This document shows positions 1 to 64,000 of a stretch of 64,000 bases of DNA, piece by piece. The DNA comes from a virus. The stretch's first letter is position 1, and every line of letters starts with the position of its first letter. Below the pieces are notes generated by a model. It saw only the letters and a list, made by a program, of their open reading frames with translations, was not told the DNA's origin and made no database searches. The DNA lies in the IMG/VR virus record IMGVR_UViG_3300009509_000017, positions 6,269 through 70,268 of that record; one strand, written 5' to 3'. A program made the translations under genes and the position numbers.

Positions 1-243
1 ACCTTAAACTTGACCTTGAGACGACCGGGCCAGTCGTTGATCGACCACCCGGCGCTCACAACACCCTCACATCCCTTGGCCATGATCTGCATGTTGTTCC
101 TGTTCAGTGCAATCTTTACGCACCCTGAGCATATGCCGATCAACTGCCGGTTGCCGTATAACCAGACGACCTTGCACATCTTGCACTTGACCACCGGGCC
201 ACCTGCCCTGGCCTGCAGCTTCTGCTTCTGCCATCGCATCTGC

Positions 244-498
244 TTATCTGACATCGTTATCCGCCGCAGGGATGAACAGGGCAAAGCAGGCCAAGGTGGC
301 TACGCCCAGGCCAAAGGCCGGCCAGAACCAGGTGATCTCTCCACCCCGATAGCTTTTGAGAGTGAAGAGGAACACGAGTACCCCACCGATAACGGTGTGT
401 ATCATGATCGTTGTGAATGGAAACTCTTTCCACCAGCGACGATATCTGGCAAGGACAGAGCGATCACGTTCCCGCTTCCAGTTGCTCCACTCATTCAT
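244..498 (-). CDS. small membrane protein
   Basis: Two hydrophobic segments; ATG at 498 overlaps the stop of the upstream ORF. Confidence 0.55.
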   Translation of the reverse strand: MNEWSNWKRERDRSVLARYRRWWKEFPFTTIMIHTVIGGVLVFLFTLKSYRGGEITWFWPAFGLGVATLACFALFIPAADNDVR

Positions 499-922
499 TG
501 GTTTCTCCCATCTGCAAAACGTCCTGTAGTTCGACCAAGATGCCGTGCAATTCAGTTTCGATCCGCTCGATACCATCATGCATGCCTGGGTTCTTGCTTG
601 CCGCCATAATCACGGTCTGCAGTAAATTTGTTACCCTGATCAGTGACTCAGTCACACTCCGGTTCATTTGCTTGACCAGGTCCAGTGCAGAGCGCAGGGT
701 TGCCACATCACCCTTGTTGAGTGGCAAGATCTCTCCGTTCAGTAGCGCCAATGTCTCCTGTGCCAGGCGTCCTGGCTCGTAGTGGTCGCCCACCTTTTTT
801 GGCGGCTCGCCCATTGTGGCCACACAGTCGCCAGTGTCTATGTCCACGATCTTTACCACTGGCGGCAGGTCCTTGCGCATTCGCGCCTGTGACTGCCATA
901 GCTTGATCTCGTATCGTGCCAT
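491..922 (-). CDS. hypothetical protein
   Basis: 143 aa ORF with AGGAGGGG SD, in a coupled - strand operon. Confidence 0.7.
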   Translation of the reverse strand: MARYEIKLWQSQARMRKDLPPVVKIVDIDTGDCVATMGEPPKKVGDHYEPGRLAQETLALLNGEILPLNKGDVATLRSALDLVKQMNRSVTESLIRVTNLLQTVIMAASKNPGMHDGIERIETELHGILVELQDVLQMGETNE

Positions 923-931
923 TCTCCCCTC

Positions 932-1480
932 CTAATATGGTAGATACTGCCCGTTAAAAGCGTTGACCGGATCTACGGTCAGCGGGCCATCGCAGTACTC
1001 TGTGGCCCAGGCCAGCAACGGTGGTGGCTCATCCCACCAGGTGCCAGTAGCCCGGCGCCACACCTTGATCTCTGCAGACCTTGTGTGAAAGTCCAGAGAC
1101 TTAGCCATATGTAGCGGCATATCTATACCCATCGGCCAGCCGCCACCCCGGTCATATCCCACACTGTCCCACACAGGATAGTGCAACATGCAGCCAGTAT
1201 CCCACACTGGCACAGCCTCTATGCAGGTCCCATCTGTGGCGCAGGCATAGACAAGATCGCCACAGTCCACATAACCACCAACTACCCACTCGATGGGCAC
1301 GGCCACCCACCAATCGCCAAGGTTGTACTTATGCCGGGTACACGCCAGGTCCGTGCCTACCCTTGCGGAGTACACCGTCATCCCGAGTACGGTGGTTGGT
1401 GGCACACGCGAGATCTCGTCGCCGCCATCGGCAACCACATTCATAATCGCAAGCGCTCCGACCAACAACGCCTTAGTCAC
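932..1480 (-). CDS. secreted 3D/RlpA-like (DPBB) cell-wall protein, putative
   Basis: N-terminal hydrophobic signal; VAVP...GDLVY...VWDTG...GIDM pattern resembles 3D/DPBB domains. Confidence 0.45.
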   Translation of the reverse strand: MTKALLVGALAIMNVVADGGDEISRVPPTTVLGMTVYSARVGTDLACTRHKYNLGDWWVAVPIEWVVGGYVDCGDLVYACATDGTCIEAVPVWDTGCMLHYPVWDSVGYDRGGGWPMGIDMPLHMAKSLDFHTRSAEIKVWRRATGTWWDEPPPLLAWATEYCDGPLTVDPVNAFNGQYLPY

Positions 1481-2045
1481 GTAGAAAATGCCTCTCCAAA
1501 TCCTTGACCGTCATCTTGCCTTCTGCCAGGTCCTGCACGAACGACCTGCCACGCCTCAGTCCATCATCGTAGGCAGACGCCATCAGATCGCATGCGCATT
1601 CATAGACTTTCTGCAGTAACTTCAATGTGTGTTCGTCTCCACGCAGGATGTAGCGTGACTGGGAAATGCTATCTCTCACCGGCTCTTTCTTTGGGTAGCC
1701 GATTGCCCATGAGTGGCTTGTGCCCATGCGGTCATTGGGCACCCTGGATGCGCCGACAAGCTCTAGTAAGGCGTCACGAAACCTCTTCTTTGAGTCATTT
1801 TGGAGAGAGCCAGCCCGGTCTGCGGTGCCGGCAAAGTGGTACAGGTACCAGTACCAAGCAATGGGTGCCTCTATCATACCATCGGGCAGTGCGTCTCGCT
1901 TTTCCTCTGCCTGTGCCCATGCGTGACCACGTTTCCACTCACCCCGGCAATCGGCACAGATATAGTCCCAGTCGTAGGTATCGCTCTCTTTGCAGAGGAC
2001 GCAGGGTTTTGCAGTTCTATGCCAGCGTTTTTTGGCCATGCTCAT
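1473..2045 (-). CDS. hypothetical protein with N-terminal Zn finger
   Basis: CVLC...CADC motifs; overlaps both neighbours. Confidence 0.65.
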   Translation of the reverse strand: MSMAKKRWHRTAKPCVLCKESDTYDWDYICADCRGEWKRGHAWAQAEEKRDALPDGMIEAPIAWYWYLYHFAGTADRAGSLQNDSKKRFRDALLELVGASRVPNDRMGTSHSWAIGYPKKEPVRDSISQSRYILRGDEHTLKLLQKVYECACDLMASAYDDGLRRGRSFVQDLAEGKMTVKDLERHFLRD

Positions 2046-3199
2046 ACCTCTATCTGCGGGATATCGTCTTCGTGCACCAGGTTGTGCTTGCCCAGTATAC
2101 GCAGGTAGGCCCGGTTGTCTTGAGCGGCAATAGCCCTCATCAACTGCTCGTCTATATCGGCCAGCGCAGGTATGTCTGGCCGACCACGCCGCAACATCTT
2201 GCAGGGGTACCCCATATGCTGTAGTTCCTTGATGGCTAGCTTACCCTGCCCGATAGCGCAGATCGCAACAAAGGCTATGCCCAATTGCGTATCGGCGCCT
2301 GGATGGTTCCCACTCATAAACCATGGTTCAGCGTGAGACATCACAATGGCGATGCCGGCAGAGCGTATAGACTCCAGGGTCTCTTTCGGCGTCCGGTGGG
2401 TCTGCTGCCACTTGATGACATCACACTCAGCACCACCCGCAAGCTCGTCAAGCATCTTCTTTCGAGCCATTCCAGCCTGCAGGGTGTGCTTGTCGATATC
2501 TCGTGCCAGTCCCTCTAGCCATTCTCTGATGTTCGGGTAGTTAATGATGTCTTGGCCAATTTCGATTGGCGTCTTAGATCCTGTCTCTTGCATATCATTC
2601 CACCTAACCCTTTTCAGCACGTGGGTAGTTACATCGCCATCAAGGTGAACAAGAAAGGCGCCGATGTCAAAGACGAGAGGTTCTAGCGGGTGCGACCATG
2701 ATGGGAAAGCGGGATCTGTCAACCTGGTCGCCACCAGGTAGCAGTGCTCACCCCTGACATGGATCTCGCCATACCCCGACTCTTCATGAATCCAGCACCT
2801 GCAATTCTCGTGACCGGCAGGGGGTCCAATAATCTCGTACCTGCGCCTTTCCACAGGTCCAAGGTCCAGACCTTCCTCTTCCTCCAAGTCCAAATACTCA
2901 CGGCGCTCGACAGGTGTACTGGCCGGTGCTCCCGCCCAGTGAGGCATTGGCGCCAGGTAGCCTTCTCTGTAACTACTGAGAAGCCTTTGCAGTAGCTGTT
3001 TCTCCATTTGCGCTACCATTGCCTTGGCTATTACCTCTCTATCTTGCCTTGACATAGCGTTCTGTGGGAGTATGATTCGCACCGCACCTACCTCATCAGA
3101 CATTCTTTTGAGCGTCCCTCTGGCCTGCTCTAATAACGACTGCAGATTCTCTGGCACGTGTATGTGCATTCGGAACGTATAGTTCTGTTTCTCCGACAT
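2042..3199 (-). CDS. hypothetical protein containing a MuF-like PPxxHxNCRC motif
   Basis: 385 aa ORF; GPPAGHENCRC. Confidence 0.6.
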   Translation of the reverse strand: MSEKQNYTFRMHIHVPENLQSLLEQARGTLKRMSDEVGAVRIILPQNAMSRQDREVIAKAMVAQMEKQLLQRLLSSYREGYLAPMPHWAGAPASTPVERREYLDLEEEEGLDLGPVERRRYEIIGPPAGHENCRCWIHEESGYGEIHVRGEHCYLVATRLTDPAFPSWSHPLEPLVFDIGAFLVHLDGDVTTHVLKRVRWNDMQETGSKTPIEIGQDIINYPNIREWLEGLARDIDKHTLQAGMARKKMLDELAGGAECDVIKWQQTHRTPKETLESIRSAGIAIVMSHAEPWFMSGNHPGADTQLGIAFVAICAIGQGKLAIKELQHMGYPCKMLRRGRPDIPALADIDEQLMRAIAAQDNRAYLRILGKHNLVHEDDIPQIEV

Positions 3200-3578
3200 A
3201 GAAACGATCTCCGTGACCCAGGCAGTATGCCTGGCTGGCTCTCAATTCTGCTTCATAGCGCCTTTGGTTGCGGTGATCCACATACAGAAACACCCCAACC
3301 ACCATGGCAGCCACGATCAGCATCGCTATCATTGGCACCACAAAGCCAGACATGGCTGTGGCCACCATCCCGATCTGTGCAGACCTGGCGTCCACCAGGT
3401 TGGCCTGGGCATTCACCTGAGCCGCATGCGCCCACGCCTGCTCTGCAGCGGCGGCCTTATAATCCGCAGCCTTGTCCAAAACCAGGCCGGCGCAGATGGC
3501 AAGCAGCGCCACGGCAGCCAGGACCCCTACCAGCACCAACAGGCCAGAACCCTGCCCACCATACGGTTGTTCATCCAT
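3096..3578 (-). CDS. membrane protein
   Basis: Two TM segments, GGGGG SD. Confidence 0.6.
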   Translation of the reverse strand: MDEQPYGGQGSGLLVLVGVLAAVALLAICAGLVLDKAADYKAAAAEQAWAHAAQVNAQANLVDARSAQIGMVATAMSGFVVPMIAMLIVAAMVVGVFLYVDHRNQRRYEAELRASQAYCLGHGDRFYVGETELYVPNAHTRARESAVVIRAGQRDAQKNV

Positions 3579-3588
3579 GCTCTACCCC

Positions 3589-4353
3589 CTATGAGATATT
3601 CTTGTAGATCTCTTCTGGATCTTTGTCGTAACTCCACCCGGTATTCACTAACGGGGTACCCTTGGTATCGTAAGCATTCCACCTGGCCCACCCGGCATCT
3701 ATCAGCGTGTTACGATAGTTCTGGTAGCGCTTGCGCCCAAGTATTGGTTCCCATACACGGCTAGCTGTGCCAATCTTTGGATCGCCAGATACCCTGACGA
3801 ACCAGGCCATTGTCTGCTCATCTGGCCTGAATGGGTAGTCAACGGCTATCTGGCCTGCCTCTGGCACATGCTCTGGATCTTCTTCTTCCTCATCGTCCAG
3901 GTCCCCATCGTTGGCCAGGGCTGCAGCAATCTTCCCGGCGATGTCACGACTGGTTGGCTGATCTCGCCTGCCCTTGATGATCGGCCTATCACCGATATCA
4001 CCACTCCTGTCCAGATCCCGCCCAAGTTTATTCTCTAGCGCCATCCACAGCAGGCGCCACACGGCAGCGCTCGTGGCAAGATAGGCTACGATCACGGTGA
4101 TCAAAAAGTACACGAGCCAGAGCGTCCAGAGAGAGGTCTTCGGATCGCCAAGCTGATTGAAGAGGACAATGCCGAGGGTAGCTACAACCAACCCCCACGT
4201 GATGGAGTGTGCTACTGGCACCACATAGTCAGACACAAAGCCAGGCGGCCTGGTAGGCGTGCGCAAGGTCTGCTGTGGTACAGCACCACGCTCCATCAAC
4301 GCCTGCTGATAAGTGCGCAGAACATCAAGCTGACGGTCCTTTTTGCGGAACAT
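3589..4353 (-). CDS. membrane protein with C-terminal soluble domain
   Basis: Two TM helices and an acidic linker. Confidence 0.65.
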   Translation of the reverse strand: MFRKKDRQLDVLRTYQQALMERGAVPQQTLRTPTRPPGFVSDYVVPVAHSITWGLVVATLGIVLFNQLGDPKTSLWTLWLVYFLITVIVAYLATSAAVWRLLWMALENKLGRDLDRSGDIGDRPIIKGRRDQPTSRDIAGKIAAALANDGDLDDEEEEDPEHVPEAGQIAVDYPFRPDEQTMAWFVRVSGDPKIGTASRVWEPILGRKRYQNYRNTLIDAGWARWNAYDTKGTPLVNTGWSYDKDPEEIYKNIS

Positions 4354-4357
4354 CGGT

Positions 4358-4771
4358 CTACCTCAACAACGAGTTCATCGTATCCACCCACGTGCGCACA
4401 TCGGACATACTGCGCACAGGAACGTAGATAGCAATGTTTCTCCCGTAATGACTGATCAGACCAGGGGTTGGCCTGGTCGCCACAAACAGGTAGATGTCCG
4501 TGGCGTTTCTGCGTAAGGTGGTCTGCGACCAGATCGTTGGCACCCGAGGCATCACAGCCTCAGTGCTGGCAAAGGCATTCCTGGCCTTGATGGCCCACGT
4601 GAGCTTGACCCTCATTTCTGCGTCCGATGTCAACCCCCCACATGGCCAGAGCAGCAAAACGGGCTGTTCGTGCCGTGCAATCACATATACCTTGTCAGGC
4701 TCAGACATCGTCAGATCCGTCACCTGCGCCCGCACATGCGAGGCCGGAACAACGGTAACCGTTTCTATCAT
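4358..4771 (-). CDS. tandem Phd/YefM-like domain protein (putative regulator)
   Basis: Two repeats of the Phd pattern: VPASHVRAQVTDL..VYVIARHEQPVLLLWP and WSQTTLRRNATDI..GLISHYGRNIAIYVP. Confidence 0.5.
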   Translation of the reverse strand: MIETVTVVPASHVRAQVTDLTMSEPDKVYVIARHEQPVLLLWPCGGLTSDAEMRVKLTWAIKARNAFASTEAVMPRVPTIWSQTTLRRNATDIYLFVATRPTPGLISHYGRNIAIYVPVRSMSDVRTWVDTMNSLLR

Positions 4772-4804
4772 CTACATAGTACCCCCCTTCCATAGAATGT
4801 GCCA

Positions 4805-4833
4805 ATTATACCATATGCGTTGTACCATGTCAA
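4805..4833 (-). promoter_or_regulatory. sigma70-type promoter (leftward)
   Basis: TTGACA-N17-TATAAT perfect consensus with TGn extension. Confidence 0.85.
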
Positions 4834-4860
4834 ATTGCGCAACCCCAAGTTTTCTGGCAC

Positions 4861-4889
4861 TTGACAGACTATCGACTTTAGGTTAAAAT
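4861..4889 (+). promoter_or_regulatory. sigma70-type promoter (rightward, terminase operon)
   Basis: TTGACA-N17-TAAAAT. Confidence 0.8.
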
Positions 4890-4907
4890 CCTAATGAGGG
4901 GATTAGC

Positions 4908-5657
4908 ATGGCCGATATCAAGTTAGACAAGGACGGCACCAGGCTGCCTATCAGGCAGTGGACACCGTCAAAGTGGACCGTTATGGGACGGTCACAGCCT
5001 ACGGTGGACCCCCTGCAGCTACCGTACTCCTGGGTTACAGAAGAGGTCTCCCTGGCGCTAGACCGTATTGTCATTGGGGATCTGACCAAGCGCAGGCGTA
5101 CCATCATGATGATGGCTGACGCTGTTGCATCTGGCAATCGAGACATTGGCGACGTCATAGCTGACGAGACGACCGTGGGCCACTCAGTGTGGTACCAGGA
5201 CATGAAGAGTGATCCAATCGTAGAGGAAGTCTACGCATTGGCACTCAGTGTTGCCAGGCACTGGTACGATCAACTTGAGGGTCACAGGATGCTCAAGCGG
5301 GCCAGCGTGGTCGAGCAGGCCAGGGACAACCTGGTAGACCTAACTGGAATGGCCATTGACGTCATGGCCGACATGCTAGGCGATCCAGAAACCCCTGCCA
5401 CTGTTAGGCGCCAGTTGATCGTGGACATTCTGGACCGTGCCGACGAGGAAACTGGTGTCAAGTCCACCCATGTGGTGCGATCCTCAAAAGAGCCAAGCAT
5501 GAAGGAACTTGGCCTGCTGCGCAGGTCGCGGCCAGATCGGACCCTGGCTACCGGAGAGCCTAGCCCGAGGCTGGTTATATCTGGAGAGGAAGAGCCTGTG
5601 GAAGAGGAAGACTACATAGATGCAGAGGTAGGCACGGATGGAACAGTGGGAGATTGA
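4908..5657 (+). CDS. terminase small subunit (putative)
   Basis: Directly upstream of and overlapping terL; helical protein with acidic tail. Confidence 0.6.
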   Translation: MADIKLDKDGTRLPIRQWTPSKWTVMGRSQPTVDPLQLPYSWVTEEVSLALDRIVIGDLTKRRRTIMMMADAVASGNRDIGDVIADETTVGHSVWYQDMKSDPIVEEVYALALSVARHWYDQLEGHRMLKRASVVEQARDNLVDLTGMAIDVMADMLGDPETPATVRRQLIVDILDRADEETGVKSTHVVRSSKEPSMKELGLLRRSRPDRTLATGEPSPRLVISGEEEPVEEEDYIDAEVGTDGTVGD

Positions 5658-7401
5658 TCTGCTCGATCTACACCTGCATATGTGGTACGACGATGCCGGC
5701 GTTGAGCAGGTCTATGCCCAGGACATATCGGCCAGGCAGATGGCAGCGCAGATGGCCGTTCAGGACGCTGCCTTTTTCCTCAAGTATTATCTGCCGCACT
5801 ACTTTAGTGATGAGTGGGCACTGTGTCACTGGGACCTGGTAGACGAGGTCCAGCAAGCCGTCACGAACAACTACCCTGATCGTCTCGCTCAGAGCCTGCC
5901 ACGTGGTTTTGGTAAGTCCACCATTGTCTGTGTTGGGTTTACGCTTTGGTGCCTGGTTGGCAGGGACCCGTTCGGCGTGATGGGTAAGGATCGTACACCG
6001 ACAAAGGGTTACATCATTCTTACCAAGGACTCTTTTGACCAGGCCAAGCTGGAGTTGCAATCTCTCAAGGAAGAGATCGAGCACAACGAGAAGCTGCAGG
6101 CTGACTGGGGTGACTTTGTCGGCCAGCCGTGGGGTGCCGCAGAGATCGTCACGAGCAACAACGTGCGTATCGAGGCATTGGGCACTGGCCAGAAGATCCG
6201 TGGTCGCCGCCATGGGCACATGCGCCCGCAACTGATCGTCTTGGACGACCTGGAGAACGACAGCATGGTGCGCTCTCCCACTCAGCGGCAGAAAGCCAAA
6301 GAGTGGGTGACCAGGGCTGTCGAAAAGGCCGGCGATCCAAAATCGTGCGACTACGTCTACATCGGTACCCACCTGCACTATGACTGCATCCAGGCGTGGA
6401 TGGTAAAGCGGCCTGGCGTGCGTGCCAGGGTTTACCGTGCCCTGTTGTCGCATGCTGATAGGCAGGATCTGTGGGACGAATGGCGTACCAAGCTCTTTGA
6501 CCTTTTTGACCAAAATCGAGAGACCACAGCCAGGAACTTTTACCACGAGCATAAAGAGGAAATGCTGGAGGGCACCGAGGTATCTTGGCCACAGCGCTTT
6601 GACTATTACACCCTACAGTTGATGCTGGCCGGAGAGCAGGCCGACGCACAGGGCAGGCGTATACGGTCGTTTTCTGCAGAAATGCAGAATGAGCCTGTAG
6701 ATGAGGATGACAGGCTCTTCAAACAGTTCCACTGGTTTCACTATGAACGAGAGCGCAACTACACCTACCTGGTACCGAGTGACAGTGGCCATCGAGTGAA
6801 CCTGGCTCAATGCCGCCTGTATGGCGCCTGTGACCCGTCGCTGGGCGAGACACATCAAGGTGCATACACGGCATTGATAGACCTTCTCGTGGCACCCAAC
6901 AACATGATGTTCGTGGTACACGCCCACATCGAGCGCCTGCATCCAGATAGGGTGATCGATTACATGGGCATGCGTATACGTTACTGGCTAGAGCGTGGTA
7001 AGCAATACAACGGCTATGCTGTCGAGACCGTGCAGTTCCAGAAGCTATTTGCCTCTCGTGCCGGCCAGGATCTACTCTCATCTGGATTCAGGTTGCCTAT
7101 AGTTGAGGTTAGGTCTACTGCGAACAAGCAGGCCAGGATCGACTCGCTTCAACCAGACCTAACCAATGGCTACCTACGACTGTTCAAAGAGCCATCGGCG
7201 GCAGTACCAATCGAGCAATCATTGCTTTACGATCAACTATGGCAGTATCCAATGGGCGACTTTGTGGATGGGCCAGATGCGCTCGAAATGGTCAGAACCC
7301 TGGCTGCACCCGGTGGTGTACCACGGACAGTGGAAGCTCCCCGGGCGGAGATGGTTACCAGTAGTGGGGCACATGTCGGCAAAGATCCATTTGCGTTTTA
7401 G
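5638..7401 (+). CDS. terL: terminase large subunit
   Basis: Walker A PRGFGKST, IRGRR, Walker B LIVLDDLE, nuclease motifs ACDPS and DGPDAL. Confidence 0.95.
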   Translation: MEQWEIDLLDLHLHMWYDDAGVEQVYAQDISARQMAAQMAVQDAAFFLKYYLPHYFSDEWALCHWDLVDEVQQAVTNNYPDRLAQSLPRGFGKSTIVCVGFTLWCLVGRDPFGVMGKDRTPTKGYIILTKDSFDQAKLELQSLKEEIEHNEKLQADWGDFVGQPWGAAEIVTSNNVRIEALGTGQKIRGRRHGHMRPQLIVLDDLENDSMVRSPTQRQKAKEWVTRAVEKAGDPKSCDYVYIGTHLHYDCIQAWMVKRPGVRARVYRALLSHADRQDLWDEWRTKLFDLFDQNRETTARNFYHEHKEEMLEGTEVSWPQRFDYYTLQLMLAGEQADAQGRRIRSFSAEMQNEPVDEDDRLFKQFHWFHYERERNYTYLVPSDSGHRVNLAQCRLYGACDPSLGETHQGAYTALIDLLVAPNNMMFVVHAHIERLHPDRVIDYMGMRIRYWLERGKQYNGYAVETVQFQKLFASRAGQDLLSSGFRLPIVEVRSTANKQARIDSLQPDLTNGYLRLFKEPSAAVPIEQSLLYDQLWQYPMGDFVDGPDALEMVRTLAAPGGVPRTVEAPRAEMVTSSGAHVGKDPFAF

Positions 7402-7411
7402 GGGATAGAGT

Positions 7412-9538
7412 ATGTCAGACGAGCAGGTACCACAGAGAGAGCCAATACCGCAGAAGATAGAGCACCCGAGTAGCAACGTCTTTATTGAGCGTGGCTGGTC
7501 CGGCCTAAACTTCATGAGCGGCATGATTATGGAAGAGCCGCTGCAGGAACTGCGTGGACAGCAGGGTGCAGAAGAGTTCGACACGATGCGTCGTACAGAC
7601 TCTACTGTCAGTGGTGTCCTCATGGCCTTGACGTTACCGATCCGTGAGGCTCAGTGGCGAGTCAACCCGGTCAGCGATCTAGCGACAGATCGTGAGGCTG
7701 CAGAGTTTGTGGAGTCATGCCTGCACGACATGTCTACGTCGCTGGATGACGTGCTCACCGAGGCCACCACGATGTTTGCCTTTGGTTGGTCGCTGATGGA
7801 ATGGGTGTTAAAGCGACGGCTAGGCCGGCGTCCAGGCCGGAACCTACCTGAGTCTGCCCACAACGATGGCAGAATCGGGTTCAGGAAGATTGCATTACGC
7901 AAGCAGACGTCCCTATGGGAATGGGACATGACAGAGGATGGTGGGATCAACGGGATGTGGCAAGAGCGCTTGGGCAGAGCGCCTGCATTCATTCCCCTGG
8001 AGAAATCGTTACTGTTCAGGACCACCAAAGAGGGGAACAACCCCGAGGGGTTCAGTGTATTACGCCCTGCTTACAGGGACTGGCGTTACAAGGTCGAGAT
8101 TGAGCGCATAGAGGCTATTGGCCTGCAGCGTGCGCTGATGGGCACGCCAGTCGTCAACCTTGGCCAGGGTGCCACCACAAACACTGCGGACCCGATCAAT
8201 AGCCACGAGAAGCGTGCCAGGCAGATTCTGTCGAGCATTCACAAGAATGACACAACGGGAGTTATTGAGGAAGGCGAGATTCTGACATTCAGGTTCGAGA
8301 CACCAAAGATGACAGGTGTCACCGCAGACTCTGATCGGGTCATCCAGCGCAAGGATGAGGCTATAGCCCGGGCTGCGCTGGCGTCCTGGTTACTCCTGGG
8401 GACCAGGGAGAAAGGCAGTTATGCCCTGGCCCGCGAGTTGGGTGACATGTTTTTCATTGCTGTCACTGGCTTTCTCCAGACGATCAGCCAGGTCTTCACC
8501 AGGTGGGCAGTGCCTACGCTCTTCATGTACAACCCGTTCCCGGGCATCACCGGGTATCCAGAGATCACCACGTCGATCAATCGCCGGGTGGACCTGGAGA
8601 CCATATCTAAGGTCGTGAATGAACTGGCGGGCAGCCAGGTCATCACGGTGGATCTGGCACTTGAGCAGTACATTCGAGAGCTTGCCGGGCTACCACGCAG
8701 GGCTGTGGATATCACACCCGAGGGTGAGCCGGTTACGCCAGCACCAGCAGAAGAGGGTGAGGACGTGGTTGCCGGCCCGGGCATCCCTGAGCAGGAACAG
8801 GACGCCAGGACGCAGATAGAGCAGTTCGGCAGGCGCACCCTACTGGATCGATACAAGGCGGCTACCGATGCTTACAAGCAAGCGCTCACCGATCAGTACG
8901 AGTACTGGCTAGATGAAACGTCCGCCGAGTTCGCAGCCGTGGCGCCAGAGGACATTGGCGCCTGGTACGACAAGGAATGGCCAGAGAGGGTTGTGGCGTT
9001 GTCCCTGCTATTGAAAAAGCTGGCCTGGGAATGGCTGCCACGTGGCTATGAACTTGGTTTCAAAAGTTCAGCGATTCCTCCTGAGCAGCGCAGAGAAATC
9101 GACTACGAGCTTGCGGCGAACGACGAGTGGATGGACACCCACCTGGGTGTGGCAATCGAGCACAGGGTGAACCTGGCAGAGCTTGCCGAGCTATCCTTTG
9201 TGGCCGACAAGCTGGAAAAGCGAGACGCCTTTAGGGGACTACTGATCGGCAAGCGTGGGCACGTTGGCCAGTATGCTGGTGCATTCTGGCGGGCTATATG
9301 GGTGGGTGCTACAGCCTACCTCTTGCTAGGTGGCGACGTGCACAAGATCCGGTGGGTGACTGACCCATTGGCCAAACATTGTAAGGACTGCAATCTGTTT
9401 GGTGACATCACCTACGAAAACATGCGGACGCTGATGAGGCATACAGGCGGGATCTTGCCTGGCACTGGAACAGAGTGTGATGGGAACTGTAGGTGTCACT
9501 TACAAAAAGATGACAGCGGGACCCTTATTGTGGTATAA
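7412..9538 (+). CDS. portal protein (Mu gp29/DUF935-like) fused to a C-terminal MuF-like domain
   Basis: Follows terL; FGWSLMEWV and NPEGFSVLRPAY portal motifs; C-terminal HCKDC...ECDGNCRCHL. Confidence 0.85.
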   Translation: MSDEQVPQREPIPQKIEHPSSNVFIERGWSGLNFMSGMIMEEPLQELRGQQGAEEFDTMRRTDSTVSGVLMALTLPIREAQWRVNPVSDLATDREAAEFVESCLHDMSTSLDDVLTEATTMFAFGWSLMEWVLKRRLGRRPGRNLPESAHNDGRIGFRKIALRKQTSLWEWDMTEDGGINGMWQERLGRAPAFIPLEKSLLFRTTKEGNNPEGFSVLRPAYRDWRYKVEIERIEAIGLQRALMGTPVVNLGQGATTNTADPINSHEKRARQILSSIHKNDTTGVIEEGEILTFRFETPKMTGVTADSDRVIQRKDEAIARAALASWLLLGTREKGSYALARELGDMFFIAVTGFLQTISQVFTRWAVPTLFMYNPFPGITGYPEITTSINRRVDLETISKVVNELAGSQVITVDLALEQYIRELAGLPRRAVDITPEGEPVTPAPAEEGEDVVAGPGIPEQEQDARTQIEQFGRRTLLDRYKAATDAYKQALTDQYEYWLDETSAEFAAVAPEDIGAWYDKEWPERVVALSLLLKKLAWEWLPRGYELGFKSSAIPPEQRREIDYELAANDEWMDTHLGVAIEHRVNLAELAELSFVADKLEKRDAFRGLLIGKRGHVGQYAGAFWRAIWVGATAYLLLGGDVHKIRWVTDPLAKHCKDCNLFGDITYENMRTLMRHTGGILPGTGTECDGNCRCHLQKDDSGTLIVV

Positions 9539-9539
9539 T
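9510..9539 (+). promoter_or_regulatory. extended -10 promoter
   Basis: ATGACA-N18-TATAAT with TGn extension, upstream of the 9566 ORF. Confidence 0.55.
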
Positions 9540-9565
9540 AGGGCATCACATTTAGGAGGCTTGAA

Positions 9566-9808
9566 ATGGCAAACGTAGCGCACCAGGTGGCGGACAAAGC
9601 AGAAGCTCTGCAGAGGCTTGAGGCTGCAGCCGGGCAGTCCTCATGGGAAAACATGGTCGAGTCTCACCCTGACATAGCCACAGCTATCGAGAACGCTGTG
9701 GCGGCTGGCGCAAGTTCGGATGACGTGTACCGCACGTTGCGATCTAACCACGATCCCGATTTCTGCCGGTGGTGTAGGACTGTGGCCAGGTTCTTGGAAA
9801 CTCAATGA
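9566..9808 (+). CDS. hypothetical protein
   Basis: AGGAGG SD, 80 aa. Confidence 0.7.
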   Translation: MANVAHQVADKAEALQRLEAAAGQSSWENMVESHPDIATAIENAVAAGASSDDVYRTLRSNHDPDFCRWCRTVARFLETQ

Positions 9809-10116
9809 TGAGGGAGTCCATTGCAAGATTGGTACAATTCATTAGTCGCCAGGGTCAGCGCCTTGCCAGAGCCGCTGAAAGCCTTTGGTATGCAACAGTG
9901 CGTGGATGCGTGGCAAACTTACGAGCAGTCAGGAGACTGGCGCATACCACATCAGTTAGAGGAAGAGGTTGTGAGTTTGGAGTTCGGACTATCACAGATG
10001 CAGGCAATGTCACCTGGACGGTTTCAGGAGGAACTGGGCCGGGCCACTTTGTATTTGCAGATATTGTGAAGGACGAGCCACCAATATCCATAGCCAGGGT
10101 GTGGCTTGACGAGTAG
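9805..10116 (+). CDS. hypothetical protein (frame uncertain; 9821-10069 is an alternative)
   Basis: ATGA overlap with the previous stop. Confidence 0.4.
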   Translation: MMRESIARLVQFISRQGQRLARAAESLWYATVRGCVANLRAVRRLAHTTSVRGRGCEFGVRTITDAGNVTWTVSGGTGPGHFVFADIVKDEPPISIARVWLDE

Positions 10117-10141
10117 TTAGACTAGCACTGAGGGGGTTAGC

Positions 10142-10609
10142 ATGGCTGCAGGTTTCACGAACAAGGGTCTGTTCACTGTATTGGGTTGGGCAGTGCGTGC
10201 CGACGCGATGCCTACCTATCTCTACGTTGCGCTGTGGACAAGCGCAACGGCACCGGATGCCGACACAAATACGATGTCGGACGGCACACAGATCGCCACT
10301 GGCAACGGGTACGCTGATGGTGGGTACCAGTTGACTCCCGGCGCCACTGATTTTGATGTGCACACCGAAGACGACACCAACGACTACGCTTTTGTGCAGA
10401 TCAAGGACGTGGTGTGGACGGCATCGGGCGGGCCTATCCCATCATCGGGTGGTGGTGCACGGTATGCAGTGCTCACCGATGACAACGCTACAGTGGCCAA
10501 CCGTCTCGTCATCTTCTACTGGGATCTGACGAGTGACCGTAGCGTGTCGGATGGGCAGGCGCTGACATTGCAGAACCTGGAAATGCAGTTGCGGCAGGCC
10601 GCTCCGTAG
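10142..10609 (+). CDS. virion structural protein
   Basis: YLYVAL..GNGYADGG..VVWTASGG pattern typical of phage fibre/base proteins. Confidence 0.7.
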   Translation: MAAGFTNKGLFTVLGWAVRADAMPTYLYVALWTSATAPDADTNTMSDGTQIATGNGYADGGYQLTPGATDFDVHTEDDTNDYAFVQIKDVVWTASGGPIPSSGGGARYAVLTDDNATVANRLVIFYWDLTSDRSVSDGQALTLQNLEMQLRQAAP

Positions 10610-10628
10610 CCAGGCGGAGTGGGCCAGT

Positions 10629-10725
10629 CTCTTCTCCTTGCGGGCGGGATCGTGCAGTAGCGAACCTGGGTCCACCCAGTGGGTGCGGGCACCCTAGCGC
10701 TGCACGGTTCCGCCGAGGGAGGGAG
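10629..10725 (+). ncRNA. structured intergenic RNA candidate
   Basis: 16-bp stem 10643-10658/10699-10714 with 3 G-U pairs, enclosing two short hairpins. Confidence 0.4.
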
Positions 10726-10795
10726 GTAAGGATCGGTTTGCCATACGGAGGACCGACAGGGATGCCTGTTCGGGTTGGTGTCCAGGGATCTAGAC

Positions 10796-12097
10796 ATGGA
10801 TATTGTCGTTGAGTCGTACACAACCGCAACAGACGCCAATGTAACCGAGATCGCATTCAATAAACCTTCTGGTGTCCAGAACGGAGACGTGCTGGTTGCG
10901 TCTTTCATGACTGCCCACAATGCCTCTGAGTCGTTCACCGCACCAAGCGACTGGGTGGTCATCAAGCAACAGTTCTACCAAAATAACTGGACAGCAGGGC
11001 ATCAATACTACAAGGTTATCGCAAACGCAGCCGGAGAGCCGAGTTCGTATACCTGGAGTTGGACAACGTCTGTCGGCAATGTCCAAGGCGGAATAGCCAG
11101 GTGCTCTGGAGTAGACAACATTACCCCCATTGACGTGGCTGCGAGTGCGGGCACTGGCGCCAGTACCACTCCAACCGCGCCTGGCATTACTACCCAATCT
11201 GACAACGCCTTGTTGATATGGGCGGCGAGCAGTCAGTTGAATCCACTTGGCATCACACAGCCATCTGGATTTACTGAGGAATGGGAGACTCAGCTTAACG
11301 AGTTCTCTTATTACGTCCAGGCAACTGCCGGAGATACTGGAAGTCAGCAGGGTACCTTTGGTACGTCACGCAGTTGGGTGGCAATTCTATCAGCACTTCG
11401 GCCAGCGTCAGTTCTACACAAACAAACGGTTGCGGTACAGACAGCAGGGTCGGCCACCGTGACGTATACGAACCTGGCAGTCGGGAGTGGTGTTGACCGC
11501 ACCCTGGTTGCGTATGTCAGCATTGACGATGCAGGTTCTACTACAACGCACATTGACAGCGTTGTATTCAACACGTCAGAGTCGTTCACTTACCGTGCGG
11601 TAGCCGACAATGAGGTTGCTGGCGCAAACACGGTTCGGGTCGAGATTTGGACCCTCGACAACCCGAGCAACACAACAGCGAATGTTGTTGCTACAGCCAG
11701 CGAGGCAGCCAGTGGTCTGTCGATCATCATTAGCGAGTATTGGGGCGCCAATAATGGAGTTGGCGCGAGCGTTGGCAGTGCCACTGGCCTGGGGACCAAT
11801 CCGAGTTGTACATTCAGTACGGGCAGCGCAAGAAGCCTGATCTGTGGCGGGGCCATTGTTCATCAAAACTCTGACCTTGCTTTCACTCCTGGGACTGGAA
11901 CAACAGAAAGATATGAGGGTTACAATGGTACGGCAAGCCTAAACTATGTCGCTGGAGAGGAAGTTGCAACTGGCGGATCGGATACCATTGACTGGACAAT
12001 CGGGACGACTTCATATTGGGCCATTTGTGCCATCGAGTTGTTGGCCGCCGCAGAGGCAGCCGGCAATCCCTGGCAAGTCTATGCCCAACAACAGTAG
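10796..12097 (+). CDS. beta-rich virion fibre/adhesin-like protein
   Basis: Ser/Thr/Gly/Trp-rich, two similar beta domains (KPSGVQNGDVLVA, TAPSDW). Confidence 0.7.
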   Translation: MDIVVESYTTATDANVTEIAFNKPSGVQNGDVLVASFMTAHNASESFTAPSDWVVIKQQFYQNNWTAGHQYYKVIANAAGEPSSYTWSWTTSVGNVQGGIARCSGVDNITPIDVAASAGTGASTTPTAPGITTQSDNALLIWAASSQLNPLGITQPSGFTEEWETQLNEFSYYVQATAGDTGSQQGTFGTSRSWVAILSALRPASVLHKQTVAVQTAGSATVTYTNLAVGSGVDRTLVAYVSIDDAGSTTTHIDSVVFNTSESFTYRAVADNEVAGANTVRVEIWTLDNPSNTTANVVATASEAASGLSIIISEYWGANNGVGASVGSATGLGTNPSCTFSTGSARSLICGGAIVHQNSDLAFTPGTGTTERYEGYNGTASLNYVAGEEVATGGSDTIDWTIGTTSYWAICAIELLAAAEAAGNPWQVYAQQQ

Positions 12098-12111
12098 AGT
12101 GGGAGGCAACT

Positions 12112-12741
12112 ATGCCTGATATGTGGATGAACGTAGACGCGGCCTTGGCGGAAGTCCCAGTCAACATTCTGCCATTGATCGATGATACCGATTTCAAGTC
12201 CAGAGAGACGGCGATAGTCTATAACCAGTCTGGTATGGACTTGGTGTGGAACTTTGTCACTGCTGCCGGCGCATTCACGCAGACCGCTGTAACGCCAACC
12301 ACCAGCGGGGATTACGACTGGACGAACCAGGGGGATGGTATGTATACCATCGAGATCCCGGCGTCTGGTGGTGCATCGATCAACAATGACACGGAAGGCT
12401 ATGGCTGGTTTACCGGGGTGTGTGATGGCGTCCTGCCGTGGAGAGGTCCTGTTATCGGGTTCAGGGTAGCGGGCCAGAACGATCTGACAACTGCCCTGTT
12501 CAACCGGATTGCCGATCATGTCTGGAGACGTGCTAACGGCAGTATTGAGGACTCATCTGATGGTGACACCTATGATGAGCAAAGCCCATATGGCATGGTC
12601 GCCTTTTTCACCAACAAGGTGTCGCCTAGTGGTGGAAACATCGACGTATATGAGGCAGACGGTGTCACGGTGTTTTATTACAGGACGCCGACGACAGATG
12701 CCGGCGCTAACCCGATAACGGGCATGAGCGAGGCAACGTAG
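12112..12741 (+). CDS. putative virion protein
   Basis: GGAGG SD before ATG 12112; GDGMYTIEIP motif. Confidence 0.65.
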   Translation: MPDMWMNVDAALAEVPVNILPLIDDTDFKSRETAIVYNQSGMDLVWNFVTAAGAFTQTAVTPTTSGDYDWTNQGDGMYTIEIPASGGASINNDTEGYGWFTGVCDGVLPWRGPVIGFRVAGQNDLTTALFNRIADHVWRRANGSIEDSSDGDTYDEQSPYGMVAFFTNKVSPSGGNIDVYEADGVTVFYYRTPTTDAGANPITGMSEAT

Positions 12742-12749
12742 GTGTTGCC

Positions 12750-13136
12750 ATGATCCACATCATCTATGGTGACGGCAGTGTATTTAGTGGAGAGTGGCAT
12801 CAGGCACCGTGGTATGACGTCCAGATCGTCATCTACTATGATCCCGATACCGGGTGGACTTTGCGGCATGGCGCAATGGGTCGTAGTCCGTGCGACTTTT
12901 ATAGAATGGATGGCGACTGTGTTGTTGGGATGGACACAGCAGGGATGATTGGCTACGTTATTGAGGATCTACTAGGTCTGGCGACCTGGGATTGTGATTT
13001 GGTACACCTGATCAACGTGGCTGTGAGCAGCGGCCTGGTCAAGATGGGCAAGATGCTGCCGACTGCCGTATGGCAAGCGAGGCATCGGCAGGCTATAGAG
13101 TTTAGGAACAAACTGCTACGAGATGGGGCAACCTAA
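12750..13136 (+). CDS. hypothetical protein
   Basis: 128 aa in the operon. Confidence 0.6.
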   Translation: MIHIIYGDGSVFSGEWHQAPWYDVQIVIYYDPDTGWTLRHGAMGRSPCDFYRMDGDCVVGMDTAGMIGYVIEDLLGLATWDCDLVHLINVAVSSGLVKMGKMLPTAVWQARHRQAIEFRNKLLRDGAT

Positions 13137-15417
13137 TACTGCATGCACCGACTGGAGATTTGCCCAGGCAACTGACAGTCGGAACTGGATAGAGAATGCT
13201 CACGTAACCCTGTCTGATCCAGACAGTTGGATCGACACGGTTATAACCATACGTTACTTGCTGTATAACTCCGGCGATAAGGTGGAGACAGACGGCTACC
13301 GTATGGAGCGGACCATTGATGGTGGCACTAATTGGGTCGCCATCACCGGGTCTGACACGTATGTTCAGTCGGCGGATCACCCATACCGCACAAACGATCA
13401 AGCCACGTCCCAGGAATTGGGCAGCGGGACATTTGATGAGGGTTACTGGATTGATGACGGCCAGTCACCTGAATATCAGTTTGCTAATGGCCAGGAGTCA
13501 GAGAACGAGTTTTCTTTTAAGTTCACGACAGCTTGCGCTGGAGAGACCGTCGAGATCCGCATAGCCTTTGATGATGGTACTCCCCTGGATGGCTATACCT
13601 ATAGCAATCCAAGTCTTACCTTTTCACCTAACGAGGTCATTGTCACACCCGCAGCCGGCTATGCCATCGGCTACGGGCTGGACCCAACGGTCATCCTGGG
13701 CAGCGTCACCGTCTCCCCTGCCAGCGGCTATGCCATCGGCTACGGGCTGGACCCAACGGTGGTGCTTGGCAGTATCACCCTGTCGCCTGCCAGCGGCTAT
13801 GCCATCGGCTACGGGCTGGACCCAACGGTCATCCTGGGCAGTATCACCGTCTCCCCGGCCAGTGGTTACGCAATCGGCTATGGGTTGGACCCAACGGTGG
13901 TGCTTGGCAGCATCACTGTCTCCCCGGCCAGCGGCTATGCCATCGGCTACGGGCTGGACCCAACAGTACTTGTTGGGGCTGGCGCCGACATTACTAGATT
14001 TCTTTGGATCGTAACCGCTGCGCCTGCGGGAGTCACCATATCGCCTGCGGCGGGCTACGCAATCGGCTATGGGTTGGACCCAACGGTCATCCTGGGCAGC
14101 ATCACTGTCTCCCCTGCCAGTGGCTACGCCATCGGCTACGGGCTGGACCCAACGGTGGTGCTTGGCAGCATCACCCTGTCGCCTGCCAGTGGTTACGCAA
14201 TCGGCTATGGGCTGGACCCAACAGTCATCCTGGGCAGTATCACCGTCTCCCCGGCCAGTGGTTACGCAATTGGCTACGGGCTGGACCCAACGGTCATCCT
14301 GGGCAGTATCACCCTGTCGCCTGCCAGCGGCTACGCAATCGGCTATGGGCTGGACCCAACAGTTATCCTGGGCAGTGTCACCGTCTCCCCGGCCAGTGGC
14401 TACGCCATCGGTTATGGTGTTGATCCCACGGTGGTTGCTGGCGGAGACGTTGTAGTTCAGCCTGCCAGTGGCTATGCCATCGGCTACGGGCTGGACCCAA
14501 CGGTCATCCTGGGCAGCGTCACCGTCTCCCCGGCCAGTGGCTATGCCATCGGCTACGGGCTGGACCCAACAGTCGTCCTGGGCAGTATCACCGTCTCCCC
14601 GGCCAGTGGCTATGCCATCGGCTACGGGCTGGACCCCACCGTCCTTGTTGGCGATATAATACTGCAGCCTGCAGCGGGCTATGCAATCGGCTACGGGCTG
14701 GACCCAACAGTTGTCCTGGGCAGTATCACCCTGTCGCCTGCCAGCGGCTACGCAATCGGCTATGGGTTGGACCCAACGGTGGTGCTTGGCAGTATCACCC
14801 TGTCGCCTGCCAGCGGCTACGCAATCGGCTACGGGCTGGACCCCACCGTCCTTGTTGGCGATATAATACTGCAGCCTGCAGCGGGCTATGCAATCGGCTA
14901 TGGGTTGGACCCAACGGTCATCCTGGGCAGTATCACCGTCTCCCCGGCCAGTGGTTACGCAATCGGCTACGGGCTGGACCCAACAGTCGTCCTGGGCAGT
15001 ATCACCGTCTCCCCGGCCAGTGGCTATGCCATCGGCTACGGGCTGGACCCCACCGTTATTGTTGGCGATATAATACTGCAGCCTGCAGCGGGCTACGCAA
15101 TCGGCTATGGGTTGGACCCAACGGTGGTGCTTGGCAGTATCACCCTGTCGCCTGCCAGCGGCTACGCCATCGGCTATGGGCTGGACCCATGGGTCATTCA
15201 GAGCAGTTTGGTGATCAGTCCCACCAGCGGTTATGCCATCGGCTACGGACTGGACCCAACGGTGACCATTGGCTTTGCTATAGTGATCTCCCTAGATGCA
15301 GACAGTTATGTTTGCACGGAACTGGAGTCTGGCACAAGTCATGTCTATACAGAAGACGGATCTCCCAGTAGAGTGTGGTATGATCTGGCGATAGAATGTT
15401 ACATATCGGGGGTGTAA
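13123..15417 (+). CDS. repeat-rich fibre-like protein (23 x 23-aa repeats)
   Basis: SPASGYAIGYGLDPTV(I/V)LGSIT(V/L) repeats. Confidence 0.85.
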   Translation: MGQPNTACTDWRFAQATDSRNWIENAHVTLSDPDSWIDTVITIRYLLYNSGDKVETDGYRMERTIDGGTNWVAITGSDTYVQSADHPYRTNDQATSQELGSGTFDEGYWIDDGQSPEYQFANGQESENEFSFKFTTACAGETVEIRIAFDDGTPLDGYTYSNPSLTFSPNEVIVTPAAGYAIGYGLDPTVILGSVTVSPASGYAIGYGLDPTVVLGSITLSPASGYAIGYGLDPTVILGSITVSPASGYAIGYGLDPTVVLGSITVSPASGYAIGYGLDPTVLVGAGADITRFLWIVTAAPAGVTISPAAGYAIGYGLDPTVILGSITVSPASGYAIGYGLDPTVVLGSITLSPASGYAIGYGLDPTVILGSITVSPASGYAIGYGLDPTVILGSITLSPASGYAIGYGLDPTVILGSVTVSPASGYAIGYGVDPTVVAGGDVVVQPASGYAIGYGLDPTVILGSVTVSPASGYAIGYGLDPTVVLGSITVSPASGYAIGYGLDPTVLVGDIILQPAAGYAIGYGLDPTVVLGSITLSPASGYAIGYGLDPTVVLGSITLSPASGYAIGYGLDPTVLVGDIILQPAAGYAIGYGLDPTVILGSITVSPASGYAIGYGLDPTVVLGSITVSPASGYAIGYGLDPTVIVGDIILQPAAGYAIGYGLDPTVVLGSITLSPASGYAIGYGLDPWVIQSSLVISPTSGYAIGYGLDPTVTIGFAIVISLDADSYVCTELESGTSHVYTEDGSPSRVWYDLAIECYISGV
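13645..15270 (+). repeat. 69-bp coding tandem repeat, 23 copies, with a 207-bp higher-order unit
   Basis: Units seen directly; every third unit in the distal half is the VGDIILQPAA variant. Confidence 0.95.
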
Positions 15418-15735
15418 ATGGATACAGTAACTCCTGCCAAAGGTGATTGGGGTGCCATAGTAACCTTTACAATGTACAGGCAAGATGGCGCCATCTTGTC
15501 TCTTGAAACTGCCAGTGCTGTTAAATGTCACATAACAAAGCCGGATGGAGAAACCACAATACTGGTCGGCTCAATAGTCGGGGACGGTACAGCCGGACAG
15601 TTTACAGTGACGATAGTCCAGGGGACATTCTCGCAAAGCGGCGAATATGTGGCAGAGCCAGAGGTAGAGTTTGCCAATGGCGAGTTTGTGGGAACCGTGT
15701 ACAGGTTTGTGGTGAGACCGTCTGCGAGGTCATAA
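15418..15735 (+). CDS. BppU-N-like Ig-fold baseplate/fibre protein
   Basis: KGDWG..ITKPDG..G.Y.AE.EV pattern. Confidence 0.55.
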   Translation: MDTVTPAKGDWGAIVTFTMYRQDGAILSLETASAVKCHITKPDGETTILVGSIVGDGTAGQFTVTIVQGTFSQSGEYVAEPEVEFANGEFVGTVYRFVVRPSARS

Positions 15736-15736
15736 G

Positions 15737-16426
15737 ATGTGGCCAATCAAGGTGAAGAGTTTTGAGCAATTAACATCTGCTGGCGTCCTATCGAAACACA
15801 TACGGCGCAACCTGGTACTGGACCTTATAAGCCGATGGCTTGTCGTTGCCGCAGTTGTAGGTGGTGTATATGCATATCTGGCCGGAGAAAACACTGCGGT
15901 TCAATACAGGCTGTACTGGGCTAGTGGGATTGCGCTTCTCTCATCGCTGGCAGTGATTCTCCTAAAGCGGGTGGATTACCGGGTCCGTGGCAGCGTGTTG
16001 TTGTTAGCCCTCTTTGTCGCCGGCTATATTAGCGAGGTGGACCCCAACTGTCTCTTCTACGGGAGATCGACCGTCTTTTTTGCCCTGCTGATTGTTATGG
16101 CGCCGATCACTGTGTCGCCGCATGCGTCGTTCGGCGTGTGGCTCGTGGTTCAGGCGGCAACGATCATCTATTGTGTTGGACATTGTGCAACATATCCGGT
16201 TTATACATCTGTGATCCTATTACTAGTTGCTTTTGTGTCCTGGGTGACGGTATCAAGGTTAGACCGTATAGTGGACACGCTGGAGGCAGAACGGCAAAGG
16301 GCACAGGGACGATTAGATGAGGTAACGAGTGCCATAGAGGTTATAGTGGACATGGAGCAAAAGTCTTTACGGCACGCGAGGATTTCATGGCAGCAGAGGG
16401 ACACAACGATAGTATCACTAGACTGA
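15737..16426 (+). CDS. multi-pass membrane protein with C-terminal coiled coil
   Basis: About 6 TM segments. Confidence 0.7.
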   Translation: MWPIKVKSFEQLTSAGVLSKHIRRNLVLDLISRWLVVAAVVGGVYAYLAGENTAVQYRLYWASGIALLSSLAVILLKRVDYRVRGSVLLLALFVAGYISEVDPNCLFYGRSTVFFALLIVMAPITVSPHASFGVWLVVQAATIIYCVGHCATYPVYTSVILLLVAFVSWVTVSRLDRIVDTLEAERQRAQGRLDEVTSAIEVIVDMEQKSLRHARISWQQRDTTIVSLD

Positions 16427-16743
16427 TTGAAGTCACCGAGCGCAAAGTCAGAGAGGAAGAACGTGTACGCCAACTGCTTGTTGGCATAGAGGGTGGACAG
16501 GTCACCTTACGTGACGATATCAGATCGTTATCTCAACAGGTCGAGACGCTGTCGCGGTGTGTCGGAGGTATCCAACAGATGGTCAGCCTGATGGCCCAAT
16601 ACATGGCCATTGTGGCCGGCAGAGACACTGACCAGGTGGATGCGATCACCAGGGAACTACTGTCCAAAACAGGCATATCGTTCGGGGACAGTGCGCAGGT
16701 CGGTGTCGGCGGAGACATGGTTGGTGGAGACAAGGGGGGATAG
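16387..16743 (+). CDS. coiled-coil protein with C-terminal GISFGD..GDMVGGDK motif
   Basis: ORF track; motif at the extreme C-terminus. Confidence 0.65.
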   Translation: MAAEGHNDSITRLIEVTERKVREEERVRQLLVGIEGGQVTLRDDIRSLSQQVETLSRCVGGIQQMVSLMAQYMAIVAGRDTDQVDAITRELLSKTGISFGDSAQVGVGGDMVGGDKGG

Positions 16744-17060
16744 TGGGCATAGAGTTTGGAGACAAAGCGCAAGTAGAGATACACGGAGACATGGTCGGTG
16801 GCAGTAAAATCACCGTAACGCCTGATGCCTGGCGAGCGGCTGCATCCATAATCGCCAGTGGAAGAATGCCCTTGGGTGACAAGGAAGAGGCTACGATGTC
16901 CCTGTCTGCACTGCGGGCAGAACTTGAAAAAGACGAGCCTAACGGACGCCTGGTACACATTCTTGCCGAGGGACTGAAAAGGTTGGCACCGGCAGCGTTT
17001 CAGGTGCTCGTGGCTGCAGCGCCAGAGCTTGTGAAGCTCATCCCCGCACTTGTATCATGA
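16743..17060 (+). CDS. small helical protein with N-terminal GIEFGD..GDMVGGSK motif
   Basis: GTG start overlapping the previous stop, GGGGGA SD. Confidence 0.65.
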   Translation: MGIEFGDKAQVEIHGDMVGGSKITVTPDAWRAAASIIASGRMPLGDKEEATMSLSALRAELEKDEPNGRLVHILAEGLKRLAPAAFQVLVAAAPELVKLIPALVS

Positions 17061-17407
17061 TGGATTTCACGGTGCCCAGGCCAGTCATCACGGTGATGAG
17101 TGGCGAGCGCAGGAGAGGCTTTGTCGGCGTCAATGTGAGTGCCGCATCTAGTGACCAGGTAGACGTTGTGTACGCACGCCTAGAGAAACATGCCAGAAAC
17201 CTGGCCAATAATGACGGCATAGATTGGGATGCCGGCAACATATTTATGTTGGGCATCGTTATGCCGTGCGGTTCTAGGTTCCTGTTCAGGCGAGCAGACG
17301 ATATGCCGCGAGAGACGCTGCCGTGCAACTGTGGCGATCCGGACCATATCGTGGTCAAGATCTCAGTGGAAGCTACAGCAGGTATACGCCAGCCAGTTTG
17401 GCCTTGA
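17057..17407 (+). CDS. hypothetical protein
   Basis: ATGA overlap; PCG...PCNCG. Confidence 0.55.
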   Translation: MMDFTVPRPVITVMSGERRRGFVGVNVSAASSDQVDVVYARLEKHARNLANNDGIDWDAGNIFMLGIVMPCGSRFLFRRADDMPRETLPCNCGDPDHIVVKISVEATAGIRQPVWP

Positions 17408-17432
17408 CAAAGTTTCGGTTTTGGTCTAAAAT
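17404..17432 (+). promoter_or_regulatory. sigma70-type promoter for the head operon
   Basis: TTGACA-N17-TAAAAT. Confidence 0.8.
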
Positions 17433-17452
17433 GCTATGGAGGGTTAGCACAC

Positions 17453-19072
17453 ATGCCTTACGATAAGATCAAGGGGCACTCTGAATGCGGGCGGGAACAG
17501 ATTGCCGTTGTCTCCCCAACAGGCGCAGTTCTTGGCTGTCATGACTCCGAAGAGAGCGCAAACAAGCAGATCGCTGCGCTGATGGCCCAAGAGGACAATT
17601 CCAGATGGGTAGATGAGTACTCTGCAGACAAGGTCTTGGCAGGCGAGCCTGTCATGCTCTTGCCTCTGATGCCCGGTGGTTACTACAGATGGGGTGCTGA
17701 GAGGGACCCGATCACCGAGGTTATCCTGCAGCAGATGCTCATGAACTTTGACAAGCGGGCGGAGATACCTGGTCTTGTCAAGAATCTGCCTCTCAACATT
17801 GAGCATGATGAGATAGCTGGCAAGATCGGCAGTATCATCAAGCTAGAGATAGGCGAAGGTGGGCTATATGCCTACTTTGATCTGTCCCCCAAGGGTACCG
17901 AGTTATTGCAGGCCGGCGCATTCGAGTACCTTTCTCCAGAGATCGTGTGGGATTTTGAGGACATCACAACCGGCATGGCAGTTGGTCCTACCCTGGTCGG
18001 CGCTGCAGTCACAAACTATCCATTCTTTGGTGAAGCTACTGCCATGTATAGTGACCGGGCTGCAGCCAGGATCGTAGAAACCTTCTCTATGCGACCAGCG
18101 GGCGACGAGGATCAAACCGGAGAGGTCCTAGATCACGTGCAGGAAGCGTGGCACCTGGTGGAAGACCTGGGGTTTAGGGTCAGCGATTTAGCCGGGTTCG
18201 CAGAGCATCCAATAGGTCCTTTAGGGCAGATGTTCTTTGCCCTTGGAAAAGAGCGTCGAGTGCAGTTCTACCTTGCCTTGGCGCTATGTGAGGCACAAGA
18301 GGGGGATGACGGAAACGAGTACCCCAGGAGTGCCTATCTGGACACAGACAGTGAGCCGTGGCGATATCGTGTCAAATCCTATGGTGATGGCTACAAGCTG
18401 CAGTACGACAGGCGCCTGGTGCAGCAAGCCTATATCGACATGGCAGAGCACGAGCCGGATCGCCTTAGTCGGCACATTGCGCTGTGGGAGTGGAATGTAG
18501 ATCTCTATTCACAGGAGGGTACAAACATGCCGGGTAGTGAAGAGCAGACCGTGAGCATCGAGCAGTTCACGGCATTGCAGGAACAGCAGGAAGAGTTTGC
18601 CAGGCAGATCGGTGCCTTGACCGGGCAGGTGGCAGAGCGAGACGCCAGGATCGAACAGATGCGCCAAGAGCGTGTTGTCGAGCGTTTCAGCCATGAGGCA
18701 GAAGGCTACTCAGCACTAGGTGTTGAGATCAGCGAGTATGCCGAACACATGACCTGGCTGGTCGGTGTTGACCCTGACGGTGAGCACCTGGAGTGGTTCA
18801 GGACCACGCTTTCGACTGCCGACGCTGCCTTGGCTCAATCAGACGCTTTCCGTAGCAGGGGGACCAGTGAGCAGGCGCCCGCTGGACATGACCCGTTTGC
18901 ACGGATTCAGGCACTGATGGATGTCAAGGCGAAGGAACGTGGGGTGGCGCTCAAGATTGGCACATCCACGTACAACGAGATCATGACTGAGGTCATGAAT
19001 GAGAACCCTGCCCTGGTTGAGCAGTACCGGGTCGGGCTGATCTCTGGCAGCAGCGAGCCGCCAGCGGACTAG
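17453..19072 (+). CDS. Mu-like prohead protease with C-terminal scaffold
   Basis: LNIEH, YLSPE and LVGAAVTNYPF motifs; internal AGGAGGG-ATG at 18527 could give a nested scaffold protein. Confidence 0.85.
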   Translation: MPYDKIKGHSECGREQIAVVSPTGAVLGCHDSEESANKQIAALMAQEDNSRWVDEYSADKVLAGEPVMLLPLMPGGYYRWGAERDPITEVILQQMLMNFDKRAEIPGLVKNLPLNIEHDEIAGKIGSIIKLEIGEGGLYAYFDLSPKGTELLQAGAFEYLSPEIVWDFEDITTGMAVGPTLVGAAVTNYPFFGEATAMYSDRAAARIVETFSMRPAGDEDQTGEVLDHVQEAWHLVEDLGFRVSDLAGFAEHPIGPLGQMFFALGKERRVQFYLALALCEAQEGDDGNEYPRSAYLDTDSEPWRYRVKSYGDGYKLQYDRRLVQQAYIDMAEHEPDRLSRHIALWEWNVDLYSQEGTNMPGSEEQTVSIEQFTALQEQQEEFARQIGALTGQVAERDARIEQMRQERVVERFSHEAEGYSALGVEISEYAEHMTWLVGVDPDGEHLEWFRTTLSTADAALAQSDAFRSRGTSEQAPAGHDPFARIQALMDVKAKERGVALKIGTSTYNEIMTEVMNENPALVEQYRVGLISGSSEPPAD

Positions 19073-19122
19073 ATCTGGACAGCTACGGCTAGCCAGGTAT
19101 ACCATCAGAAGGAGTCTGAAAC

Positions 19123-19563
19123 ATGGCAGTAAAGGGAGCGTTTGACATCAGGCGTGGGATCATCACTGCCGCCGATCTCAGTGCTCACAAGTTCAAGGTT
19201 GTGGAACTGAGCAGTGGCGAGATTCGGGTGCCGCCCGCAGCTAGCGGGGATGGTGGAGAGGTCATCGGTGTGCTGCAGGATGCCGTTGGCGACAACCTGA
19301 TGGGGGAAGTGGTCGTGTTCGGTTACTCCAAGGTTATTGCCGGGGAGGCCATCAGCATCGGTGACTATCTCGTTGCCGAGGGCAGCGATACCGCTGCAGA
19401 GGCTGGCCGGGTGTTGGCAGCCACTCTCAACGGTGACGAGACCGTAGCGGACGAGGTTGTCATTGGCCGGGCACTGTCTGCGGCATCGGCGGCCAATGAA
19501 ATCATCGAAGCCTTTGTCTGGCCAGTCATGGGCAACCAGACCAACCGGACCTACACGCCCTAG
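19123..19563 (+). CDS. capsid decoration/cement protein
   Basis: AGEAISIGD..GRAL motif, directly upstream of the capsid gene. Confidence 0.7.
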   Translation: MAVKGAFDIRRGIITAADLSAHKFKVVELSSGEIRVPPAASGDGGEVIGVLQDAVGDNLMGEVVVFGYSKVIAGEAISIGDYLVAEGSDTAAEAGRVLAATLNGDETVADEVVIGRALSAASAANEIIEAFVWPVMGNQTNRTYTP

Positions 19564-19622
19564 TGGTGATGGGCAGGTTGTGATCTAGGCTTTTCTCAGA
19601 AACTCTATGGAGGGTTAGTACA

Positions 19623-20594
19623 ATGCCACAGCCAGGATATAACGACAAGCACGTTGACAGGCCGCTCACCAACATGAGCATTGCCTACATGAACGAGATG
19701 TACATTGCGTCTCGCATCTTTCCGGCAGTGCCTGTCAACGCACGCAGCGACATTGTGCCCAAGTACGACCAGTCACACTGGTTTCGGGCAGCGGCACATG
19801 AGCTAGCGCCGATGGAAGCACCACGACAGGCCGGCTACGAAGTCGATCTGACCGACACGTACTTCTGCCGCAAGTACGGTTTGGGTCACCCGATCCCTGA
19901 CGAGAGCCGGGCCAACACCGATCAGCCATTCGACGTGGACCGGGATGGCATGGAGTTCCTGGTAGACCGGATGGACGCTGCCAAGGAAACTCACTTTGTG
20001 TCCAGCTTCTGGACGACCAGCGTGTGGGGCACGGACTGGGCTGGCGGCACCGACTTCACCAAGTGGTCCGACTATACCGATGGCACGCCCATCGTGGACC
20101 TGCGGACAGGCAAGCGCACGATCCGGCGCAAGATTGCCCGCAATCCCAACTTGCTTGTGTTGGGCGACCTGACCTGGGATGCGCTCGCGGACCATCCTGA
20201 CATGCTGACCCGTATCCAGTACGGGTCAAGCTCTGCATCGCCCGCCATCGTGACCCCCAACCTGGTGGCCCAACTGCTGGAACTGGGACGCATCGAGATC
20301 GGCACCAGCATCTACACCGACGATCCCGAGGGCACTGCCGAGGCCAGCGTGACCTACTCCGCCCACTGGGACGACGATGCGCTGCTGCTCTACCAGCCGC
20401 CACGACCGTCTTTGCGGACCCCTGCGGCTGGCTATCAGTTCGTCTGGAAGACCGTCTTTGGCACGAGCCGCTATATCCGCCGCAGGCGCGAGCCGCTGGC
20501 CGACATGGGCGACCTGCTGGAGATCATCGAGTACTGGGACATGAAAGTCACGGCACCCAATGCCGGACTGTTCATGAGTGACGCTGCCGACTAG
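19623..20594 (+). CDS. major capsid protein
   Basis: VDRPLTNMSIAY, IFPAVPV, PAAGYQF; position and 323-aa size. Confidence 0.85.
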   Translation: MPQPGYNDKHVDRPLTNMSIAYMNEMYIASRIFPAVPVNARSDIVPKYDQSHWFRAAAHELAPMEAPRQAGYEVDLTDTYFCRKYGLGHPIPDESRANTDQPFDVDRDGMEFLVDRMDAAKETHFVSSFWTTSVWGTDWAGGTDFTKWSDYTDGTPIVDLRTGKRTIRRKIARNPNLLVLGDLTWDALADHPDMLTRIQYGSSSASPAIVTPNLVAQLLELGRIEIGTSIYTDDPEGTAEASVTYSAHWDDDALLLYQPPRPSLRTPAAGYQFVWKTVFGTSRYIRRRREPLADMGDLLEIIEYWDMKVTAPNAGLFMSDAAD

Positions 20595-20618
20595 GCTGCG
20601 TAGAAGAGGGGGTGCCCT

Positions 20619-21065
20619 GTGGCAACATCTTCCAAATCGGCCAAGGTGACTGAGGTCACCGAAAAGGCCGGCGATGACTTTGTCAAGGCGCTGTCCGAGT
20701 TTCAGTATCGGGATCTGCGCCTGAGCAGGCAGCAGGTGTTCCAACTGCAAGGTGGTCGGAACGACGAGAAACTGCTGCAGCTACGCTATATCATGCGTGT
20801 TCCCAAGGGCACCGCACTGCACCAATGTGCGGAGTGCGGTGCCCTATTCCAAAGCGAGCACTGGCTGGCCATGCACGGCGAGAAGTGGCACGAGTACCAG
20901 TGCGAGTGCGGCTGGAAACTGCAGCCTGGAACCCTGGACCCGGCGACGGCAATGCGGCGTCATGGGCTAGACTGTCCGGTGGTGCAGGGCGCGAGAGAGG
21001 ATGCGCACAAGGTGCACGTGGTAGAGGCAAAGAGGCTGCAGGAAGCGGGCCTAGTGGAAGAGTAG
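20619..21065 (+). CDS. Zn-finger protein
   Basis: CAECGALF...LAMH and CECG...H. Confidence 0.65.
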   Translation: MATSSKSAKVTEVTEKAGDDFVKALSEFQYRDLRLSRQQVFQLQGGRNDEKLLQLRYIMRVPKGTALHQCAECGALFQSEHWLAMHGEKWHEYQCECGWKLQPGTLDPATAMRRHGLDCPVVQGAREDAHKVHVVEAKRLQEAGLVEE

Positions 21066-21076
21066 AGGGGTAGCAC

Positions 21077-21592
21077 ATGGCGTCTATCACCAGGCGGCAG
21101 GTTGCCGCAACAGTCAGTCGCAAGCTAGGCCAGCTTGGTGGTCACATGACCTATACTGGCCAGGGTGATGAGCAGACAGAGGGTGACTACACTGACGCCA
21201 TCGACTACGCACTCCGTGTCTGCCGCTTTGCCAGCATAGATGATGTCACGGACAGTGCCAGGGTCGAGGCTGTCCTGGCTGCCACCGAGTACTATGCGCT
21301 AGAGCAGATGCTGTACCACTGGACCGCAAAGCCTACACAGCAACAAGGTGCCGGCGCCAGCGGGCTACATCTGATGGTGCAGACAGAGAGCACCATAGCC
21401 TCTCTACGCATGACAGTCAAGGCCGCCAGGGAAAAGATGACGTCTGCGCTGGCAGCAATCGGTGTAAGGCTCGACAGCCAGGCAACGGCAGTTGCCAACA
21501 TCGTACTAATCGACCATGAGGATGAGGACACGCAAGATCTGGTCCTGTCTCCTACTGCCCTGCCTTGGTGGGAAGAGATCTACTGGAAATGA
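21077..21592 (+). CDS. head-tail adaptor (putative)
   Basis: Position after capsid; helical. Confidence 0.55.
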   Translation: MASITRRQVAATVSRKLGQLGGHMTYTGQGDEQTEGDYTDAIDYALRVCRFASIDDVTDSARVEAVLAATEYYALEQMLYHWTAKPTQQQGAGASGLHLMVQTESTIASLRMTVKAAREKMTSALAAIGVRLDSQATAVANIVLIDHEDEDTQDLVLSPTALPWWEEIYWK

Positions 21593-22122
21593 CAGCCATT
21601 ACTGATTCTTTTGAGACGCTGGTAGAGAGTGCCCTGTTCGAGCGCCTTGGCGACCGGATGGGACCAGATGGTATTTATGCCGATCCTTTCTACCTGCAGA
21701 TCAAGAGGTTCGTCAGGGTGGCGGGAGAGGTCATACCAACCCTGCCTACCCAAGACATGCCCTTTGTCTGGCTGGAGTACATCGGTGGCATCGACCGTGG
21801 CATGGTGATTGGCTCGCCAGTAGGCTTTGCCAGGGAAGTATTCACCATCTATGCCTACTTGGTTTTCACACCAGAGATCTTGCAGTTAGCGAACAACGAT
21901 GTTGACACTTTCTTGCAAAGTGCAAAGGCCAATGCCGGCACCTTTGCCAGGCGACTGCGGATGTGTGTGATGGGCTGGACCCCATCGGTGGCCTGTCCGG
22001 TAACAGGGCAGAAGGTAATGAAAGCCAGGCCAAGCGCATACGGGTTGGCCGGAACCTACATCAATGACCTGCGACGTGAGTTCAGTGTCACCTTACGATG
22101 GGAGTTGGAGTTAGAACCATGA
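21589..22122 (+). CDS. tail terminator/completion protein (putative)
   Basis: DMPFVWLEY motif, upstream of the tail tube gene. Confidence 0.55.
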   Translation: MTAITDSFETLVESALFERLGDRMGPDGIYADPFYLQIKRFVRVAGEVIPTLPTQDMPFVWLEYIGGIDRGMVIGSPVGFAREVFTIYAYLVFTPEILQLANNDVDTFLQSAKANAGTFARRLRMCVMGWTPSVACPVTGQKVMKARPSAYGLAGTYINDLRREFSVTLRWELELEP

Positions 22123-22397
22123 AACGATTGTACTATGTAGGCACTGGCATCGACTTCACCGATGGCCGCCTACCTGGCATGGTCCTCAACTATGGCAATG
22201 CCGTGGATGTGCACGACGACGAGCTTGTAGAGAAGTTGCTGGTTCTATCCCACTTTTCGGACAAGATTGTCAGCCCGAGACATGTAGAGGTAGAGGCTGT
22301 GCAAGAGGATGAGCCAGAAGAGGAATGGCTGGACGTTGTCGAGGAAGTGCCAGACGATTCTGACCTGGAGGTAGACGATGACCACACCAACTGGTGA
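22119..22397 (+). CDS. small acidic protein
   Basis: ATGA overlap; acidic C-terminus. Confidence 0.55.
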   Translation: MKRLYYVGTGIDFTDGRLPGMVLNYGNAVDVHDDELVEKLLVLSHFSDKIVSPRHVEVEAVQEDEPEEEWLDVVEEVPDDSDLEVDDDHTNW

Positions 22398-23754
22398 TGA
22401 GGGCTATGTCGGGTTTGCCATTCAGACTGCAAAGGATACGGCTGCATCAGCATTCTTTGGCATCCTGCACACAGCATTCTCATGGGAACCACAGATTGTG
22501 CAAGACGAGGAACCGGAGGCAGAGATCGGCGCCAGTGGCATCGACGTGGCAAAGCCTGAGCGCTTTGGCCATGAGGGTGCCACATTTCGTGGCGAGCTAC
22601 GCTGCCGCCCGGGCAATGCGGGGTTCATCTTACGAGCCTTTGGCATGGCACCAACAGAGGGACCGTATGTCATCATTCCTACGGTGAATGACGTGATCTC
22701 CATCACTGACAGTGGCGGCGGGCCTATTGCCGTCAACCTGGTGACCGGGACTGGCGCCACCTTGTCGTACCTGACTGCATACACCGACACGCAGCTTACT
22801 GCCGGCATAAAGGCTGCGCTGGACGGTGACACTACGCTCACGGGCACATATACCGTGACCTTTTCTACCAACAAGTTCTCCATTGCCATTGACTCCGGAT
22901 CGTTCACCCTGCACTGGACGACCGAGCCGCTGACAGCGGCCTGGTTGGGCTACGACTCTAGCGCTGACGACAGCGGAACCGGGCCTTTCGTAGGTGACTA
23001 CGATGCCAACTGGCCAAATACACACATCTTCAAGCCGATTGACTCTGTGGCCAGTTTCCCCTGGATGACGATCTTGGACAAGTTCAATGCCAGTGCTGAC
23101 CTGGACACGATCTTGATCAATGCTAGGGTGAACAGTATCACGTTCACTGCAGACGCCAACGGGTTGGTGCGTATGTCCTACGAGGGTGTGGCGCTGTCGT
23201 TCCAAGACGCAGGTGGATCTGAGACGAGCACGGCTGACGCTGCCACCATCGGCACGCCTAACACCGGCAACGACGATGGTTATGTAGTCATGAACCAGGT
23301 GGCCTATTGGGCTGCCGGGTTCGAGACTACCCTGCAGTGGGAACAGGGTACATTGCCCAAACTCACGCAGTCTGGACCGGAAGAGATCACGGCTGCCAGG
23401 CGCCGGGTAAACGGCAACATGGACATCTACTTTGGCGCCGATGACGGTGCCATGTTCCGCAAGGCTTACTATGGTGGGGGTGCGGGAACGACATTCTCAA
23501 CAACTATCGTGCAAGAGCCGTTGGCCATCAAGTTCTGTGCCGGGCAGAATACACCATCTGGTACTGATGCTGTGCTGCCATACGCCATCACTTTTGCTTA
23601 CTACCACACCAACATCCTCACCTACCCCCTGGAGAAATCCGGTGGGGAACCTGTGGACGGTGGCATGACCTACATGGTCAGCCGTGACAGTATCGACTGG
23701 GCACTCCTGTTCACAAACGGGTATGACGCTGATTACTACGACACGCCAACATAG
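22378..23754 (+). CDS. major tail tube protein
   Basis: GYVGFAIQTA N-terminus typical of tube proteins; precedes chaperone and tape measure. Confidence 0.75.
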   Translation: MTTPTGDEGYVGFAIQTAKDTAASAFFGILHTAFSWEPQIVQDEEPEAEIGASGIDVAKPERFGHEGATFRGELRCRPGNAGFILRAFGMAPTEGPYVIIPTVNDVISITDSGGGPIAVNLVTGTGATLSYLTAYTDTQLTAGIKAALDGDTTLTGTYTVTFSTNKFSIAIDSGSFTLHWTTEPLTAAWLGYDSSADDSGTGPFVGDYDANWPNTHIFKPIDSVASFPWMTILDKFNASADLDTILINARVNSITFTADANGLVRMSYEGVALSFQDAGGSETSTADAATIGTPNTGNDDGYVVMNQVAYWAAGFETTLQWEQGTLPKLTQSGPEEITAARRRVNGNMDIYFGADDGAMFRKAYYGGGAGTTFSTTIVQEPLAIKFCAGQNTPSGTDAVLPYAITFAYYHTNILTYPLEKSGGEPVDGGMTYMVSRDSIDWALLFTNGYDADYYDTPT

Positions 23755-23781
23755 ATCGTAGATTAAACTAGGGAGGGACCT

Positions 23782-24330
23782 GTGTCTGACCTTTTTACAC
23801 GTGACGTTTATCGGCCACTTGGACTGGCAGCCTGGCAAAGGTTAGTCGAGCGGGCTAGCCAGTCCATGGCTGAGTCTGTGGAAGATGGCGCCGAAACGCC
23901 AAGAATCGAACAACAACAGGTACTGGATGCGCTGAAGGTCACAATCGTGTGCCACTCAGTAACCCGGCTTGAGGCTTTGGGCCGGGCCAGGGCACGTGAT
24001 AAAGTGATCGAGCAAGCAGAAGAGCTAACGGGCATGTCGAGGGAAAGCCTGGATCTCACCAAGGCTGACTGGGAACATGCCTCTGTGATCATCACTCGCC
24101 TGCAAGCCGTAGACATTCTGTGCTGTATTGATTTTGATGCCTGTAAGGGTATCGAGTTCGGTGACGATCCCCCTGAGTGGTTCGACCTGGACGCCGATCA
24201 CTGGGTGGCGACCGACGATCCCACCGACTGGGAAAGGGCACGCGACTGGTTCTTTGAGGCATGCCTGGACGTTGCTCATCAGGCCAACCCACAGTTTGTC
24301 CTTGGTGGTGGCCAGGTCCCTTTCGGTTAA
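23782..24330 (+). CDS. tail assembly chaperone (G)
   Basis: Between tube and tape measure; ends at a slippery heptamer. Confidence 0.7.
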   Translation: MSDLFTRDVYRPLGLAAWQRLVERASQSMAESVEDGAETPRIEQQQVLDALKVTIVCHSVTRLEALGRARARDKVIEQAEELTGMSRESLDLTKADWEHASVIITRLQAVDILCCIDFDACKGIEFGDDPPEWFDLDADHWVATDDPTDWERARDWFFEACLDVAHQANPQFVLGGGQVPFG

Positions 24331-24677
24331 AGGCTAGGGCACACGACGACCTAGCCAGGCTAGACAAATTCATTGGACATTGGCTTGCGGATGAGGATGG
24401 CGACTCAGGAGAGTGGGACCCGCTAGATCCTGGGAACGTCCTGATCGACATAGATAGCTCGCTTGCGCAGTGGACTCTCTGCCAGGCGTTTCAATGGCGT
24501 CATCTACCTAAGCCAGGTGGTATCCTGGCCCAAGATGACGTCTTTTTGCATGACGCAGCCATAATCAGCAGGAGGCTGGGGTTACTGCGGGCGGCGAAGG
24601 AACGGAATAAAAAGCGCAGGGAAGAGGCAGAGAAGAGACTGGGGATTCTGCGCAAGCTGACAGGAAAGGGCAAGTAA
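24318..24677 (+). CDS. tail assembly chaperone -1 frameshift extension (GT)
   Basis: C CCT TTC at 24318-24324 (X XXY YYZ); the -1 frame reads PFRLKAR... to 24677. Confidence 0.75.
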   Translation, partial: PFRLKARAHDDLARLDKFIGHWLADEDGDSGEWDPLDPGNVLIDIDSSLAQWTLCQAFQWRHLPKPGGILAQDDVFLHDAAIISRRLGLLRAAKERNKKRREEAEKRLGILRKLTGKGK

Positions 24678-25309
24678 TGGCGTTTACATGGGGTTCTACA
24701 TTTAGGCGATTCAACCAGACCATTGTCCGCAAGCAGGTTGCTGCTATTGTGCGGTTCAAGCCTGCGCTGGTATTGGTTAATCCTCCGGAAAGCTCTGCAT
24801 GGCAAGAGCCTATTGAGCTTTCTTACGCCTTAGCATTCCTGAGCAGCGACCAGGTAGACACCATCATGGCGCCGATCCGTAGTGGTTTTGCATGGAACTT
24901 CATAACGGAAGGGTCCGCAGAGGGACCGTGGGATGACCTGGCCGATGCAACAGTTGAGGAACGAGAGCAGTGGATGGAGCTTGGGCCGGAGTGGGGGATA
25001 GAGTTTGTGCCGGGGTTCAGTGGCACCAACCCTATTCTGCAGCGCACCGGAGAATACAAGATGTCATGGGTGGACAGTGGGCACCCAAAGCACGGCAGGG
25101 AAGATAGGCCACTAGGCATGGTCGGCAGAGAGATACTGGAGGGCAGCGCAGATGAACCGAGGGCATACGAGCTATCCGTGGGGTTACCGGCGCAGAACCT
25201 GCCTGCCAGGCCGGTGGCGCCAGTTGATGAGCAATTCGAGACAGCCATGAAAGCCAGGATCGATGCGTTGCTCACAAAGTACGTTCAGCGTGTCCATCCA
25301 CAGACATAG
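24677..25309 (+). CDS. virion morphogenesis/tail completion protein (Mu gpG-like)
   Basis: W..LA.AT, ILQRTG and LPARP motifs. Confidence 0.65.
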   Translation: MAFTWGSTFRRFNQTIVRKQVAAIVRFKPALVLVNPPESSAWQEPIELSYALAFLSSDQVDTIMAPIRSGFAWNFITEGSAEGPWDDLADATVEEREQWMELGPEWGIEFVPGFSGTNPILQRTGEYKMSWVDSGHPKHGREDRPLGMVGREILEGSADEPRAYELSVGLPAQNLPARPVAPVDEQFETAMKARIDALLTKYVQRVHPQT

Positions 25310-25463
25310 GAAATGGTGCTGATGCCGCTATGTTACTCCCATCCAATCATGCCGGCCAAGCACGACGCACGTCTGCGTCCAGGGACCGATGGTGTGTAAT
25401 GGGCGGTATCTCAGATCGTCACCACATCAGCACCTATGGACTTTGTCACCAAAGCCTATGGAT

Positions 25464-25492
25464 AGTATAGCACATTTGACCGTAACGGTCAA
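25464..25492 (-). promoter_or_regulatory. antisense sigma70-type promoter
   Basis: TTGACC-N17-TATACT with TGn extension on the - strand. Confidence 0.65.
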
Positions 25493-25503
25493 GAGAGGGT
25501 ATC

Positions 25504-28500
25504 ATGCCAGGCAAGGCTGAATACTGGTATGTTCTGAAACTGGAGGGTGATGATGCGCTAAAGGAAGCGCAGAAATTCGCCCAGGCTGTCAAGAAAGAGC
25601 TTCAACAGATCCAGACCACGGCTGACGTTGTCCTCAAGGCTCGCATTGATACGAGTGGCACCCAAAAGGCTGCGCTTACTGATGCTCAGAAATTAGAGCA
25701 GGAATACAAAAAGGGGTTAGCCCGGGCACAGCGGGAATTTACTGCCACTGCCTCACGGTATGGCGCCAGGGAGTACACAGCGTCGTTCCGATCTATGTGG
25801 GAAGAGGGAACGATCAAGCCGTCTATGCAGGCTATTGCTAAGATCCGACAGGCGGAGGGGGCAATTACTGACCTTGGCAAAGTAGCCAAGAAGATGGGTG
25901 TGACTACGGACGACCTGGTCAACATGAGTGGGCTAGATCGGGCGATCACCTCTGTTCAGGCGATCCAGCGCAAGATATGGGGTCTACGGGGCCTTGGTTA
26001 CCAGTTGGAGTCGTATGGTCGTGGCTTGACTATGACGGCTACAGCCATGGGTGCTGCAGCGGCACTGGCCAGTCAAAAGTACCTGGCCTTTGCGCAGCCT
26101 CTTGGCAAGGCTGCACGAAACCTTGACCTAAACGCAGAACTTACCGAGGTTTTGGATCGCAAGCTCACCACCCTTGCCGGAACCGTCTCGATGATGACGC
26201 CACAGGAGCAGGCCGAGGGTCTGTATCTGTGGGCTGCAGCCACTGGTGCCGTTGTCGATTCGGAGGAAGAGCTAAACGAGGTACTGAGGCAATCCGATCA
26301 GGTGCAGCGCCTGGCGTTACTGGGTAACGTCGAATACGGCACTGCGGTAGAGGCAGTGACCGACATTCTCTCCCAGTACCAGTTGAGCATGGATCAGACC
26401 GGCAGGGTGGTGAACACCCTGATCAAGGTGGCTGCCGTATCAAAGGCAGAGGTAAGCGACCTTGCCCAGGCTTTCAGCTTTGCTGGTGCCCGGGCGGACC
26501 AGGCCAACACGAGCTTTGAGGACACGGCTGCCATTTTCCAGCTACTCAGTGCCTTTGGCCTGCGTGGTTCGCGGGCTGGTCGTGGTGTGGGTATGCTACT
26601 TGAGAACCTGATTGCACCTGCAGCCACAGCAAAGAAAGAGCTTGACGAGTTATTCACCGAGGTATTTGGTAGGACGGATGTACTCTCCACTGCAGAGGGA
26701 CAGTTTGTAGGCACGGCAGAAGCCATCGGTATACTCGCGGATGCGACACAGAACTTGACAGAGGTTGAGCGGGCAGAGTTTGTGGCCAAGTTGACGAGTC
26801 AAAACGCTAGCCGTGCTCTTGTCCCTCTACTTGAGCTTGAGCGAGCGGCCAGGGAACGTGGGATCTCCGCAATCGAGACCACGAGTATTATGCTACGTGG
26901 TGCCGCAACCGACGCAGAGCGGGCACAGGTTCAGGCATTCCAGGGTATGATGAAGGCTCTGACTGGGTACACAGCAGACTCTACCAGCGCTTTGGATACA
27001 GCCAACAGGCAATGGGAAGAATACGCGAAACATGTCTCTGGCCAGGCGGAGTACATCAAGGCGTCATTTGATGCATCCATTGTAGATATCGGCAGGGAAA
27101 TGACCACCGTGCTCTTGCCGGTAATGCAGGAGGTTGCTGGCCTGGCCAAGGACTTAGCGGAGTATGTTGGCGAGCACCCTGGTGCGGCATCTACCATTGT
27201 ATGGGGTGCTGTCATCACCGGGTTCTTGGGTGTGCTGACCACAGCAGTCGGTAAGGGTATTCGCCTGGTTGCTGACGTCAAGACCATGGCAATGGCAGCC
27301 AGTCTGAACAAGCAGGCCAAGGATGCGCTGACTGCGGCGGCCACACATGTCGGTGCCGCAGAGCTTGAAATGCGGGCCGCTGGAATGCACATGGCGGCAG
27401 CAAACATAGAACTAAGGGCTGCCGGCATGGAAGCGGCGAGCGACACGGCAGAATCGTTGGCCGGTGGACTAGGCGTTGCCGGTGGCATTGCTGGAGGTCT
27501 AGGTGGCACAGCCGCTGCCGGCGCCGGGCTAGCCTCTCTACTGGGACCTATTGCCCTGGCGCTAGCTGGCGTTGCTGCACTTGGCACGTACATTGCTTAC
27601 CTGCAGGCAAAGGAGAGATCTGAGCGTGAGAATGCTGCCGTAGTCGCGGCCAGTGCTGACACATATGCCATTTACATACAAAGGCTAAAGGACGCCGGAG
27701 AAGAGAAGTATGCCCTCACTGAGGCTACCTATGATCTGATTCAGGCCGAGCGTGGGGAAGGTGATGCTTTCTCGCAGCAAGAGGCAGAGGACTATGCCAA
27801 GGAATTGGCCAACGCTAGGCGTGAGCTAGAAGAATATATCAAGACTGATGCCCGCCTGAATATGGTACAGGGTTTGAGCTTTGAGGAACAAGCTCAGATG
27901 CTAGATGTTGCGCAGCAGTATGCCCAGGAACTGGCCCAGGAGTTCGTCAGGGGAGCGTCAGAGCAGCAGTTATTGCTAGCGCAGCAAGATGGCCTTGTGC
28001 AGCAAATTGTCGAGGGCATGAACATCGAGGCACAATATGCCAAGATTGTGGCCGATGAGATTGCACGTGCTGCGTATGTAGCTGCAGTGGCGGCACGTGG
28101 AGAGGCAATTGGTGGGGGTGCACCAGAAGCTCTGGCTTACGAGTATCTGGCCACAGGCGCTGCGGAGGCAGGAGACGCCATACTAGATGCAGAAGATGCG
28201 CAGAATGAGCTAGCAAACGCTGTCAAGGAAAGCCTTACGCCGCTAGAACAATTTGTCCAGACCGCAGGCAGGCTGGATAGTGAGCTACAGTACGTGCGAA
28301 GCGGGCTACTTGATGTGGCACAGGCGCTGAGTATCCTGGGTGACACTGGCGGCCTGGATATTATCGAGCGGGAATTGTCCAGGGTAGAGGGAGGGATGAC
28401 CCTGCTCCGTGCCAGGGCAGTTGATCTTGGCATCGAAGAGGGTGCCAAGAAGGGGAAACAGTCTCTCGAAGACCTGGCAGATGCTGTAGAGAGTGCCGCA

Positions 28501-29550
28501 GATGCCGGGTTCGACAAGTTCAAGGATCTGGCAGGGATGATGTCGGACGTACAGATCCTGGGCATGTACGACGACTACCTGGCCGAGATGGACACGGTTT
28601 ACACCCAGGCTTCTATGATGGATGGACGGCAGGCGGAGTTGTTCATTCAGAGATGGGAAGACACCTGGCAGGCCAAGGTGGATGGGTACAAGGACGCAGA
28701 GGATGAGATCACAAAGAACGCAGAACAGGCGGCCAAGGACAGAGAGCGCTTTCTTGAGGATGCCGCAAAGGGGTTTAAGGGATTAGTAGAGGCAGCGCTA
28801 AAGCCCACCAGCGTCACTGGGCTGGACATGTTGCAGACTGACATAGGCGCCTACAAGGACAAGTGGGATGAGGCTGCCAGGCGCATGCGGGCAGCAATGG
28901 AAGACCCGGGCGGCGAATGGGGGTTCATGATCCCCGAGGATGTCAAGGCGCAGGGTCTCGACGCAGCCAAGGCATGGGGTGCAAATTGGATCGATCAGTT
29001 CTATGCCGGCATGCACCCTGACCAGATCGACTGGCCAGCATTCATAACATCATTCAAGCAAAGCCTAGAGAGAGAGGCTGCGAAGGGCAGACTGGTGGAT
29101 ATCGCCATAGGAAAGCTAGCAGAGGAAGGAATCACTGCGACGAGCGATGAAGTGCTGGCTGCCCTTGGCCTGCAGAGTCCGCTGCAGCAAATGTTCCTGG
29201 GCGGGCTTAGTCCCACAGACGCCAGTAAGGGGTTGTCTAGCACGATGAGTTCTGTGGTGTCCGGAATCTCGATTGAGCAGGGCACGTTTGATACTGCTGC
29301 TGGAACAGTAAGCACTGCCTTTGTCGGCTCGCTAAACACTAACCTAGCCGAGTCGAATCTGCCGGTGACGCTGAACGCTATATGGATCAAGCAGATGAGC
29401 GATGCGCCAGATCCGATCATTGCTGTCGGTAGAGTGGCAGGTGGGCTATTCTGGCAAGGGTTTGAGGAAAGCGCAGAAGGATCTACGTTCGCAGATTACA
29501 TCAGCGGACTTGTCCTTGCCGAGATACTGGAAGCAATGGGGGGTACATAG
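25504..29550 (+). CDS. tail tape measure protein (TP901-like core)
   Basis: 1348 aa Ala-rich helical protein; DLAQAFSFAG..GLRGSRAG core. Confidence 0.9.
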   Translation: MPGKAEYWYVLKLEGDDALKEAQKFAQAVKKELQQIQTTADVVLKARIDTSGTQKAALTDAQKLEQEYKKGLARAQREFTATASRYGAREYTASFRSMWEEGTIKPSMQAIAKIRQAEGAITDLGKVAKKMGVTTDDLVNMSGLDRAITSVQAIQRKIWGLRGLGYQLESYGRGLTMTATAMGAAAALASQKYLAFAQPLGKAARNLDLNAELTEVLDRKLTTLAGTVSMMTPQEQAEGLYLWAAATGAVVDSEEELNEVLRQSDQVQRLALLGNVEYGTAVEAVTDILSQYQLSMDQTGRVVNTLIKVAAVSKAEVSDLAQAFSFAGARADQANTSFEDTAAIFQLLSAFGLRGSRAGRGVGMLLENLIAPAATAKKELDELFTEVFGRTDVLSTAEGQFVGTAEAIGILADATQNLTEVERAEFVAKLTSQNASRALVPLLELERAARERGISAIETTSIMLRGAATDAERAQVQAFQGMMKALTGYTADSTSALDTANRQWEEYAKHVSGQAEYIKASFDASIVDIGREMTTVLLPVMQEVAGLAKDLAEYVGEHPGAASTIVWGAVITGFLGVLTTAVGKGIRLVADVKTMAMAASLNKQAKDALTAAATHVGAAELEMRAAGMHMAAANIELRAAGMEAASDTAESLAGGLGVAGGIAGGLGGTAAAGAGLASLLGPIALALAGVAALGTYIAYLQAKERSERENAAVVAASADTYAIYIQRLKDAGEEKYALTEATYDLIQAERGEGDAFSQQEAEDYAKELANARRELEEYIKTDARLNMVQGLSFEEQAQMLDVAQQYAQELAQEFVRGASEQQLLLAQQDGLVQQIVEGMNIEAQYAKIVADEIARAAYVAAVAARGEAIGGGAPEALAYEYLATGAAEAGDAILDAEDAQNELANAVKESLTPLEQFVQTAGRLDSELQYVRSGLLDVAQALSILGDTGGLDIIERELSRVEGGMTLLRARAVDLGIEEGAKKGKQSLEDLADAVESAADAGFDKFKDLAGMMSDVQILGMYDDYLAEMDTVYTQASMMDGRQAELFIQRWEDTWQAKVDGYKDAEDEITKNAEQAAKDRERFLEDAAKGFKGLVEAALKPTSVTGLDMLQTDIGAYKDKWDEAARRMRAAMEDPGGEWGFMIPEDVKAQGLDAAKAWGANWIDQFYAGMHPDQIDWPAFITSFKQSLEREAAKGRLVDIAIGKLAEEGITATSDEVLAALGLQSPLQQMFLGGLSPTDASKGLSSTMSSVVSGISIEQGTFDTAAGTVSTAFVGSLNTNLAESNLPVTLNAIWIKQMSDAPDPIIAVGRVAGGLFWQGFEESAEGSTFADYISGLVLAEILEAMGGT

Positions 29551-29559
29551 GAGGCCGGC

Positions 29560-29925
29560 ATGCCATTTGAAATCAATGGTGCTCCGCCGCCTACTGGCGG
29601 AATACCAGTAGGCAATGGGTACATTTTCAACCTTCCGGAACCAACAGGTGTAGACGGACAGGGGAATCCCTGTGGAATGGTTGGCTATCCGTCAGTAACC
29701 ATCAGGTTCGAGCGCATGTCGCCAACGGTGTGGGACTGGTACAAGGATTGGACCGGATCTGATCCATATGAGTCTCTAACGTCCCTACAGGTATGGAACC
29801 CGTTTCTGGCTACTCCTGGGTGGACTACCTATTCCACATCTGCGATCATGCATCGCCCAACCTACAGTAACATGTCTAACGGATATTACCTTGACGTGGA
29901 AATCAAGTTCACAAGGCTGAGTTGA
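29560..29925 (+). CDS. distal tail protein (putative)
   Basis: Directly after the tape measure gene. Confidence 0.55.
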   Translation: MPFEINGAPPPTGGIPVGNGYIFNLPEPTGVDGQGNPCGMVGYPSVTIRFERMSPTVWDWYKDWTGSDPYESLTSLQVWNPFLATPGWTTYSTSAIMHRPTYSNMSNGYYLDVEIKFTRLS

Positions 29926-29928
29926 GCC

Positions 29929-32808
29929 ATGGCTACTACGGCAGACCAAAACGCGAGGACGGCAGCGGCCTGGACCGACTTTGAGCTACGCTTTTTCGTT
30001 GGTGCAGATCGCATGCTTGGAGACGTTAGCCTGACTGCGGGTGGGACCTACGATCCGTCAGCGTCTACTGTCACGACTGCAAAGATAGATGCCTGGGAAT
30101 ACGGCACGATCTACGTGTCTAGCACAAGCGGTTTCACAACAGGCTTTATCGTGGTTCACCCTTACACGAGTAACCAGGCATATGAGGTAATTGCTTATAG
30201 CGGCAAGACGTCCACCACCTTCACTGGGCTGACAAGGTATGAGCCGATTGCAGCAAAGAGGGTGCACTCCAGCGGATCTACAGTGAGTGAGTGGATGGAT
30301 GTCACGGAGTACCTTGTCGATACTATGACGTTGGACATGCACCAAGACGACGAGGTATCCGACTGGAAGGTGCAAATTAAGGGCCACTCTTATAGTTCGA
30401 GCCTGTTCCTGCCAGATAGAGCATTTTTGTGCATGTGGAGGTTCAGGCCAAACTCTGGCAGTATGTCATCATGGACGAACTGGCTGGTTGCCTACATCGG
30501 TTTTCTGCAGGACATCAATGTCGATGGGGACTGGCAAGAGGGCAACATGTGGTCGGCCAGCGTTGTCTCGCTTGGTTACTATGTTGACAGGACCGACATT
30601 GAAAGCGGGATCACGTATGGAAAGATTGATCTTGCAGAGGGTAAGACGGTCGAGGTATCGAGTTACCTAGAGGATGCCTACCAAGAGGCTGACAGTGGGG
30701 AGTTTACTGGAGATCCAGATCTTGACGGACCAATGGCAGTTGACGCCGATCTAAGCACGCTCTGGATAAGCGACGGCGAGCCGTCACCGACTGTAGAGAC
30801 TCCAATCGCCAGTGCCGGTAATATCAATGAGGTCTATCTACGATCTGAGACATTTATGCCGGATGGACTGCAGTGGATCGAGCTATTCTGGAAGTCTGGC
30901 CAGGGGATGGCGCCAGCCGGCTTTGGTGGATGCGCTCTTTGTACCAGCACTACAACTTGGAAGTGGGCAAATTGGGACCCTGATGGAAGGGTGCCGCTAG
31001 ACAACTACCTAGACTTGCCACAAACACCATGCATAGAGATTGGTGACACCTGGTTCGGGATCTTCACTAATGACAAGGCTGCGTTTATGAGCTACTTTCC
31101 GCAGTGTGATGCAGATGTCTATGACTGGAGAGCATTTGAGGTCGGGACATTCACACTAGATCCAACTGGGGATCTGTTAGCCTTGCGTTGGTGGGGAGTC
31201 AACACGTGGGATATCGTGTGGTGGGATGGCGGGCGGGCGAGTTGGGCACTGTACGACTTCACAGGCGGCGGAAGTCATTACTATGCACTGGGTGGGACCA
31301 ATTACTCAGGGTGGACAGGGAGTATGATTACCACCCCTCCGGTCGGACACTCTTTCAGGTCTAACCCGACTGGGAACAAGGGTGGTACTACGGCATTCTA
31401 CAAGCAGAACGAGGATCACCCTACGCCGGGCTACTATATCACTGGAGAGCCAGAGTACATTATCATCGACCTTGGCACACTTGGTATATCTCTTTCTGCG
31501 GCACTTGCTCAGGGATACACAGTAAAGGCAGAGCTTACTGGGACCTTGGGGCTGACTGAGGGTGTGGGCTATGTCTCCATAGACACTGGTGGTACAGCAG
31601 AAGTGGTTAGATATACCACTATCGACAGGATCAACAACGAGATCTTGGGCTTAACCAGGGGCCAGGAAGGGACCAGCGATATCGCACATAGTGCCGGCGC
31701 CCAGGTAGATCAATATGAGGGTGGCGCTGCCACAGACAGGCATCTTATTCAGACGCTGCGGTGGAAACGCAGGCCAGTACTGATTAGTGGTGTGTATGAT
31801 GTCCCCTACCACTTTGATGTCTATAGCACCATCTATGACAGTGGTTTTCCAAAGCCAGACGAGGATGCATGGGACGATGGCCTTGGAAGTGGTGGATGGG
31901 AGGACTACTTTGACCGTCTTGCCTCTGTGCGTTATTACAAGAGCACGTCATGGCAAAAGACGCTCACAACACCACTGCGGGCCAAGAAGGTCATGATCGC
32001 AACAAAAAAGATGCGAGCAGGCGGCAGGGTGAAGTTCAATAGCATAAACATCTTTGGGCCATCGTCCTATGTGTACACTGCAGGTGCAGAGACAGGTTAC
32101 GTTGACACAGGATGGTCTAGTGGCATCATATCGCACTTGCTGCAAACGTGGCTCACAATAGATAAGGCCAACATTGACACGATAGCATACGGCAGGCAGG
32201 TGTACAAGCTGGACGTCACCAGGGACAGGGTGTCTAGGGCGATACGGGACCTATGCGGCTCTGCCGGCACGGTGGTGCGGTACAAGCTGGACAACACCAT
32301 CGATCTGGACTGGAATACATTGCTAGGCATGGGCGGCTGGCCAGAAGTGCATTTCTACTGGACAAGGACAAACGCCAGATCTATAAAGTTTGGGCGCAAA
32401 ACACAAACCAACGTGGCGCAGGTAATTGTCAGGCTAACCAATCCAGAAGAAGAGGAATTTTTCGAGGCTGCCTATCCTGGCACAGCATTCACCATAGGTG
32501 AGATTGTAGAGCATACTGACACACTGCTCGTTGGTGACGGTGACGATGCGGCGACGATAGCCGAGATGATTTTTCACAGCAGGAGACTGGCTGATACCGT
32601 GGATCTTGTTCCGGTAGGCATTGCAGAGTGGATACTGCCCGGGCAGAGACATGTTGTGACCTTTGATGTGGATCTGGATGACACCTATGTCCAATCTGCC
32701 AATGTCGTGGTGATTGGTGTGACTCACAACATCAGGTTTGGTGATGCATACGGAAATGGGAAGCAATGGACGACCGATTTGACTACCAGGAGAGTGGAAT
32801 ATGCCTAG
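29929..32808 (+). CDS. baseplate hub/tail-associated protein
   Basis: 959 aa; F5/8-like segment (AVDADLSTLWIS), GLTRGQEGT...AH motif. Confidence 0.7.
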   Translation: MATTADQNARTAAAWTDFELRFFVGADRMLGDVSLTAGGTYDPSASTVTTAKIDAWEYGTIYVSSTSGFTTGFIVVHPYTSNQAYEVIAYSGKTSTTFTGLTRYEPIAAKRVHSSGSTVSEWMDVTEYLVDTMTLDMHQDDEVSDWKVQIKGHSYSSSLFLPDRAFLCMWRFRPNSGSMSSWTNWLVAYIGFLQDINVDGDWQEGNMWSASVVSLGYYVDRTDIESGITYGKIDLAEGKTVEVSSYLEDAYQEADSGEFTGDPDLDGPMAVDADLSTLWISDGEPSPTVETPIASAGNINEVYLRSETFMPDGLQWIELFWKSGQGMAPAGFGGCALCTSTTTWKWANWDPDGRVPLDNYLDLPQTPCIEIGDTWFGIFTNDKAAFMSYFPQCDADVYDWRAFEVGTFTLDPTGDLLALRWWGVNTWDIVWWDGGRASWALYDFTGGGSHYYALGGTNYSGWTGSMITTPPVGHSFRSNPTGNKGGTTAFYKQNEDHPTPGYYITGEPEYIIIDLGTLGISLSAALAQGYTVKAELTGTLGLTEGVGYVSIDTGGTAEVVRYTTIDRINNEILGLTRGQEGTSDIAHSAGAQVDQYEGGAATDRHLIQTLRWKRRPVLISGVYDVPYHFDVYSTIYDSGFPKPDEDAWDDGLGSGGWEDYFDRLASVRYYKSTSWQKTLTTPLRAKKVMIATKKMRAGGRVKFNSINIFGPSSYVYTAGAETGYVDTGWSSGIISHLLQTWLTIDKANIDTIAYGRQVYKLDVTRDRVSRAIRDLCGSAGTVVRYKLDNTIDLDWNTLLGMGGWPEVHFYWTRTNARSIKFGRKTQTNVAQVIVRLTNPEEEEFFEAAYPGTAFTIGEIVEHTDTLLVGDGDDAATIAEMIFHSRRLADTVDLVPVGIAEWILPGQRHVVTFDVDLDDTYVQSANVVVIGVTHNIRFGDAYGNGKQWTTDLTTRRVEYA

Positions 32809-35800
32809 CAAGAAGCAGTTGGCCGGCGCCATTGTCGCAAAGATGGGTGCCAAGTTCGAGAAAAAGAAGAGGGTATCAAGGGCAATTATCACATCTGTAC
32901 AAACAGACTCTAGTGGCAGGGTCATTGGCGCCATTGGAAATGTGGATGGGCTGGAAGCACAGCGGCTATACGTCGATCACGGCAGTAACCTGATCGTTGG
33001 TGATGTCCTAGAGGTTGTGAACAGGGGAGGCGCTGCTGCGCCGGCCTGGTATTCCCTACGCAGGCTAAACACCACGATCCCTGTCCCCACCCTGCCGTTT
33101 GGAGTTGTTTTACCAACCCCATTGAGCCTGGAACTTGAAGCGGGTGCGCAAGAGCCTGTGCCGGGCAGTGGGTACGTTGGTTACATCAATGCCCAATGGC
33201 GCCGGATCGACGCTGTCTATGGAACAGTGAGCTATCAGATTGAATGTCGGCGTGATGGTGTAGATGAGGACCCACGCATCATTACTATTCCTGGGACAGG
33301 TGGCCTATCCACACTGCCGGTTATCTTGAACATCAGTGCGACCACTGTGCCATACGGTGCGCAGGTTGCCGATTACTCATTCACAGACCATGGCATCATC
33401 AAGATCCACAAAGAGTGGATCTATTACGGCAATATGACCAGGACAGGGGGATGCGACTTTGTCTATCCATACACGCTGGCCACTGGAGCGTTCTACCTCT
33501 TGGACTATGTCGAGGACGATTTTACCGACACTGACACCACCGACATTGTAGATCACACACCTGGCTACGACAGATATGCTGGTGGGTGGTACGCAATTCC
33601 TACATACGCAACAAATTGGGCGATATCCAGCAACCAACTTGTTGCCTCTCCTGGCGGCTCATGGCCTTATGCTGCGGCATTGATCCAGGCGAACAATGAC
33701 GATTGGACAAACTGCCGCATCAGCGCCAGGTGGAAATGGCCCACCACATCGGGGCACTACTTTGGCTACATCATAGACTATGTCAGTTCCTCAGACCTGA
33801 CTTATGTGGTAGTCTACCAGGCAGCGCCGACGATTCAATATCTTATGATATACGAGACAGCGAAACTGATCTGGTCACAGCAACTTCCGCCAGGGCTATT
33901 TGTGTCCAACAACTGGTACAAGATTGAGGTCATGGCACTGGACAAGGACGTGCAGGTGCGATTCTACAATGACCAGGGAGACTCTATATACCTCATGCAG
34001 CTTGCCGGTGTGTTGTCCACCAGTATGGCGTCTGAGGTATACGGCATCTACTCCACTAAGGCCATCACAATAGACACCTTCCGCCTGGACGATGCCAGGT
34101 TCAAGGATCTTGGGGCGGGCGACGAGTGGATCAACTTTGCCTATTGTGTGTCTGGACAGGGTATCCGCACTGTTACAGACGATGGCTACAATCCGACACT
34201 GCATCGCTACGAGTTCCAGCTAGATCTAGATCCGAACTACAGTGGGGGATCGCTACAGCCGACATTCTACAACTGTGTCAGGGGATATGCAGACACGGAT
34301 GCCGGTGCCCATGCAGAGGGAGCGGGCATATACGGCATCACTATTGGCAGGACCATAGGGAACCTTGAGCCAGACGTGGATTACAGTGTCAGGGTTCGGG
34401 CCTACAAGACGGAGGAAGTCATGTCACCGTGGACAGACTGGCACACTGTAAAGACCGATCCGGACCCAGGAGAACCGACTGCGCCAACATCGTTCGACGC
34501 TATCCCCACGACTGGTGGTGTGAATTTTATATGGACTCCGGCATCTGATCCTGATGTTATCGGGTTCACCATATACATGGCGACAGATGAGGACGGCACA
34601 GGTGCGACCATTCTCTGTAATGTGCCTACCCCGCTGGATGGCTTTTTCTACCCGATGGAGTTTGGGACAGAGGGGTATTTCAACATCAAGTCATATAACG
34701 CCTTTGGCGATCTAAGTTCCTACACCCTGGCAACAGGGTATTGGGTGTGGGGGATGGCGGGCACCCATGGTGCAGGGCAGGTCCTCACTAATGCAGATTG
34801 GGAAGTGGGAGACACCAGCACCGATACAATTCAGGATTGGGACTATTCAGAGACAGTGTTTAACCCAAGTTACCCGGCAACCATGGACTATAAAGCCACT
34901 GGCGGCTGGCTCAATAGTAAGTGTATCGAGTTTGAGGACATAGACACGTTGTACAACGGGCTGGTACAAGCACAATGGCCAGACCCGATCACTGTGATCA
35001 AGGTGCCAAGTATACCCGGCGCTACCTACTGTCTATCTGTATACGTGTATTCATCAGGTGGCACAACGTATTTGGATGGACTGGTTAAGGGGATCTTGGG
35101 GTCCCATGACGGATCATCGAACACCAATTTCCCCGCATATTCATCAGTGGCACCGAAAACTGGTCATGTCTCCCTTGGCAACAACTGGTACAGGAAATGG
35201 TGGTTGTGGCCAAGGGATACTACATACCCCTATCTTGCCTGTAGGTTCAACGTGCACGAAATCGGAGTTTTCATTGCCGGCACATTCAGGCTAGACAGGC
35301 CAATGCTAGAGGTCGGTACAGCCATGACTGAATGGGAACTGTACCAGATGGTGGCGGGCACAGATCCAGGCTTGCGGCTCGACACGACCGCAATCATTGG
35401 CGACAACTTCACACTGGACAATGAGGGATCGGTTGCAAGCGATCTATTGCCGGACGCAGACGATACAAGGGACCAGGGCAGCCCGACTAAGCAATGGAAG
35501 GACGTGTACATATCTGGCAGGGTCCAGGGACTCTACATGGCGTACCAGCACGTCATCGGCGCATTTCTTTCTATCCCCCTTGGGCTGCGTGCATTTTACC
35601 CGATGGGTCCCTTTGCCCGAGATCTTAGTGGCTATGGCAATGAAATGACCTATGTCGGCGGGGATTGGAGGTATGCGTCTGGTTGCGCAGTACCACATTA
35701 TCGCTGCAACGGCACCAGCGGTCAATATCTGTATTGCGCAACCACGATGGCCCATGAGATAACGGGCACCGAGAATCCGGTGGTATCCTACAATCGGGGA

Positions 35801-36262
35801 ATGACAATCGGGGGCTGGTATAAGCCCGAGCGCATCACAAACGCGGAAGCCCTATTCAACAAGTGGGGCGCCAGCGGTAACTACTCCTATTCTTTATCGA
35901 CACAGGGTGCCACTGCCGGCGATCCGATAGCATTCACGATTAGCAATACCGGGACCGCATTTGACACTGTCTACAGCACGTCTGGATTTAGTGCTAATAC
36001 GTGGTATTGGATGGTAGGACGGTACGCACCAGGGGATACAGATGAGGAACTGGCTGTCATGATAGACGACGAGATCACAAAGGATTCGTGCAGCTACACC
36101 TCCATCTATAATAGCACGGCCAGCCTGAACATAGGGGCAAGTGTGAGTGGTAGTAATCCGTTTCTAGGCGGCATAGCCTTGCAATTTCTCTGTGCATCTG
36201 CGCTGGATGACAATGTGTTGGGGCTACTGTATGATATTTCAAAGGACCTGTTCAACATTTGA
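32801..36262 (+). CDS. receptor-binding/tail fibre protein with FN3 and LamG-like domains
   Basis: NLEPDVDYSVRVRA (FN3); MTIGGWYKP...LNIGA (LamG). Confidence 0.75.
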   Translation: MPSKKQLAGAIVAKMGAKFEKKKRVSRAIITSVQTDSSGRVIGAIGNVDGLEAQRLYVDHGSNLIVGDVLEVVNRGGAAAPAWYSLRRLNTTIPVPTLPFGVVLPTPLSLELEAGAQEPVPGSGYVGYINAQWRRIDAVYGTVSYQIECRRDGVDEDPRIITIPGTGGLSTLPVILNISATTVPYGAQVADYSFTDHGIIKIHKEWIYYGNMTRTGGCDFVYPYTLATGAFYLLDYVEDDFTDTDTTDIVDHTPGYDRYAGGWYAIPTYATNWAISSNQLVASPGGSWPYAAALIQANNDDWTNCRISARWKWPTTSGHYFGYIIDYVSSSDLTYVVVYQAAPTIQYLMIYETAKLIWSQQLPPGLFVSNNWYKIEVMALDKDVQVRFYNDQGDSIYLMQLAGVLSTSMASEVYGIYSTKAITIDTFRLDDARFKDLGAGDEWINFAYCVSGQGIRTVTDDGYNPTLHRYEFQLDLDPNYSGGSLQPTFYNCVRGYADTDAGAHAEGAGIYGITIGRTIGNLEPDVDYSVRVRAYKTEEVMSPWTDWHTVKTDPDPGEPTAPTSFDAIPTTGGVNFIWTPASDPDVIGFTIYMATDEDGTGATILCNVPTPLDGFFYPMEFGTEGYFNIKSYNAFGDLSSYTLATGYWVWGMAGTHGAGQVLTNADWEVGDTSTDTIQDWDYSETVFNPSYPATMDYKATGGWLNSKCIEFEDIDTLYNGLVQAQWPDPITVIKVPSIPGATYCLSVYVYSSGGTTYLDGLVKGILGSHDGSSNTNFPAYSSVAPKTGHVSLGNNWYRKWWLWPRDTTYPYLACRFNVHEIGVFIAGTFRLDRPMLEVGTAMTEWELYQMVAGTDPGLRLDTTAIIGDNFTLDNEGSVASDLLPDADDTRDQGSPTKQWKDVYISGRVQGLYMAYQHVIGAFLSIPLGLRAFYPMGPFARDLSGYGNEMTYVGGDWRYASGCAVPHYRCNGTSGQYLYCATTMAHEITGTENPVVSYNRGMTIGGWYKPERITNAEALFNKWGASGNYSYSLSTQGATAGDPIAFTISNTGTAFDTVYSTSGFSANTWYWMVGRYAPGDTDEELAVMIDDEITKDSCSYTSIYNSTASLNIGASVSGSNPFLGGIALQFLCASALDDNVLGLLYDISKDLFNI

Positions 36263-36288
36263 CAGATCCAGGGTGTCTGGTGTATACT
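36259..36288 (+). promoter_or_regulatory. promoter of the lysis cassette
   Basis: TTGACA-N18-TATACT. Confidence 0.6.
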
Positions 36289-36404
36289 TAGTTTGCCAAC
36301 CGTTGGTCTGGCCGGACGAGCGCCGATCTGGTGTCTCAAGGACGTGCCGGCTACACAGTTTGTCATGATGGGCTGTACCGTTCAAAACTGATGGAGGGGA
36401 GACC

Positions 36405-38561
36405 ATGAGATATCCACTGCCGATATCGTGGCACGTGCAGGACTGGACTGATTCGAGGGTGGCGACCTATGTACAGAGGGTCCTGCCAGAGTTCGAGAGG
36501 GTTGGCTTTCCGTTTTGGATCAAAGGTGTAGATCCCCCTGAGCAAAAGCCCATTTGGGTAACCGAACACGTCAACGTGCTTGGGCGCATGTATGAGGATG
36601 GCGTATACGGTGGGAACGGCAGCCATCTGGAAGACATGGCCGCTGGAGAAGACGGTGCCGAGAATTTCTTTGCCTTGCACTGGCCACACTGGAAAAAGAG
36701 ACCATGGGTGCGCTGTTGGGGAATAGGAAACGAGCCTCATCCACCTGGTGATAGAGACTTTCTACGTGCACTCAACAGGTTTATGGTGCGCCTGGCCGAT
36801 CTTATGCACGCAGCCGGACTGTTGTGTGCCGGCCCGAACCTTTCTGTTGGCTGGCCGGACATCGGTGATGCACGACTACTGGGCGAGGGCATTTGTGCCA
36901 TGGACTACCTGTGCCTGAATGAGTACAGTGCGCCGGCAATGTGGACTACATCGCCATGGCACGTGGGCAGGTGGGAATTAACCATCAACGAGTTGATCGC
37001 TGCGGGCTACACAAACTTTGGTCCGGTGCTCATAGGGGAGACAGGGATCGATGGGAACGTGGCGCCTGTGTACAGGCCAAAGACAGGGTGGAGAACCTGG
37101 GCGGCCAGTGAAGAGGAATATGTGCAGCAGTTGGTCTGGCAGGCCAAGAACCACCTAGATCACCTTGGTAGAGTAGAGAGCGCTTTCATTTTCACTGTTG
37201 CGCCACAGGGGTGGGGATGGGATAACTTTCTGCCAACCACAAAACTTTTCGACCTGCTGGCCGACGCTGTTGTGGCCGGCTATGAGGTAGAGGATGTGCC
37301 AGTTGTACCACCTGCGCCAGCATTCGATATCATAAACGTGGCTGCAGAGCTACCGACGCACAGCACAAAGACCTACCGGGGACGAGCTATTACGGACATT
37401 GACAGGATCGTCATTCACCATTCAGGTTACAGTTACCCTCCGGACGCCAGTTACAAGCAGGTAAGAAGCCACCTGGACGTCATCGCCAGATACCACATCA
37501 ACAAGAAAGATTGGCCTGGTATAGCCTACCACTTTGTAGTGGATGGTGTGGGGCGTATATGGCAGACCAACAGCTTGGGAACCACGAGCTTTCACGCCGG
37601 AGTGGTGAACAAGCGATCTGTTGGGATCTGCATGTTGGGCGCCTTTCACCTGGACACCGTGCCAACGGACGCACAGTTGCGTGCCGTAAATTGCCTGTGC
37701 CAGTGGATTGGCCTAAAGGTAGGCAATGACGCCATAACGATCATCCCACACAAAGAGGTATCGTCTACTGCCTGCCCGGGAAAGTGGAACCGTTGGAAGG
37801 ACAAGATCGTAACCGAGGCCACAGGTTGTTTTGAAAACAAGGAGGATGGTGTGGAAGAGATCAGGATCGTAGATCAACTGGGAAACACGCTGGACATGAC
37901 TTTTGAGGATGTTCAGAAGGGGTGGGGACTGGACATTGTGCGTGCAAACCCACCTGTGGGCGCCACGGTGTGGAGGATTCGTACCCTGATATGGGACAAG
38001 TCCCCCAACACTGACTTTAGGATGTACTGCATGGACGAGAATGGCGATCCGTTGCCTGGCATAGTGCCATTGCTTGGCATCAGCCGGGGACCGTGGTCGC
38101 TTGACCTGGCGTCAGAAGGGGCACCAAGGTTCTCAGAGGGAAACTGGGGGCAGCCCATAGATCCAGGGACTGGGCAGCCATACCCTAATGTCGTTCTGTA
38201 TCACAAGGACGACAACGCCAAGAACATGACTAACTCAGCGGGTTACGTGTCGCACTCGCTAGGCGCCGGCTCGAACTGTGTGCCGCCGAACCCTGTGTAC
38301 CAGTACTCCTGGGTGATGCCTGGTGACAACCGAGACTATAGCGACTGGATACGTGGTGTCGGCGGGATGTGGGCGGATCACAACGGTGAGCACCAGATGT
38401 GGTGGGTGGGCTACACCAGGGAGACAGCAAAAGAGAACGGTGGCGGCGGACAACCTGGCAGTGGGAACTATCGTGTGGAAGTGCCAGAGTTCGAGATCAC
38501 GATCCCGGTCGTCATCAGCATCCCATCCATGATCATCAACGTGCAATCTGTAGAGGAATAG
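36405..38561 (+). CDS. modular endolysin: glycoside-hydrolase-like domain plus Amidase_2
   Basis: GNEP and IGETG (GH-A-like glutamates); IVIHHS, IAYHFVV, TACPG (amidase_2). Confidence 0.85.
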   Translation: MRYPLPISWHVQDWTDSRVATYVQRVLPEFERVGFPFWIKGVDPPEQKPIWVTEHVNVLGRMYEDGVYGGNGSHLEDMAAGEDGAENFFALHWPHWKKRPWVRCWGIGNEPHPPGDRDFLRALNRFMVRLADLMHAAGLLCAGPNLSVGWPDIGDARLLGEGICAMDYLCLNEYSAPAMWTTSPWHVGRWELTINELIAAGYTNFGPVLIGETGIDGNVAPVYRPKTGWRTWAASEEEYVQQLVWQAKNHLDHLGRVESAFIFTVAPQGWGWDNFLPTTKLFDLLADAVVAGYEVEDVPVVPPAPAFDIINVAAELPTHSTKTYRGRAITDIDRIVIHHSGYSYPPDASYKQVRSHLDVIARYHINKKDWPGIAYHFVVDGVGRIWQTNSLGTTSFHAGVVNKRSVGICMLGAFHLDTVPTDAQLRAVNCLCQWIGLKVGNDAITIIPHKEVSSTACPGKWNRWKDKIVTEATGCFENKEDGVEEIRIVDQLGNTLDMTFEDVQKGWGLDIVRANPPVGATVWRIRTLIWDKSPNTDFRMYCMDENGDPLPGIVPLLGISRGPWSLDLASEGAPRFSEGNWGQPIDPGTGQPYPNVVLYHKDDNAKNMTNSAGYVSHSLGAGSNCVPPNPVYQYSWVMPGDNRDYSDWIRGVGGMWADHNGEHQMWWVGYTRETAKENGGGGQPGSGNYRVEVPEFEITIPVVISIPSMIINVQSVEE

Positions 38562-38608
38562 GGACAACACCGGCCAGGCCGGTAAATACAATAAAGGAGG
38601 ATGTCCCG

Positions 38609-39010
38609 ATGAAAAGCATCTATGCACTGAGGATTGTAGCACTCGCTTTGCTTCTCTGCCTGGGGGTGGTCACCGTTGCCCATGCCCAGGTGGAAGAAGA
38701 ACTGCCCGGCAGCCTCAACGATCTGAGATTGCCTGCTGGCCTGGGTGTTGTGGTCGTGACGGCTGTCGGGCTACTAAAGCGAGCAGGCAAGGTTGGGGAG
38801 TGGATTAACTCGAACTCGCTGCATGGCTTTGCCGTAAGTCTCGCTGTGGCCGGCATTGTCCTGGCTGGAATACACCTGATCGAGTACTTTGATCTGTATG
38901 AGCTAGCACAGGGCTTTTGGGCCAACTTTGTGATTGCATGGTCTGTTGCGCAGGCGCTGTACAACACCCAAAAGGTCGGCACCAAAGGCATCAGGCAAGC
39001 GCTGGCCTAA
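38609..39010 (+). CDS. holin (putative)
   Basis: AAGGAGG SD; several TM segments, basic C-terminus, adjacent to the endolysin. Confidence 0.65.
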   Translation: MKSIYALRIVALALLLCLGVVTVAHAQVEEELPGSLNDLRLPAGLGVVVVTAVGLLKRAGKVGEWINSNSLHGFAVSLAVAGIVLAGIHLIEYFDLYELAQGFWANFVIAWSVAQALYNTQKVGTKGIRQALA

Positions 39011-39012
39011 CC

Positions 39013-39396
39013 ATGCTGTCATGGCCGCTGCATGACTCGCACCGCACTGTTACGTGCGACTATCAATGCCATTTGCACAGAAAGTCTAAGGCGCCTGGGC
39101 TGGATATTGTAGCACCGGAGTTCAGCCTGGTACTGGCTGCGGCGGATGGCAAGGTTCTGCGTAGCAGGACAACAGGGCGTGCGGGACGCAGCCTTTGGGT
39201 CGATCATGGCCAGGGCACTAAGGGATTTTACAGTCACCTATCGGTGGTCCTGGCCTTGGAAGGTGAGTGGGTGAAACGTGGGCAGGTGATCGGCCTGGTT
39301 GGCACTACAGGCGAACACACAAGTGAACCACACTTGCACTTCGGCCTAAAGTTCATGGGGGGATGGATAGATCCAGCGAGATTGGTGGCCGAATAG
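39013..39396 (+). CDS. M23 family peptidase
   Basis: GLDI, AAADG, YSHLS, PHLHF, IDP motifs. Confidence 0.9.
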   Translation: MLSWPLHDSHRTVTCDYQCHLHRKSKAPGLDIVAPEFSLVLAAADGKVLRSRTTGRAGRSLWVDHGQGTKGFYSHLSVVLALEGEWVKRGQVIGLVGTTGEHTSEPHLHFGLKFMGGWIDPARLVAE

Positions 39397-39407
39397 GCCG
39401 GGAGAAA

Positions 39408-39446
39408 CAGGAAAAAGGGGACAGGCAGCGTTGCCTGTCCCCTTTT
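39408..39446. terminator. bidirectional intrinsic terminator
   Basis: AAAAAGGGGACAGGCA-gcgt-TGCCTGTCCCCTTTT between convergent arms; - strand tail TTTTTCCT. Confidence 0.9.
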
Positions 39447-39465
39447 GGTTTCCTGTCGCCTAGAC

Positions 39466-39654
39466 CTATCCCCGGCGAACCCTGGAGAACGACACAATCA
39501 GTGATGTGGCCGCCAGGGCACCAGCCAGGCCGCCTAGCACAGCGCCAAGGCCAGCGGCACAGAGCGTGTCGCCATCCCCTACCAGCACACTGATCAGCGC
39601 TATCAGCAAGGCCAGCATGGACAGTAGCAAGGCCACTCTATTCCTCTTTCGCAT
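39466..39654 (-). CDS. small membrane protein
   Basis: Two TM segments. Confidence 0.55.
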   Translation of the reverse strand: MRKRNRVALLLSMLALLIALISVLVGDGDTLCAAGLGAVLGGLAGALAATSLIVSFSRVRRG

Positions 39655-39871
39655 TCTCTCCCCCTTTCTGGTCTTTTAGATCAACCTTGCCGGCAGCGAT
39701 CAACAGTTTGTAGGCTGTGTCTATCATGCGACCACGATCCGTCAACCCGGTGCCGTCATACAGGTCGTCTGGTACCTCTGGCATATCTATGGCAGGTATG
39801 TCGTTCTGCTCACAGATCAGGCGCATGATGACAGCCACGTGTGCTTTCCATTTCTCTCGCATGCTAGCCAT
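39638..39871 (-). CDS. hypothetical protein
   Basis: Coupled ORF. Confidence 0.55.
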   Translation of the reverse strand: MASMREKWKAHVAVIMRLICEQNDIPAIDMPEVPDDLYDGTGLTDRGRMIDTAYKLLIAAGKVDLKDQKGGENAKEE

Positions 39872-40202
39872 CAGTGTCCACCTTTCTGCCTGCCGTGTAC
39901 ACAGGGTTCATTTCCCCACGGACTAAGAACGTCTCTTCTTCCATCGTCGTAGGATTGCGCACGGTGACCTGTACCACTTCTCCGCCGATGCAGGTGTAGT
40001 CACCCTGGCTGTCCCACCATTCAGCGAACTTTTCTGCTGCCGTCCGTGCAGAGGACGCATAGACCGTATGACCATCCTCTGGACAGTCATCATCGTGCTC
40101 GCCGGAGAACCAGCAGAGCCAGGATGGTGGGCAGGTATGCCGTTTCCATGAAAAGATAGGCTCGCCGCAGGTCTTGCACCACCAGTTGTCTCTATCAGCC
40201 AT
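39864..40202 (-). CDS. hypothetical protein
   Basis: Start MADRDNWWCKTC overlaps the methylase stop. Confidence 0.6.
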   Translation of the reverse strand: MADRDNWWCKTCGEPIFSWKRHTCPPSWLCWFSGEHDDDCPEDGHTVYASSARTAAEKFAEWWDSQGDYTCIGGEVVQVTVRNPTTMEEETFLVRGEMNPVYTAGRKVDTDG

Positions 40203-40917
40203 TGTGCACCACCCATCCCCTTGGCTGCACCAGGACGCCAAGGCTGTACAGTGAGGTTGCCGGCAGCATCTGTACCCGGTGTTGCTCGAACCCCCACCCC
40301 ACGACCATACTACCCATTGCCGGAGAGTTACCTGATTTCTTGTGCCAGCTAGACAGGTTGGCCTTTGCGCACGGATCACACACAGGCAGCGTGCCCTTAC
40401 CCCACAGGTTGTGCGCATCTGCAAACCCCGGGTGTGCACCATCAAGGCTGGCGATCATGTCCAGACTTGGCCTGCGCCTTTTGGCCGTCGATGTGCCGCA
40501 GTGGGTGCATGGCAGCAGGAACTTGATCCTGCCCTTGAGGAACAGGACCCAGTCAGCCACGGCTACATCGTCGTGGAACCAGCCAGCATCTGTGCGTGAC
40601 CCGAGCAGAGCTACGGTAGCCACACCCTTGTGCGCCTGCTCGACAGCCTGGGCAGTCCAGAGCGGCACAGCGCTGCCGTACTCAGGGTTCATCCAGGCAT
40701 GTCTCATGACCGTATCGGCGGCAAAGCGTGTGGCCCAGTCTGTGGCCAGACCGTCTTCCTCTTTGGTGATAAAGTTGGCTGGCACCTTGGTGTTGTGCTC
40801 ACTGGCGCAGACGTCCAGGCCGAACTGAAAGACCCGATCCAGCGCATCAAACAGCGGCTGTGGCGTCTCGTAGTCTGCCCGGGTGGAACTCCAGAACCCA
40901 CGGTTTACTCTTGCCAT
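40195..40917 (-). CDS. dam: phage Dam-family DNA N6-adenine methyltransferase
   Basis: ETPQPLF, LDVCAS, WMNPEY, RTDAGWF, GRIKF motifs; carries a CTHC...CDPC insertion. Confidence 0.85.
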   Translation of the reverse strand: MARVNRGFWSSTRADYETPQPLFDALDRVFQFGLDVCASEHNTKVPANFITKEEDGLATDWATRFAADTVMRHAWMNPEYGSAVPLWTAQAVEQAHKGVATVALLGSRTDAGWFHDDVAVADWVLFLKGRIKFLLPCTHCGTSTAKRRRPSLDMIASLDGAHPGFADAHNLWGKGTLPVCDPCAKANLSSWHKKSGNSPAMGSMVVGWGFEQHRVQMLPATSLYSLGVLVQPRGWVVHNG

Positions 40918-40945
40918 AGTACATTCCCCTTTCTGTAGTAAGTGT

Positions 40946-40973
40946 AAAGGAATAAGGCGGCCAGGCCGCCTTA
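40946..40973 (-). terminator. hairpin + TTCCT element after the recombinase
   Basis: TAAGGCGGCC-T-GGCCGCCTTA followed by TTCCTT. Confidence 0.6.
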
Positions 40974-40976
40974 CCC

Positions 40977-41975
40977 CTACAGGTCTACCTTGCCGTGCAT
41001 GCCCTGCATCTGCTTGAGCGCCAGCTTGGCATACACACGAGTGATACCAGGGTCAGAGTGACCCATCAGGTCTGCTGCAGCGCCGAGGCCGGCGCCTACA
41101 TACACTGCAGTGCCGAACCGGTGCCGGAACTGGTGCGGAGTGATCTTCTTCACGCCAGCATCCTCACACAGGCCGGCCAGGGTGCGGCGTACAGACTCAG
41201 TGGTCATGGCCATGTTGAAGTCTTTGACTACGTGGTCGAGCCGGATGAACACCGGGCAGTCTTCCCTGCCGTCAGGGTGTTCTGCCATCCAGTCGGACAG
41301 CCAGAATTGTGCTGCATCGTCCAGAAAGACGTAACGCTCTTTCTCTCCCTTGCCTGCAGGGACCACGATATAGCCGTCAGCCAGGTGGACGTGCCCGAAC
41401 CGCATATCTACCAGTTCTTGGACCCGCACGCCAGTCGAGCGCAGTACCTCTACGATAGCTGCGTCACGGCTCGCCGTCCAGATCTGCCTGTCAGTGCCAT
41501 CGTACCTGGTGCGCTCGTGCGCCTTGGCGAGAACCTTTTGCACCGCATCCTCATCAGGCAACTTGGGCAGTGGTGCAGGCCGCCTGCCGTTCGCGTACCT
41601 GACAGCCTCTACCGCACGGTCCAGGTCGTCACTGGAAAAGTGTGCCCACTGGCGCAGGATCAGCCACTTGAGAAAGACCCGTACCATAGCCACGTAGGTC
41701 TTCTGCGTCTCGTACTTCAAGCCATCATCCTGCAGCGTTGTCTTGTAGTCGATCAGATCCTCTGCTCGCACGTCTTCCACGGTGAAAAGGATCTCTTCCT
41801 CATCGCCATCAGAAACCGGATCGGTCAGTTCCCCGAACAGCGCCAGAAACCTGTTGAGCGCACTACGCATGGTCTTGATCGTCCGTGGCGACTTGCTCTG
41901 GCTGGTCAGGTAGTACTCTACCACAGCGGCCAGAGGCTCTTTGCTGATATCAAGTTGTGTCGTTCGTCTTGCCAT
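40977..41975 (-). CDS. tyrosine recombinase (XerC/D-like integrase)
   Basis: TGVRVQE (R), GKGEKER (K), HQFRH, MGHS, TRVY catalytic residues. Confidence 0.95.
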   Translation of the reverse strand: MARRTTQLDISKEPLAAVVEYYLTSQSKSPRTIKTMRSALNRFLALFGELTDPVSDGDEEEILFTVEDVRAEDLIDYKTTLQDDGLKYETQKTYVAMVRVFLKWLILRQWAHFSSDDLDRAVEAVRYANGRRPAPLPKLPDEDAVQKVLAKAHERTRYDGTDRQIWTASRDAAIVEVLRSTGVRVQELVDMRFGHVHLADGYIVVPAGKGEKERYVFLDDAAQFWLSDWMAEHPDGREDCPVFIRLDHVVKDFNMAMTTESVRRTLAGLCEDAGVKKITPHQFRHRFGTAVYVGAGLGAAADLMGHSDPGITRVYAKLALKQMQGMHGKVDL

Positions 41976-42213
41976 CTTGCGTACCCCCTTTTGAGTATCG
42001 TTCTGCTATCTCTGTATCGTACTGCCACACGTACTGTGGACAGCGACGGTTCGTTACCCCTGGCCCGATCACCGACATATCCAACACATGCTTACCAGGT
42101 TGCGGTGCTATACACCTACCTGTTCCTGGCCTTGTCTCAGGTAGTGGTTGTTGTCTGTACCAGCACGAGTCACACCAGTGCTTGTGCCACATTCTCACCC
42201 TGAACTTAGCCAC
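41950..42213 (-). CDS. hypothetical Cys-containing protein
   Basis: Coupled ORF. Confidence 0.5.
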   Translation of the reverse strand: MAKFRVRMWHKHWCDSCWYRQQPLPETRPGTGRCIAPQPGKHVLDMSVIGPGVTNRRCPQYVWQYDTEIAERYSKGGTQDGKTNDTT

Positions 42214-42706
42214 CTTTGATCTCCTTTAGCACCTTGCCGAGTGTGGCCAGCCAGTCGCTGCCTGTGTAGTAGACGCTGCGCCCTAGCTCTAGTATTGCGT
42301 GCTGCGGGAACCACTCTTTGTCCTTGACCCGTATGCTCACGATTGCGCACTCACTGCCCGGTGGTGACATTCCCCTTATTGCGTAAAGCTCATCGATCCA
42401 CGCATCGTTCGGGAACACCACGCTCTGCATGCCGTCGATGATGCCCTTGACGGTGTTGTCCAGGTCCACGTTGTTGTAATTCAGAGCGCCTGTGAACACG
42501 GTTATGTGTACTGACAGGTGCTCGCCTGTCTCGTATGGCTCGTACTCACCTGCAGCCATTTGTTCTACCAGGTCGGCCCTTAGTGCAGCCCTGCTATCCA
42601 GGTAGGCTTGCCATCTTTTATCCACCCACTTCTGTTTCCTGGTCGTCCTGGTGTATGGATGTGGTCGGTGCTTGATAACAAAGGTCATATCCCATGTGTC
42701 GTTCAT
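42206..42706 (-). CDS. rusA: RusA-family Holliday junction resolvase
   Basis: DLDNTVKGIIDGM..FPND motif. Confidence 0.85.
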   Translation of the reverse strand: MNDTWDMTFVIKHRPHPYTRTTRKQKWVDKRWQAYLDSRAALRADLVEQMAAGEYEPYETGEHLSVHITVFTGALNYNNVDLDNTVKGIIDGMQSVVFPNDAWIDELYAIRGMSPPGSECAIVSIRVKDKEWFPQHAILELGRSVYYTGSDWLATLGKVLKEIKGG

Positions 42707-43194
42707 GGTCCCCCCTCTTGCAAACCCACGGCGATCAGGTGATCGGCCAGTCCACACTTGGGTTTTTTCCTGCGTCCGTTGGCACCCATACCATCCCAAC
42801 AGAACAGGGCCAGTGGGCAGATGCCCGGGCACTTCCTGACGCCGTCACGTGCATGTGCCCGCAGCAGCGCCAACTGGGTGGTGGTGAGCTTGTATGACTT
42901 GCCTATCTCGACCATGTCCTGCCTGGTAGTCAGGCCCATCTGTGCCGCAGTCTTTTTGTAGGCGCCACCTTGCTTGCGCAGCTTGATGCCATGGGCATGC
43001 AGGATCAGCCTGCATGACTCGATGGTGATGTCTAGCTCTTCCGCCAGGCCGCGAGATCCGCCAGCCATGTCATAGGCTACCTGCATGGCATCTGAATCCA
43101 GCAGTGTGTCCCAATCGAGATCGCCACCCTTGCGCACTCGCAGGCGCAGAATGTACTCTACCTCTTCCTTTACTGTGCCGTGTTGTTTTGGCAT
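42703..43194 (-). CDS. hypothetical HTH protein
   Basis: SRGLAEELDITIESCRLIL, HTH-like. Confidence 0.55.
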   Translation of the reverse strand: MPKQHGTVKEEVEYILRLRVRKGGDLDWDTLLDSDAMQVAYDMAGGSRGLAEELDITIESCRLILHAHGIKLRKQGGAYKKTAAQMGLTTRQDMVEIGKSYKLTTTQLALLRAHARDGVRKCPGICPLALFCWDGMGANGRRKKPKCGLADHLIAVGLQEGGP

Positions 43195-43257
43195 ACATTC
43201 CTCCCCATATAGTTGGCTTATGGGAATAAGCGGCCCGGGTCACCCCAGGCCGCTCAT

Positions 43258-43434
43258 CTACCGTTCTCGCAGGCGCTGCCCGAGTCCCCCACGCTCAGGC
43301 TTGTCATGCTGCTCAGTCTGGCCAAGCTCACGCAGGAATGCAGTAGCATCACTGCACCCCTCACCGTTGAACCCTTGCGCATCGTACACGATCTTGCCGT
43401 CTATGATCTTGAACTCGATCACCTTGTCGTTCAT
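43258..43434 (-). CDS. DUF2997-like small protein (not in ORF track)
   Basis: MNDKVIEFKIIDGKIVYDAQGFNGEGCSDATAFL; ATGA overlap with the DUF1257-like gene. Confidence 0.75.
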   Translation of the reverse strand: MNDKVIEFKIIDGKIVYDAQGFNGEGCSDATAFLRELGQTEQHDKPERGGLGQRLRER

Positions 43435-43889
43435 CTGCTCAACCCCTCTCTGGCCAGCGTTGCGCCCATCTGCGCAGGGATGATCTCACCTGTGACGTGC
43501 CCGGTGTTCCTGTCCAGTTCGTAGCTCATTGTGAATCCCCGAGGCAGCCCACGCTCTGCTAACTTGAAGGCGTAGAGGTTCTGAATAGACTGCCAGTTTG
43601 CAGGCGCATTGCCATGGGCGATGTCGATCTCCGCCCGGTAGGTGCCGTCTCCGTTGGACACAAAGGCTGTGTCTCCACAGTAGCGCCTGGGTGTGGTGTC
43701 CAGGCCGCCACTCAGGCGACCGATCACCACTGTGGCGTCACGTCCCCTTGCCTTGCCAGGCATCTGCCATTTGTGGTAGGCTAGCTTGCCGGCAGGATCG
43801 TAGACGTATCTCAGTCCCAGTTCGTCCAGCACTGCACAGAGCAGTGCCATGTCATTGATCTCAGTCTGGACCGTTCCGTATACAGACAT
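43431..43889 (-). CDS. DUF1257/Ycf35-like protein
   Basis: MS.Y.TVQTEINDMALL..VL.ELG...GDTAF..NGDGTY. Confidence 0.75.
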   Translation of the reverse strand: MSVYGTVQTEINDMALLCAVLDELGLRYVYDPAGKLAYHKWQMPGKARGRDATVVIGRLSGGLDTTPRRYCGDTAFVSNGDGTYRAEIDIAHGNAPANWQSIQNLYAFKLAERGLPRGFTMSYELDRNTGHVTGEIIPAQMGATLAREGLSR

Positions 43890-43965
43890 CTTGCGTACCC
43901 CCTTTCGGTTAGTGTTGGTTATAGGAATAACGGCTGGCAGTATGTATCACTGCCAGCCGCATTCG

Positions 43966-45684
43966 CTATAGTTCGATCTGGCCCGGGCCAGTTGCCTCAT
44001 GGCCAACCGTGTCAGGCTGCGCTGACGATGCGGGCATTGCCCACTGCATTGCCTTTTCGCGCATCACGGCGATGTCATCACCTGCCTGGCGAGACATCTG
44101 CGACCGGACCACGATCTGGCTATGCAGTAGCTCGACCGTCAGGTCTTGCTCTGCACTCCATGCGATCCTGTGCGCAGCCTCTATTGCCTGCTCGATCCCC
44201 CGGGGATTGATTGACGACCGTACTGTCTCCGCTGCGACAGCGGGCAGCCCGGGGTCATCCACCAGGTGGCCCAGTCCCCTCTTGGTCAGGTGGATCTGGA
44301 AGACCTGCAGTGCCTCTGCCGTGTTCCTGGGCAGGTCTACCAGCCAGCGATCCTCAAACCGATCCCGCAGTGGTGCAGGCAGTCGGTCAGGGTGGTTGGT
44401 CGTAGCGACCACGATGCACTGCGACTTGCGTTCCTGCATCCAGGTGAGCAGTTGCTGCTGCATTTCCTTGGATACCTCATGCTGATCGCCGCTGTCACTA
44501 AAGACCAGGTCGATCTCGTCTACCCACAGCACACACAGGTTGATAGCGTCCGCTGCGTTCAGTACCGCACGGACGTTGGCGGCAGTGTTGCCCACCCACA
44601 TGTTCTTGCTCTCTGCAGGTGACCACCGCAGGATGGGCAGCAGGCCGCCACCCAGGCACTTGCAGGCCAGCGACTTGCCAGTGCCGGCAGGACCCATCAT
44701 CAGGATTGCCCGGGGTGGTCGCACATTGGCCGCCCGGGCAGCCTGGGTCAGTAGCCTGGGATAGTCCCTTACCGCTGTCTTGAGCAGGTCCAGGCCGCCG
44801 ATGTGATCCAGAGGTTCAGGTTCGATCAGTTCGATCCCCTGCTGTTGCTTGAGGATCTGAGCTTTCATGCCGCTGATGATAGGCCCGCACTTGTCAGCCG
44901 ACAGTTCTTTGGCCATCACCATAGCCTGGCGGAGTACGAACCCTGCCTGTGTCCAGGTCAGAGCCGTCAGCGCCTGGGCCAGGACCTCAGCGCCACCGTT
45001 CTTGACGTCATCGCTGACAGGGATATTCACCCTGCTGGCTGTGGCCCTGACCATTGCCGTCAGTTCGTCTACGTCAGGCAGTGGCCAGCGGATAACCACG
45101 ATCTCTGTGGTACTGTCGCCCAGTTGCGACATGTCAGGTGCCGTGATGATGCAGGTTGACTTGGTGGGCAGCAGACCGTAGAACAGGTCGCGCATGGACC
45201 GGATGCTGGCAGGGTCACCCTTGCCCTCACCCCCACCCAGGAACCTGTGCAGGTCGTGCATGATCAGGACCGATGCCCGTTCACGCATCAGGTCTTCGTC
45301 CAGGCCGCCATCGTTCAGTTCTGCCCTTGCCCACCTGCAGAAGTCCTGCGCTGCAGCGTAGGGCTGGTTGGTGTTCTTGTTCTTGCGTGCCGCGAGAAAG
45401 GCGTCAGCCTCATCGTAGCGCTTGGTCAGTGAGTCAGGGACATTCTGCAGGTCCCTGAACCGTGGTCGAACGAGCACCAGGCCGCCAGTGTGTGTCCACA
45501 CGAAAACCAGCCGCTCGTCCATGGCGATCTTGCTCTCATCGGTCAGGCTGATCATAGGGAAGTCAGTCATGCGCCTGACGTACTCCACGATCCGTGCCTC
45601 TTCCGTGGTCTCGATACCGATCAAGGGAACCCTTGCCCGTATCGCCGTCTCCAGTGCTGCCAGTGCTGCCTCAGTTGCTTTCAT
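43966..45684 (-). CDS. Ycf46-like AAA+ ATPase
   Basis: IRARVPLI.IETTEEAR, IGGLDLLK, GPAGTGKS, LWVDEID, ATTN. Confidence 0.9.
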   Translation of the reverse strand: MKATEAALAALETAIRARVPLIGIETTEEARIVEYVRRMTDFPMISLTDESKIAMDERLVFVWTHTGGLVLVRPRFRDLQNVPDSLTKRYDEADAFLAARKNKNTNQPYAAAQDFCRWARAELNDGGLDEDLMRERASVLIMHDLHRFLGGGEGKGDPASIRSMRDLFYGLLPTKSTCIITAPDMSQLGDSTTEIVVIRWPLPDVDELTAMVRATASRVNIPVSDDVKNGGAEVLAQALTALTWTQAGFVLRQAMVMAKELSADKCGPIISGMKAQILKQQQGIELIEPEPLDHIGGLDLLKTAVRDYPRLLTQAARAANVRPPRAILMMGPAGTGKSLACKCLGGGLLPILRWSPAESKNMWVGNTAANVRAVLNAADAINLCVLWVDEIDLVFSDSGDQHEVSKEMQQQLLTWMQERKSQCIVVATTNHPDRLPAPLRDRFEDRWLVDLPRNTAEALQVFQIHLTKRGLGHLVDDPGLPAVAAETVRSSINPRGIEQAIEAAHRIAWSAEQDLTVELLHSQIVVRSQMSRQAGDDIAVMREKAMQWAMPASSAQPDTVGHEATGPGQIEL

Positions 45685-45773
45685 CGCTCTCCCCCTTTGT
45701 GAGATAGTAAGGTTTGTTTGTCATAGGAATAACGCCTGCCACAGTGGATCTGTGACAGGCGTATCCTAGACTT

Positions 45774-46232
45774 TCATAACTCGATATCCCACGGTTGTGG
45801 CACGTCATGCTCACCGACGAACCTTGGTGGCTGTACATCGTCCAGGTGTCCAAAGAACTCTGCCGTTATCTCAGAGAAACTAGGGACTTCTACTGAGAGC
45901 GAGAACCCTGCGGTCATCACGTAGCCCGAGACGCAGCCGCACTTGTATATGAACATGACAGGCACGTGGTTCTCGTTTGGCGTGTTTGCCTGCAGGTGTT
46001 GTATCAGTTCCACCATACCATCGCTCTCAGTGATGCCGTCGAGTGGCAGGTAGCCTGCAGACGATCTGATCTCCGGCGCATAGATAACCACGCCCGGGCC
46101 ATGTGCTGCCACTCCATCCATGTAGGTGTCATAGATGCCAGGAAAGAGTGACAGCACGTTCTTGGTTTCCAGTGTGTGTTGTTCTGGACCGTGGGTGTGC
46201 TGCTCGTGCAAGGTCAGTACCGTGTTAGCCAT
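45774..46232 (-). CDS. hypothetical protein
   Basis: GGGGGTG SD; ends next to a repeat element. Confidence 0.65.
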   Translation of the reverse strand: MANTVLTLHEQHTHGPEQHTLETKNVLSLFPGIYDTYMDGVAAHGPGVVIYAPEIRSSAGYLPLDGITESDGMVELIQHLQANTPNENHVPVMFIYKCGCVSGYVMTAGFSLSVEVPSFSEITAEFFGHLDDVQPPRFVGEHDVPQPWDIEL

Positions 46233-46242
46233 GGTGCACCCC

Positions 46243-47538
46243 CTATATGTCCATCATCGTCATAGCGTCGATCTCCAGGTTGGCTGCGACGTCTGCGGCA
46301 TCGGACAGGGCAGTGCCGATAGCCTGGCGGATATTGGACAGCACAGCGTCAGCGTCGTACTTGCCGCCGCCAGTGTCTACGGACTGCAGGCTGTCAGCCA
46401 GAGCCTGCAGGCGCTGTTCCATTTCTGTATCGCTGGTGATGTTCATGAGCTTGAACCACTCGTGCAGCGACCGGATAGCGTTTGCCTCTTTGCCGTGCAC
46501 CCATCCCCTGCGGGTGATGTTGGTCTGCAGTCCGGAGAGTGTGGCGTAGATGCGCTGCCTATTGTCCTCTACGATCTGCAGCAGAGGGTTGACCGTGTCT
46601 TTCACGACCTCTCTTGCGATCTCGATCTGCGCCTGGCGGATTGCCCTGATCTCTTCCTCTGCCTGGAACTTGGCTATCCGCTCACGCTCTGCAGCCTCTA
46701 TCTCCGCAGCCTTGGCCAGGTCGCCGGCAGCACGTGCCTCAGCCTCTGCCTTTTCCGCCCGGGCCTTGTTCTGCCGTGCCCACATGTCATGTTCCAGCCG
46801 CTCTTTCTCGTACTCATCCCTGCGCTGGCTGGCCAGTCGCTGCGCCTTGAGCAGTTCCGCCTGGTACTCGCTCTCAAGCAGGAAAGTGGCAGGCGGCTTG
46901 ATGCTGATCTGTAGGTCGCTCTCGATGCGAGACTTGCTAGGAAAGTGACTCAGTGCGTCAGCCACGACCAGGTCCACGAACGCTTGCTGCTCGTACTTGG
47001 CCTGGATAGCAGGTGTGGCAGCATAGGTGTCGCGGGCATGCTTGCGGTAGTCCGCCCGGCAGTCCGCTTTCAGCGTGTTGTAGTTCTCGATGATCCACGC
47101 CTTGTAGTCTGCCCACTCTTTCATCAGTTCCTGGTGCCGTTCCCACCAGGTGAGAAAGGCAGAGTAGGGCACGTAGCGATAGCCAGGGAACACTGCGATG
47201 GCCTGGCTGTAGCGCAGCAGGTTGTCGCGGATACGCTGCGCCACGCTCGCTAGCCTGGTGTCGGGCAGCAGGTTCTTGCGCCCGATGCGCAAGCGCTTGG
47301 TGACCCTGCGGGCATCACGAGAACTTACCCCCAGGTCCAGTTGCCAGGACGTGCGAGCCTCAAACATCGTCAGCCCGTTGATGTCCAGGTCCAGCAACAT
47401 GCCCGCATCACGTAGAGACTTTACGTTTGCGTGCAAAACTTCAACCTCTCCACCATCGAAACCCATGGCGACCAGGTTGGCCAGCGCTTGGCGCCGGACT
47501 GTGTCAGCGGCATTGGTAGCCAGCAGTTCGTCAGTCAT
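46243..47538 (-). CDS. DUF3150-like coiled-coil protein
   Basis: RLRIGRKNLLP, FPGYRYVP; position beside the Ycf46 module. Confidence 0.55.
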   Translation of the reverse strand: MTDELLATNAADTVRRQALANLVAMGFDGGEVEVLHANVKSLRDAGMLLDLDINGLTMFEARTSWQLDLGVSSRDARRVTKRLRIGRKNLLPDTRLASVAQRIRDNLLRYSQAIAVFPGYRYVPYSAFLTWWERHQELMKEWADYKAWIIENYNTLKADCRADYRKHARDTYAATPAIQAKYEQQAFVDLVVADALSHFPSKSRIESDLQISIKPPATFLLESEYQAELLKAQRLASQRRDEYEKERLEHDMWARQNKARAEKAEAEARAAGDLAKAAEIEAAERERIAKFQAEEEIRAIRQAQIEIAREVVKDTVNPLLQIVEDNRQRIYATLSGLQTNITRRGWVHGKEANAIRSLHEWFKLMNITSDTEMEQRLQALADSLQSVDTGGGKYDADAVLSNIRQAIGTALSDAADVAANLEIDAMTMMDI

Positions 47539-47636
47539 CGTGCATTCCCCCTTTCGTTTTTCCTAAAAAGTGATTAGTTGTTGTCTATAGGAAAAACGCC
47601 TGCAGCGCTGGATCTGTGACAGCGCTGCAGGTGGAT

Positions 47637-48212
47637 TTACAATGACTCCCGCTGGTACTTGTGCGGATACTTGACTGACCAATCCATCATTGCCATGGCA
47701 AGTTGTGCCATGGCGTTGAGGCGGCGACCCCACCACTCTTCAAAGAGTTTGTCTGCGTTGGCTCGAAATCGCTTGGTATACTCATCGTCGTTCAGCAGTC
47801 CACCGAACACCATTTCTTTCTGCGTCTCTGCGATTGCCCGGTTGGCCAGATCTGCGCTGTTGTCCAGATCGATCAACTGTGGGCTGGCTATCCCACGCCT
47901 GTACAGGGAAAGGGATAGCGTTGCAGAGTAGCCGCCATGTGATATACGACCGAGCCAGATGACGATCCGGTCAGCGAACAGTTCTAGCGCAGAGGTTAAT
48001 TCTAGCGGCAGTGCGATGTAGACAGCGTACCCTAGCATTTGGTGGTGCATCGGTGCAATGTTCAGATCCTCTGCAGCGATGGCGCATTCACGCAGCCAGA
48101 TAGATGGCTGCGTACCATCACCATGGACACCCATGACGGCGCCGTGTTCTAGTCGCCAGTGGCTGCCGCATCCATGGAGTAGCCCGAGATTGTCAAGTTC
48201 AAGATCTGGCAT
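47637..48212 (-). CDS. hypothetical protein
   Basis: Start MPDLELD overlaps the upstream gene. Confidence 0.55.
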   Translation of the reverse strand: MPDLELDNLGLLHGCGSHWRLEHGAVMGVHGDGTQPSIWLRECAIAAEDLNIAPMHHQMLGYAVYIALPLELTSALELFADRIVIWLGRISHGGYSATLSLSLYRRGIASPQLIDLDNSADLANRAIAETQKEMVFGGLLNDDEYTKRFRANADKLFEEWWGRRLNAMAQLAMAMMDWSVKYPHKYQRESL

Positions 48213-48534
48213 TGCCCGCATCCTCTGGCGGCTCTTTGTACAGGTCAGGGAACTTTTTACACACCCGGTGGTAGTTCCGGCTGACCGTCTTGTAGTTCGG
48301 CACACCCTTGCGCTTGCCACCGATGATGTCCAGCACAACCTCAACCTGTCCGTTCTCGATAAGCTGGCCCAGTCCATGAAACTCGTCCCAAACCTTGGCC
48401 ACTACGGCGCCTACATGACCCCGCAGGTCAGGGTTGGTCTCCAGCACGAACCTGACCTGTGCAAACGTGCCACTGATGATGGGCACGTCTTTGTCCAGGC
48501 CAAACATACCAAGCTGTTTAGCTGTTCCCGCCAT
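48199..48534 (-). CDS. hypothetical protein
   Basis: AAGGGGG SD before ATG 48534. Confidence 0.6.
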   Translation of the reverse strand: MAGTAKQLGMFGLDKDVPIISGTFAQVRFVLETNPDLRGHVGAVVAKVWDEFHGLGQLIENGQVEVVLDIIGGKRKGVPNYKTVSRNYHRVCKKFPDLYKEPPEDAGNARS

Positions 48535-49234
48535 TTCCGTCTGTCCCCCTTTCGCTTTCTCCACACCGTGGCGTGGGAATCTGTTTGCCCGCCAGGTTCA
48601 AAAGGGCATCTTCCATCCATCCCTTGGCGGCTGTGATAGCGCCATCTGTGATGGTGATCATGCCGTTGGTTGTCCAGTCCAGTAGGACCAGGTCACTTGC
48701 GGGCATTGGCGCGAGCAGGCTGCCCGCATTGTCCAGGGTTGACTCCACGTCGATGACCCGCTGGTTGGCAGACCCCACATACTGCATATGGTCGTTGTCC
48801 AGTTCCCACATGTAGGGACCATCCACCAGCACCCTGATATGGAACAGGATCAGGCGACGGTAGCGCCACCCGATGGTTGTTCTGTTCACCAGTCGTTCCC
48901 ACTTGTACCCGGTGTAGACGATGATGTGCGCCGACTGATCCAGTGCCCTTATGGCAGTGACCAGCATCAGTAGTTCCTCTGCCTGATCGAAAGGTTCACC
49001 ACCAGTGATGGTGTATCGGTGCGAGCCACCACCCAGGTCCTTGTTCCACTCTACCATCTGTCCTGCGAGTCTCATAGGGTCACCAGCCATGCCACCCCAC
49101 TTGTCCCACAGTTCCTTGTTCTGGCAGCGCCCACAGTGGATACTGCAGCCCTGGAACCAGATGACTGTGCGGACACCCGGGCCATCTACGGTGCTTGCCG
49201 CTCTCATGCCAGCGTATCTAAGTACTAGGCTCAT
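48518..49234 (-). CDS. nrdG: NrdG-like radical SAM activase
   Basis: VDGPGVR..FQGCSIHCGRCQN, TGGEPF, LVDGPY, GSANQ. Confidence 0.85.
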   Translation of the reverse strand: MSLVLRYAGMRAASTVDGPGVRTVIWFQGCSIHCGRCQNKELWDKWGGMAGDPMRLAGQMVEWNKDLGGGSHRYTITGGEPFDQAEELLMLVTAIRALDQSAHIIVYTGYKWERLVNRTTIGWRYRRLILFHIRVLVDGPYMWELDNDHMQYVGSANQRVIDVESTLDNAGSLLAPMPASDLVLLDWTTNGMITITDGAITAAKGWMEDALLNLAGKQIPTPRCGESERGTDGNGGNS

Positions 49235-49262
49235 CTTGCCTCACCCCCTTTGTGTTGTGCAG

Positions 49263-49294
49263 TAATAACGTATTGGCCAATGGATCTGTGACAG
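49263..49294 (-). promoter_or_regulatory. hairpin-less TGTCACA-N16-CGTT promoter-like motif
   Basis: CTGTCACAGATCCA-TTGGCCAATA-CGTTATT upstream of the nrdG-like gene. Confidence 0.65.
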
Positions 49295-49299
49295 CGAGC

Positions 49300-50673
49300 C
49301 TACAATTCATCCAGCGGCATGCGTATCTGCAGCCCGCCATCTTTCTTGATGATCCTGGTGCCCACCACCTGGTTGCACCAGGGGCGCATGTACAGGAACA
49401 CGGTACCAATCGGCCCATTACGGTTCTTGCCAACGATCCACTCCATCCTGCCCTTGGCTGTGGTATCCTCTGGCTCGTACAGTTCCTGCCTATAGAGAAA
49501 GACCACTACATCAGCATCCTGCTCTAGTGCGCCAGACTCTCTCAGGTCAGAGAGGATAGGCCGCTTGTCCTGACGCTGCTCGACACCACGAGATAGCTGT
49601 GCATTGGCGACGACAGGGATATTAAGATCCTTGGCCAGCAACTTTAGCGCACGAGATATAGCGTCTACCTGCTCTCGACGGTTGAACCCATCGCTGGACG
49701 TCATAAGCTGCACGTAGTCGATGGCCAGCAGGTCTAGCCCGTACTCCGCCATGTGCTTGCGGGCAGTTGCCCGTAGCTCTGCAGGATCTTTGGTGCCACT
49801 CCACACCACGTGCATGGGCAAGTCTGTCAGCCTGGACATCGCATCCATCAGGCGCAGGAACTCACCGTCAGCGAACTGCCCACGTCGCACGCTCTTGGTG
49901 TTCAGCCCTGCCTCTATGCAGCCCATGCGCTGCGCTAGTTGGTCAGCGCTCATTTCCAGACTGATGAGCAGGGTGCGCTTGCCGGCCTTAGACGCATTCA
50001 TGCATAGGTTCAGCAGGGTAGCCGTCTTGCCCACCGATGGCCTGGCGGCCAGGATGGTCAGGTCACCCTTGTGCAGCCCGCCTACCAGGTCGTCCACATC
50101 GTGCCATCCAGTTGGCACGCCCATGACCCCCTGTCGCTGCATCGCACTCTCTACCTGGTCATACAATCCGCTCATCAGTTGGGCTGCAGACAGCTTGGAG
50201 TCGTCCACCATATCTGCTGTAGCCTCAAAATATAAGCGATCCGCATCGGCCAGGACATCGGTCAGGTCCCGGCTCTTGTCATAGGCAGCCTGCGCTACCC
50301 TGGCGGCCATGTCCACCATCTTGCGTCTCTTGGACAGTGACCGCACGATGTTAGCGTAGTGTTCTACGTGTAGGCTGGTTGGAGTTTCCAAAGAAAGTTC
50401 AGTGAGGTAGGTAGGTCCACCGCACTTGTCGAGATAACCCTGGTTGTCCAGAAAGTCTGACGTAGTCAGCAGGTCGATCTCGACCTGGCTCTGGTGCAAG
50501 CGTAACATGGCAGCGTAGATCCACTGGTGCCTGTCACGCCAAAAGTCGCCCGGTGCCAGCTTGTCGCTGATCCTGACAATTGCGTGTGGATCGATCAGCA
50601 GCGCACCAAGTACTCCCTGCTCTGCCTCTATAGAGGACAGAGGTTCTGGCTTGCTAGTCTTCCGTGTTGCCAT
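49300..50673 (-). CDS. dnaB: replicative DNA helicase
   Basis: AEQGVLG, AARPSVGKT, SLEM, IDYVQL, AQLSR, DLRESGALEQDAD. Confidence 0.97.
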   Translation of the reverse strand: MATRKTSKPEPLSSIEAEQGVLGALLIDPHAIVRISDKLAPGDFWRDRHQWIYAAMLRLHQSQVEIDLLTTSDFLDNQGYLDKCGGPTYLTELSLETPTSLHVEHYANIVRSLSKRRKMVDMAARVAQAAYDKSRDLTDVLADADRLYFEATADMVDDSKLSAAQLMSGLYDQVESAMQRQGVMGVPTGWHDVDDLVGGLHKGDLTILAARPSVGKTATLLNLCMNASKAGKRTLLISLEMSADQLAQRMGCIEAGLNTKSVRRGQFADGEFLRLMDAMSRLTDLPMHVVWSGTKDPAELRATARKHMAEYGLDLLAIDYVQLMTSSDGFNRREQVDAISRALKLLAKDLNIPVVANAQLSRGVEQRQDKRPILSDLRESGALEQDADVVVFLYRQELYEPEDTTAKGRMEWIVGKNRNGPIGTVFLYMRPWCNQVVGTRIIKKDGGLQIRMPLDEL

Positions 50674-51220
50674 CCATCCCCCTTTCGAGTAGGGCAGCGA
50701 CTGTGCCCGGTGTTAGTTGCCATGTTGCCACTCTCTGCCAATTCTCCACCATGGCAGGGTAGATCTGCTTGAGCCAGTGTGCCCGGTCTGTTGGTATGTT
50801 ATCACTGGCAGACAGGTACTTGACACCACCGATGGCGTCCACTGCCAATTCCACCACGTGGTGCGACCACTTGATAGGCCCATAGCCGCCGCCAGGCAGT
50901 GGCATGCCACGTGTGCCGTACTCCATGATATTGTGCCTGACCTCAGCCCAGGCATCCTCTGCACTTGGCAGACCCAGGTGCTCTGCTACCTCTGCCAGTG
51001 TAGCCTTGCGCACCACGGCTGGTGGTGGCATTATGGTCGCCATATCCCATGTGCGCAGAATGCGCAACACCCCTGCTTGTATGGCATTGATCGGCAAGCC
51101 GTCCAGTACCAGGGCATATGCCTGGATATTGCGGAGATTCAACCCAGGTGCTTGTGGCAGCCCATCATTCAGCACCCGCAGTGTCTTGCCCAGTTCTACT
51201 AGCCGCTCTTGGGATATCAT
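50654..51220 (-). CDS. helicase loader/inhibitor-like protein
   Basis: MPPPAVVR..SAEDAWAEV pattern; lies between initiator and dnaB. Confidence 0.6.
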   Translation of the reverse strand: MISQERLVELGKTLRVLNDGLPQAPGLNLRNIQAYALVLDGLPINAIQAGVLRILRTWDMATIMPPPAVVRKATLAEVAEHLGLPSAEDAWAEVRHNIMEYGTRGMPLPGGGYGPIKWSHHVVELAVDAIGGVKYLSASDNIPTDRAHWLKQIYPAMVENWQRVATWQLTPGTVAALLERGMDGNTED

Positions 51221-52434
51221 GCTGGCACCCCCAGTTCTAGCGCACCCTCTAGCTGCAGGATGGCTTGCTCTGTCATGTCCGATCCACTCGTCGCCGGCCT
51301 TTTCTTGCCTGGCCTACTGGCGTAGTACAGATCGATCCGTGCCTCATCCGGCAACACATCTGATACAGCCATGTCCGCCTGCATCTTTCGCAGGTCGCCT
51401 GCGATGACACGTAGTGTGTTGCTGGTCGAGATAGGTGACACGATGTCAAAGGTCCAGTCCTGGTTCAGTGTCCGCCTGTAATGCAGTAGCTGGAGACCCC
51501 ATCTGGCATTCCGCACAACAGCTTGCCTTGCCGGAGTCTGGCCAGCCATACGCATGTCATCTGCAAAGGCTATGAACGTCTCGACTATGCCACGTCGCCA
51601 CTGGGTGATCGTGGTCTTGACTGACGGTGTGGCGATGTCAAACAGTGTGCTAAACAGGCAGGCATACTCGTAGACGTCCACCCAGGACACCTTGAACGGG
51701 AATGTCACTCTACGGTTGGTGTTATACCACGCAGCCTGCACCAGGTCCATGTTCTGCCTGGCCTGGCCAGATCCAGGCGTGGCTATCTGTGCCTTTTCGT
51801 CATCGGTCAGATCGGCCATGTCGCCATTCAGGATCACGCTACTTTTGTGCTCGTTGCGCTCGCCAAAGACTTCATCCAGCACCTGGCCAGAAGGCGACGG
51901 CTCGCCGTCGCTTTTCTTGTGAGTATTCTCTTGTGTAGTCTGTGTAGTACTCTCTGGAATAGATTGCTGGTTTTCCGCATTCTGGTCTGCGGGTTCTGCG
52001 GGTTTAGTTTGCGGGTTTCCTGCATCCTTGTCTGCGGGTTTCCTGCAATCTGGAGTCTGGCAATCCTGCAGCCAGGCCATGAGGATCTTGGTGAGCTTGG
52101 CAAAGTGAATGCGGAAATAGAGCCTTGCTGGCACGTCCATCAGTTTCTCGCTCAGGACCCCGAGCTTGATCAGTTTGCGCCTGACTCTCTCTTGCTGCGA
52201 CCTGGTCAGTGCCGTCTCGTTGTAGATCTCTCCCTGTGTCTTGGCCACCCACCCAGGTTTCCAGGTACCTTTGTCGTGCCAGTACATAATCTGTGCCAGG
52301 AACAGGGCTGCAGGTATGTCGTTGCTCAGTGCCTTGGCCAGGGCAGGGTGGTAGGCGACCGGACGGTCACCCAGGATAGACCACACTGCCAGGGCTGCGT
52401 CACCCCACGGTGTTGTACGCTGTTCATCTGCCAT
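51217..52434 (-). CDS. phage replication initiator protein
   Basis: RPVAYHP..LFLAQIMYW..KTQGEIYNETALTR winged-helix N-terminus; IPESTTQTT linker. Confidence 0.8.
   Translation of the reverse strand: MADEQRTTPWGDAALAVWSILGDRPVAYHPALAKALSNDIPAALFLAQIMYWHDKGTWKPGWVAKTQGEIYNETALTRSQQERVRRKLIKLGVLSEKLMDVPARLYFRIHFAKLTKILMAWLQDCQTPDCRKPADKDAGNPQTKPAEPADQNAENQQSIPESTTQTTQENTHKKSDGEPSPSGQVLDEVFGERNEHKSSVILNGDMADLTDDEKAQIATPGSGQARQNMDLVQAAWYNTNRRVTFPFKVSWVDVYEYACLFSTLFDIATPSVKTTITQWRRGIVETFIAFADDMRMAGQTPARQAVVRNARWGLQLLHYRRTLNQDWTFDIVSPISTSNTLRVIAGDLRKMQADMAVSDVLPDEARIDLYYASRPGKKRPATSGSDMTEQAILQLEGALELGVPA
51985..52047. repeat. iteron-like repeats (putative origin) inside the initiator gene
   Basis: TGCGGGTT at 51988, 51997, 52010 and 52033. 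Confidence 0.55.
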
Positions 52435-52801
52435 GGCTGTAGTCTCCAGGTGACACTGCGTCCACAAAGATATCGTCTCCTGCGGCAGGTGTGCAGTCGG
52501 TGGTACCGAACCGTGGCGGCTGTCCATCTAGTGTGGCCAGCCTGTACCCCACTGGCACACCGTCACGGACGACAGGGATCAGTCTGCCCAGGTCGCCATC
52601 GATCCGGCGCCCATCTGCAAAGATGGCCACCCCGCTTGCCATCAGGTAGCCAGTGTCTTCATCTACCCATTGCCGCTCGATCTGTAGCTCAGTCACCCTT
52701 GGTAGTGTAGCGTACTCAGTGGGGACCTCTGCCTGTAGGGACTTGCCCAGTGCGTCCAGTAGCGCTTGCTTTGCTTTCTCGAACTCTTCTGCTGTTGGCA
52801 T
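52424..52801 (-). CDS. hypothetical protein
   Basis: AAGGA SD, coupled to the initiator. Confidence 0.6.
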   Translation of the reverse strand: MPTAEEFEKAKQALLDALGKSLQAEVPTEYATLPRVTELQIERQWVDEDTGYLMASGVAIFADGRRIDGDLGRLIPVVRDGVPVGYRLATLDGQPPRFGTTDCTPAAGDDIFVDAVSPGDYSHGR

Positions 52802-53008
52802 AGTCTATCCTTTCCCTAAGATAGAACAGAGGACGTGGAGTCTGACCCGATGCGTAGTGCATCTTGGGTGGATCGCCCGGCATCTATAGCACCGGGCCAG
52901 ACTGCACGTCCTCTGTAGTAGGCTACCTTGCACTTTGTGGCCAGGCGATCCGGTAGCCATTATAGCATAATGTCCGCCAGGGTGCAAGTTTGCGATCCGG
53001 CAGATCAA

Positions 53009-53049
53009 CAGGAAAAAGGGGACACGGCACCCCCCATGCCGTGTCCCCT
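53009..53049 (-). terminator. hairpin + TTTTTCCT terminator-like element
   Basis: AGGGGACACGGCA..TGCCGTGTCCCC-TTTTTCCT. Confidence 0.8.
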
Positions 53050-53052
53050 GGT

Positions 53053-53424
53053 CTATCGTAGCGCACCGACAGACCCTAGTAGTCCGATCTCACGAAAGCC
53101 AACGTCATCGACCTCAAAGCAGCAACCACCTGGTGTCACGATGACGTCACCGATAGCCATGCTGGTGTGAAACACTCCGCGCCTGGCCAGCAGTGGGCGT
53201 GCCTGCCCACGTGGTGACCACATTTCCCCTTGCATCAGGGTGTACACCATGTTGAGCAGTGAGACATGATCCTGTTCGAGTGCACTGGTCTGCTCGACGT
53301 AGCAGATGTACACATGGGTATCCTGCAGGTTATCACCAGTCAGGTTAGGATCGGACCTGAAAGTAGGGTCCCTGCGGTACCAGACCTCATAGAACCGTCT
53401 TGCTGTGGCAGTTTCCTCTTCCAT
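53053..53424 (-). CDS. YodL-like protein
   Basis: HTSMAIGDVIV...FEVDDVGFREI motif. Confidence 0.7.
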   Translation of the reverse strand: MEEETATARRFYEVWYRRDPTFRSDPNLTGDNLQDTHVYICYVEQTSALEQDHVSLLNMVYTLMQGEMWSPRGQARPLLARRGVFHTSMAIGDVIVTPGGCCFEVDDVGFREIGLLGSVGALR

Positions 53425-53561
53425 GCTTTCCCCCTTTTGTATGCGTTGGGCCAGGCCGGCCACCGCACGATGGGTGGTGGCAGTGGCCCATTATGATGTT
53501 GGCGTGCACCCACATAGACCGTGGTGCCGTGTCTACAGGAAAAACGCCAGAGACAGCAGTC

Positions 53562-53629
53562 ACGCCCGGTGGGATTCGAACCCCCAAAGTGCGGTGTGAC
53601 AGTCGCACTCCGCCACCGTGCCCGGGTAC
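53562..53629 (-). tRNA. degenerate tRNA-like element (Asp GTC-like loop)
   Basis: T-arm GGGGG-TTCGAAT-CCCAC, loop containing CTGTCAC, CCCG/CGGG acceptor-like stem; D-arm reduced, no CCA. Confidence 0.45.
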
Positions 53630-53640
53630 TGGCTCTGGCA

Positions 53641-54061
53641 ATGGAAAAACGCCACCAGGTGCACCTGGCAGCGTTTCCTTTCGGCCTGCAGCCCAGTCTG
53701 TGACCCGGCCTTTCCCACCCCGCAGGCATCGCAGGTCTTTCGTGGGCGTCAGCGTCCAGCGCTGACCTTTCCAAAGCCACAGGTTCTAGTGCACCCCTGT
53801 GCACCAGGGCATTCTATACCCATGGGTCACCCCCCCCCTTGCATGTGTGAATTAAGTGCCGGCCCGGTAGGCAGGCCAGCGCACCCGCAGCCCGGGCCGG
53901 CAACAGGTCGCGATGTCCGTGGCGACCTTACGTGTCACCCCCTCTCTCTGTGCAAGCTGTGATGGTATTGGTAGGGACGGTTGTGTCTTCTCACCACGCC
54001 ATTTGGTGCACCCGACAGCAGTCAAAGTTTGTGTTTGGTGTGTCGTCGTGCTCCGTCCCTA
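53641..54061 (-). ncRNA. large structured ncRNA candidate
   Basis: No credible ORF; multiple stems; bounded by a repeat at 54064 and a hairpin+TTTTTCC at 53641-53673. Confidence 0.5.
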
Positions 54062-54107
54062 TCATAGGAATAACGCCTGCCACAGTGGATCTGTGACAGG
54101 CATGTAC

Positions 54108-54371
54108 CTATCCACCTTGTGCGATGGCCCGGCGCTGTTCTGGAGTGAGCAGGATCGGCGTGCCATCCTCTGTGCGTGCCCAGTCCGCGATGTAGCACTC
54201 AGCCTTTGCCCGTATGCCAACCTGGCTGCGCACCAGGCGCAGGATGCCGGACTTGGTACCCTTGTCCAAGACCTCTAGCACGGTCCCTGTTTCGGTCACG
54301 ATCTTGGTGCCGGGCTTGATGTCGTGTGCAAAGATGTGGTGGCAGTGGGCCATTTTGTCGTTGTCGCTCAT
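54108..54371 (-). CDS. hypothetical protein (paralog of 61779-62039)
   Basis: IFAHDIKPGT..VLD..DW...DGT.I. Confidence 0.7.
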   Translation of the reverse strand: MSDNDKMAHCHHIFAHDIKPGTKIVTETGTVLEVLDKGTKSGILRLVRSQVGIRAKAECYIADWARTEDGTPILLTPEQRRAIAQGG

Positions 54372-54519
54372 TATATCACACCCCCTTTCAGATGAAAAAC
54401 GCCTGCCCTATAGGTGTGGTGGGACCAGGCACCCTGCCAGAGGTACCTGGTCCCATCCACTGAGAGGGTTAGCATAGGAAAAACGCCTGCCACGGTGGAT
54501 CTGTGACAGGCGTAGTATC

Positions 54520-54804
54520 CTAGTCATTGTCATGTTCGTGCCGCTCGCGGACGATATCGTAGATCAGGTGTGCCGTTTCGATATTGGCACCGTATGACTG
54601 TTCTGACAGCAGTGTGCTCTCCAGCCGGACAGCAAAGTCACGCAGTGCATTAGCTGCAGCATCGTCGCCCGCAGCGAAAGCGCTGCCAGCCTGCCTGCGC
54701 ATCTGCTGCGCCACCCCACGCTTGACCTGATCCTCTACGATCAGGCGTACAGAACTGTCGTACTCATCGAGCAGTACAGCAGTCGTTCGTTCATCTGCGT
54801 TCAT
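54520..54804 (-). CDS. hypothetical protein
   Basis: Cassette ORF. Confidence 0.65.
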   Translation of the reverse strand: MNADERTTAVLLDEYDSSVRLIVEDQVKRGVAQQMRRQAGSAFAAGDDAAANALRDFAVRLESTLLSEQSYGANIETAHLIYDIVRERHEHDND

Positions 54805-54822
54805 CGGTCAATCCTTTCTGGC

Positions 54823-55221
54823 CTAGTCGGCCATTGCCTTGCGGACAGCGGCAGGGATCTTCTCGTGCCGCAGTGCCTGGTAGACCTGATCAGTCACGGT
54901 CTTGTTGATCAATGCCTCACGTTCCATGTCCCAGGTGAACCCTGCCTGCTCTGCGAGCTTGCCCAGTTCGACAGCGAACGAGATCGCTTGCCGCCTGGTG
55001 TGCAGTGCCACCCCATAGTTTACCACGAACCCGCTGTGGTGAAAGACCGTCCAGAGTGTAGACGGTTCGTCGTCCTGGCCGAGCTTGGCCAGGCGTGCCA
55101 CGATCAGGCCAGCGGGTATCTGCCCGCCAGTGTAGCCTGACCAGGTCACAGTGTAGTACTCGTCTCCGCCAGGCGCCTGTCCCTTGCGCAGGTGCTGGTA
55201 CTCGAACTCTGTCTTGTCCAT
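54823..55221 (-). CDS. hypothetical protein
   Basis: GAGGGGGTG SD leader after a repeat. Confidence 0.7.
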   Translation of the reverse strand: MDKTEFEYQHLRKGQAPGGDEYYTVTWSGYTGGQIPAGLIVARLAKLGQDDEPSTLWTVFHHSGFVVNYGVALHTRRQAISFAVELGKLAEQAGFTWDMEREALINKTVTDQVYQALRHEKIPAAVRKAMAD

Positions 55222-55360
55222 CCTGCCACCCCCTCATTGTGATGTCTTGCAAAGGAATAACGCCCGCCACAATGGATCTGTGACAGGCTATCCCTCTCAG
55301 TGCCAGCTATGTAACCCGCAAGCGGTAAGCCTATGGCTGGCGGCTTTGCCACGACGCTGG

Positions 55361-55753
55361 TTACCCCTTGGGTGTGTAGGGGACAGGCAGCATGGGTGTG
55401 GTGAGGATGCGCATGACCACATAGTGACCGTGCGTCTCCACATCAGGCACCGAGTGCTGGCGGCAGTCGCTGTTGCACATCATGCAGTGCTCGCCATGCG
55501 TCTCAGTTCCGTGTACACCCTCTGCAGACATGCGCCACCAGATGCCACCGGCGATGCCTGACAGCGTGCCATCCTCTGCCCGGGTGATCTCAGGTTCTAT
55601 GCCCAGGTCCCTGTGATATTCCAGGGTTGTCATTGATTCCTGGTGCAGTGCGACCGCACAGTGCGTGCACAGAAACCCTGCAGCGGTAAAGCCAATCACC
55701 CGGCGCTCAGACCCTTGAGGTTTCCAGGGCAGTGACTTGAAGTCTACGCCCAT
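55361..55753 (-). CDS. Cys-motif hypothetical protein (no SD)
   Basis: ATG about 10 nt after the repeat; CTHC and CMMC. Confidence 0.55.
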   Translation of the reverse strand: MGVDFKSLPWKPQGSERRVIGFTAAGFLCTHCAVALHQESMTTLEYHRDLGIEPEITRAEDGTLSGIAGGIWWRMSAEGVHGTETHGEHCMMCNSDCRQHSVPDVETHGHYVVMRILTTPMLPVPYTPKG

Positions 55754-55778
55754 GGTTTGCTCATAGGAATAACGCCTG

Positions 55779-55970
55779 TCACAGTGGATCTGTGACAGGC
55801 GTCTCATCCAGCAGTGCAAGCTCGTGTGTATCGTAGGCCCACACTACCCAGTCCGGCAGGCGTGCAGTCAGCATGGCCAGCAGGCGCAGCGCCCGCTGCT
55901 TACAGTCCGTGTCGAACACGACCACGTAGTCATTCAGTGGATTGTTGCGTGCCCGTATCTCGTAGCGCAT
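55779..55970 (-). CDS. hypothetical protein whose stop lies inside a repeat
   Basis: Reads ETPVTDPL-TGA through the repeat copy at 55763. Confidence 0.55.
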   Translation of the reverse strand: MRYEIRARNNPLNDYVVVFDTDCKQRALRLLAMLTARLPDWVVWAYDTHELALLDETPVTDPL

Positions 55971-55973
55971 GGC

Positions 55974-56483
55974 TCAGTCCACCACGTCTATAGGCCCATG
56001 CTCTAGCAGGTCGGCCAGAGGATAGTCAGGTGCCAGGCCGCGAGCCTGCCGTGCCTGGTCGTGCTGCACTTGCTCGTTCTCGACCTCAAACCAGATACCA
56101 CAGGCGTGGCATTCCCCCATCACGGTCTCACACTCAGTGACCGTGATGGTATCAGTGCTGCCGCAGTCAGGACAGATGGTCAGCCAGCCCAGTTTGTACT
56201 GGCGCAGGACCTCAGTAGCCACCCACTTGGCAGCAGTGACCCAGGTGCGGGTGCCGCAGGTCGTCTCGACCAGAGCCTTGGGCTTGCCCACAGCGTTGCG
56301 ATCCAGCATCGCACGTGCCGTGTCACTGGCAGGTCTGTCGCCGCCAGAAAAGCACAGGGCGCCCGGCAGGTCGTTGCCGACAGCCAGGACCTTGATCAGG
56401 CGACCATCCTGCACGTCTCGATAAGGGTGATCGTTGCACCCATGGTAGGTCTTGCCTACCAGCCAGTTGTAGTTATTGGCCAT
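55974..56483 (-). CDS. Zn-ribbon protein
   Basis: CPDC...CHAC. Confidence 0.7.
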   Translation of the reverse strand: MANNYNWLVGKTYHGCNDHPYRDVQDGRLIKVLAVGNDLPGALCFSGGDRPASDTARAMLDRNAVGKPKALVETTCGTRTWVTAAKWVATEVLRQYKLGWLTICPDCGSTDTITVTECETVMGECHACGIWFEVENEQVQHDQARQARGLAPDYPLADLLEHGPIDVVD

Positions 56484-56559
56484 GTTACACCCCCTTACAG
56501 TGATGTGTGTTGCATAGGAATAACGCCTGCCACAGTGGATCTGTGACAGGCGTGTTATC

Positions 56560-56832
56560 CTAGTTCACGAGCGCCTTGGCATCCTCTACCAGGTAGGGCA
56601 GGGCATCGGCCAGGCCGCTGCAGTCCCCCATGATTGCCAAGTTGTCATAGAACATGAGCGCTGCAGTAGGCTCATCCTCAGTAAAGGTCACGCTGCCGAT
56701 CTCTATCTCGACACCGTCACCTGCACTGGAGTCATACATCTGCAGGTGCTCGCCCAGTTCCACACGTTCATCCTCATCATCGACCACTACCAGTTCAAAG
56801 GCGACCCAGGCTTTCAGTTTCAGTCTAGCCAT
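56560..56832 (-). CDS. small acidic protein
   Basis: Standard cassette leader/SD; D/E-rich. Confidence 0.7.
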   Translation of the reverse strand: MARLKLKAWVAFELVVVDDEDERVELGEHLQMYDSSAGDGVEIEIGSVTFTEDEPTAALMFYDNLAIMGDCSGLADALPYLVEDAKALVN

Positions 56833-56909
56833 CTTGCACCCCCTCATGTGATGTGTCTTGCACAGGAATAACGGCTGGCAGCGTGTATCACTGCCAGCCG
56901 TGTCATGAA

Positions 56910-57095
56910 CTACTCGAACACATACAGGACCTCAAGCCCTACTCGTTCCGCCTTGCGCTTTGCGTCCTGCTTGCTGGTCGCCTGGATCTCTACGGCAGTG
57001 ACCCCATTTGCGTAGTAGGCATGCCAGCCCACGATCTCTGCGGTGGACACCATGCCACCCTTGACATTCACTGTGTACACAGTTTCGCCTTTCAT
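56910..57095 (-). CDS. hypothetical protein
   Basis: ATGA-coupled. Confidence 0.6.
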   Translation of the reverse strand: MKGETVYTVNVKGGMVSTAEIVGWHAYYANGVTAVEIQATSKQDAKRKAERVGLEVLYVFE

Positions 57096-57307
57096 GCTCT
57101 CACCTTTCTCGTGTGGCCAGTGGGGATGACCTTGGTGTTGACACCCACGTATGCTGTCTCACGTCCCCTTGATCCCACCTTGATCGCATTGTAGTACTGC
57201 CCAGGTGCCTTGTAGTAGGTACCGGGCAGCCAGCCGCTAGAATTGCCACCACTGCGCCAGGGCACGATCTTGAACTCTGCGCCCATGGCTAGCTCTCCGA
57301 ACGTCAT
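57092..57307 (-). CDS. hypothetical protein
   Basis: Cassette leader/SD. Confidence 0.65.
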   Translation of the reverse strand: MTFGELAMGAEFKIVPWRSGGNSSGWLPGTYYKAPGQYYNAIKVGSRGRETAYVGVNTKVIPTGHTRKVRA

Positions 57308-57382
57308 AGTGCACCCCCTCATGTGATGTGTCTTGCACAGGAATAACGGCTGGCAGCGTGTATCACTGCCAGCCGTCCTGTA

Positions 57383-57697
57383 TCACAGTCTGTCCAGGTA
57401 GCGTTCTGTACCCCACTCTGTGCGGGTAGCCCGGGCGGCGTACCTGACTGTTATCGACCCTTTGATGTTGAAGTAGACATTCTGTCCGATGTCAGCCCGT
57501 AGTGAGTGTCTTTTCTTGTCCCAGTAGATAACCTTGCGTTGTATTCTGGTTCGCAGGCCAGGTGTGCATGCCGGGCAGTTGGCTATATGGTAGCCATTGA
57601 ACCCATCCCCCAGGTCTTTACGCCACCCGCAGGCACATTCTACATATCCACCCTTATAGTTGAGATCGACTGTCTTGACCAGTTCTGCGGTGTCCAT
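57383..57697 (-). CDS. Zn-ribbon hypothetical protein
   Basis: CACG...CPAC; cassette leader. Confidence 0.7.
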   Translation of the reverse strand: MDTAELVKTVDLNYKGGYVECACGWRKDLGDGFNGYHIANCPACTPGLRTRIQRKVIYWDKKRHSLRADIGQNVYFNIKGSITVRYAARATRTEWGTERYLDRL

Positions 57698-57770
57698 CTT
57701 GCACCCCCTCAGTGATGTGTCTTGCATAGGAATAACGGCTGGCAGCGTGTATCACTGCCAGCCGTATGTG

Positions 57771-57971
57771 TCACAGCGTGTGTACCGTGCCATTGAACTC
57801 TTGCACGCACTCGCCACCCTCTCGCCAGGCGAGCAGGGCAGAGATCCTGCCAGGCCGATCCAGTTGCTCACGGATCTTGTCTCGTGCCTCATCCACGTCA
57901 TAGGCACCCACCGTGCAGATGGGCATGTAGCCACCGTGCAGGCTAGGTCGTACAGCCTTAAATGTCAGCAT
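57771..57971 (-). CDS. hypothetical protein
   Basis: Cassette leader/SD. Confidence 0.65.
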   Translation of the reverse strand: MLTFKAVRPSLHGGYMPICTVGAYDVDEARDKIREQLDRPGRISALLAWREGGECVQEFNGTVHTL

Positions 57972-58044
57972 CTTGCACCCCCTCAGTGTGATGTCTTGCA
58001 TAGGAATAACGCCTGCCACAGTGGATCTGTGACAGGCGTCATGG

Positions 58045-58749
58045 TTACTTGTCAGAGACGATGGCCAGGTCAGCCAGCGTCAGCGTCTCATCACCCCAGT
58101 AGAACCGATAAGGCGACGGTGTGTACTGGCTACCAGATGCGTAGCGCCACGACCCCGGGCCAGGCGTCAGGTCCAGGGATGCACTGGTGCGCTCGACAGG
58201 TCGCTTGTCCCCCCAGGTGTGGGGACCCCTGCGTATCACGGAGTAGTGCACCCATGCAGGCGCATAGCCACGGTGTGAGAACTCAGGGACCTCATCACGG
58301 TACACCTTGACGGTGACCCCGATCAGGACATCGTCAGCCAGTTGCGTGTACCAACGGAACTCCAGGCGGACCTGGTACCCGGTGGTCTGCTCGACCCGGC
58401 AGTAGAAAGGCGCCACCTGGGCAGGGTCTCCGCCATAGCGCTTGACAAAGGCGTCAGCGGCAGTTGCCGGCAGTATCGACCGGCACGATCCCTTGATGTG
58501 CACGAGCGGCACAGGCGTGTAGACCTCTGCGATCTCTTGCACTCCAGCCAGGTCCACAACACCGAACGAAATGCTGCCAGTGGTGCCATAGATCTGTGAC
58601 GTGTGGATGAACTCGACCTTGTCTGCGTGCGCATCAGGCATGGCGTCCATGATGCGTGACTTGCGGTCGATCTCTGCCAGCTTGGCCTGGTACTCTTTCT
58701 CTGCCTTGGCCAGCATGGCCGCTTTCAGTTCCTCTGCTGTCTGTGCCAT
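58045..58749 (-). CDS. hypothetical protein
   Basis: GAGGGGGTGCAAC SD; 234 aa. Confidence 0.75.
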   Translation of the reverse strand: MAQTAEELKAAMLAKAEKEYQAKLAEIDRKSRIMDAMPDAHADKVEFIHTSQIYGTTGSISFGVVDLAGVQEIAEVYTPVPLVHIKGSCRSILPATAADAFVKRYGGDPAQVAPFYCRVEQTTGYQVRLEFRWYTQLADDVLIGVTVKVYRDEVPEFSHRGYAPAWVHYSVIRRGPHTWGDKRPVERTSASLDLTPGPGSWRYASGSQYTPSPYRFYWGDETLTLADLAIVSDK

Positions 58750-59069
58750 AGTTGCACCCCCTCTTTGTGATTTGTGTACAAAGGTTAGACGGTCTGTAGA
58801 CATGTGCGCCCGATGCGCTGCCGTCTCGTGTCATAGGAATAACGCCTGCCACAGTGGATCTGTGACAGGCGTGGCACAGGTGACCAAAGGCGTCAGGTGT
58901 GGCACTGGTGCCCAGGTGCTGTACCAGGTGTAAGAGCAGCACCCGGCGCCAGGGGTAGCACTGACGCCCGCGACTATGTGTTAGCTAGATCATGTTGCAC
59001 CCCCTCAGCGTGGTGTGTCTTGCATAGGAATAACGCCTGCCACAGTGGATCTGTGACAGGCGTCAGGTC

Positions 59070-59543
59070 CTAGTCGTCGTCAAACATTTCCTGCCAGCCA
59101 TCCAGGCTGCCAGCGATGCGGGCGATGGTGCGCCTGCGTGTGCACTCAGGGCAGTACATGTCGCCATCCTCATCGTCAGGATCTTGGATCAGGTCATCCT
59201 CATGGCAGGCCAGGTCGCAGCCCGGGCAGTCTTCATACTCGCTCAGTTCGTCGTACAGCCAGTTGGTGACCTGGTCGTACAGTTCGTCGTGGTATAGCTT
59301 GCTTGCCACGTCTGCCAGGGTCACTTGCGTGGTGTCCAGGTTGGCGCTACCGATGTAGCGCTGTGCCAAGTTGGGATTGTCCGCCATAGCCGTCATCAGG
59401 TCGCCGGTCATGACAGGCACCGAGCTTCTAACTTGCTGCTCGATCCACTCTGACCAGTCAGCGTCTACGCTGTCGGTGCGGATCTGTTCCACGAGAGCGC
59501 TTGTCAGGCGCTCAAAGTCCTCTCTCAGTTCACCGTTCATCAT
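59070..59543 (-). CDS. ocr: Ocr-like (T7 gp0.3) DNA-mimic anti-restriction protein with C-terminal Zn ribbon
   Basis: LVEQIRTD..D..E.I.....VPVMTGDLMTAMA aligns by eye with Ocr LKENIRYD..DDLHDAI....VPHYYADIFSVMA; very acidic. Confidence 0.6.
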   Translation of the reverse strand: MMNGELREDFERLTSALVEQIRTDSVDADWSEWIEQQVRSSVPVMTGDLMTAMADNPNLAQRYIGSANLDTTQVTLADVASKLYHDELYDQVTNWLYDELSEYEDCPGCDLACHEDDLIQDPDDEDGDMYCPECTRRRTIARIAGSLDGWQEMFDDD

Positions 59544-59701
59544 GCACCCCCTCAGTGTGATGTGTGTAGCAAAGGAAAAATGCCTGCAGGTTGTGCACAC
59601 CTGCAGGCTACCAGTCTGGCGTCATGGCGTCCCATGGATACGCGACCTGGCTTGCATAGGAATAACGCCTGCCACAGTGGATCTGTGACAGGCGTCATGG
59701 G

Positions 59702-60061
59702 CTATTCTAATGCAGCGTTGTAGCACTCCAGGCACCAGACAGGCTCGCCTGACCAGTGGATATCGACAGGCACAGACGCACCGCATGACTCGCAGTCTTG
59801 GAAAGTCTCACCGGGCGCTGCGCCGTCGCCAAAGTATGCCTCATTCTCCGCCCGCTCGATTGCAGCCTGATCGCAGAACTCGCCAGTGTTGACATAGTCA
59901 TCGCACCAGGGGCAGTAGTGGCTGTCCCCCTCTATGTGTACCTCTGTGCCGCACTTGGGGCAGATACAGCCACAGTGTGGCGCCGCAGAATAGCCAGACC
60001 ATGTGGCATCGTAGGTCGCATCGCCCGGGCGGGCAGATGTTTTGTGCTTTCCCATAGCCAT
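59702..60061 (-). CDS. double Zn-ribbon acidic protein
   Basis: CPKC, CPWC, CESC, CLEC. Confidence 0.7.
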   Translation of the reverse strand: MAMGKHKTSARPGDATYDATWSGYSAAPHCGCICPKCGTEVHIEGDSHYCPWCDDYVNTGEFCDQAAIERAENEAYFGDGAAPGETFQDCESCGASVPVDIHWSGEPVWCLECYNAALE

Positions 60062-60383
60062 GTTGCACCCCCTCAAAGTAGTGTACCTCAAAGGAATAAC
60101 GCCCACCAGGTGATCAGCCTGGTGGGCTAGGTGAGAGGTTTGATCTTGCGCCTACGGCATGCCCTTGCCCATGGCGATTCACCATCTGGCCAGCCTTGCT
60201 AGACTGGTCATTCTTTCCACCTATGGCACACCACGTGCCCGCAGTGTGTAGCGCCCATCCTGGCCATGCCTGGCCATCAGTCAGGTGGTTATCTGTGTTA
60301 CAGGATGGCACCGACGACATAGCCGGCCAATCCTCTCATAGGAATAACGCCTGCCACAGTGGATCTGTGACAGGCGTCATGGG

Positions 60384-60773
60384 CTAGTTCTCCAGGCTAG
60401 CCAGCAGGTTCTCCAGGTAGGTCAGTTGCACCTGGGCATCGTAGCCCATGTATTGCAACTGGGCAAAGGTGGCATCCAGCCAGGTGTAGGACAGGTAGAA
60501 GTCGGGTTGGTCGCCCTCAGTGCCACGGACGCGAGACATGGCGCCGCCACCGTCGAACAGGACCTTGCGACCCTGCACCATCGCCCGCAGGACCCCGAAC
60601 CCGATCATGTCCACAGGCGTGTCGGTCTTGAGCGTGGCGCCGTCACGATGGCCCACACACTGGATGGTGTAGGCGTCAGCCTTGCCGTCAGCGTCAGGCA
60701 TGCTAGCGAACAGGATAGCATAGCCATCCCTGGCCCGATCCACTACGGCTTGCAGTTGTTCCCTCACAGACAT
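60384..60773 (-). CDS. hypothetical protein
   Basis: Cassette leader/SD. Confidence 0.7.
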   Translation of the reverse strand: MSVREQLQAVVDRARDGYAILFASMPDADGKADAYTIQCVGHRDGATLKTDTPVDMIGFGVLRAMVQGRKVLFDGGGAMSRVRGTEGDQPDFYLSYTWLDATFAQLQYMGYDAQVQLTYLENLLASLEN

Positions 60774-60849
60774 GTTGCACCCCCTCACAGTGATGTGTCT
60801 TGCATAGGAATAACGCCTGCCACAGTGGATCTGTGACAGGCGTGATGTC

Positions 60850-61248
60850 CTAGATTGTGAACCGGCGCCCGATGAAAGGTGGGCGCTGTTCGATCTCGTT
60901 GCCATTGACCCATGCCTTGAACTCGCGCCAGGACATGGACAACAGGCGTCGATAGAGTGCGATCTGTTCCTTGGTAGGCGTGAAAGGTACGCCGTACTCA
61001 TAGGTGGCCTGGCCAGTGATCACAATGTTCTCGCTTGCGTCATCACCAACAAAGACCCCGTTGCCGTTGTGTCCGTAGATCCCGCCACCATTGGTGCCGC
61101 CAGTGATACCTACTGCGAACTCGCGACCATTCTTAAAGGTGATCTTGGCGTATGCGACGATCCAGCACAGGATGCCTGCACTGGGGCGGTCGTAGATGTG
61201 GCGACCGATCTGATCCTCTATCTTGATAACCTGTCTCACGGTAGGCAT
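60850..61248 (-). CDS. hypothetical protein
   Basis: Cassette leader/SD. Confidence 0.7.
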   Translation of the reverse strand: MPTVRQVIKIEDQIGRHIYDRPSAGILCWIVAYAKITFKNGREFAVGITGGTNGGGIYGHNGNGVFVGDDASENIVITGQATYEYGVPFTPTKEQIALYRRLLSMSWREFKAWVNGNEIEQRPPFIGRRFTI

Positions 61249-61361
61249 GTTGCACCCCCTCTTGGTGTAGCCCATGGCGGCGACCTCTGGCGCCGTCGCC
61301 ACCATGTGCTCATAGGAATAACGCCTGCCACAGTGGATCTGTGACAGGCGTGATGTAATTC

Positions 61362-61703
61362 CTAGTCAGCGCCACCAAACACCATCGGACAGTATACCAC
61401 ATAGATCGTGTTGGTCACAGTCACGGTCACAGTCACGGTGACCACAGGCGGCTCGACAGGCGGAGCCACAGGTGCAGGCGGCTCGACAGGCGGAGCCACA
61501 GGTGCAGGCGCCTGACAGGCAGGTCCACAGGGACCCGCTTGTGTAGCCTTGCCAGTTTCCTGACCTTGGCGTGCCGTGCTTTGATTCTCAGATCCAGGGA
61601 TTGCAGATGCAGCGGGCGTACCCTGACCCGCAGCCACAGTGACTGCAGCCAGGAGTGTAGCCAGAATGGCCAGGACCAGGACGATAGATGCCTTGCGTGT
61701 CAT
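61362..61703 (-). CDS. secreted Pro-rich protein with C-terminal VYCPMV motif
   Basis: Signal peptide, APVAPPVEPP x2, VT repeats. Confidence 0.65.
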   Translation of the reverse strand: MTRKASIVLVLAILATLLAAVTVAAGQGTPAASAIPGSENQSTARQGQETGKATQAGPCGPACQAPAPVAPPVEPPAPVAPPVEPPVVTVTVTVTVTNTIYVVYCPMVFGGAD

Positions 61704-61778
61704 GATTGTACCCTCTCAGTGTAATGTGTGTCATAGGAATAACGCCTGCCACAGTGGATCTGTGACAGGCGTGATGTC

Positions 61779-62039
61779 CTAGAAACCAGCGGCCCGCACC
61801 TTGGCCAGCTTGGCCCGCATGACGTCATCGAACACGATCCGCGTGCCATCGGGCAGGCATGACCATTCCCTGACGTACATGTCACCGATGGAGACGGCGC
61901 CCGCAAAGATGGGCGAGACGGTCTTGACCGTGCGAGTGATCGAGCGCTTGCGATTGTCCAAGACGGTCGCCGGGCGCCCATCCCTCAGTAGGATCTCAGT
62001 ACCCTTTGTGATCTCGTGCGCAAAAATCTTTCCAGCCAT
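61779..62039 (-). CDS. hypothetical protein (paralog of 54108-54371)
   Basis: IFAHEITKGT..VLD..EW...DGT.I. Confidence 0.7.
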   Translation of the reverse strand: MAGKIFAHEITKGTEILLRDGRPATVLDNRKRSITRTVKTVSPIFAGAVSIGDMYVREWSCLPDGTRIVFDDVMRAKLAKVRAAGF

Positions 62040-62465
62040 GTTGCACCCCCTCAAAGTAGTGTACCTCAAAGGAATAACGCCATCAGGTGATCAGCCTGAT
62101 GGCGTGTATATTCCACAACGCACCTGCAACAGTTCTCGATTTGATGACCCGGCTAGAACTGTTCCAGGTGTCATACCCCTAGAGACCGGGGAGAGCATAG
62201 CGCCTATATTGCCGCTGTCTCTCAAAGGAATAACGCCTGCCACAGTGGATCTGTGACAGGCGTGCAGGATATCCGTGTGACGTCCCCCAACGTCAGGATA
62301 TCCACCATGGGCGTGCAAGTGTAGTGCACGACAGGTGCCGGGTATCGTGTGACCCCCATGCTGGCCACCCCGAAATGTGATCGCAGCGTGTACCCATGCG
62401 CTTGGGCATTGCGCCGGTCTCATAGGAATAACGCCTGCCACAGTGGATCTGTGACAGGCGTCAGT

Positions 62466-62864
62466 CTAGTTCTGTGCAGCCCATTCACGCAGGGTCAGCG
62501 GGTCATCATCTGAGCAAGGCTGATCCCAGGGATTGACCCATCCCTCTGGATAGGCCCAGGTCTCCAGATCAACATCAGGCGCCCAGGCGCCATCCTTACA
62601 GAAAAGCTCGACATTGGCGCCAAGCGGAAGGGCAGCGTTATTGTACTCGACCCCACCGGCAGCGTATAGTGAGCCATCGTCAGCCAGGCTGATCAACAGG
62701 TGATCGAACAAGGCCAGGTAGCACTTGCGCAGCCCAAAGGCTGCAAGTGTATCAGTCCATGACTCGTAGCCAAGCGAGCCAGTGTAATGGATCTCGACCC
62801 GGGGAAAGTGAGCGTCGAAATCCATGACCATAATACCAGTTCGGCCATCGAAATCGCCATGCAT
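62466..62864 (-). CDS. acidic hypothetical protein
   Basis: GAGGA SD before ATG 62864. Confidence 0.65.
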   Translation of the reverse strand: MHGDFDGRTGIMVMDFDAHFPRVEIHYTGSLGYESWTDTLAAFGLRKCYLALFDHLLISLADDGSLYAAGGVEYNNAALPLGANVELFCKDGAWAPDVDLETWAYPEGWVNPWDQPCSDDDPLTLREWAAQN

Positions 62865-62958
62865 TGTACTGTCCTCTCTTGGGAATTGTACCCAAAGTGT
62901 AATGTCCCTCATAGGAATAACGCCTGCCACAGTGGATCTGTGACAGGCGTCATGTGAT

Positions 62959-63708
62959 CTATGACTTGCGCATGCGATTCTGGCGGCTATGGTAAGCAGC
63001 ATCTGAGCCTTTAGGCTGCGGACCATGGATCAAGAGCGCAAAATCATGCTTGGCAAGTATTGCGAGACTGTCTTTGTGATCGATGGGCAGATCACGTGCG
63101 GCAGCCTCTGCCGGAGTGTAGACAACATAGGCAGTAGGATAGCCGAACATGGCCGCCATGGCGTCATCACGCCCGCCATGACTGTACATAATGCGCATGT
63201 TGGGCGGAACTTGGCCAGACGTCACGAATGGATGGAGAGCCTGAAAGTTCTTGGTGTAGGCGTAAAAGATCACGCCTGGGAAGAGGTCAGCCACCAAGAG
63301 CCACGCCCGCAAGTATGCCGCATTGAAGAAATCGCCGGAGACGTGCACCCTGACGATCTTGGCATTCTTGGGCATAGACCGGGCTATAAGTGACGCCATG
63401 GCATAGGCGTCATTTGTCCCGGCATCCTGCAATGCAGCCAGATTCCGCCAGACCATGTCGCGGACACTGGGGTACATTGCTTCGAGACTAGCCGCAAAGC
63501 ACCGGAAACGGCACTCAGGGCCATCGGTGAGCTTTCCGGTCGCCCGGTCAGCCCGAGACAGACATTCACGTGCAGCCGGGCAGGTATGACCAGCCGGCAG
63601 GCTGAACCCAAAGATCTCAGAGCGCTTCACGCCCATAACGGACGCGAGCTTGCGAGTCTTTGTGTTAGCCTTGCTGAATGTCAAGGTTTGGGGTGATTCC
63701 TGAGACAT
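62959..63708 (-). CDS. Gp88-like Fe-S protein
   Basis: NTK, FSLPAGHTCP...C...CFA, RVHVSGDF, YAYTK. Confidence 0.8.
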   Translation of the reverse strand: MSQESPQTLTFSKANTKTRKLASVMGVKRSEIFGFSLPAGHTCPAARECLSRADRATGKLTDGPECRFRCFAASLEAMYPSVRDMVWRNLAALQDAGTNDAYAMASLIARSMPKNAKIVRVHVSGDFFNAAYLRAWLLVADLFPGVIFYAYTKNFQALHPFVTSGQVPPNMRIMYSHGGRDDAMAAMFGYPTAYVVYTPAEAAARDLPIDHKDSLAILAKHDFALLIHGPQPKGSDAAYHSRQNRMRKS

Positions 63709-63834
63709 GCTAATCCCTCTCTTTCTGTCTCACTTGACATAATCTTGGGCTAACGAAATTGGAACGTGTGTGTGTGGCGAGTGTGTGTATCACGCCCGCC
63801 CGGGTCTCGATGCGCCGCCCGATTGCTGCGCATA

Positions 63835-64000
63835 ATAAGAACGTTTTGACCAATGGATCTGTGACAGACCCGCCCGGCGCCCGATGCGACCGGCGCCCGA
63901 TGGCCAGACCGGGCGCCCGATGCGACCGGCGCCCATTGTAAGAACGATTTGACCGCTGGATCTGTGACAGACCCGCCCGGGCGCCCGATGCGACCGGCGC
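63835..64000 (-). repeat. tandem 103-bp units, each with a hairpin-less TGTCACA-N16-CGTT motif and GC-rich GGCGCCCGATGCGACC subrepeats
   Basis: Motifs at 63835-63867 and 63939-63970; runs off the window end. Confidence 0.8.

Follow-up and report, generated by a model that had tools for sequence, protein, structure and literature searches.

Described systems with which the locus reported here can be compared are the PeSL cassettes of T4-type phages, which have a sigma70 promoter, the attC sites of integrons, with their attC boxes and extrahelical bases, and the stoperators. We analysed a 64,000-nucleotide stretch (the window) of an uncultured temperate phage. Its early arm consists of small orphan genes in succession, and each of them is followed by a terminator-like hairpin of the same kind, which contains a fixed 14-base word. 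All of these genes and elements are encoded on the minus strand (Table 1), and we propose that this leftward arm is transcribed as a single long unit assembled from single-gene cassettes.

The repeat family is present where a preliminary description had put it (43220-63000), far above chance: GTTATTCCT occurs 22 times between 43.9 and 62.9 kb, always on the minus strand, against an expectation of 0.16. From 43.2 to 63 kb we counted 27 clear elements made of a hairpin plus T(A/T)TTCC (dG -16.7 to -28.7 kcal/mol), two weak ones (about -12) and one hairpin-less copy. The earlier tally of 17 type A, four type B and two type C copies was reproduced; its upper limit was too low, as two hairpin-less copies upstream of the array’s first gene carry the family to 63,970. 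The 34-nt type A core is found in 14 exact and three near-exact copies. Elements had been placed 5-12 nt past a stop codon; among the 28 tabulated (including the hairpin at 40957, beyond the 43,220-63,000 range), the stem starts 3-11 nt past one in 20, and in 12 it ends 38-40 nt ahead of the next ATG. Start-to-start steps in the dense part are 191-833 nt; two shorter ones, of 85 and 84 nt, were obtained from anchor positions. About half of the joints continue into a conserved leader of 25-30 nt with a very strong Shine-Dalgarno sequence, and in 11 genes GAGGGGGTG stands 4-5 nt upstream of the ATG.

The cargo is mostly unrelated, as had been suggested, with the exception of one paralogue pair (62039-61779 and 54371-54108, 35% identity). 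None of 20 cassette proteins scanned had a Pfam match above cutoff, and seven of eight scanned had no PHROG match. The earlier reading of short stretches as RNA units is unsupported: neither of two such stretches folds more stably than shuffled sequence does (z -0.36 and -0.92).

The hairpin structure itself is under selection. A type A hairpin has a 13-bp stem, a 5-nt loop and the tail TATTCCTAT. Across 33 elements (19 distinct) from the window and a relative, G001, 96.8% of stem cells are paired on the minus, mRNA-sense strand, as compared to 25-47% with the partner slid and 85.4% on the plus strand. Five stem pairs are altered on both sides, a single compensatory pair separates the two type C copies, and the covariation score was matched by none of 500 shuffles. 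Non-Watson-Crick cells are G.T in 30 cases and A.C in two; this G.U excess, together with the covariation, shows that it is the sense strand that folds.

Sequence constraint on the 14-mer exceeds what pairing requires. This asymmetric, phage-specific word occupies the 5' arm and loop. The type A form, CTGTCACAGATCCA, occurs in 21 exact copies, only on the minus strand, and elsewhere at two or fewer mismatches only as two plus-strand matches, at 9989 and 35355 (0.73 matches expected); type B has four exact copies. The three 14-mers of the window and G001 show no change in 21, 4 and 13 copies, unlike the 3' arm and stem base, which vary. The word, with a fixed N10 gap to CGTT, is also kept without a hairpin at three window sites; the G001 orthologue of one of these, 49267..49294, is a standard hairpin. 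It persists, too, where both phages have a rebuilt stem at an orthologous position: the G001 counterpart of 47587..47633 has the same build around G001’s own 14-mer. Because it outlasts both rebuilding and loss of the hairpin, the 14-mer is probably a recognition site. A search for a protein that might bind it returned no candidate.

Could the elements simply be terminators? The T(T/A)TTCCT tail also stands behind the operon-closing hairpins, one at 53049-53017 and another at about 39418, and recurs at the orthologous site of G001; these are undoubted terminators, and they have this tail in common with the array elements. A sigma70-consensus promoter lies downstream of the 53049-53017 terminator in both phages. 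None was found in the array joints, so genes downstream of a joint need read-through. In type A, the U-tract is not continuous (4-5 U in 8); a simple terminator scan flagged only two of these 17 copies, those at 62263 and 55288, which have TTT-containing tails, and left 15 unflagged. A plain terminator would work without 100% identity among its copies and without an invariant 14-mer, and it gives no reason for base-exact tail conservation between phages only 65-72% identical; all of these points count against the explanation that we favor below. The sense-strand covariation, the tail common to true terminators and the survival of the asymmetric 14-mer without a hairpin are new beyond the preliminary description.

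A comparison with relatives had been suggested, and we ran it on one, G001 (capsid 81% identical), whose contig ends inside the array. The architecture of its array is the same, and the inner stem differs. Homologues were found for 5 of 22 window array ORFs, although others may lie past the contig end; these five differ in order by two swaps, and each has elements on its flanks in both phages. In the adjacent replication/recombination arm, 16 of 19 ORFs have G001 homologues and are collinear. The array is thus hyperplastic relative to its neighboring arm, and the earlier idea of modular, reshuffled cassettes stands. Both gene orders are metagenome assemblies through repeats; an independent contig (k=31) of a different sample confirmed the order across 55262 and 55774, and such confirmation covers only 55.1-56.5 kb of the window. 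Neither junction nor circle reads were found, although contigs are a kind of data in which they would not show. For cassette 55218-55776, DNA similarity to G001 runs from the upstream tail to the next ATG, and a 48-nt identity (tail, leader, start) precedes two unrelated genes. As every array intergenic space holds an element, breakpoints falling at elements are a weak test.

The tyrosine recombinase had been offered as one possible agent of exchange, and a related hairpin with a TTATTCCT tail does lie behind its gene (about 40946-40971). An integron-like or recombinase-driven mechanism is nevertheless unsupported by recombinase type, distance and element structure. The enzyme scores 50 bits on the integron-integrase model against a 265-bit cutoff, its gene is 2-22 kb away from the elements and syntenic in G001, and the array elements, whose 13-bp stems are perfect, lack both attC boxes and extrahelical bases.

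Table 1. Coordinates of features in the window, listed from the start of the leftward array.
Feature	Position	Strand	Remarks
Dense cassette array	53008..63970	-	Two hairpin-less 14-mer copies upstream of GP88 gene, down to strong terminator 53049-53017
P-type copy T2	63935..63970	-	14-mer, N10, CGTT, CT, TACAAT; lacks hairpin; putative promoter or operator
P-type copy T1	63832..63867	-	14-mer, N10, CGTT, CT, TATTAT; no hairpin
Array’s first gene	62959..63708	-	GP88 family (PF17338)
Type A element	62911..62950	-	13-bp stem, 5-nt loop, tail TATTCCTAT
Cassette ORF, 132 aa	62466..62864	-	No family match
Type A element	62422..62461	-	
Type A element	62224..62263	-	Variant tail TATTCCTTT
Type C element	62068..62105	-	One compensatory pair off other C copy
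Cassette ORF, 86 aa	61779..62039	-	Paralogue of 54108-54371
Type A element	61733..61772	-	
Cassette ORF, 113 aa	61362..61703	-	Hydrophobic N-terminus; 30-nt tandem repeat
Type A element	61312..61351	-	
Cassette ORF, 132 aa	60850..61248	-	
Type A element	60804..60843	-	Then full leader
Cassette ORF, 129 aa	60384..60773	-	
Type A element	60338..60377	-	
Possible ORF, 68 aa	60114..60320	-	End within next hairpin
Type C element	60090..60127	-	48 nt (tail, leader, next gene’s first bases) identical to other C copy
Cassette ORF, 119 aa	59702..60061	-	Weak zinc-ribbon matches, under cutoff
Type A element	59656..59695	-	
Single-variant hairpin	59571..59608	-	Tail ATTTTTCCTTT, with leader
Cassette ORF, 156 aa	59070..59540	-	
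Type A element	59024..59063	-	Then leader, 2-codon mini-ORF, about 150 nt non-coding
Type A element	58833..58872	-	
Cassette ORF, 234 aa	58045..58749	-	G001 homologue, 38% identity
Type A element	58000..58039	-	Then leader
Cassette ORF, 66 aa	57771..57971	-	
Type B element	57726..57765	-	Then leader
Cassette ORF, 104 aa	57383..57697	-	
Type B element	57337..57376	-	Then leader
Two overlapping ORFs, 71 + 61 aa	56910..57307	-	Single cassette
Type B element	56862..56901	-	Then leader
Cassette ORF, 90 aa	56560..56832	-	G001 homologue, 48% identity
Type A element	56514..56553	-	Then leader
ORFs, 169 + 63 aa	55779..56483	-	Second’s stop is TGA made by next element’s G-to-A change
Type A variant	55763..55802	-	3'-arm G-to-A: U.G pair to U-A
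Cassette ORF, 130 aa	55361..55753	-	G001 homologue, 64% identity
Type A variant	55251..55290	-	Two 3'-arm transitions, both giving G.U pairs
ORFs, 132 + 94 aa	54520..55221	-	First: G001 homologue, 40% identity
Type A variant	54474..54513	-	Tail TTTTTCCT
Cassette ORF, 87 aa	54108..54371	-	Paralogue of 61779-62039
Type A element	54064..54103	-	5'-base C-to-T gives U.G pair
Structured non-coding stretch	53470..54063	-	Two more hairpin+TTTTTCC elements (anchors 53651, 53546); tRNA-T-arm-like GGTTCGAATCC
Array’s last ORF, 123 aa	53053..53424	-	G001 homologue, 51% identity
Strong canonical terminator closing array	53008..53049	-	14-bp stem, then TTTTTCCTGTT
Sigma70-type promoter of replication module	52959..52987	-	TTGCAC-N17-TATAAT; orthologous G001 site 12/12 consensus
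P-type copy	49267..49294	-	14-mer, N10, CGTT, no hairpin; between DnaB and radical-SAM activase-like genes
Variant element	47587..47633	-	14-mer retained, mostly in loop; different 12-bp stem
Type A element	45723..45762	-	Upstream of AAA ATPase gene
Type B' element	43921..43960	-	Two 3'-arm changes, pairing kept
Tyrosine recombinase (phage integrase), Xer-like	40977..41975	-	Not integron integrase
Short hairpin past integrase gene	about 40946..40971	-	Tail TTATTCCT / CCTTATTCCTTT
Terminator, convergent junction with structural arm	39407..39444	-	Tail TTTTTCCTGTT, as at 53008..53049

Given these results, we lean slightly toward an explanation in which leaky terminator or 3'-end hairpins, with the strong Shine-Dalgarno leader, serve as portable regulatory joints and as homologous-recombination sites. 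Each joint would consist of the invariant 14-mer forming the hairpin’s 5' arm and loop, a 3' arm completing the hairpin in the sense-strand transcript, a U-rich tail (UAUUCCUAU) and, in about half of the cases, the leader. On the RNA, hairpin and tail may form an intrinsic terminator that is leaky (an attenuator) and may also protect the 3' end, providing insulation and graded expression of each orphan gene, while the leader would restart translation. As near-identical direct repeats, the modules could also be joints for homologous recombination, at which cassettes may be gained, lost and reordered with neighbors undamaged, by the same logic as in PeSL cassettes. A phage-specific factor, which could act as repressor, antiterminator or promoter factor, probably reads the 14-mer and sets all joints together. 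We infer termination with read-through at the joints, recombination as the mechanism of shuffling, and the existence of this trans-acting factor.

The PeSL analogy drawn earlier holds for architecture and plasticity, and the array differs from those cassettes of T4-type phages in lacking a sigma70 promoter. The array’s 14-base word, for its part, is stoperator-like.

The repeat array that had been described at 43.2-63 kb is present, and its counts lie far above expectation: GTTATTCCT occurs 22 times, always on the minus strand, against 0.16 expected. The elements stand as described; their strand is the minus strand, and two further copies lie at 63.8-64.0 kb, outside the range first given. Read on the minus (coding) strand, a type A element consists of ACGCCTGTCACAG-ATCCA-CTGTGGCAGGCGT and then TATTCCTATG; a stem of 13 bp encloses a loop of 5 nt, and a T-rich tail comes after it. 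Fourteen type A copies are identical over 34 nt and three more are near-identical; type B has four copies, in register with type A, and type C has two. Including single variants, the region from 43.2 to 63 kb holds 27 clear hairpin-plus-tail elements, two weak ones and one that lacks the hairpin. We tabulated 28 elements, among them a hairpin at 40957, just outside this region. The stem starts 3-11 nt past a stop codon in 20 of the 28, and the distance from stem end to the next ATG is 38-40 nt in 12. The leader carries GAGGGGGTG 4-5 nt ahead of the ATG at 11 genes, and CGTTATTCCTATG is the same to the base in all three of these types and in G001, a related phage record in IMG/VR. In type C, in type D and in the canonical terminators the tail is present without the invariant 14-mer (hereafter the word), which elsewhere occupies the 5' arm and loop of the hairpin. 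The Xer-like recombinase gene is followed by a related hairpin and tail.

Several other identities for the element or its parts were considered and rejected. A CRISPR array (28-37-bp repeats, 30-40-bp spacers) is ruled out by element spacings of about 85-833 nt that hold ORFs with Shine-Dalgarno (SD) sites. N4-type hairpin promoters are short hairpins read by a giant virion RNA polymerase; here the stem is 13 bp and the largest ORF is the 1348-aa tape measure protein, which rules them out. The TAG stop codon was dropped from the module because TAG is the commonest stop throughout this phage, and pairing of the tail with the SD sequence was dropped as well, no consistent structure having been found. 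Two short stretches that the preliminary description had taken for RNA units proved no more structured than shuffled sequence. Short non-coding units were thus rejected as structured RNAs, and also as conserved units, G001 showing no conservation of them.

Individual joints (the hairpins with T-rich tails between cassette genes) showed further peculiarities. At window 59024-58990 and G001 ~61136-61090, a full leader with a strong SD leads into a 2-codon mini-ORF (ATG-xxx-stop), followed in both phages by a non-coding stretch of 150-170 nt that shows no conservation from one phage to the other; these joints look like decayed cassettes or start-stop elements. In the type A copy at 55763-55802, a G-to-A change in the 3' arm makes a U.G pair into U-A, and the same change, at 55779-55781, creates the TGA that ends an upstream 63-aa ORF reading into the hairpin. 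A 594-nt non-coding stretch (53470-54063, minus) folds better than all 100 shuffles (z -3.0) and contains two hairpin+TTTTTCC elements and the tRNA T-arm-like GGTTCGAATCC; neither ARAGORN nor Rfam returned anything for it, and G001 has no counterpart.

The G001 element reads ACGCCTGACAGTTTTACA..CTGTC.GGCGT, then TATTCCTATG and a similar leader. Stem base, tail and leader are the same as in the window, and the inner stem and loop differ, complementarily. In an alignment of 33 elements from both phages (19 distinct), 96.8% of pairing cells were paired, as compared to 25-47% when the partner was slid by 1-3 columns. Five stem pairs were changed on both sides, and the covariation score was reached by none of 500 shuffles. 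Cells other than Watson-Crick comprised 30 G.T and two A.C; these cells are not independent, yet G.T occurs at seven pair positions. The minus strand therefore pairs at 96.8% and the plus strand at 85.4%. Given these pairing statistics and the G.T bias, the hairpin is selected, and on the sense strand; the folding molecule is RNA or single-stranded minus-strand DNA. Each stem is a bulge-free helix of 13 bp, either perfect or with G.U pairs, and dG for the clear elements ranges from -16.7 to -28.7 kcal/mol.

The type A tail is interrupted (UAUUCCU), with 4-5 U in 8, and the TTTTTCC variants contain more U. The tail motif T(T/A)TTCCT is common to the hairpins that close operons, at 53049-53017 (the array end), at ~39418 (the convergent junction with the structural arm) and at the G001 orthologue, 59364. 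Past the array-end terminator both phages have a sigma70-type promoter, TTGCAC-N17-TATAAT in the window and TTGACA-N18-TATAAT in G001 (a 12/12 consensus match), and the host therefore reads canonical promoters. These promoter regions (window 52800-52990, G001 59140-59335) are followed by a leader of ~160-190 nt and then by a 125-aa ORF (window 52424-52801), which precedes the O-like initiator. Among the joints, a hexamer pair was found in one of 28 (ATGACA-N18-TACAAT, in the leader after the 61744 element, its -10 ending 3 nt before the ATG). Promoter-like sites numbered six in the whole 20 kb, against 9.1 expected, and a second scan found three on the minus strand. The 38-40 nt from stem to ATG leave no room for a standard promoter, so that downstream genes depend on read-through or on a non-standard promoter. 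Because the U-tract is interrupted, we read the joints as leaky terminators; judging from sequence, they probably serve as leaky terminators or attenuators and as 3'-end hairpins. One RNA run yielded six small contigs, a form that cannot show RNA ends.

The window takes up bases 6269-70268 of an IMG/VR virus record of 70,268 bp that is classed as linear and ~80% complete; the structural arm is on the plus strand, and the other arm runs on the minus strand from 64 kb down to 39.4 kb (see table). With its integrase and tape measure, the phage is temperate and siphovirus-like, not a T4-like myovirus. GenBank phages gave no DNA-level match to a 20 kb query (megablast), and the terminase is less than 40% identical to any known terminase. 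An Anaerolineae MAG is given as the source of a capsid homologue with 55% identity, a weak hint of Anaerolineae as host of the lineage. Three 23-nt direct repeats at 51962-52052, within the O-like initiator gene, look like the iterons of a lambda-style origin inside the initiator gene. The left ends of the contig (bases 1-300) and of G001 (241-297) coincide roughly and abound in short tandem repeats; this may be the true genome end.

Genes and hairpin-less word copies located in the window
Feature	Position	Strand	Remark
Large terminase	5638-7401	plus	structural arm
Portal	7412-9538	plus	structural arm
Major head protein	19623-20594	plus	structural arm
Tape measure	25504-29550	plus	structural arm; 1348 aa, largest ORF
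Dam methylase	40195-40917	minus	
Xer-like tyrosine integrase	40977-41975	minus	
RusA	42206-42706	minus	
AAA ATPase	43966-45684	minus	
Radical-SAM activase-like protein	48518-49234	minus	
DnaB	49300-50673	minus	
Hairpin-less word copies with N10-CGTT	49267-49294		two more upstream of first gene
O-like initiator	51217-52527	minus	
GP88-family protein	62959-63708	minus	far right of window

Apart from GP88, none of the cassette proteins scanned had a Pfam, PHROG or NCBIfam match above cutoff, and domain scans found no RNA-binding or nuclease domain among them. The cargo had been called mutually unrelated; it includes one paralogue pair. A homologue search with the 234-aa cassette protein returned the query alone, missing a G001 homologue of 38% identity because the method needs shared 5-mers. 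A 113-aa ORF with a hydrophobic N-terminus contains a perfect 30-nt tandem duplication (61445-61504) that encodes a proline/alanine-rich repeat.

For comparison we used G001, which was found via capsid homologues that were aligned and used to scan IMG/VR, the best match being 64,769 bp. Its capsid is 81% identical to the window's, and it carries 14 GTTWTTCCT, all on the reverse strand of the early arm; four more distant relatives carry one or two each. Collinearity of the two phages, at 65-72% nucleotide identity, begins in the structural genes and reaches as far as window 52409. In the adjacent arm of replication and recombination genes (52.8-39.4 kb), 16 of 19 called ORFs have a G001 homologue, in the same order. 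In the array the figure is 5 of 22 window ORFs and, in the reverse comparison, 5 of 11 G001 array ORFs; tblastn agrees in both directions, and the G001 contig ends inside the array. The shared genes follow each other as 58749, 56832, 55753, 55221, 53424 in the window and, naming each G001 homologue h by its window counterpart, as h(56832), h(58749), ..., h(55221), h(55753), ..., h(53424) in G001. The difference amounts to two swaps of neighbouring shared genes, both orders coming from metagenome assemblies through repeats. The window order at 55.1-56.5 kb, the only stretch confirmed independently, is supported by a k=31 contig that was assembled from a different sample and runs across two variant elements. 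A different set and order of units, such as the preliminary description had proposed to look for among relatives, is seen in this one relative.

Shared genes are bordered by elements in both phages; every intergenic space of the array holds an element, so that breakpoints located at elements are a weak test. In the cassette at 55218-55776, DNA similarity begins in the upstream tail and ends at the ATG of the next, unrelated gene. Within the window, tail, leader and first gene bases are identical over 48 nt at 60056-60103 and 62034-62081, and the genes are unrelated. Type B forms one block of three consecutive modules within the type A array, and its word matches the G001 word at 10 of 13 positions, that of type A at 7 of 13. 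For PeSLs (promoter-early stem-loops) it has been argued that their repeats are long enough for homologous recombination (PMC2839356), and the 41-83-nt identical direct repeats at the joints should be sufficient for it here.

The element family was found in the window phage and G001 only, across IMG/VR, GTDB genomes and JGI metagenomes. In IMG/VR, exact and degenerate element patterns returned nothing or single chance matches, and the consensus pattern returned G001 only; GTDB genomes gave 74 single matches and no multi-copy genome, and JGI metagenome contigs gave nine single matches on contigs otherwise unlike the phage. Rfam had no match in 40-64 kb at E<=1. Searches for relatives with the O-like initiator or GP88 protein gave nothing useful, and alignment of a 431-aa protein led to G001 alone; capsid homologues at 82-91% identity exist. 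Sequences near-identical to the window phage occur in runs of seven studies with marine sediment, mangrove, sludge and soil labels, and Logan k=31 contigs break at each identical copy. A listed joint 57764 -> 44001 was rejected as a rearrangement, a type B element having been cross-mapped onto the copy at 43921. In one DNA sequencing run the arm is otherwise present at >=99%, and 50004-54005 is without a contig at >=88%; divergent letters begin at 49936, and cover returns within the type A element at 54072. As far as contigs show, this gap at 50.0-54.0 kb may be a swapped replication-initiation module.

More distant relatives, with capsids of 53-60% identity, have no such arrays; in their intergenic spaces, palindromes of 16 or 20 bp stand close to terminators and start sites, with 4-9 copies. 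Two of them (G002 and G003) have TATTTCCYRGGAAATA, a 16-bp palindrome, at 8-9 sites per genome that are distributed over both arms. Of the 17 copies, at least 7 have an SD-like CCTCC/GGAGG 1-5 nt further on and at least two lie beside a terminator hairpin; one G003 copy has an SD ~10 nt on, and for the remaining copies the flanking sequence shown contains neither. An iteron-like series of ~10 tandem GGAAAGAATTTTCC units is present in G002 as well, at 40083-40370. In a third relative, G004, a perfect 20-bp palindrome, ATCTGCAAACGTTTGCAGAT, is present in four copies, two of them directly after terminator hairpins.

Beyond pairing, the joints are constrained in the word itself. The type A word, CTGTCACAGATCCA, is asymmetric and exact in 21 of 21 copies; the type B word, CTGGCAGTGATACA, is exact in four copies, and the G001 word, CTGACAGTTTTACA, in 13. 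Unlike the word, the 3' arm and the stem base vary. Pairing alone would allow transitions in both arms, and the asymmetry of the word therefore needs another explanation. All three words fit the common pattern CTGNCANNNNTNCA, and the spacing word-N10-CGTT is fixed in all 21 copies, including three that lack the hairpin and one with a rebuilt stem. Eighteen of these copies lie in intergenic hairpins, one between the DnaB and radical-SAM genes and two upstream of the first gene; all 21 are co-oriented with the minus-strand genes, and the plus-strand structural arm has none. At orthologous sites (window 47598, G001 53950) the flanking stem arms differ and each phage has its own word, mostly in the loop. 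Taken together, these sequence patterns point to a sequence-specific factor, most simply a dsDNA binder, as reader of the word; a stoperator-type repressor, a promoter factor and an RNA-binding antiterminator are candidates that would fit. G001 has one exact copy of its 13-nt word in the structural arm (38922, plus), co-oriented with transcription, which could be chance or a lone site. At the contig end (63868-64000), a GC-rich repeat of 21-29 nt, GCGCCGGTCGCATCGGGCGCC, alternates in three copies with the two hairpin-less 14-mers; the stretch may have a regulatory role or be a region of terminal repeats, and the repeats probably stopped the assembly.

We tentatively suggest that one phage-specific protein may read the 14-mer in ~20 terminator hairpins and thereby switch the whole orphan-gene arm, the same module being the portable recombination joint through which related phages trade early genes; such a protein could be a repressor with its operator built into a terminator, as a stoperator-terminator hybrid, or an RNA-binding antiterminator gripping the 5' arm. 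Another reading, for which our confidence is low, has the 14-mer as the dsDNA site of a phage immunity repressor, with the two hairpin-less copies at the head of the arm (63832-63867 and 63935-63970) overlapping the -35 of early promoters as operators and the ~18 intergenic copies blocking elongating RNA polymerase in the lysogen. Hairpin and tail would add termination, and this proposal, concerning the role of the 14-mer, is compatible with leaky terminators at the joints. The 21 exact copies of an asymmetric 13-14-bp word, running in one direction relative to transcription through short intergenic spaces, are what such silencing would leave. So are the two copies 16 nt upstream of TACAAT/TATTAT hexamers at the arm head, the phage-specific variants under one consensus (immunity specificities behave likewise), the L5-like layout with a GP88 homologue first at the right end, the encoded integrase, and the multi-copy palindromes beside terminators and start sites in distant relatives. 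Stoperators are defined for cluster A mycobacteriophages, and L5 sites are spread genome-wide (PMC9283540), whereas here the structural arm has no copy. In the ~80%-complete contig we found no HTH_3 or S24 peptidase domain, and tblastn gave no match to an L5 gp71-like repressor (the best E-values were 3.0 for the window's contig and 0.34 for G001). Further, a DNA roadblock explains neither the G.U-biased covariation nor the fixed CGTT spacing, and one window contains two different words, A and B. In a further reading, the joints would also start transcription, read by an alternative sigma or a phage factor, with TG(N)CA(S) within the 14-mer as a -35-like and CGTT 17 nt downstream as a -10-like element (a geometry we take to be ECF-sigma-like) and leaders of ~30 nt. 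The CGTT spacing persists in copies without the hairpin, which stand at the place expected of a promoter, upstream of the first gene; the conserved leader has a constant length, and CGTTATTCCTATG is unchanged across types and phages. PeSLs too are composites of terminator and promoter (PMC2839356, PMC4122927). Nevertheless, we consider this rather unlikely: the host uses consensus sigma70 promoters, though all joints but one lack a hexamer pair of that type, no sigma-factor domain was found in the contig, type C, type D and the canonical terminators carry a tail but no 14-mer, and the single orientation of all cassettes fits read-through. Some form of read-through is required, internal promoters not being seen. 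In another reading a phage RNA-binding protein would bind the 14-mer in the transcript (5' arm and loop), either blocking the hairpin, in RAT-like antitermination at ~20 terminators, or cutting at it to give monocistronic mRNAs. That the sense strand folds, that the constraint is limited to the 5' arm and loop and that the word is phage-specific would all agree with this, but the 14-mer is also kept without the hairpin or in a large loop, where the RNA contexts differ and the DNA context is the same, and no RNA-binding or nuclease domain was found among the cassette proteins. We regard an RNA-level target as unlikely.

Two further explanations concern how the joints spread and how cassettes are exchanged, and both fare worse. 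The elements could be selfish, REP- or MITE-like mobile or gene-converting repeats with no regulatory role; the identity of 14 copies over at least 34 nt, suggesting recent spread or homogenisation, and the confinement of the family to two phage lineages in all collections searched would be expected of such repeats. This is quite improbable in view of elements at orthologous positions in phages only 65-72% identical, a constant register to stop and start codons, and compensatory changes that preserve the stem; target-site duplications, a transposase and copies in the host-genome collection were all absent. The preliminary description had named the recombinase at 40977-41975 as one of two possible routes of exchange; in an integron-like mechanism the hairpins would be folded attC-like sites at which it excises and inserts cassettes. 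Cassettes of one orientation, each ending in a hairpin that one strand folds preferentially, an encoded Xer-like recombinase whose gene is itself followed by a related hairpin and tail, and a cassette order unlike between relatives all resemble an integron. The protein, however, scores 50.3 bits against the integron-integrase model TIGR02249 (cutoff 265), aligning over residues 257-322 only (its last ~66 residues), and the XerA/C/D models outscore TIGR02249 on it. Its gene lies 12 kb from the dense array, with the whole replication module between, and the integrase of G001 is in a syntenic position. Genuine attC boxes follow RYYYAAC/GTTRRRY, in imperfect R''/L''-L'/R' arrangements with extrahelical bases. 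The stems here are perfect, with neither boxes nor extrahelical bases; GTTATTC of the element does not fit the box motif. Moreover, the U-rich tail and the fixed distance to the SD point to an RNA function, and direct repeats of the length found here would be enough for homologous recombination. With integrase score, distance and stem features all against it, recombinase-driven exchange is the explanation to which we attach very little credence.

The array is a real and striking regulatory-cassette array. Hyperplastic early regions are the seat of the fastest-evolving genes for host takeover and counter-defence. Early regions that remain expressible and yet exchangeable are documented for T4-type phages via PeSLs (PMC2839356, PMC4122927), and the array brings a PeSL-like logic to an unrelated, uncultured temperate lineage. 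Within ~70 nt its module unites a recognition word with a hairpin that resembles a terminator and with a leader for translation; as a compact insulator-plus-RBS part, it is a candidate for synthetic operons. Between relatives the word differs and the architecture is constant, offering a natural experiment in how a regulator and its many sites co-evolve, and some 20 orphan early proteins are flagged for functional screens. If one protein did read all 14-mers, this would be a new compact coupling of immunity or temporal control with cassette exchange.

Among known systems, several share part of this design. Intrinsic terminators have a GC-rich 10-14-bp stem, a 5-7-nt loop and a U-rich tail, on the sense strand and just past stop codons, and the joints have a tail motif in common with the phage's clear operon-end terminators; they differ in the interrupted U-tract, ~20 identical copies, a constraint beyond pairing and a next gene within 40 nt. 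Integron arrays likewise hold genes that lack promoters of their own and share one orientation, every gene being closed by a site that folds on a single strand. In the window, by contrast, there is no integron integrase and no attI/Pc beside the recombinase, the stems are perfect and free of boxes or extrahelical bases, and the features suggest an RNA function. In Streptomyces phage phiC31, conserved inverted repeats accompany repeated early promoters; these and the start-associated sequences (SAS/ESAS) of cluster K mycobacteriophages are presumably comparable as conserved multi-copy intergenic motifs, near terminators or start codons, in the early arm of temperate siphoviruses. Their sequences are unrelated, and the motif here is fused to a terminator hairpin.

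Closer parallels are offered by L5 stoperators and PeSLs. [quoted passage not shown] Stoperator orientation correlates with the direction of transcription in both arms; the copies here are co-oriented with transcription in the one arm that has them. The leftward early right arm with a GP88-family gene at its head and the central integrase are also L5-like; in all 19 listed of 272 matching Mycobacterium phage records, GP88 is a minus-strand gene about 2 kb short of the right end, and in L5 its homologue is the second gene from the right end. The differences are that the word here supplies one half of a hairpin in RNA, ahead of a U-rich tail, that it is absent from the structural arm, and that a cognate, gp71-like repressor, which combines an HTH with a stoperator domain, was not found in the ~80%-complete contig. 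The PeSLs of T4-type myoviruses (PMC2839356, PMC4122927) are short conserved composite stem-loop motifs, all in one orientation, that border individual orphan genes of a hyperplastic early region. Between relatives the bordered genes are gained, lost or replaced, and the repeats are long enough for homologous recombination. The likeness to PeSLs first proposed holds for the stem-loop, present as a predicted structure with a 13-bp covarying stem and shared U-rich tail, and for hyperplasticity with orphan genes, as seen against one relative whose contig ends in the array. It does not extend to the promoter: a sigma70-like early promoter with an AT-rich upstream region is absent from the joints, with their 38-40 nt from stem to ATG and a hexamer pair in one of 28. 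Unlike in PeSLs, an invariant asymmetric 14-mer lies inside the hairpin, and the phage is of another type. Because the sigma70 promoter of PeSLs and the cognate repressor of stoperators were both looked for and not found, we file the array under neither family; in its logic, it comes closest to PeSLs, with a stoperator-like word.
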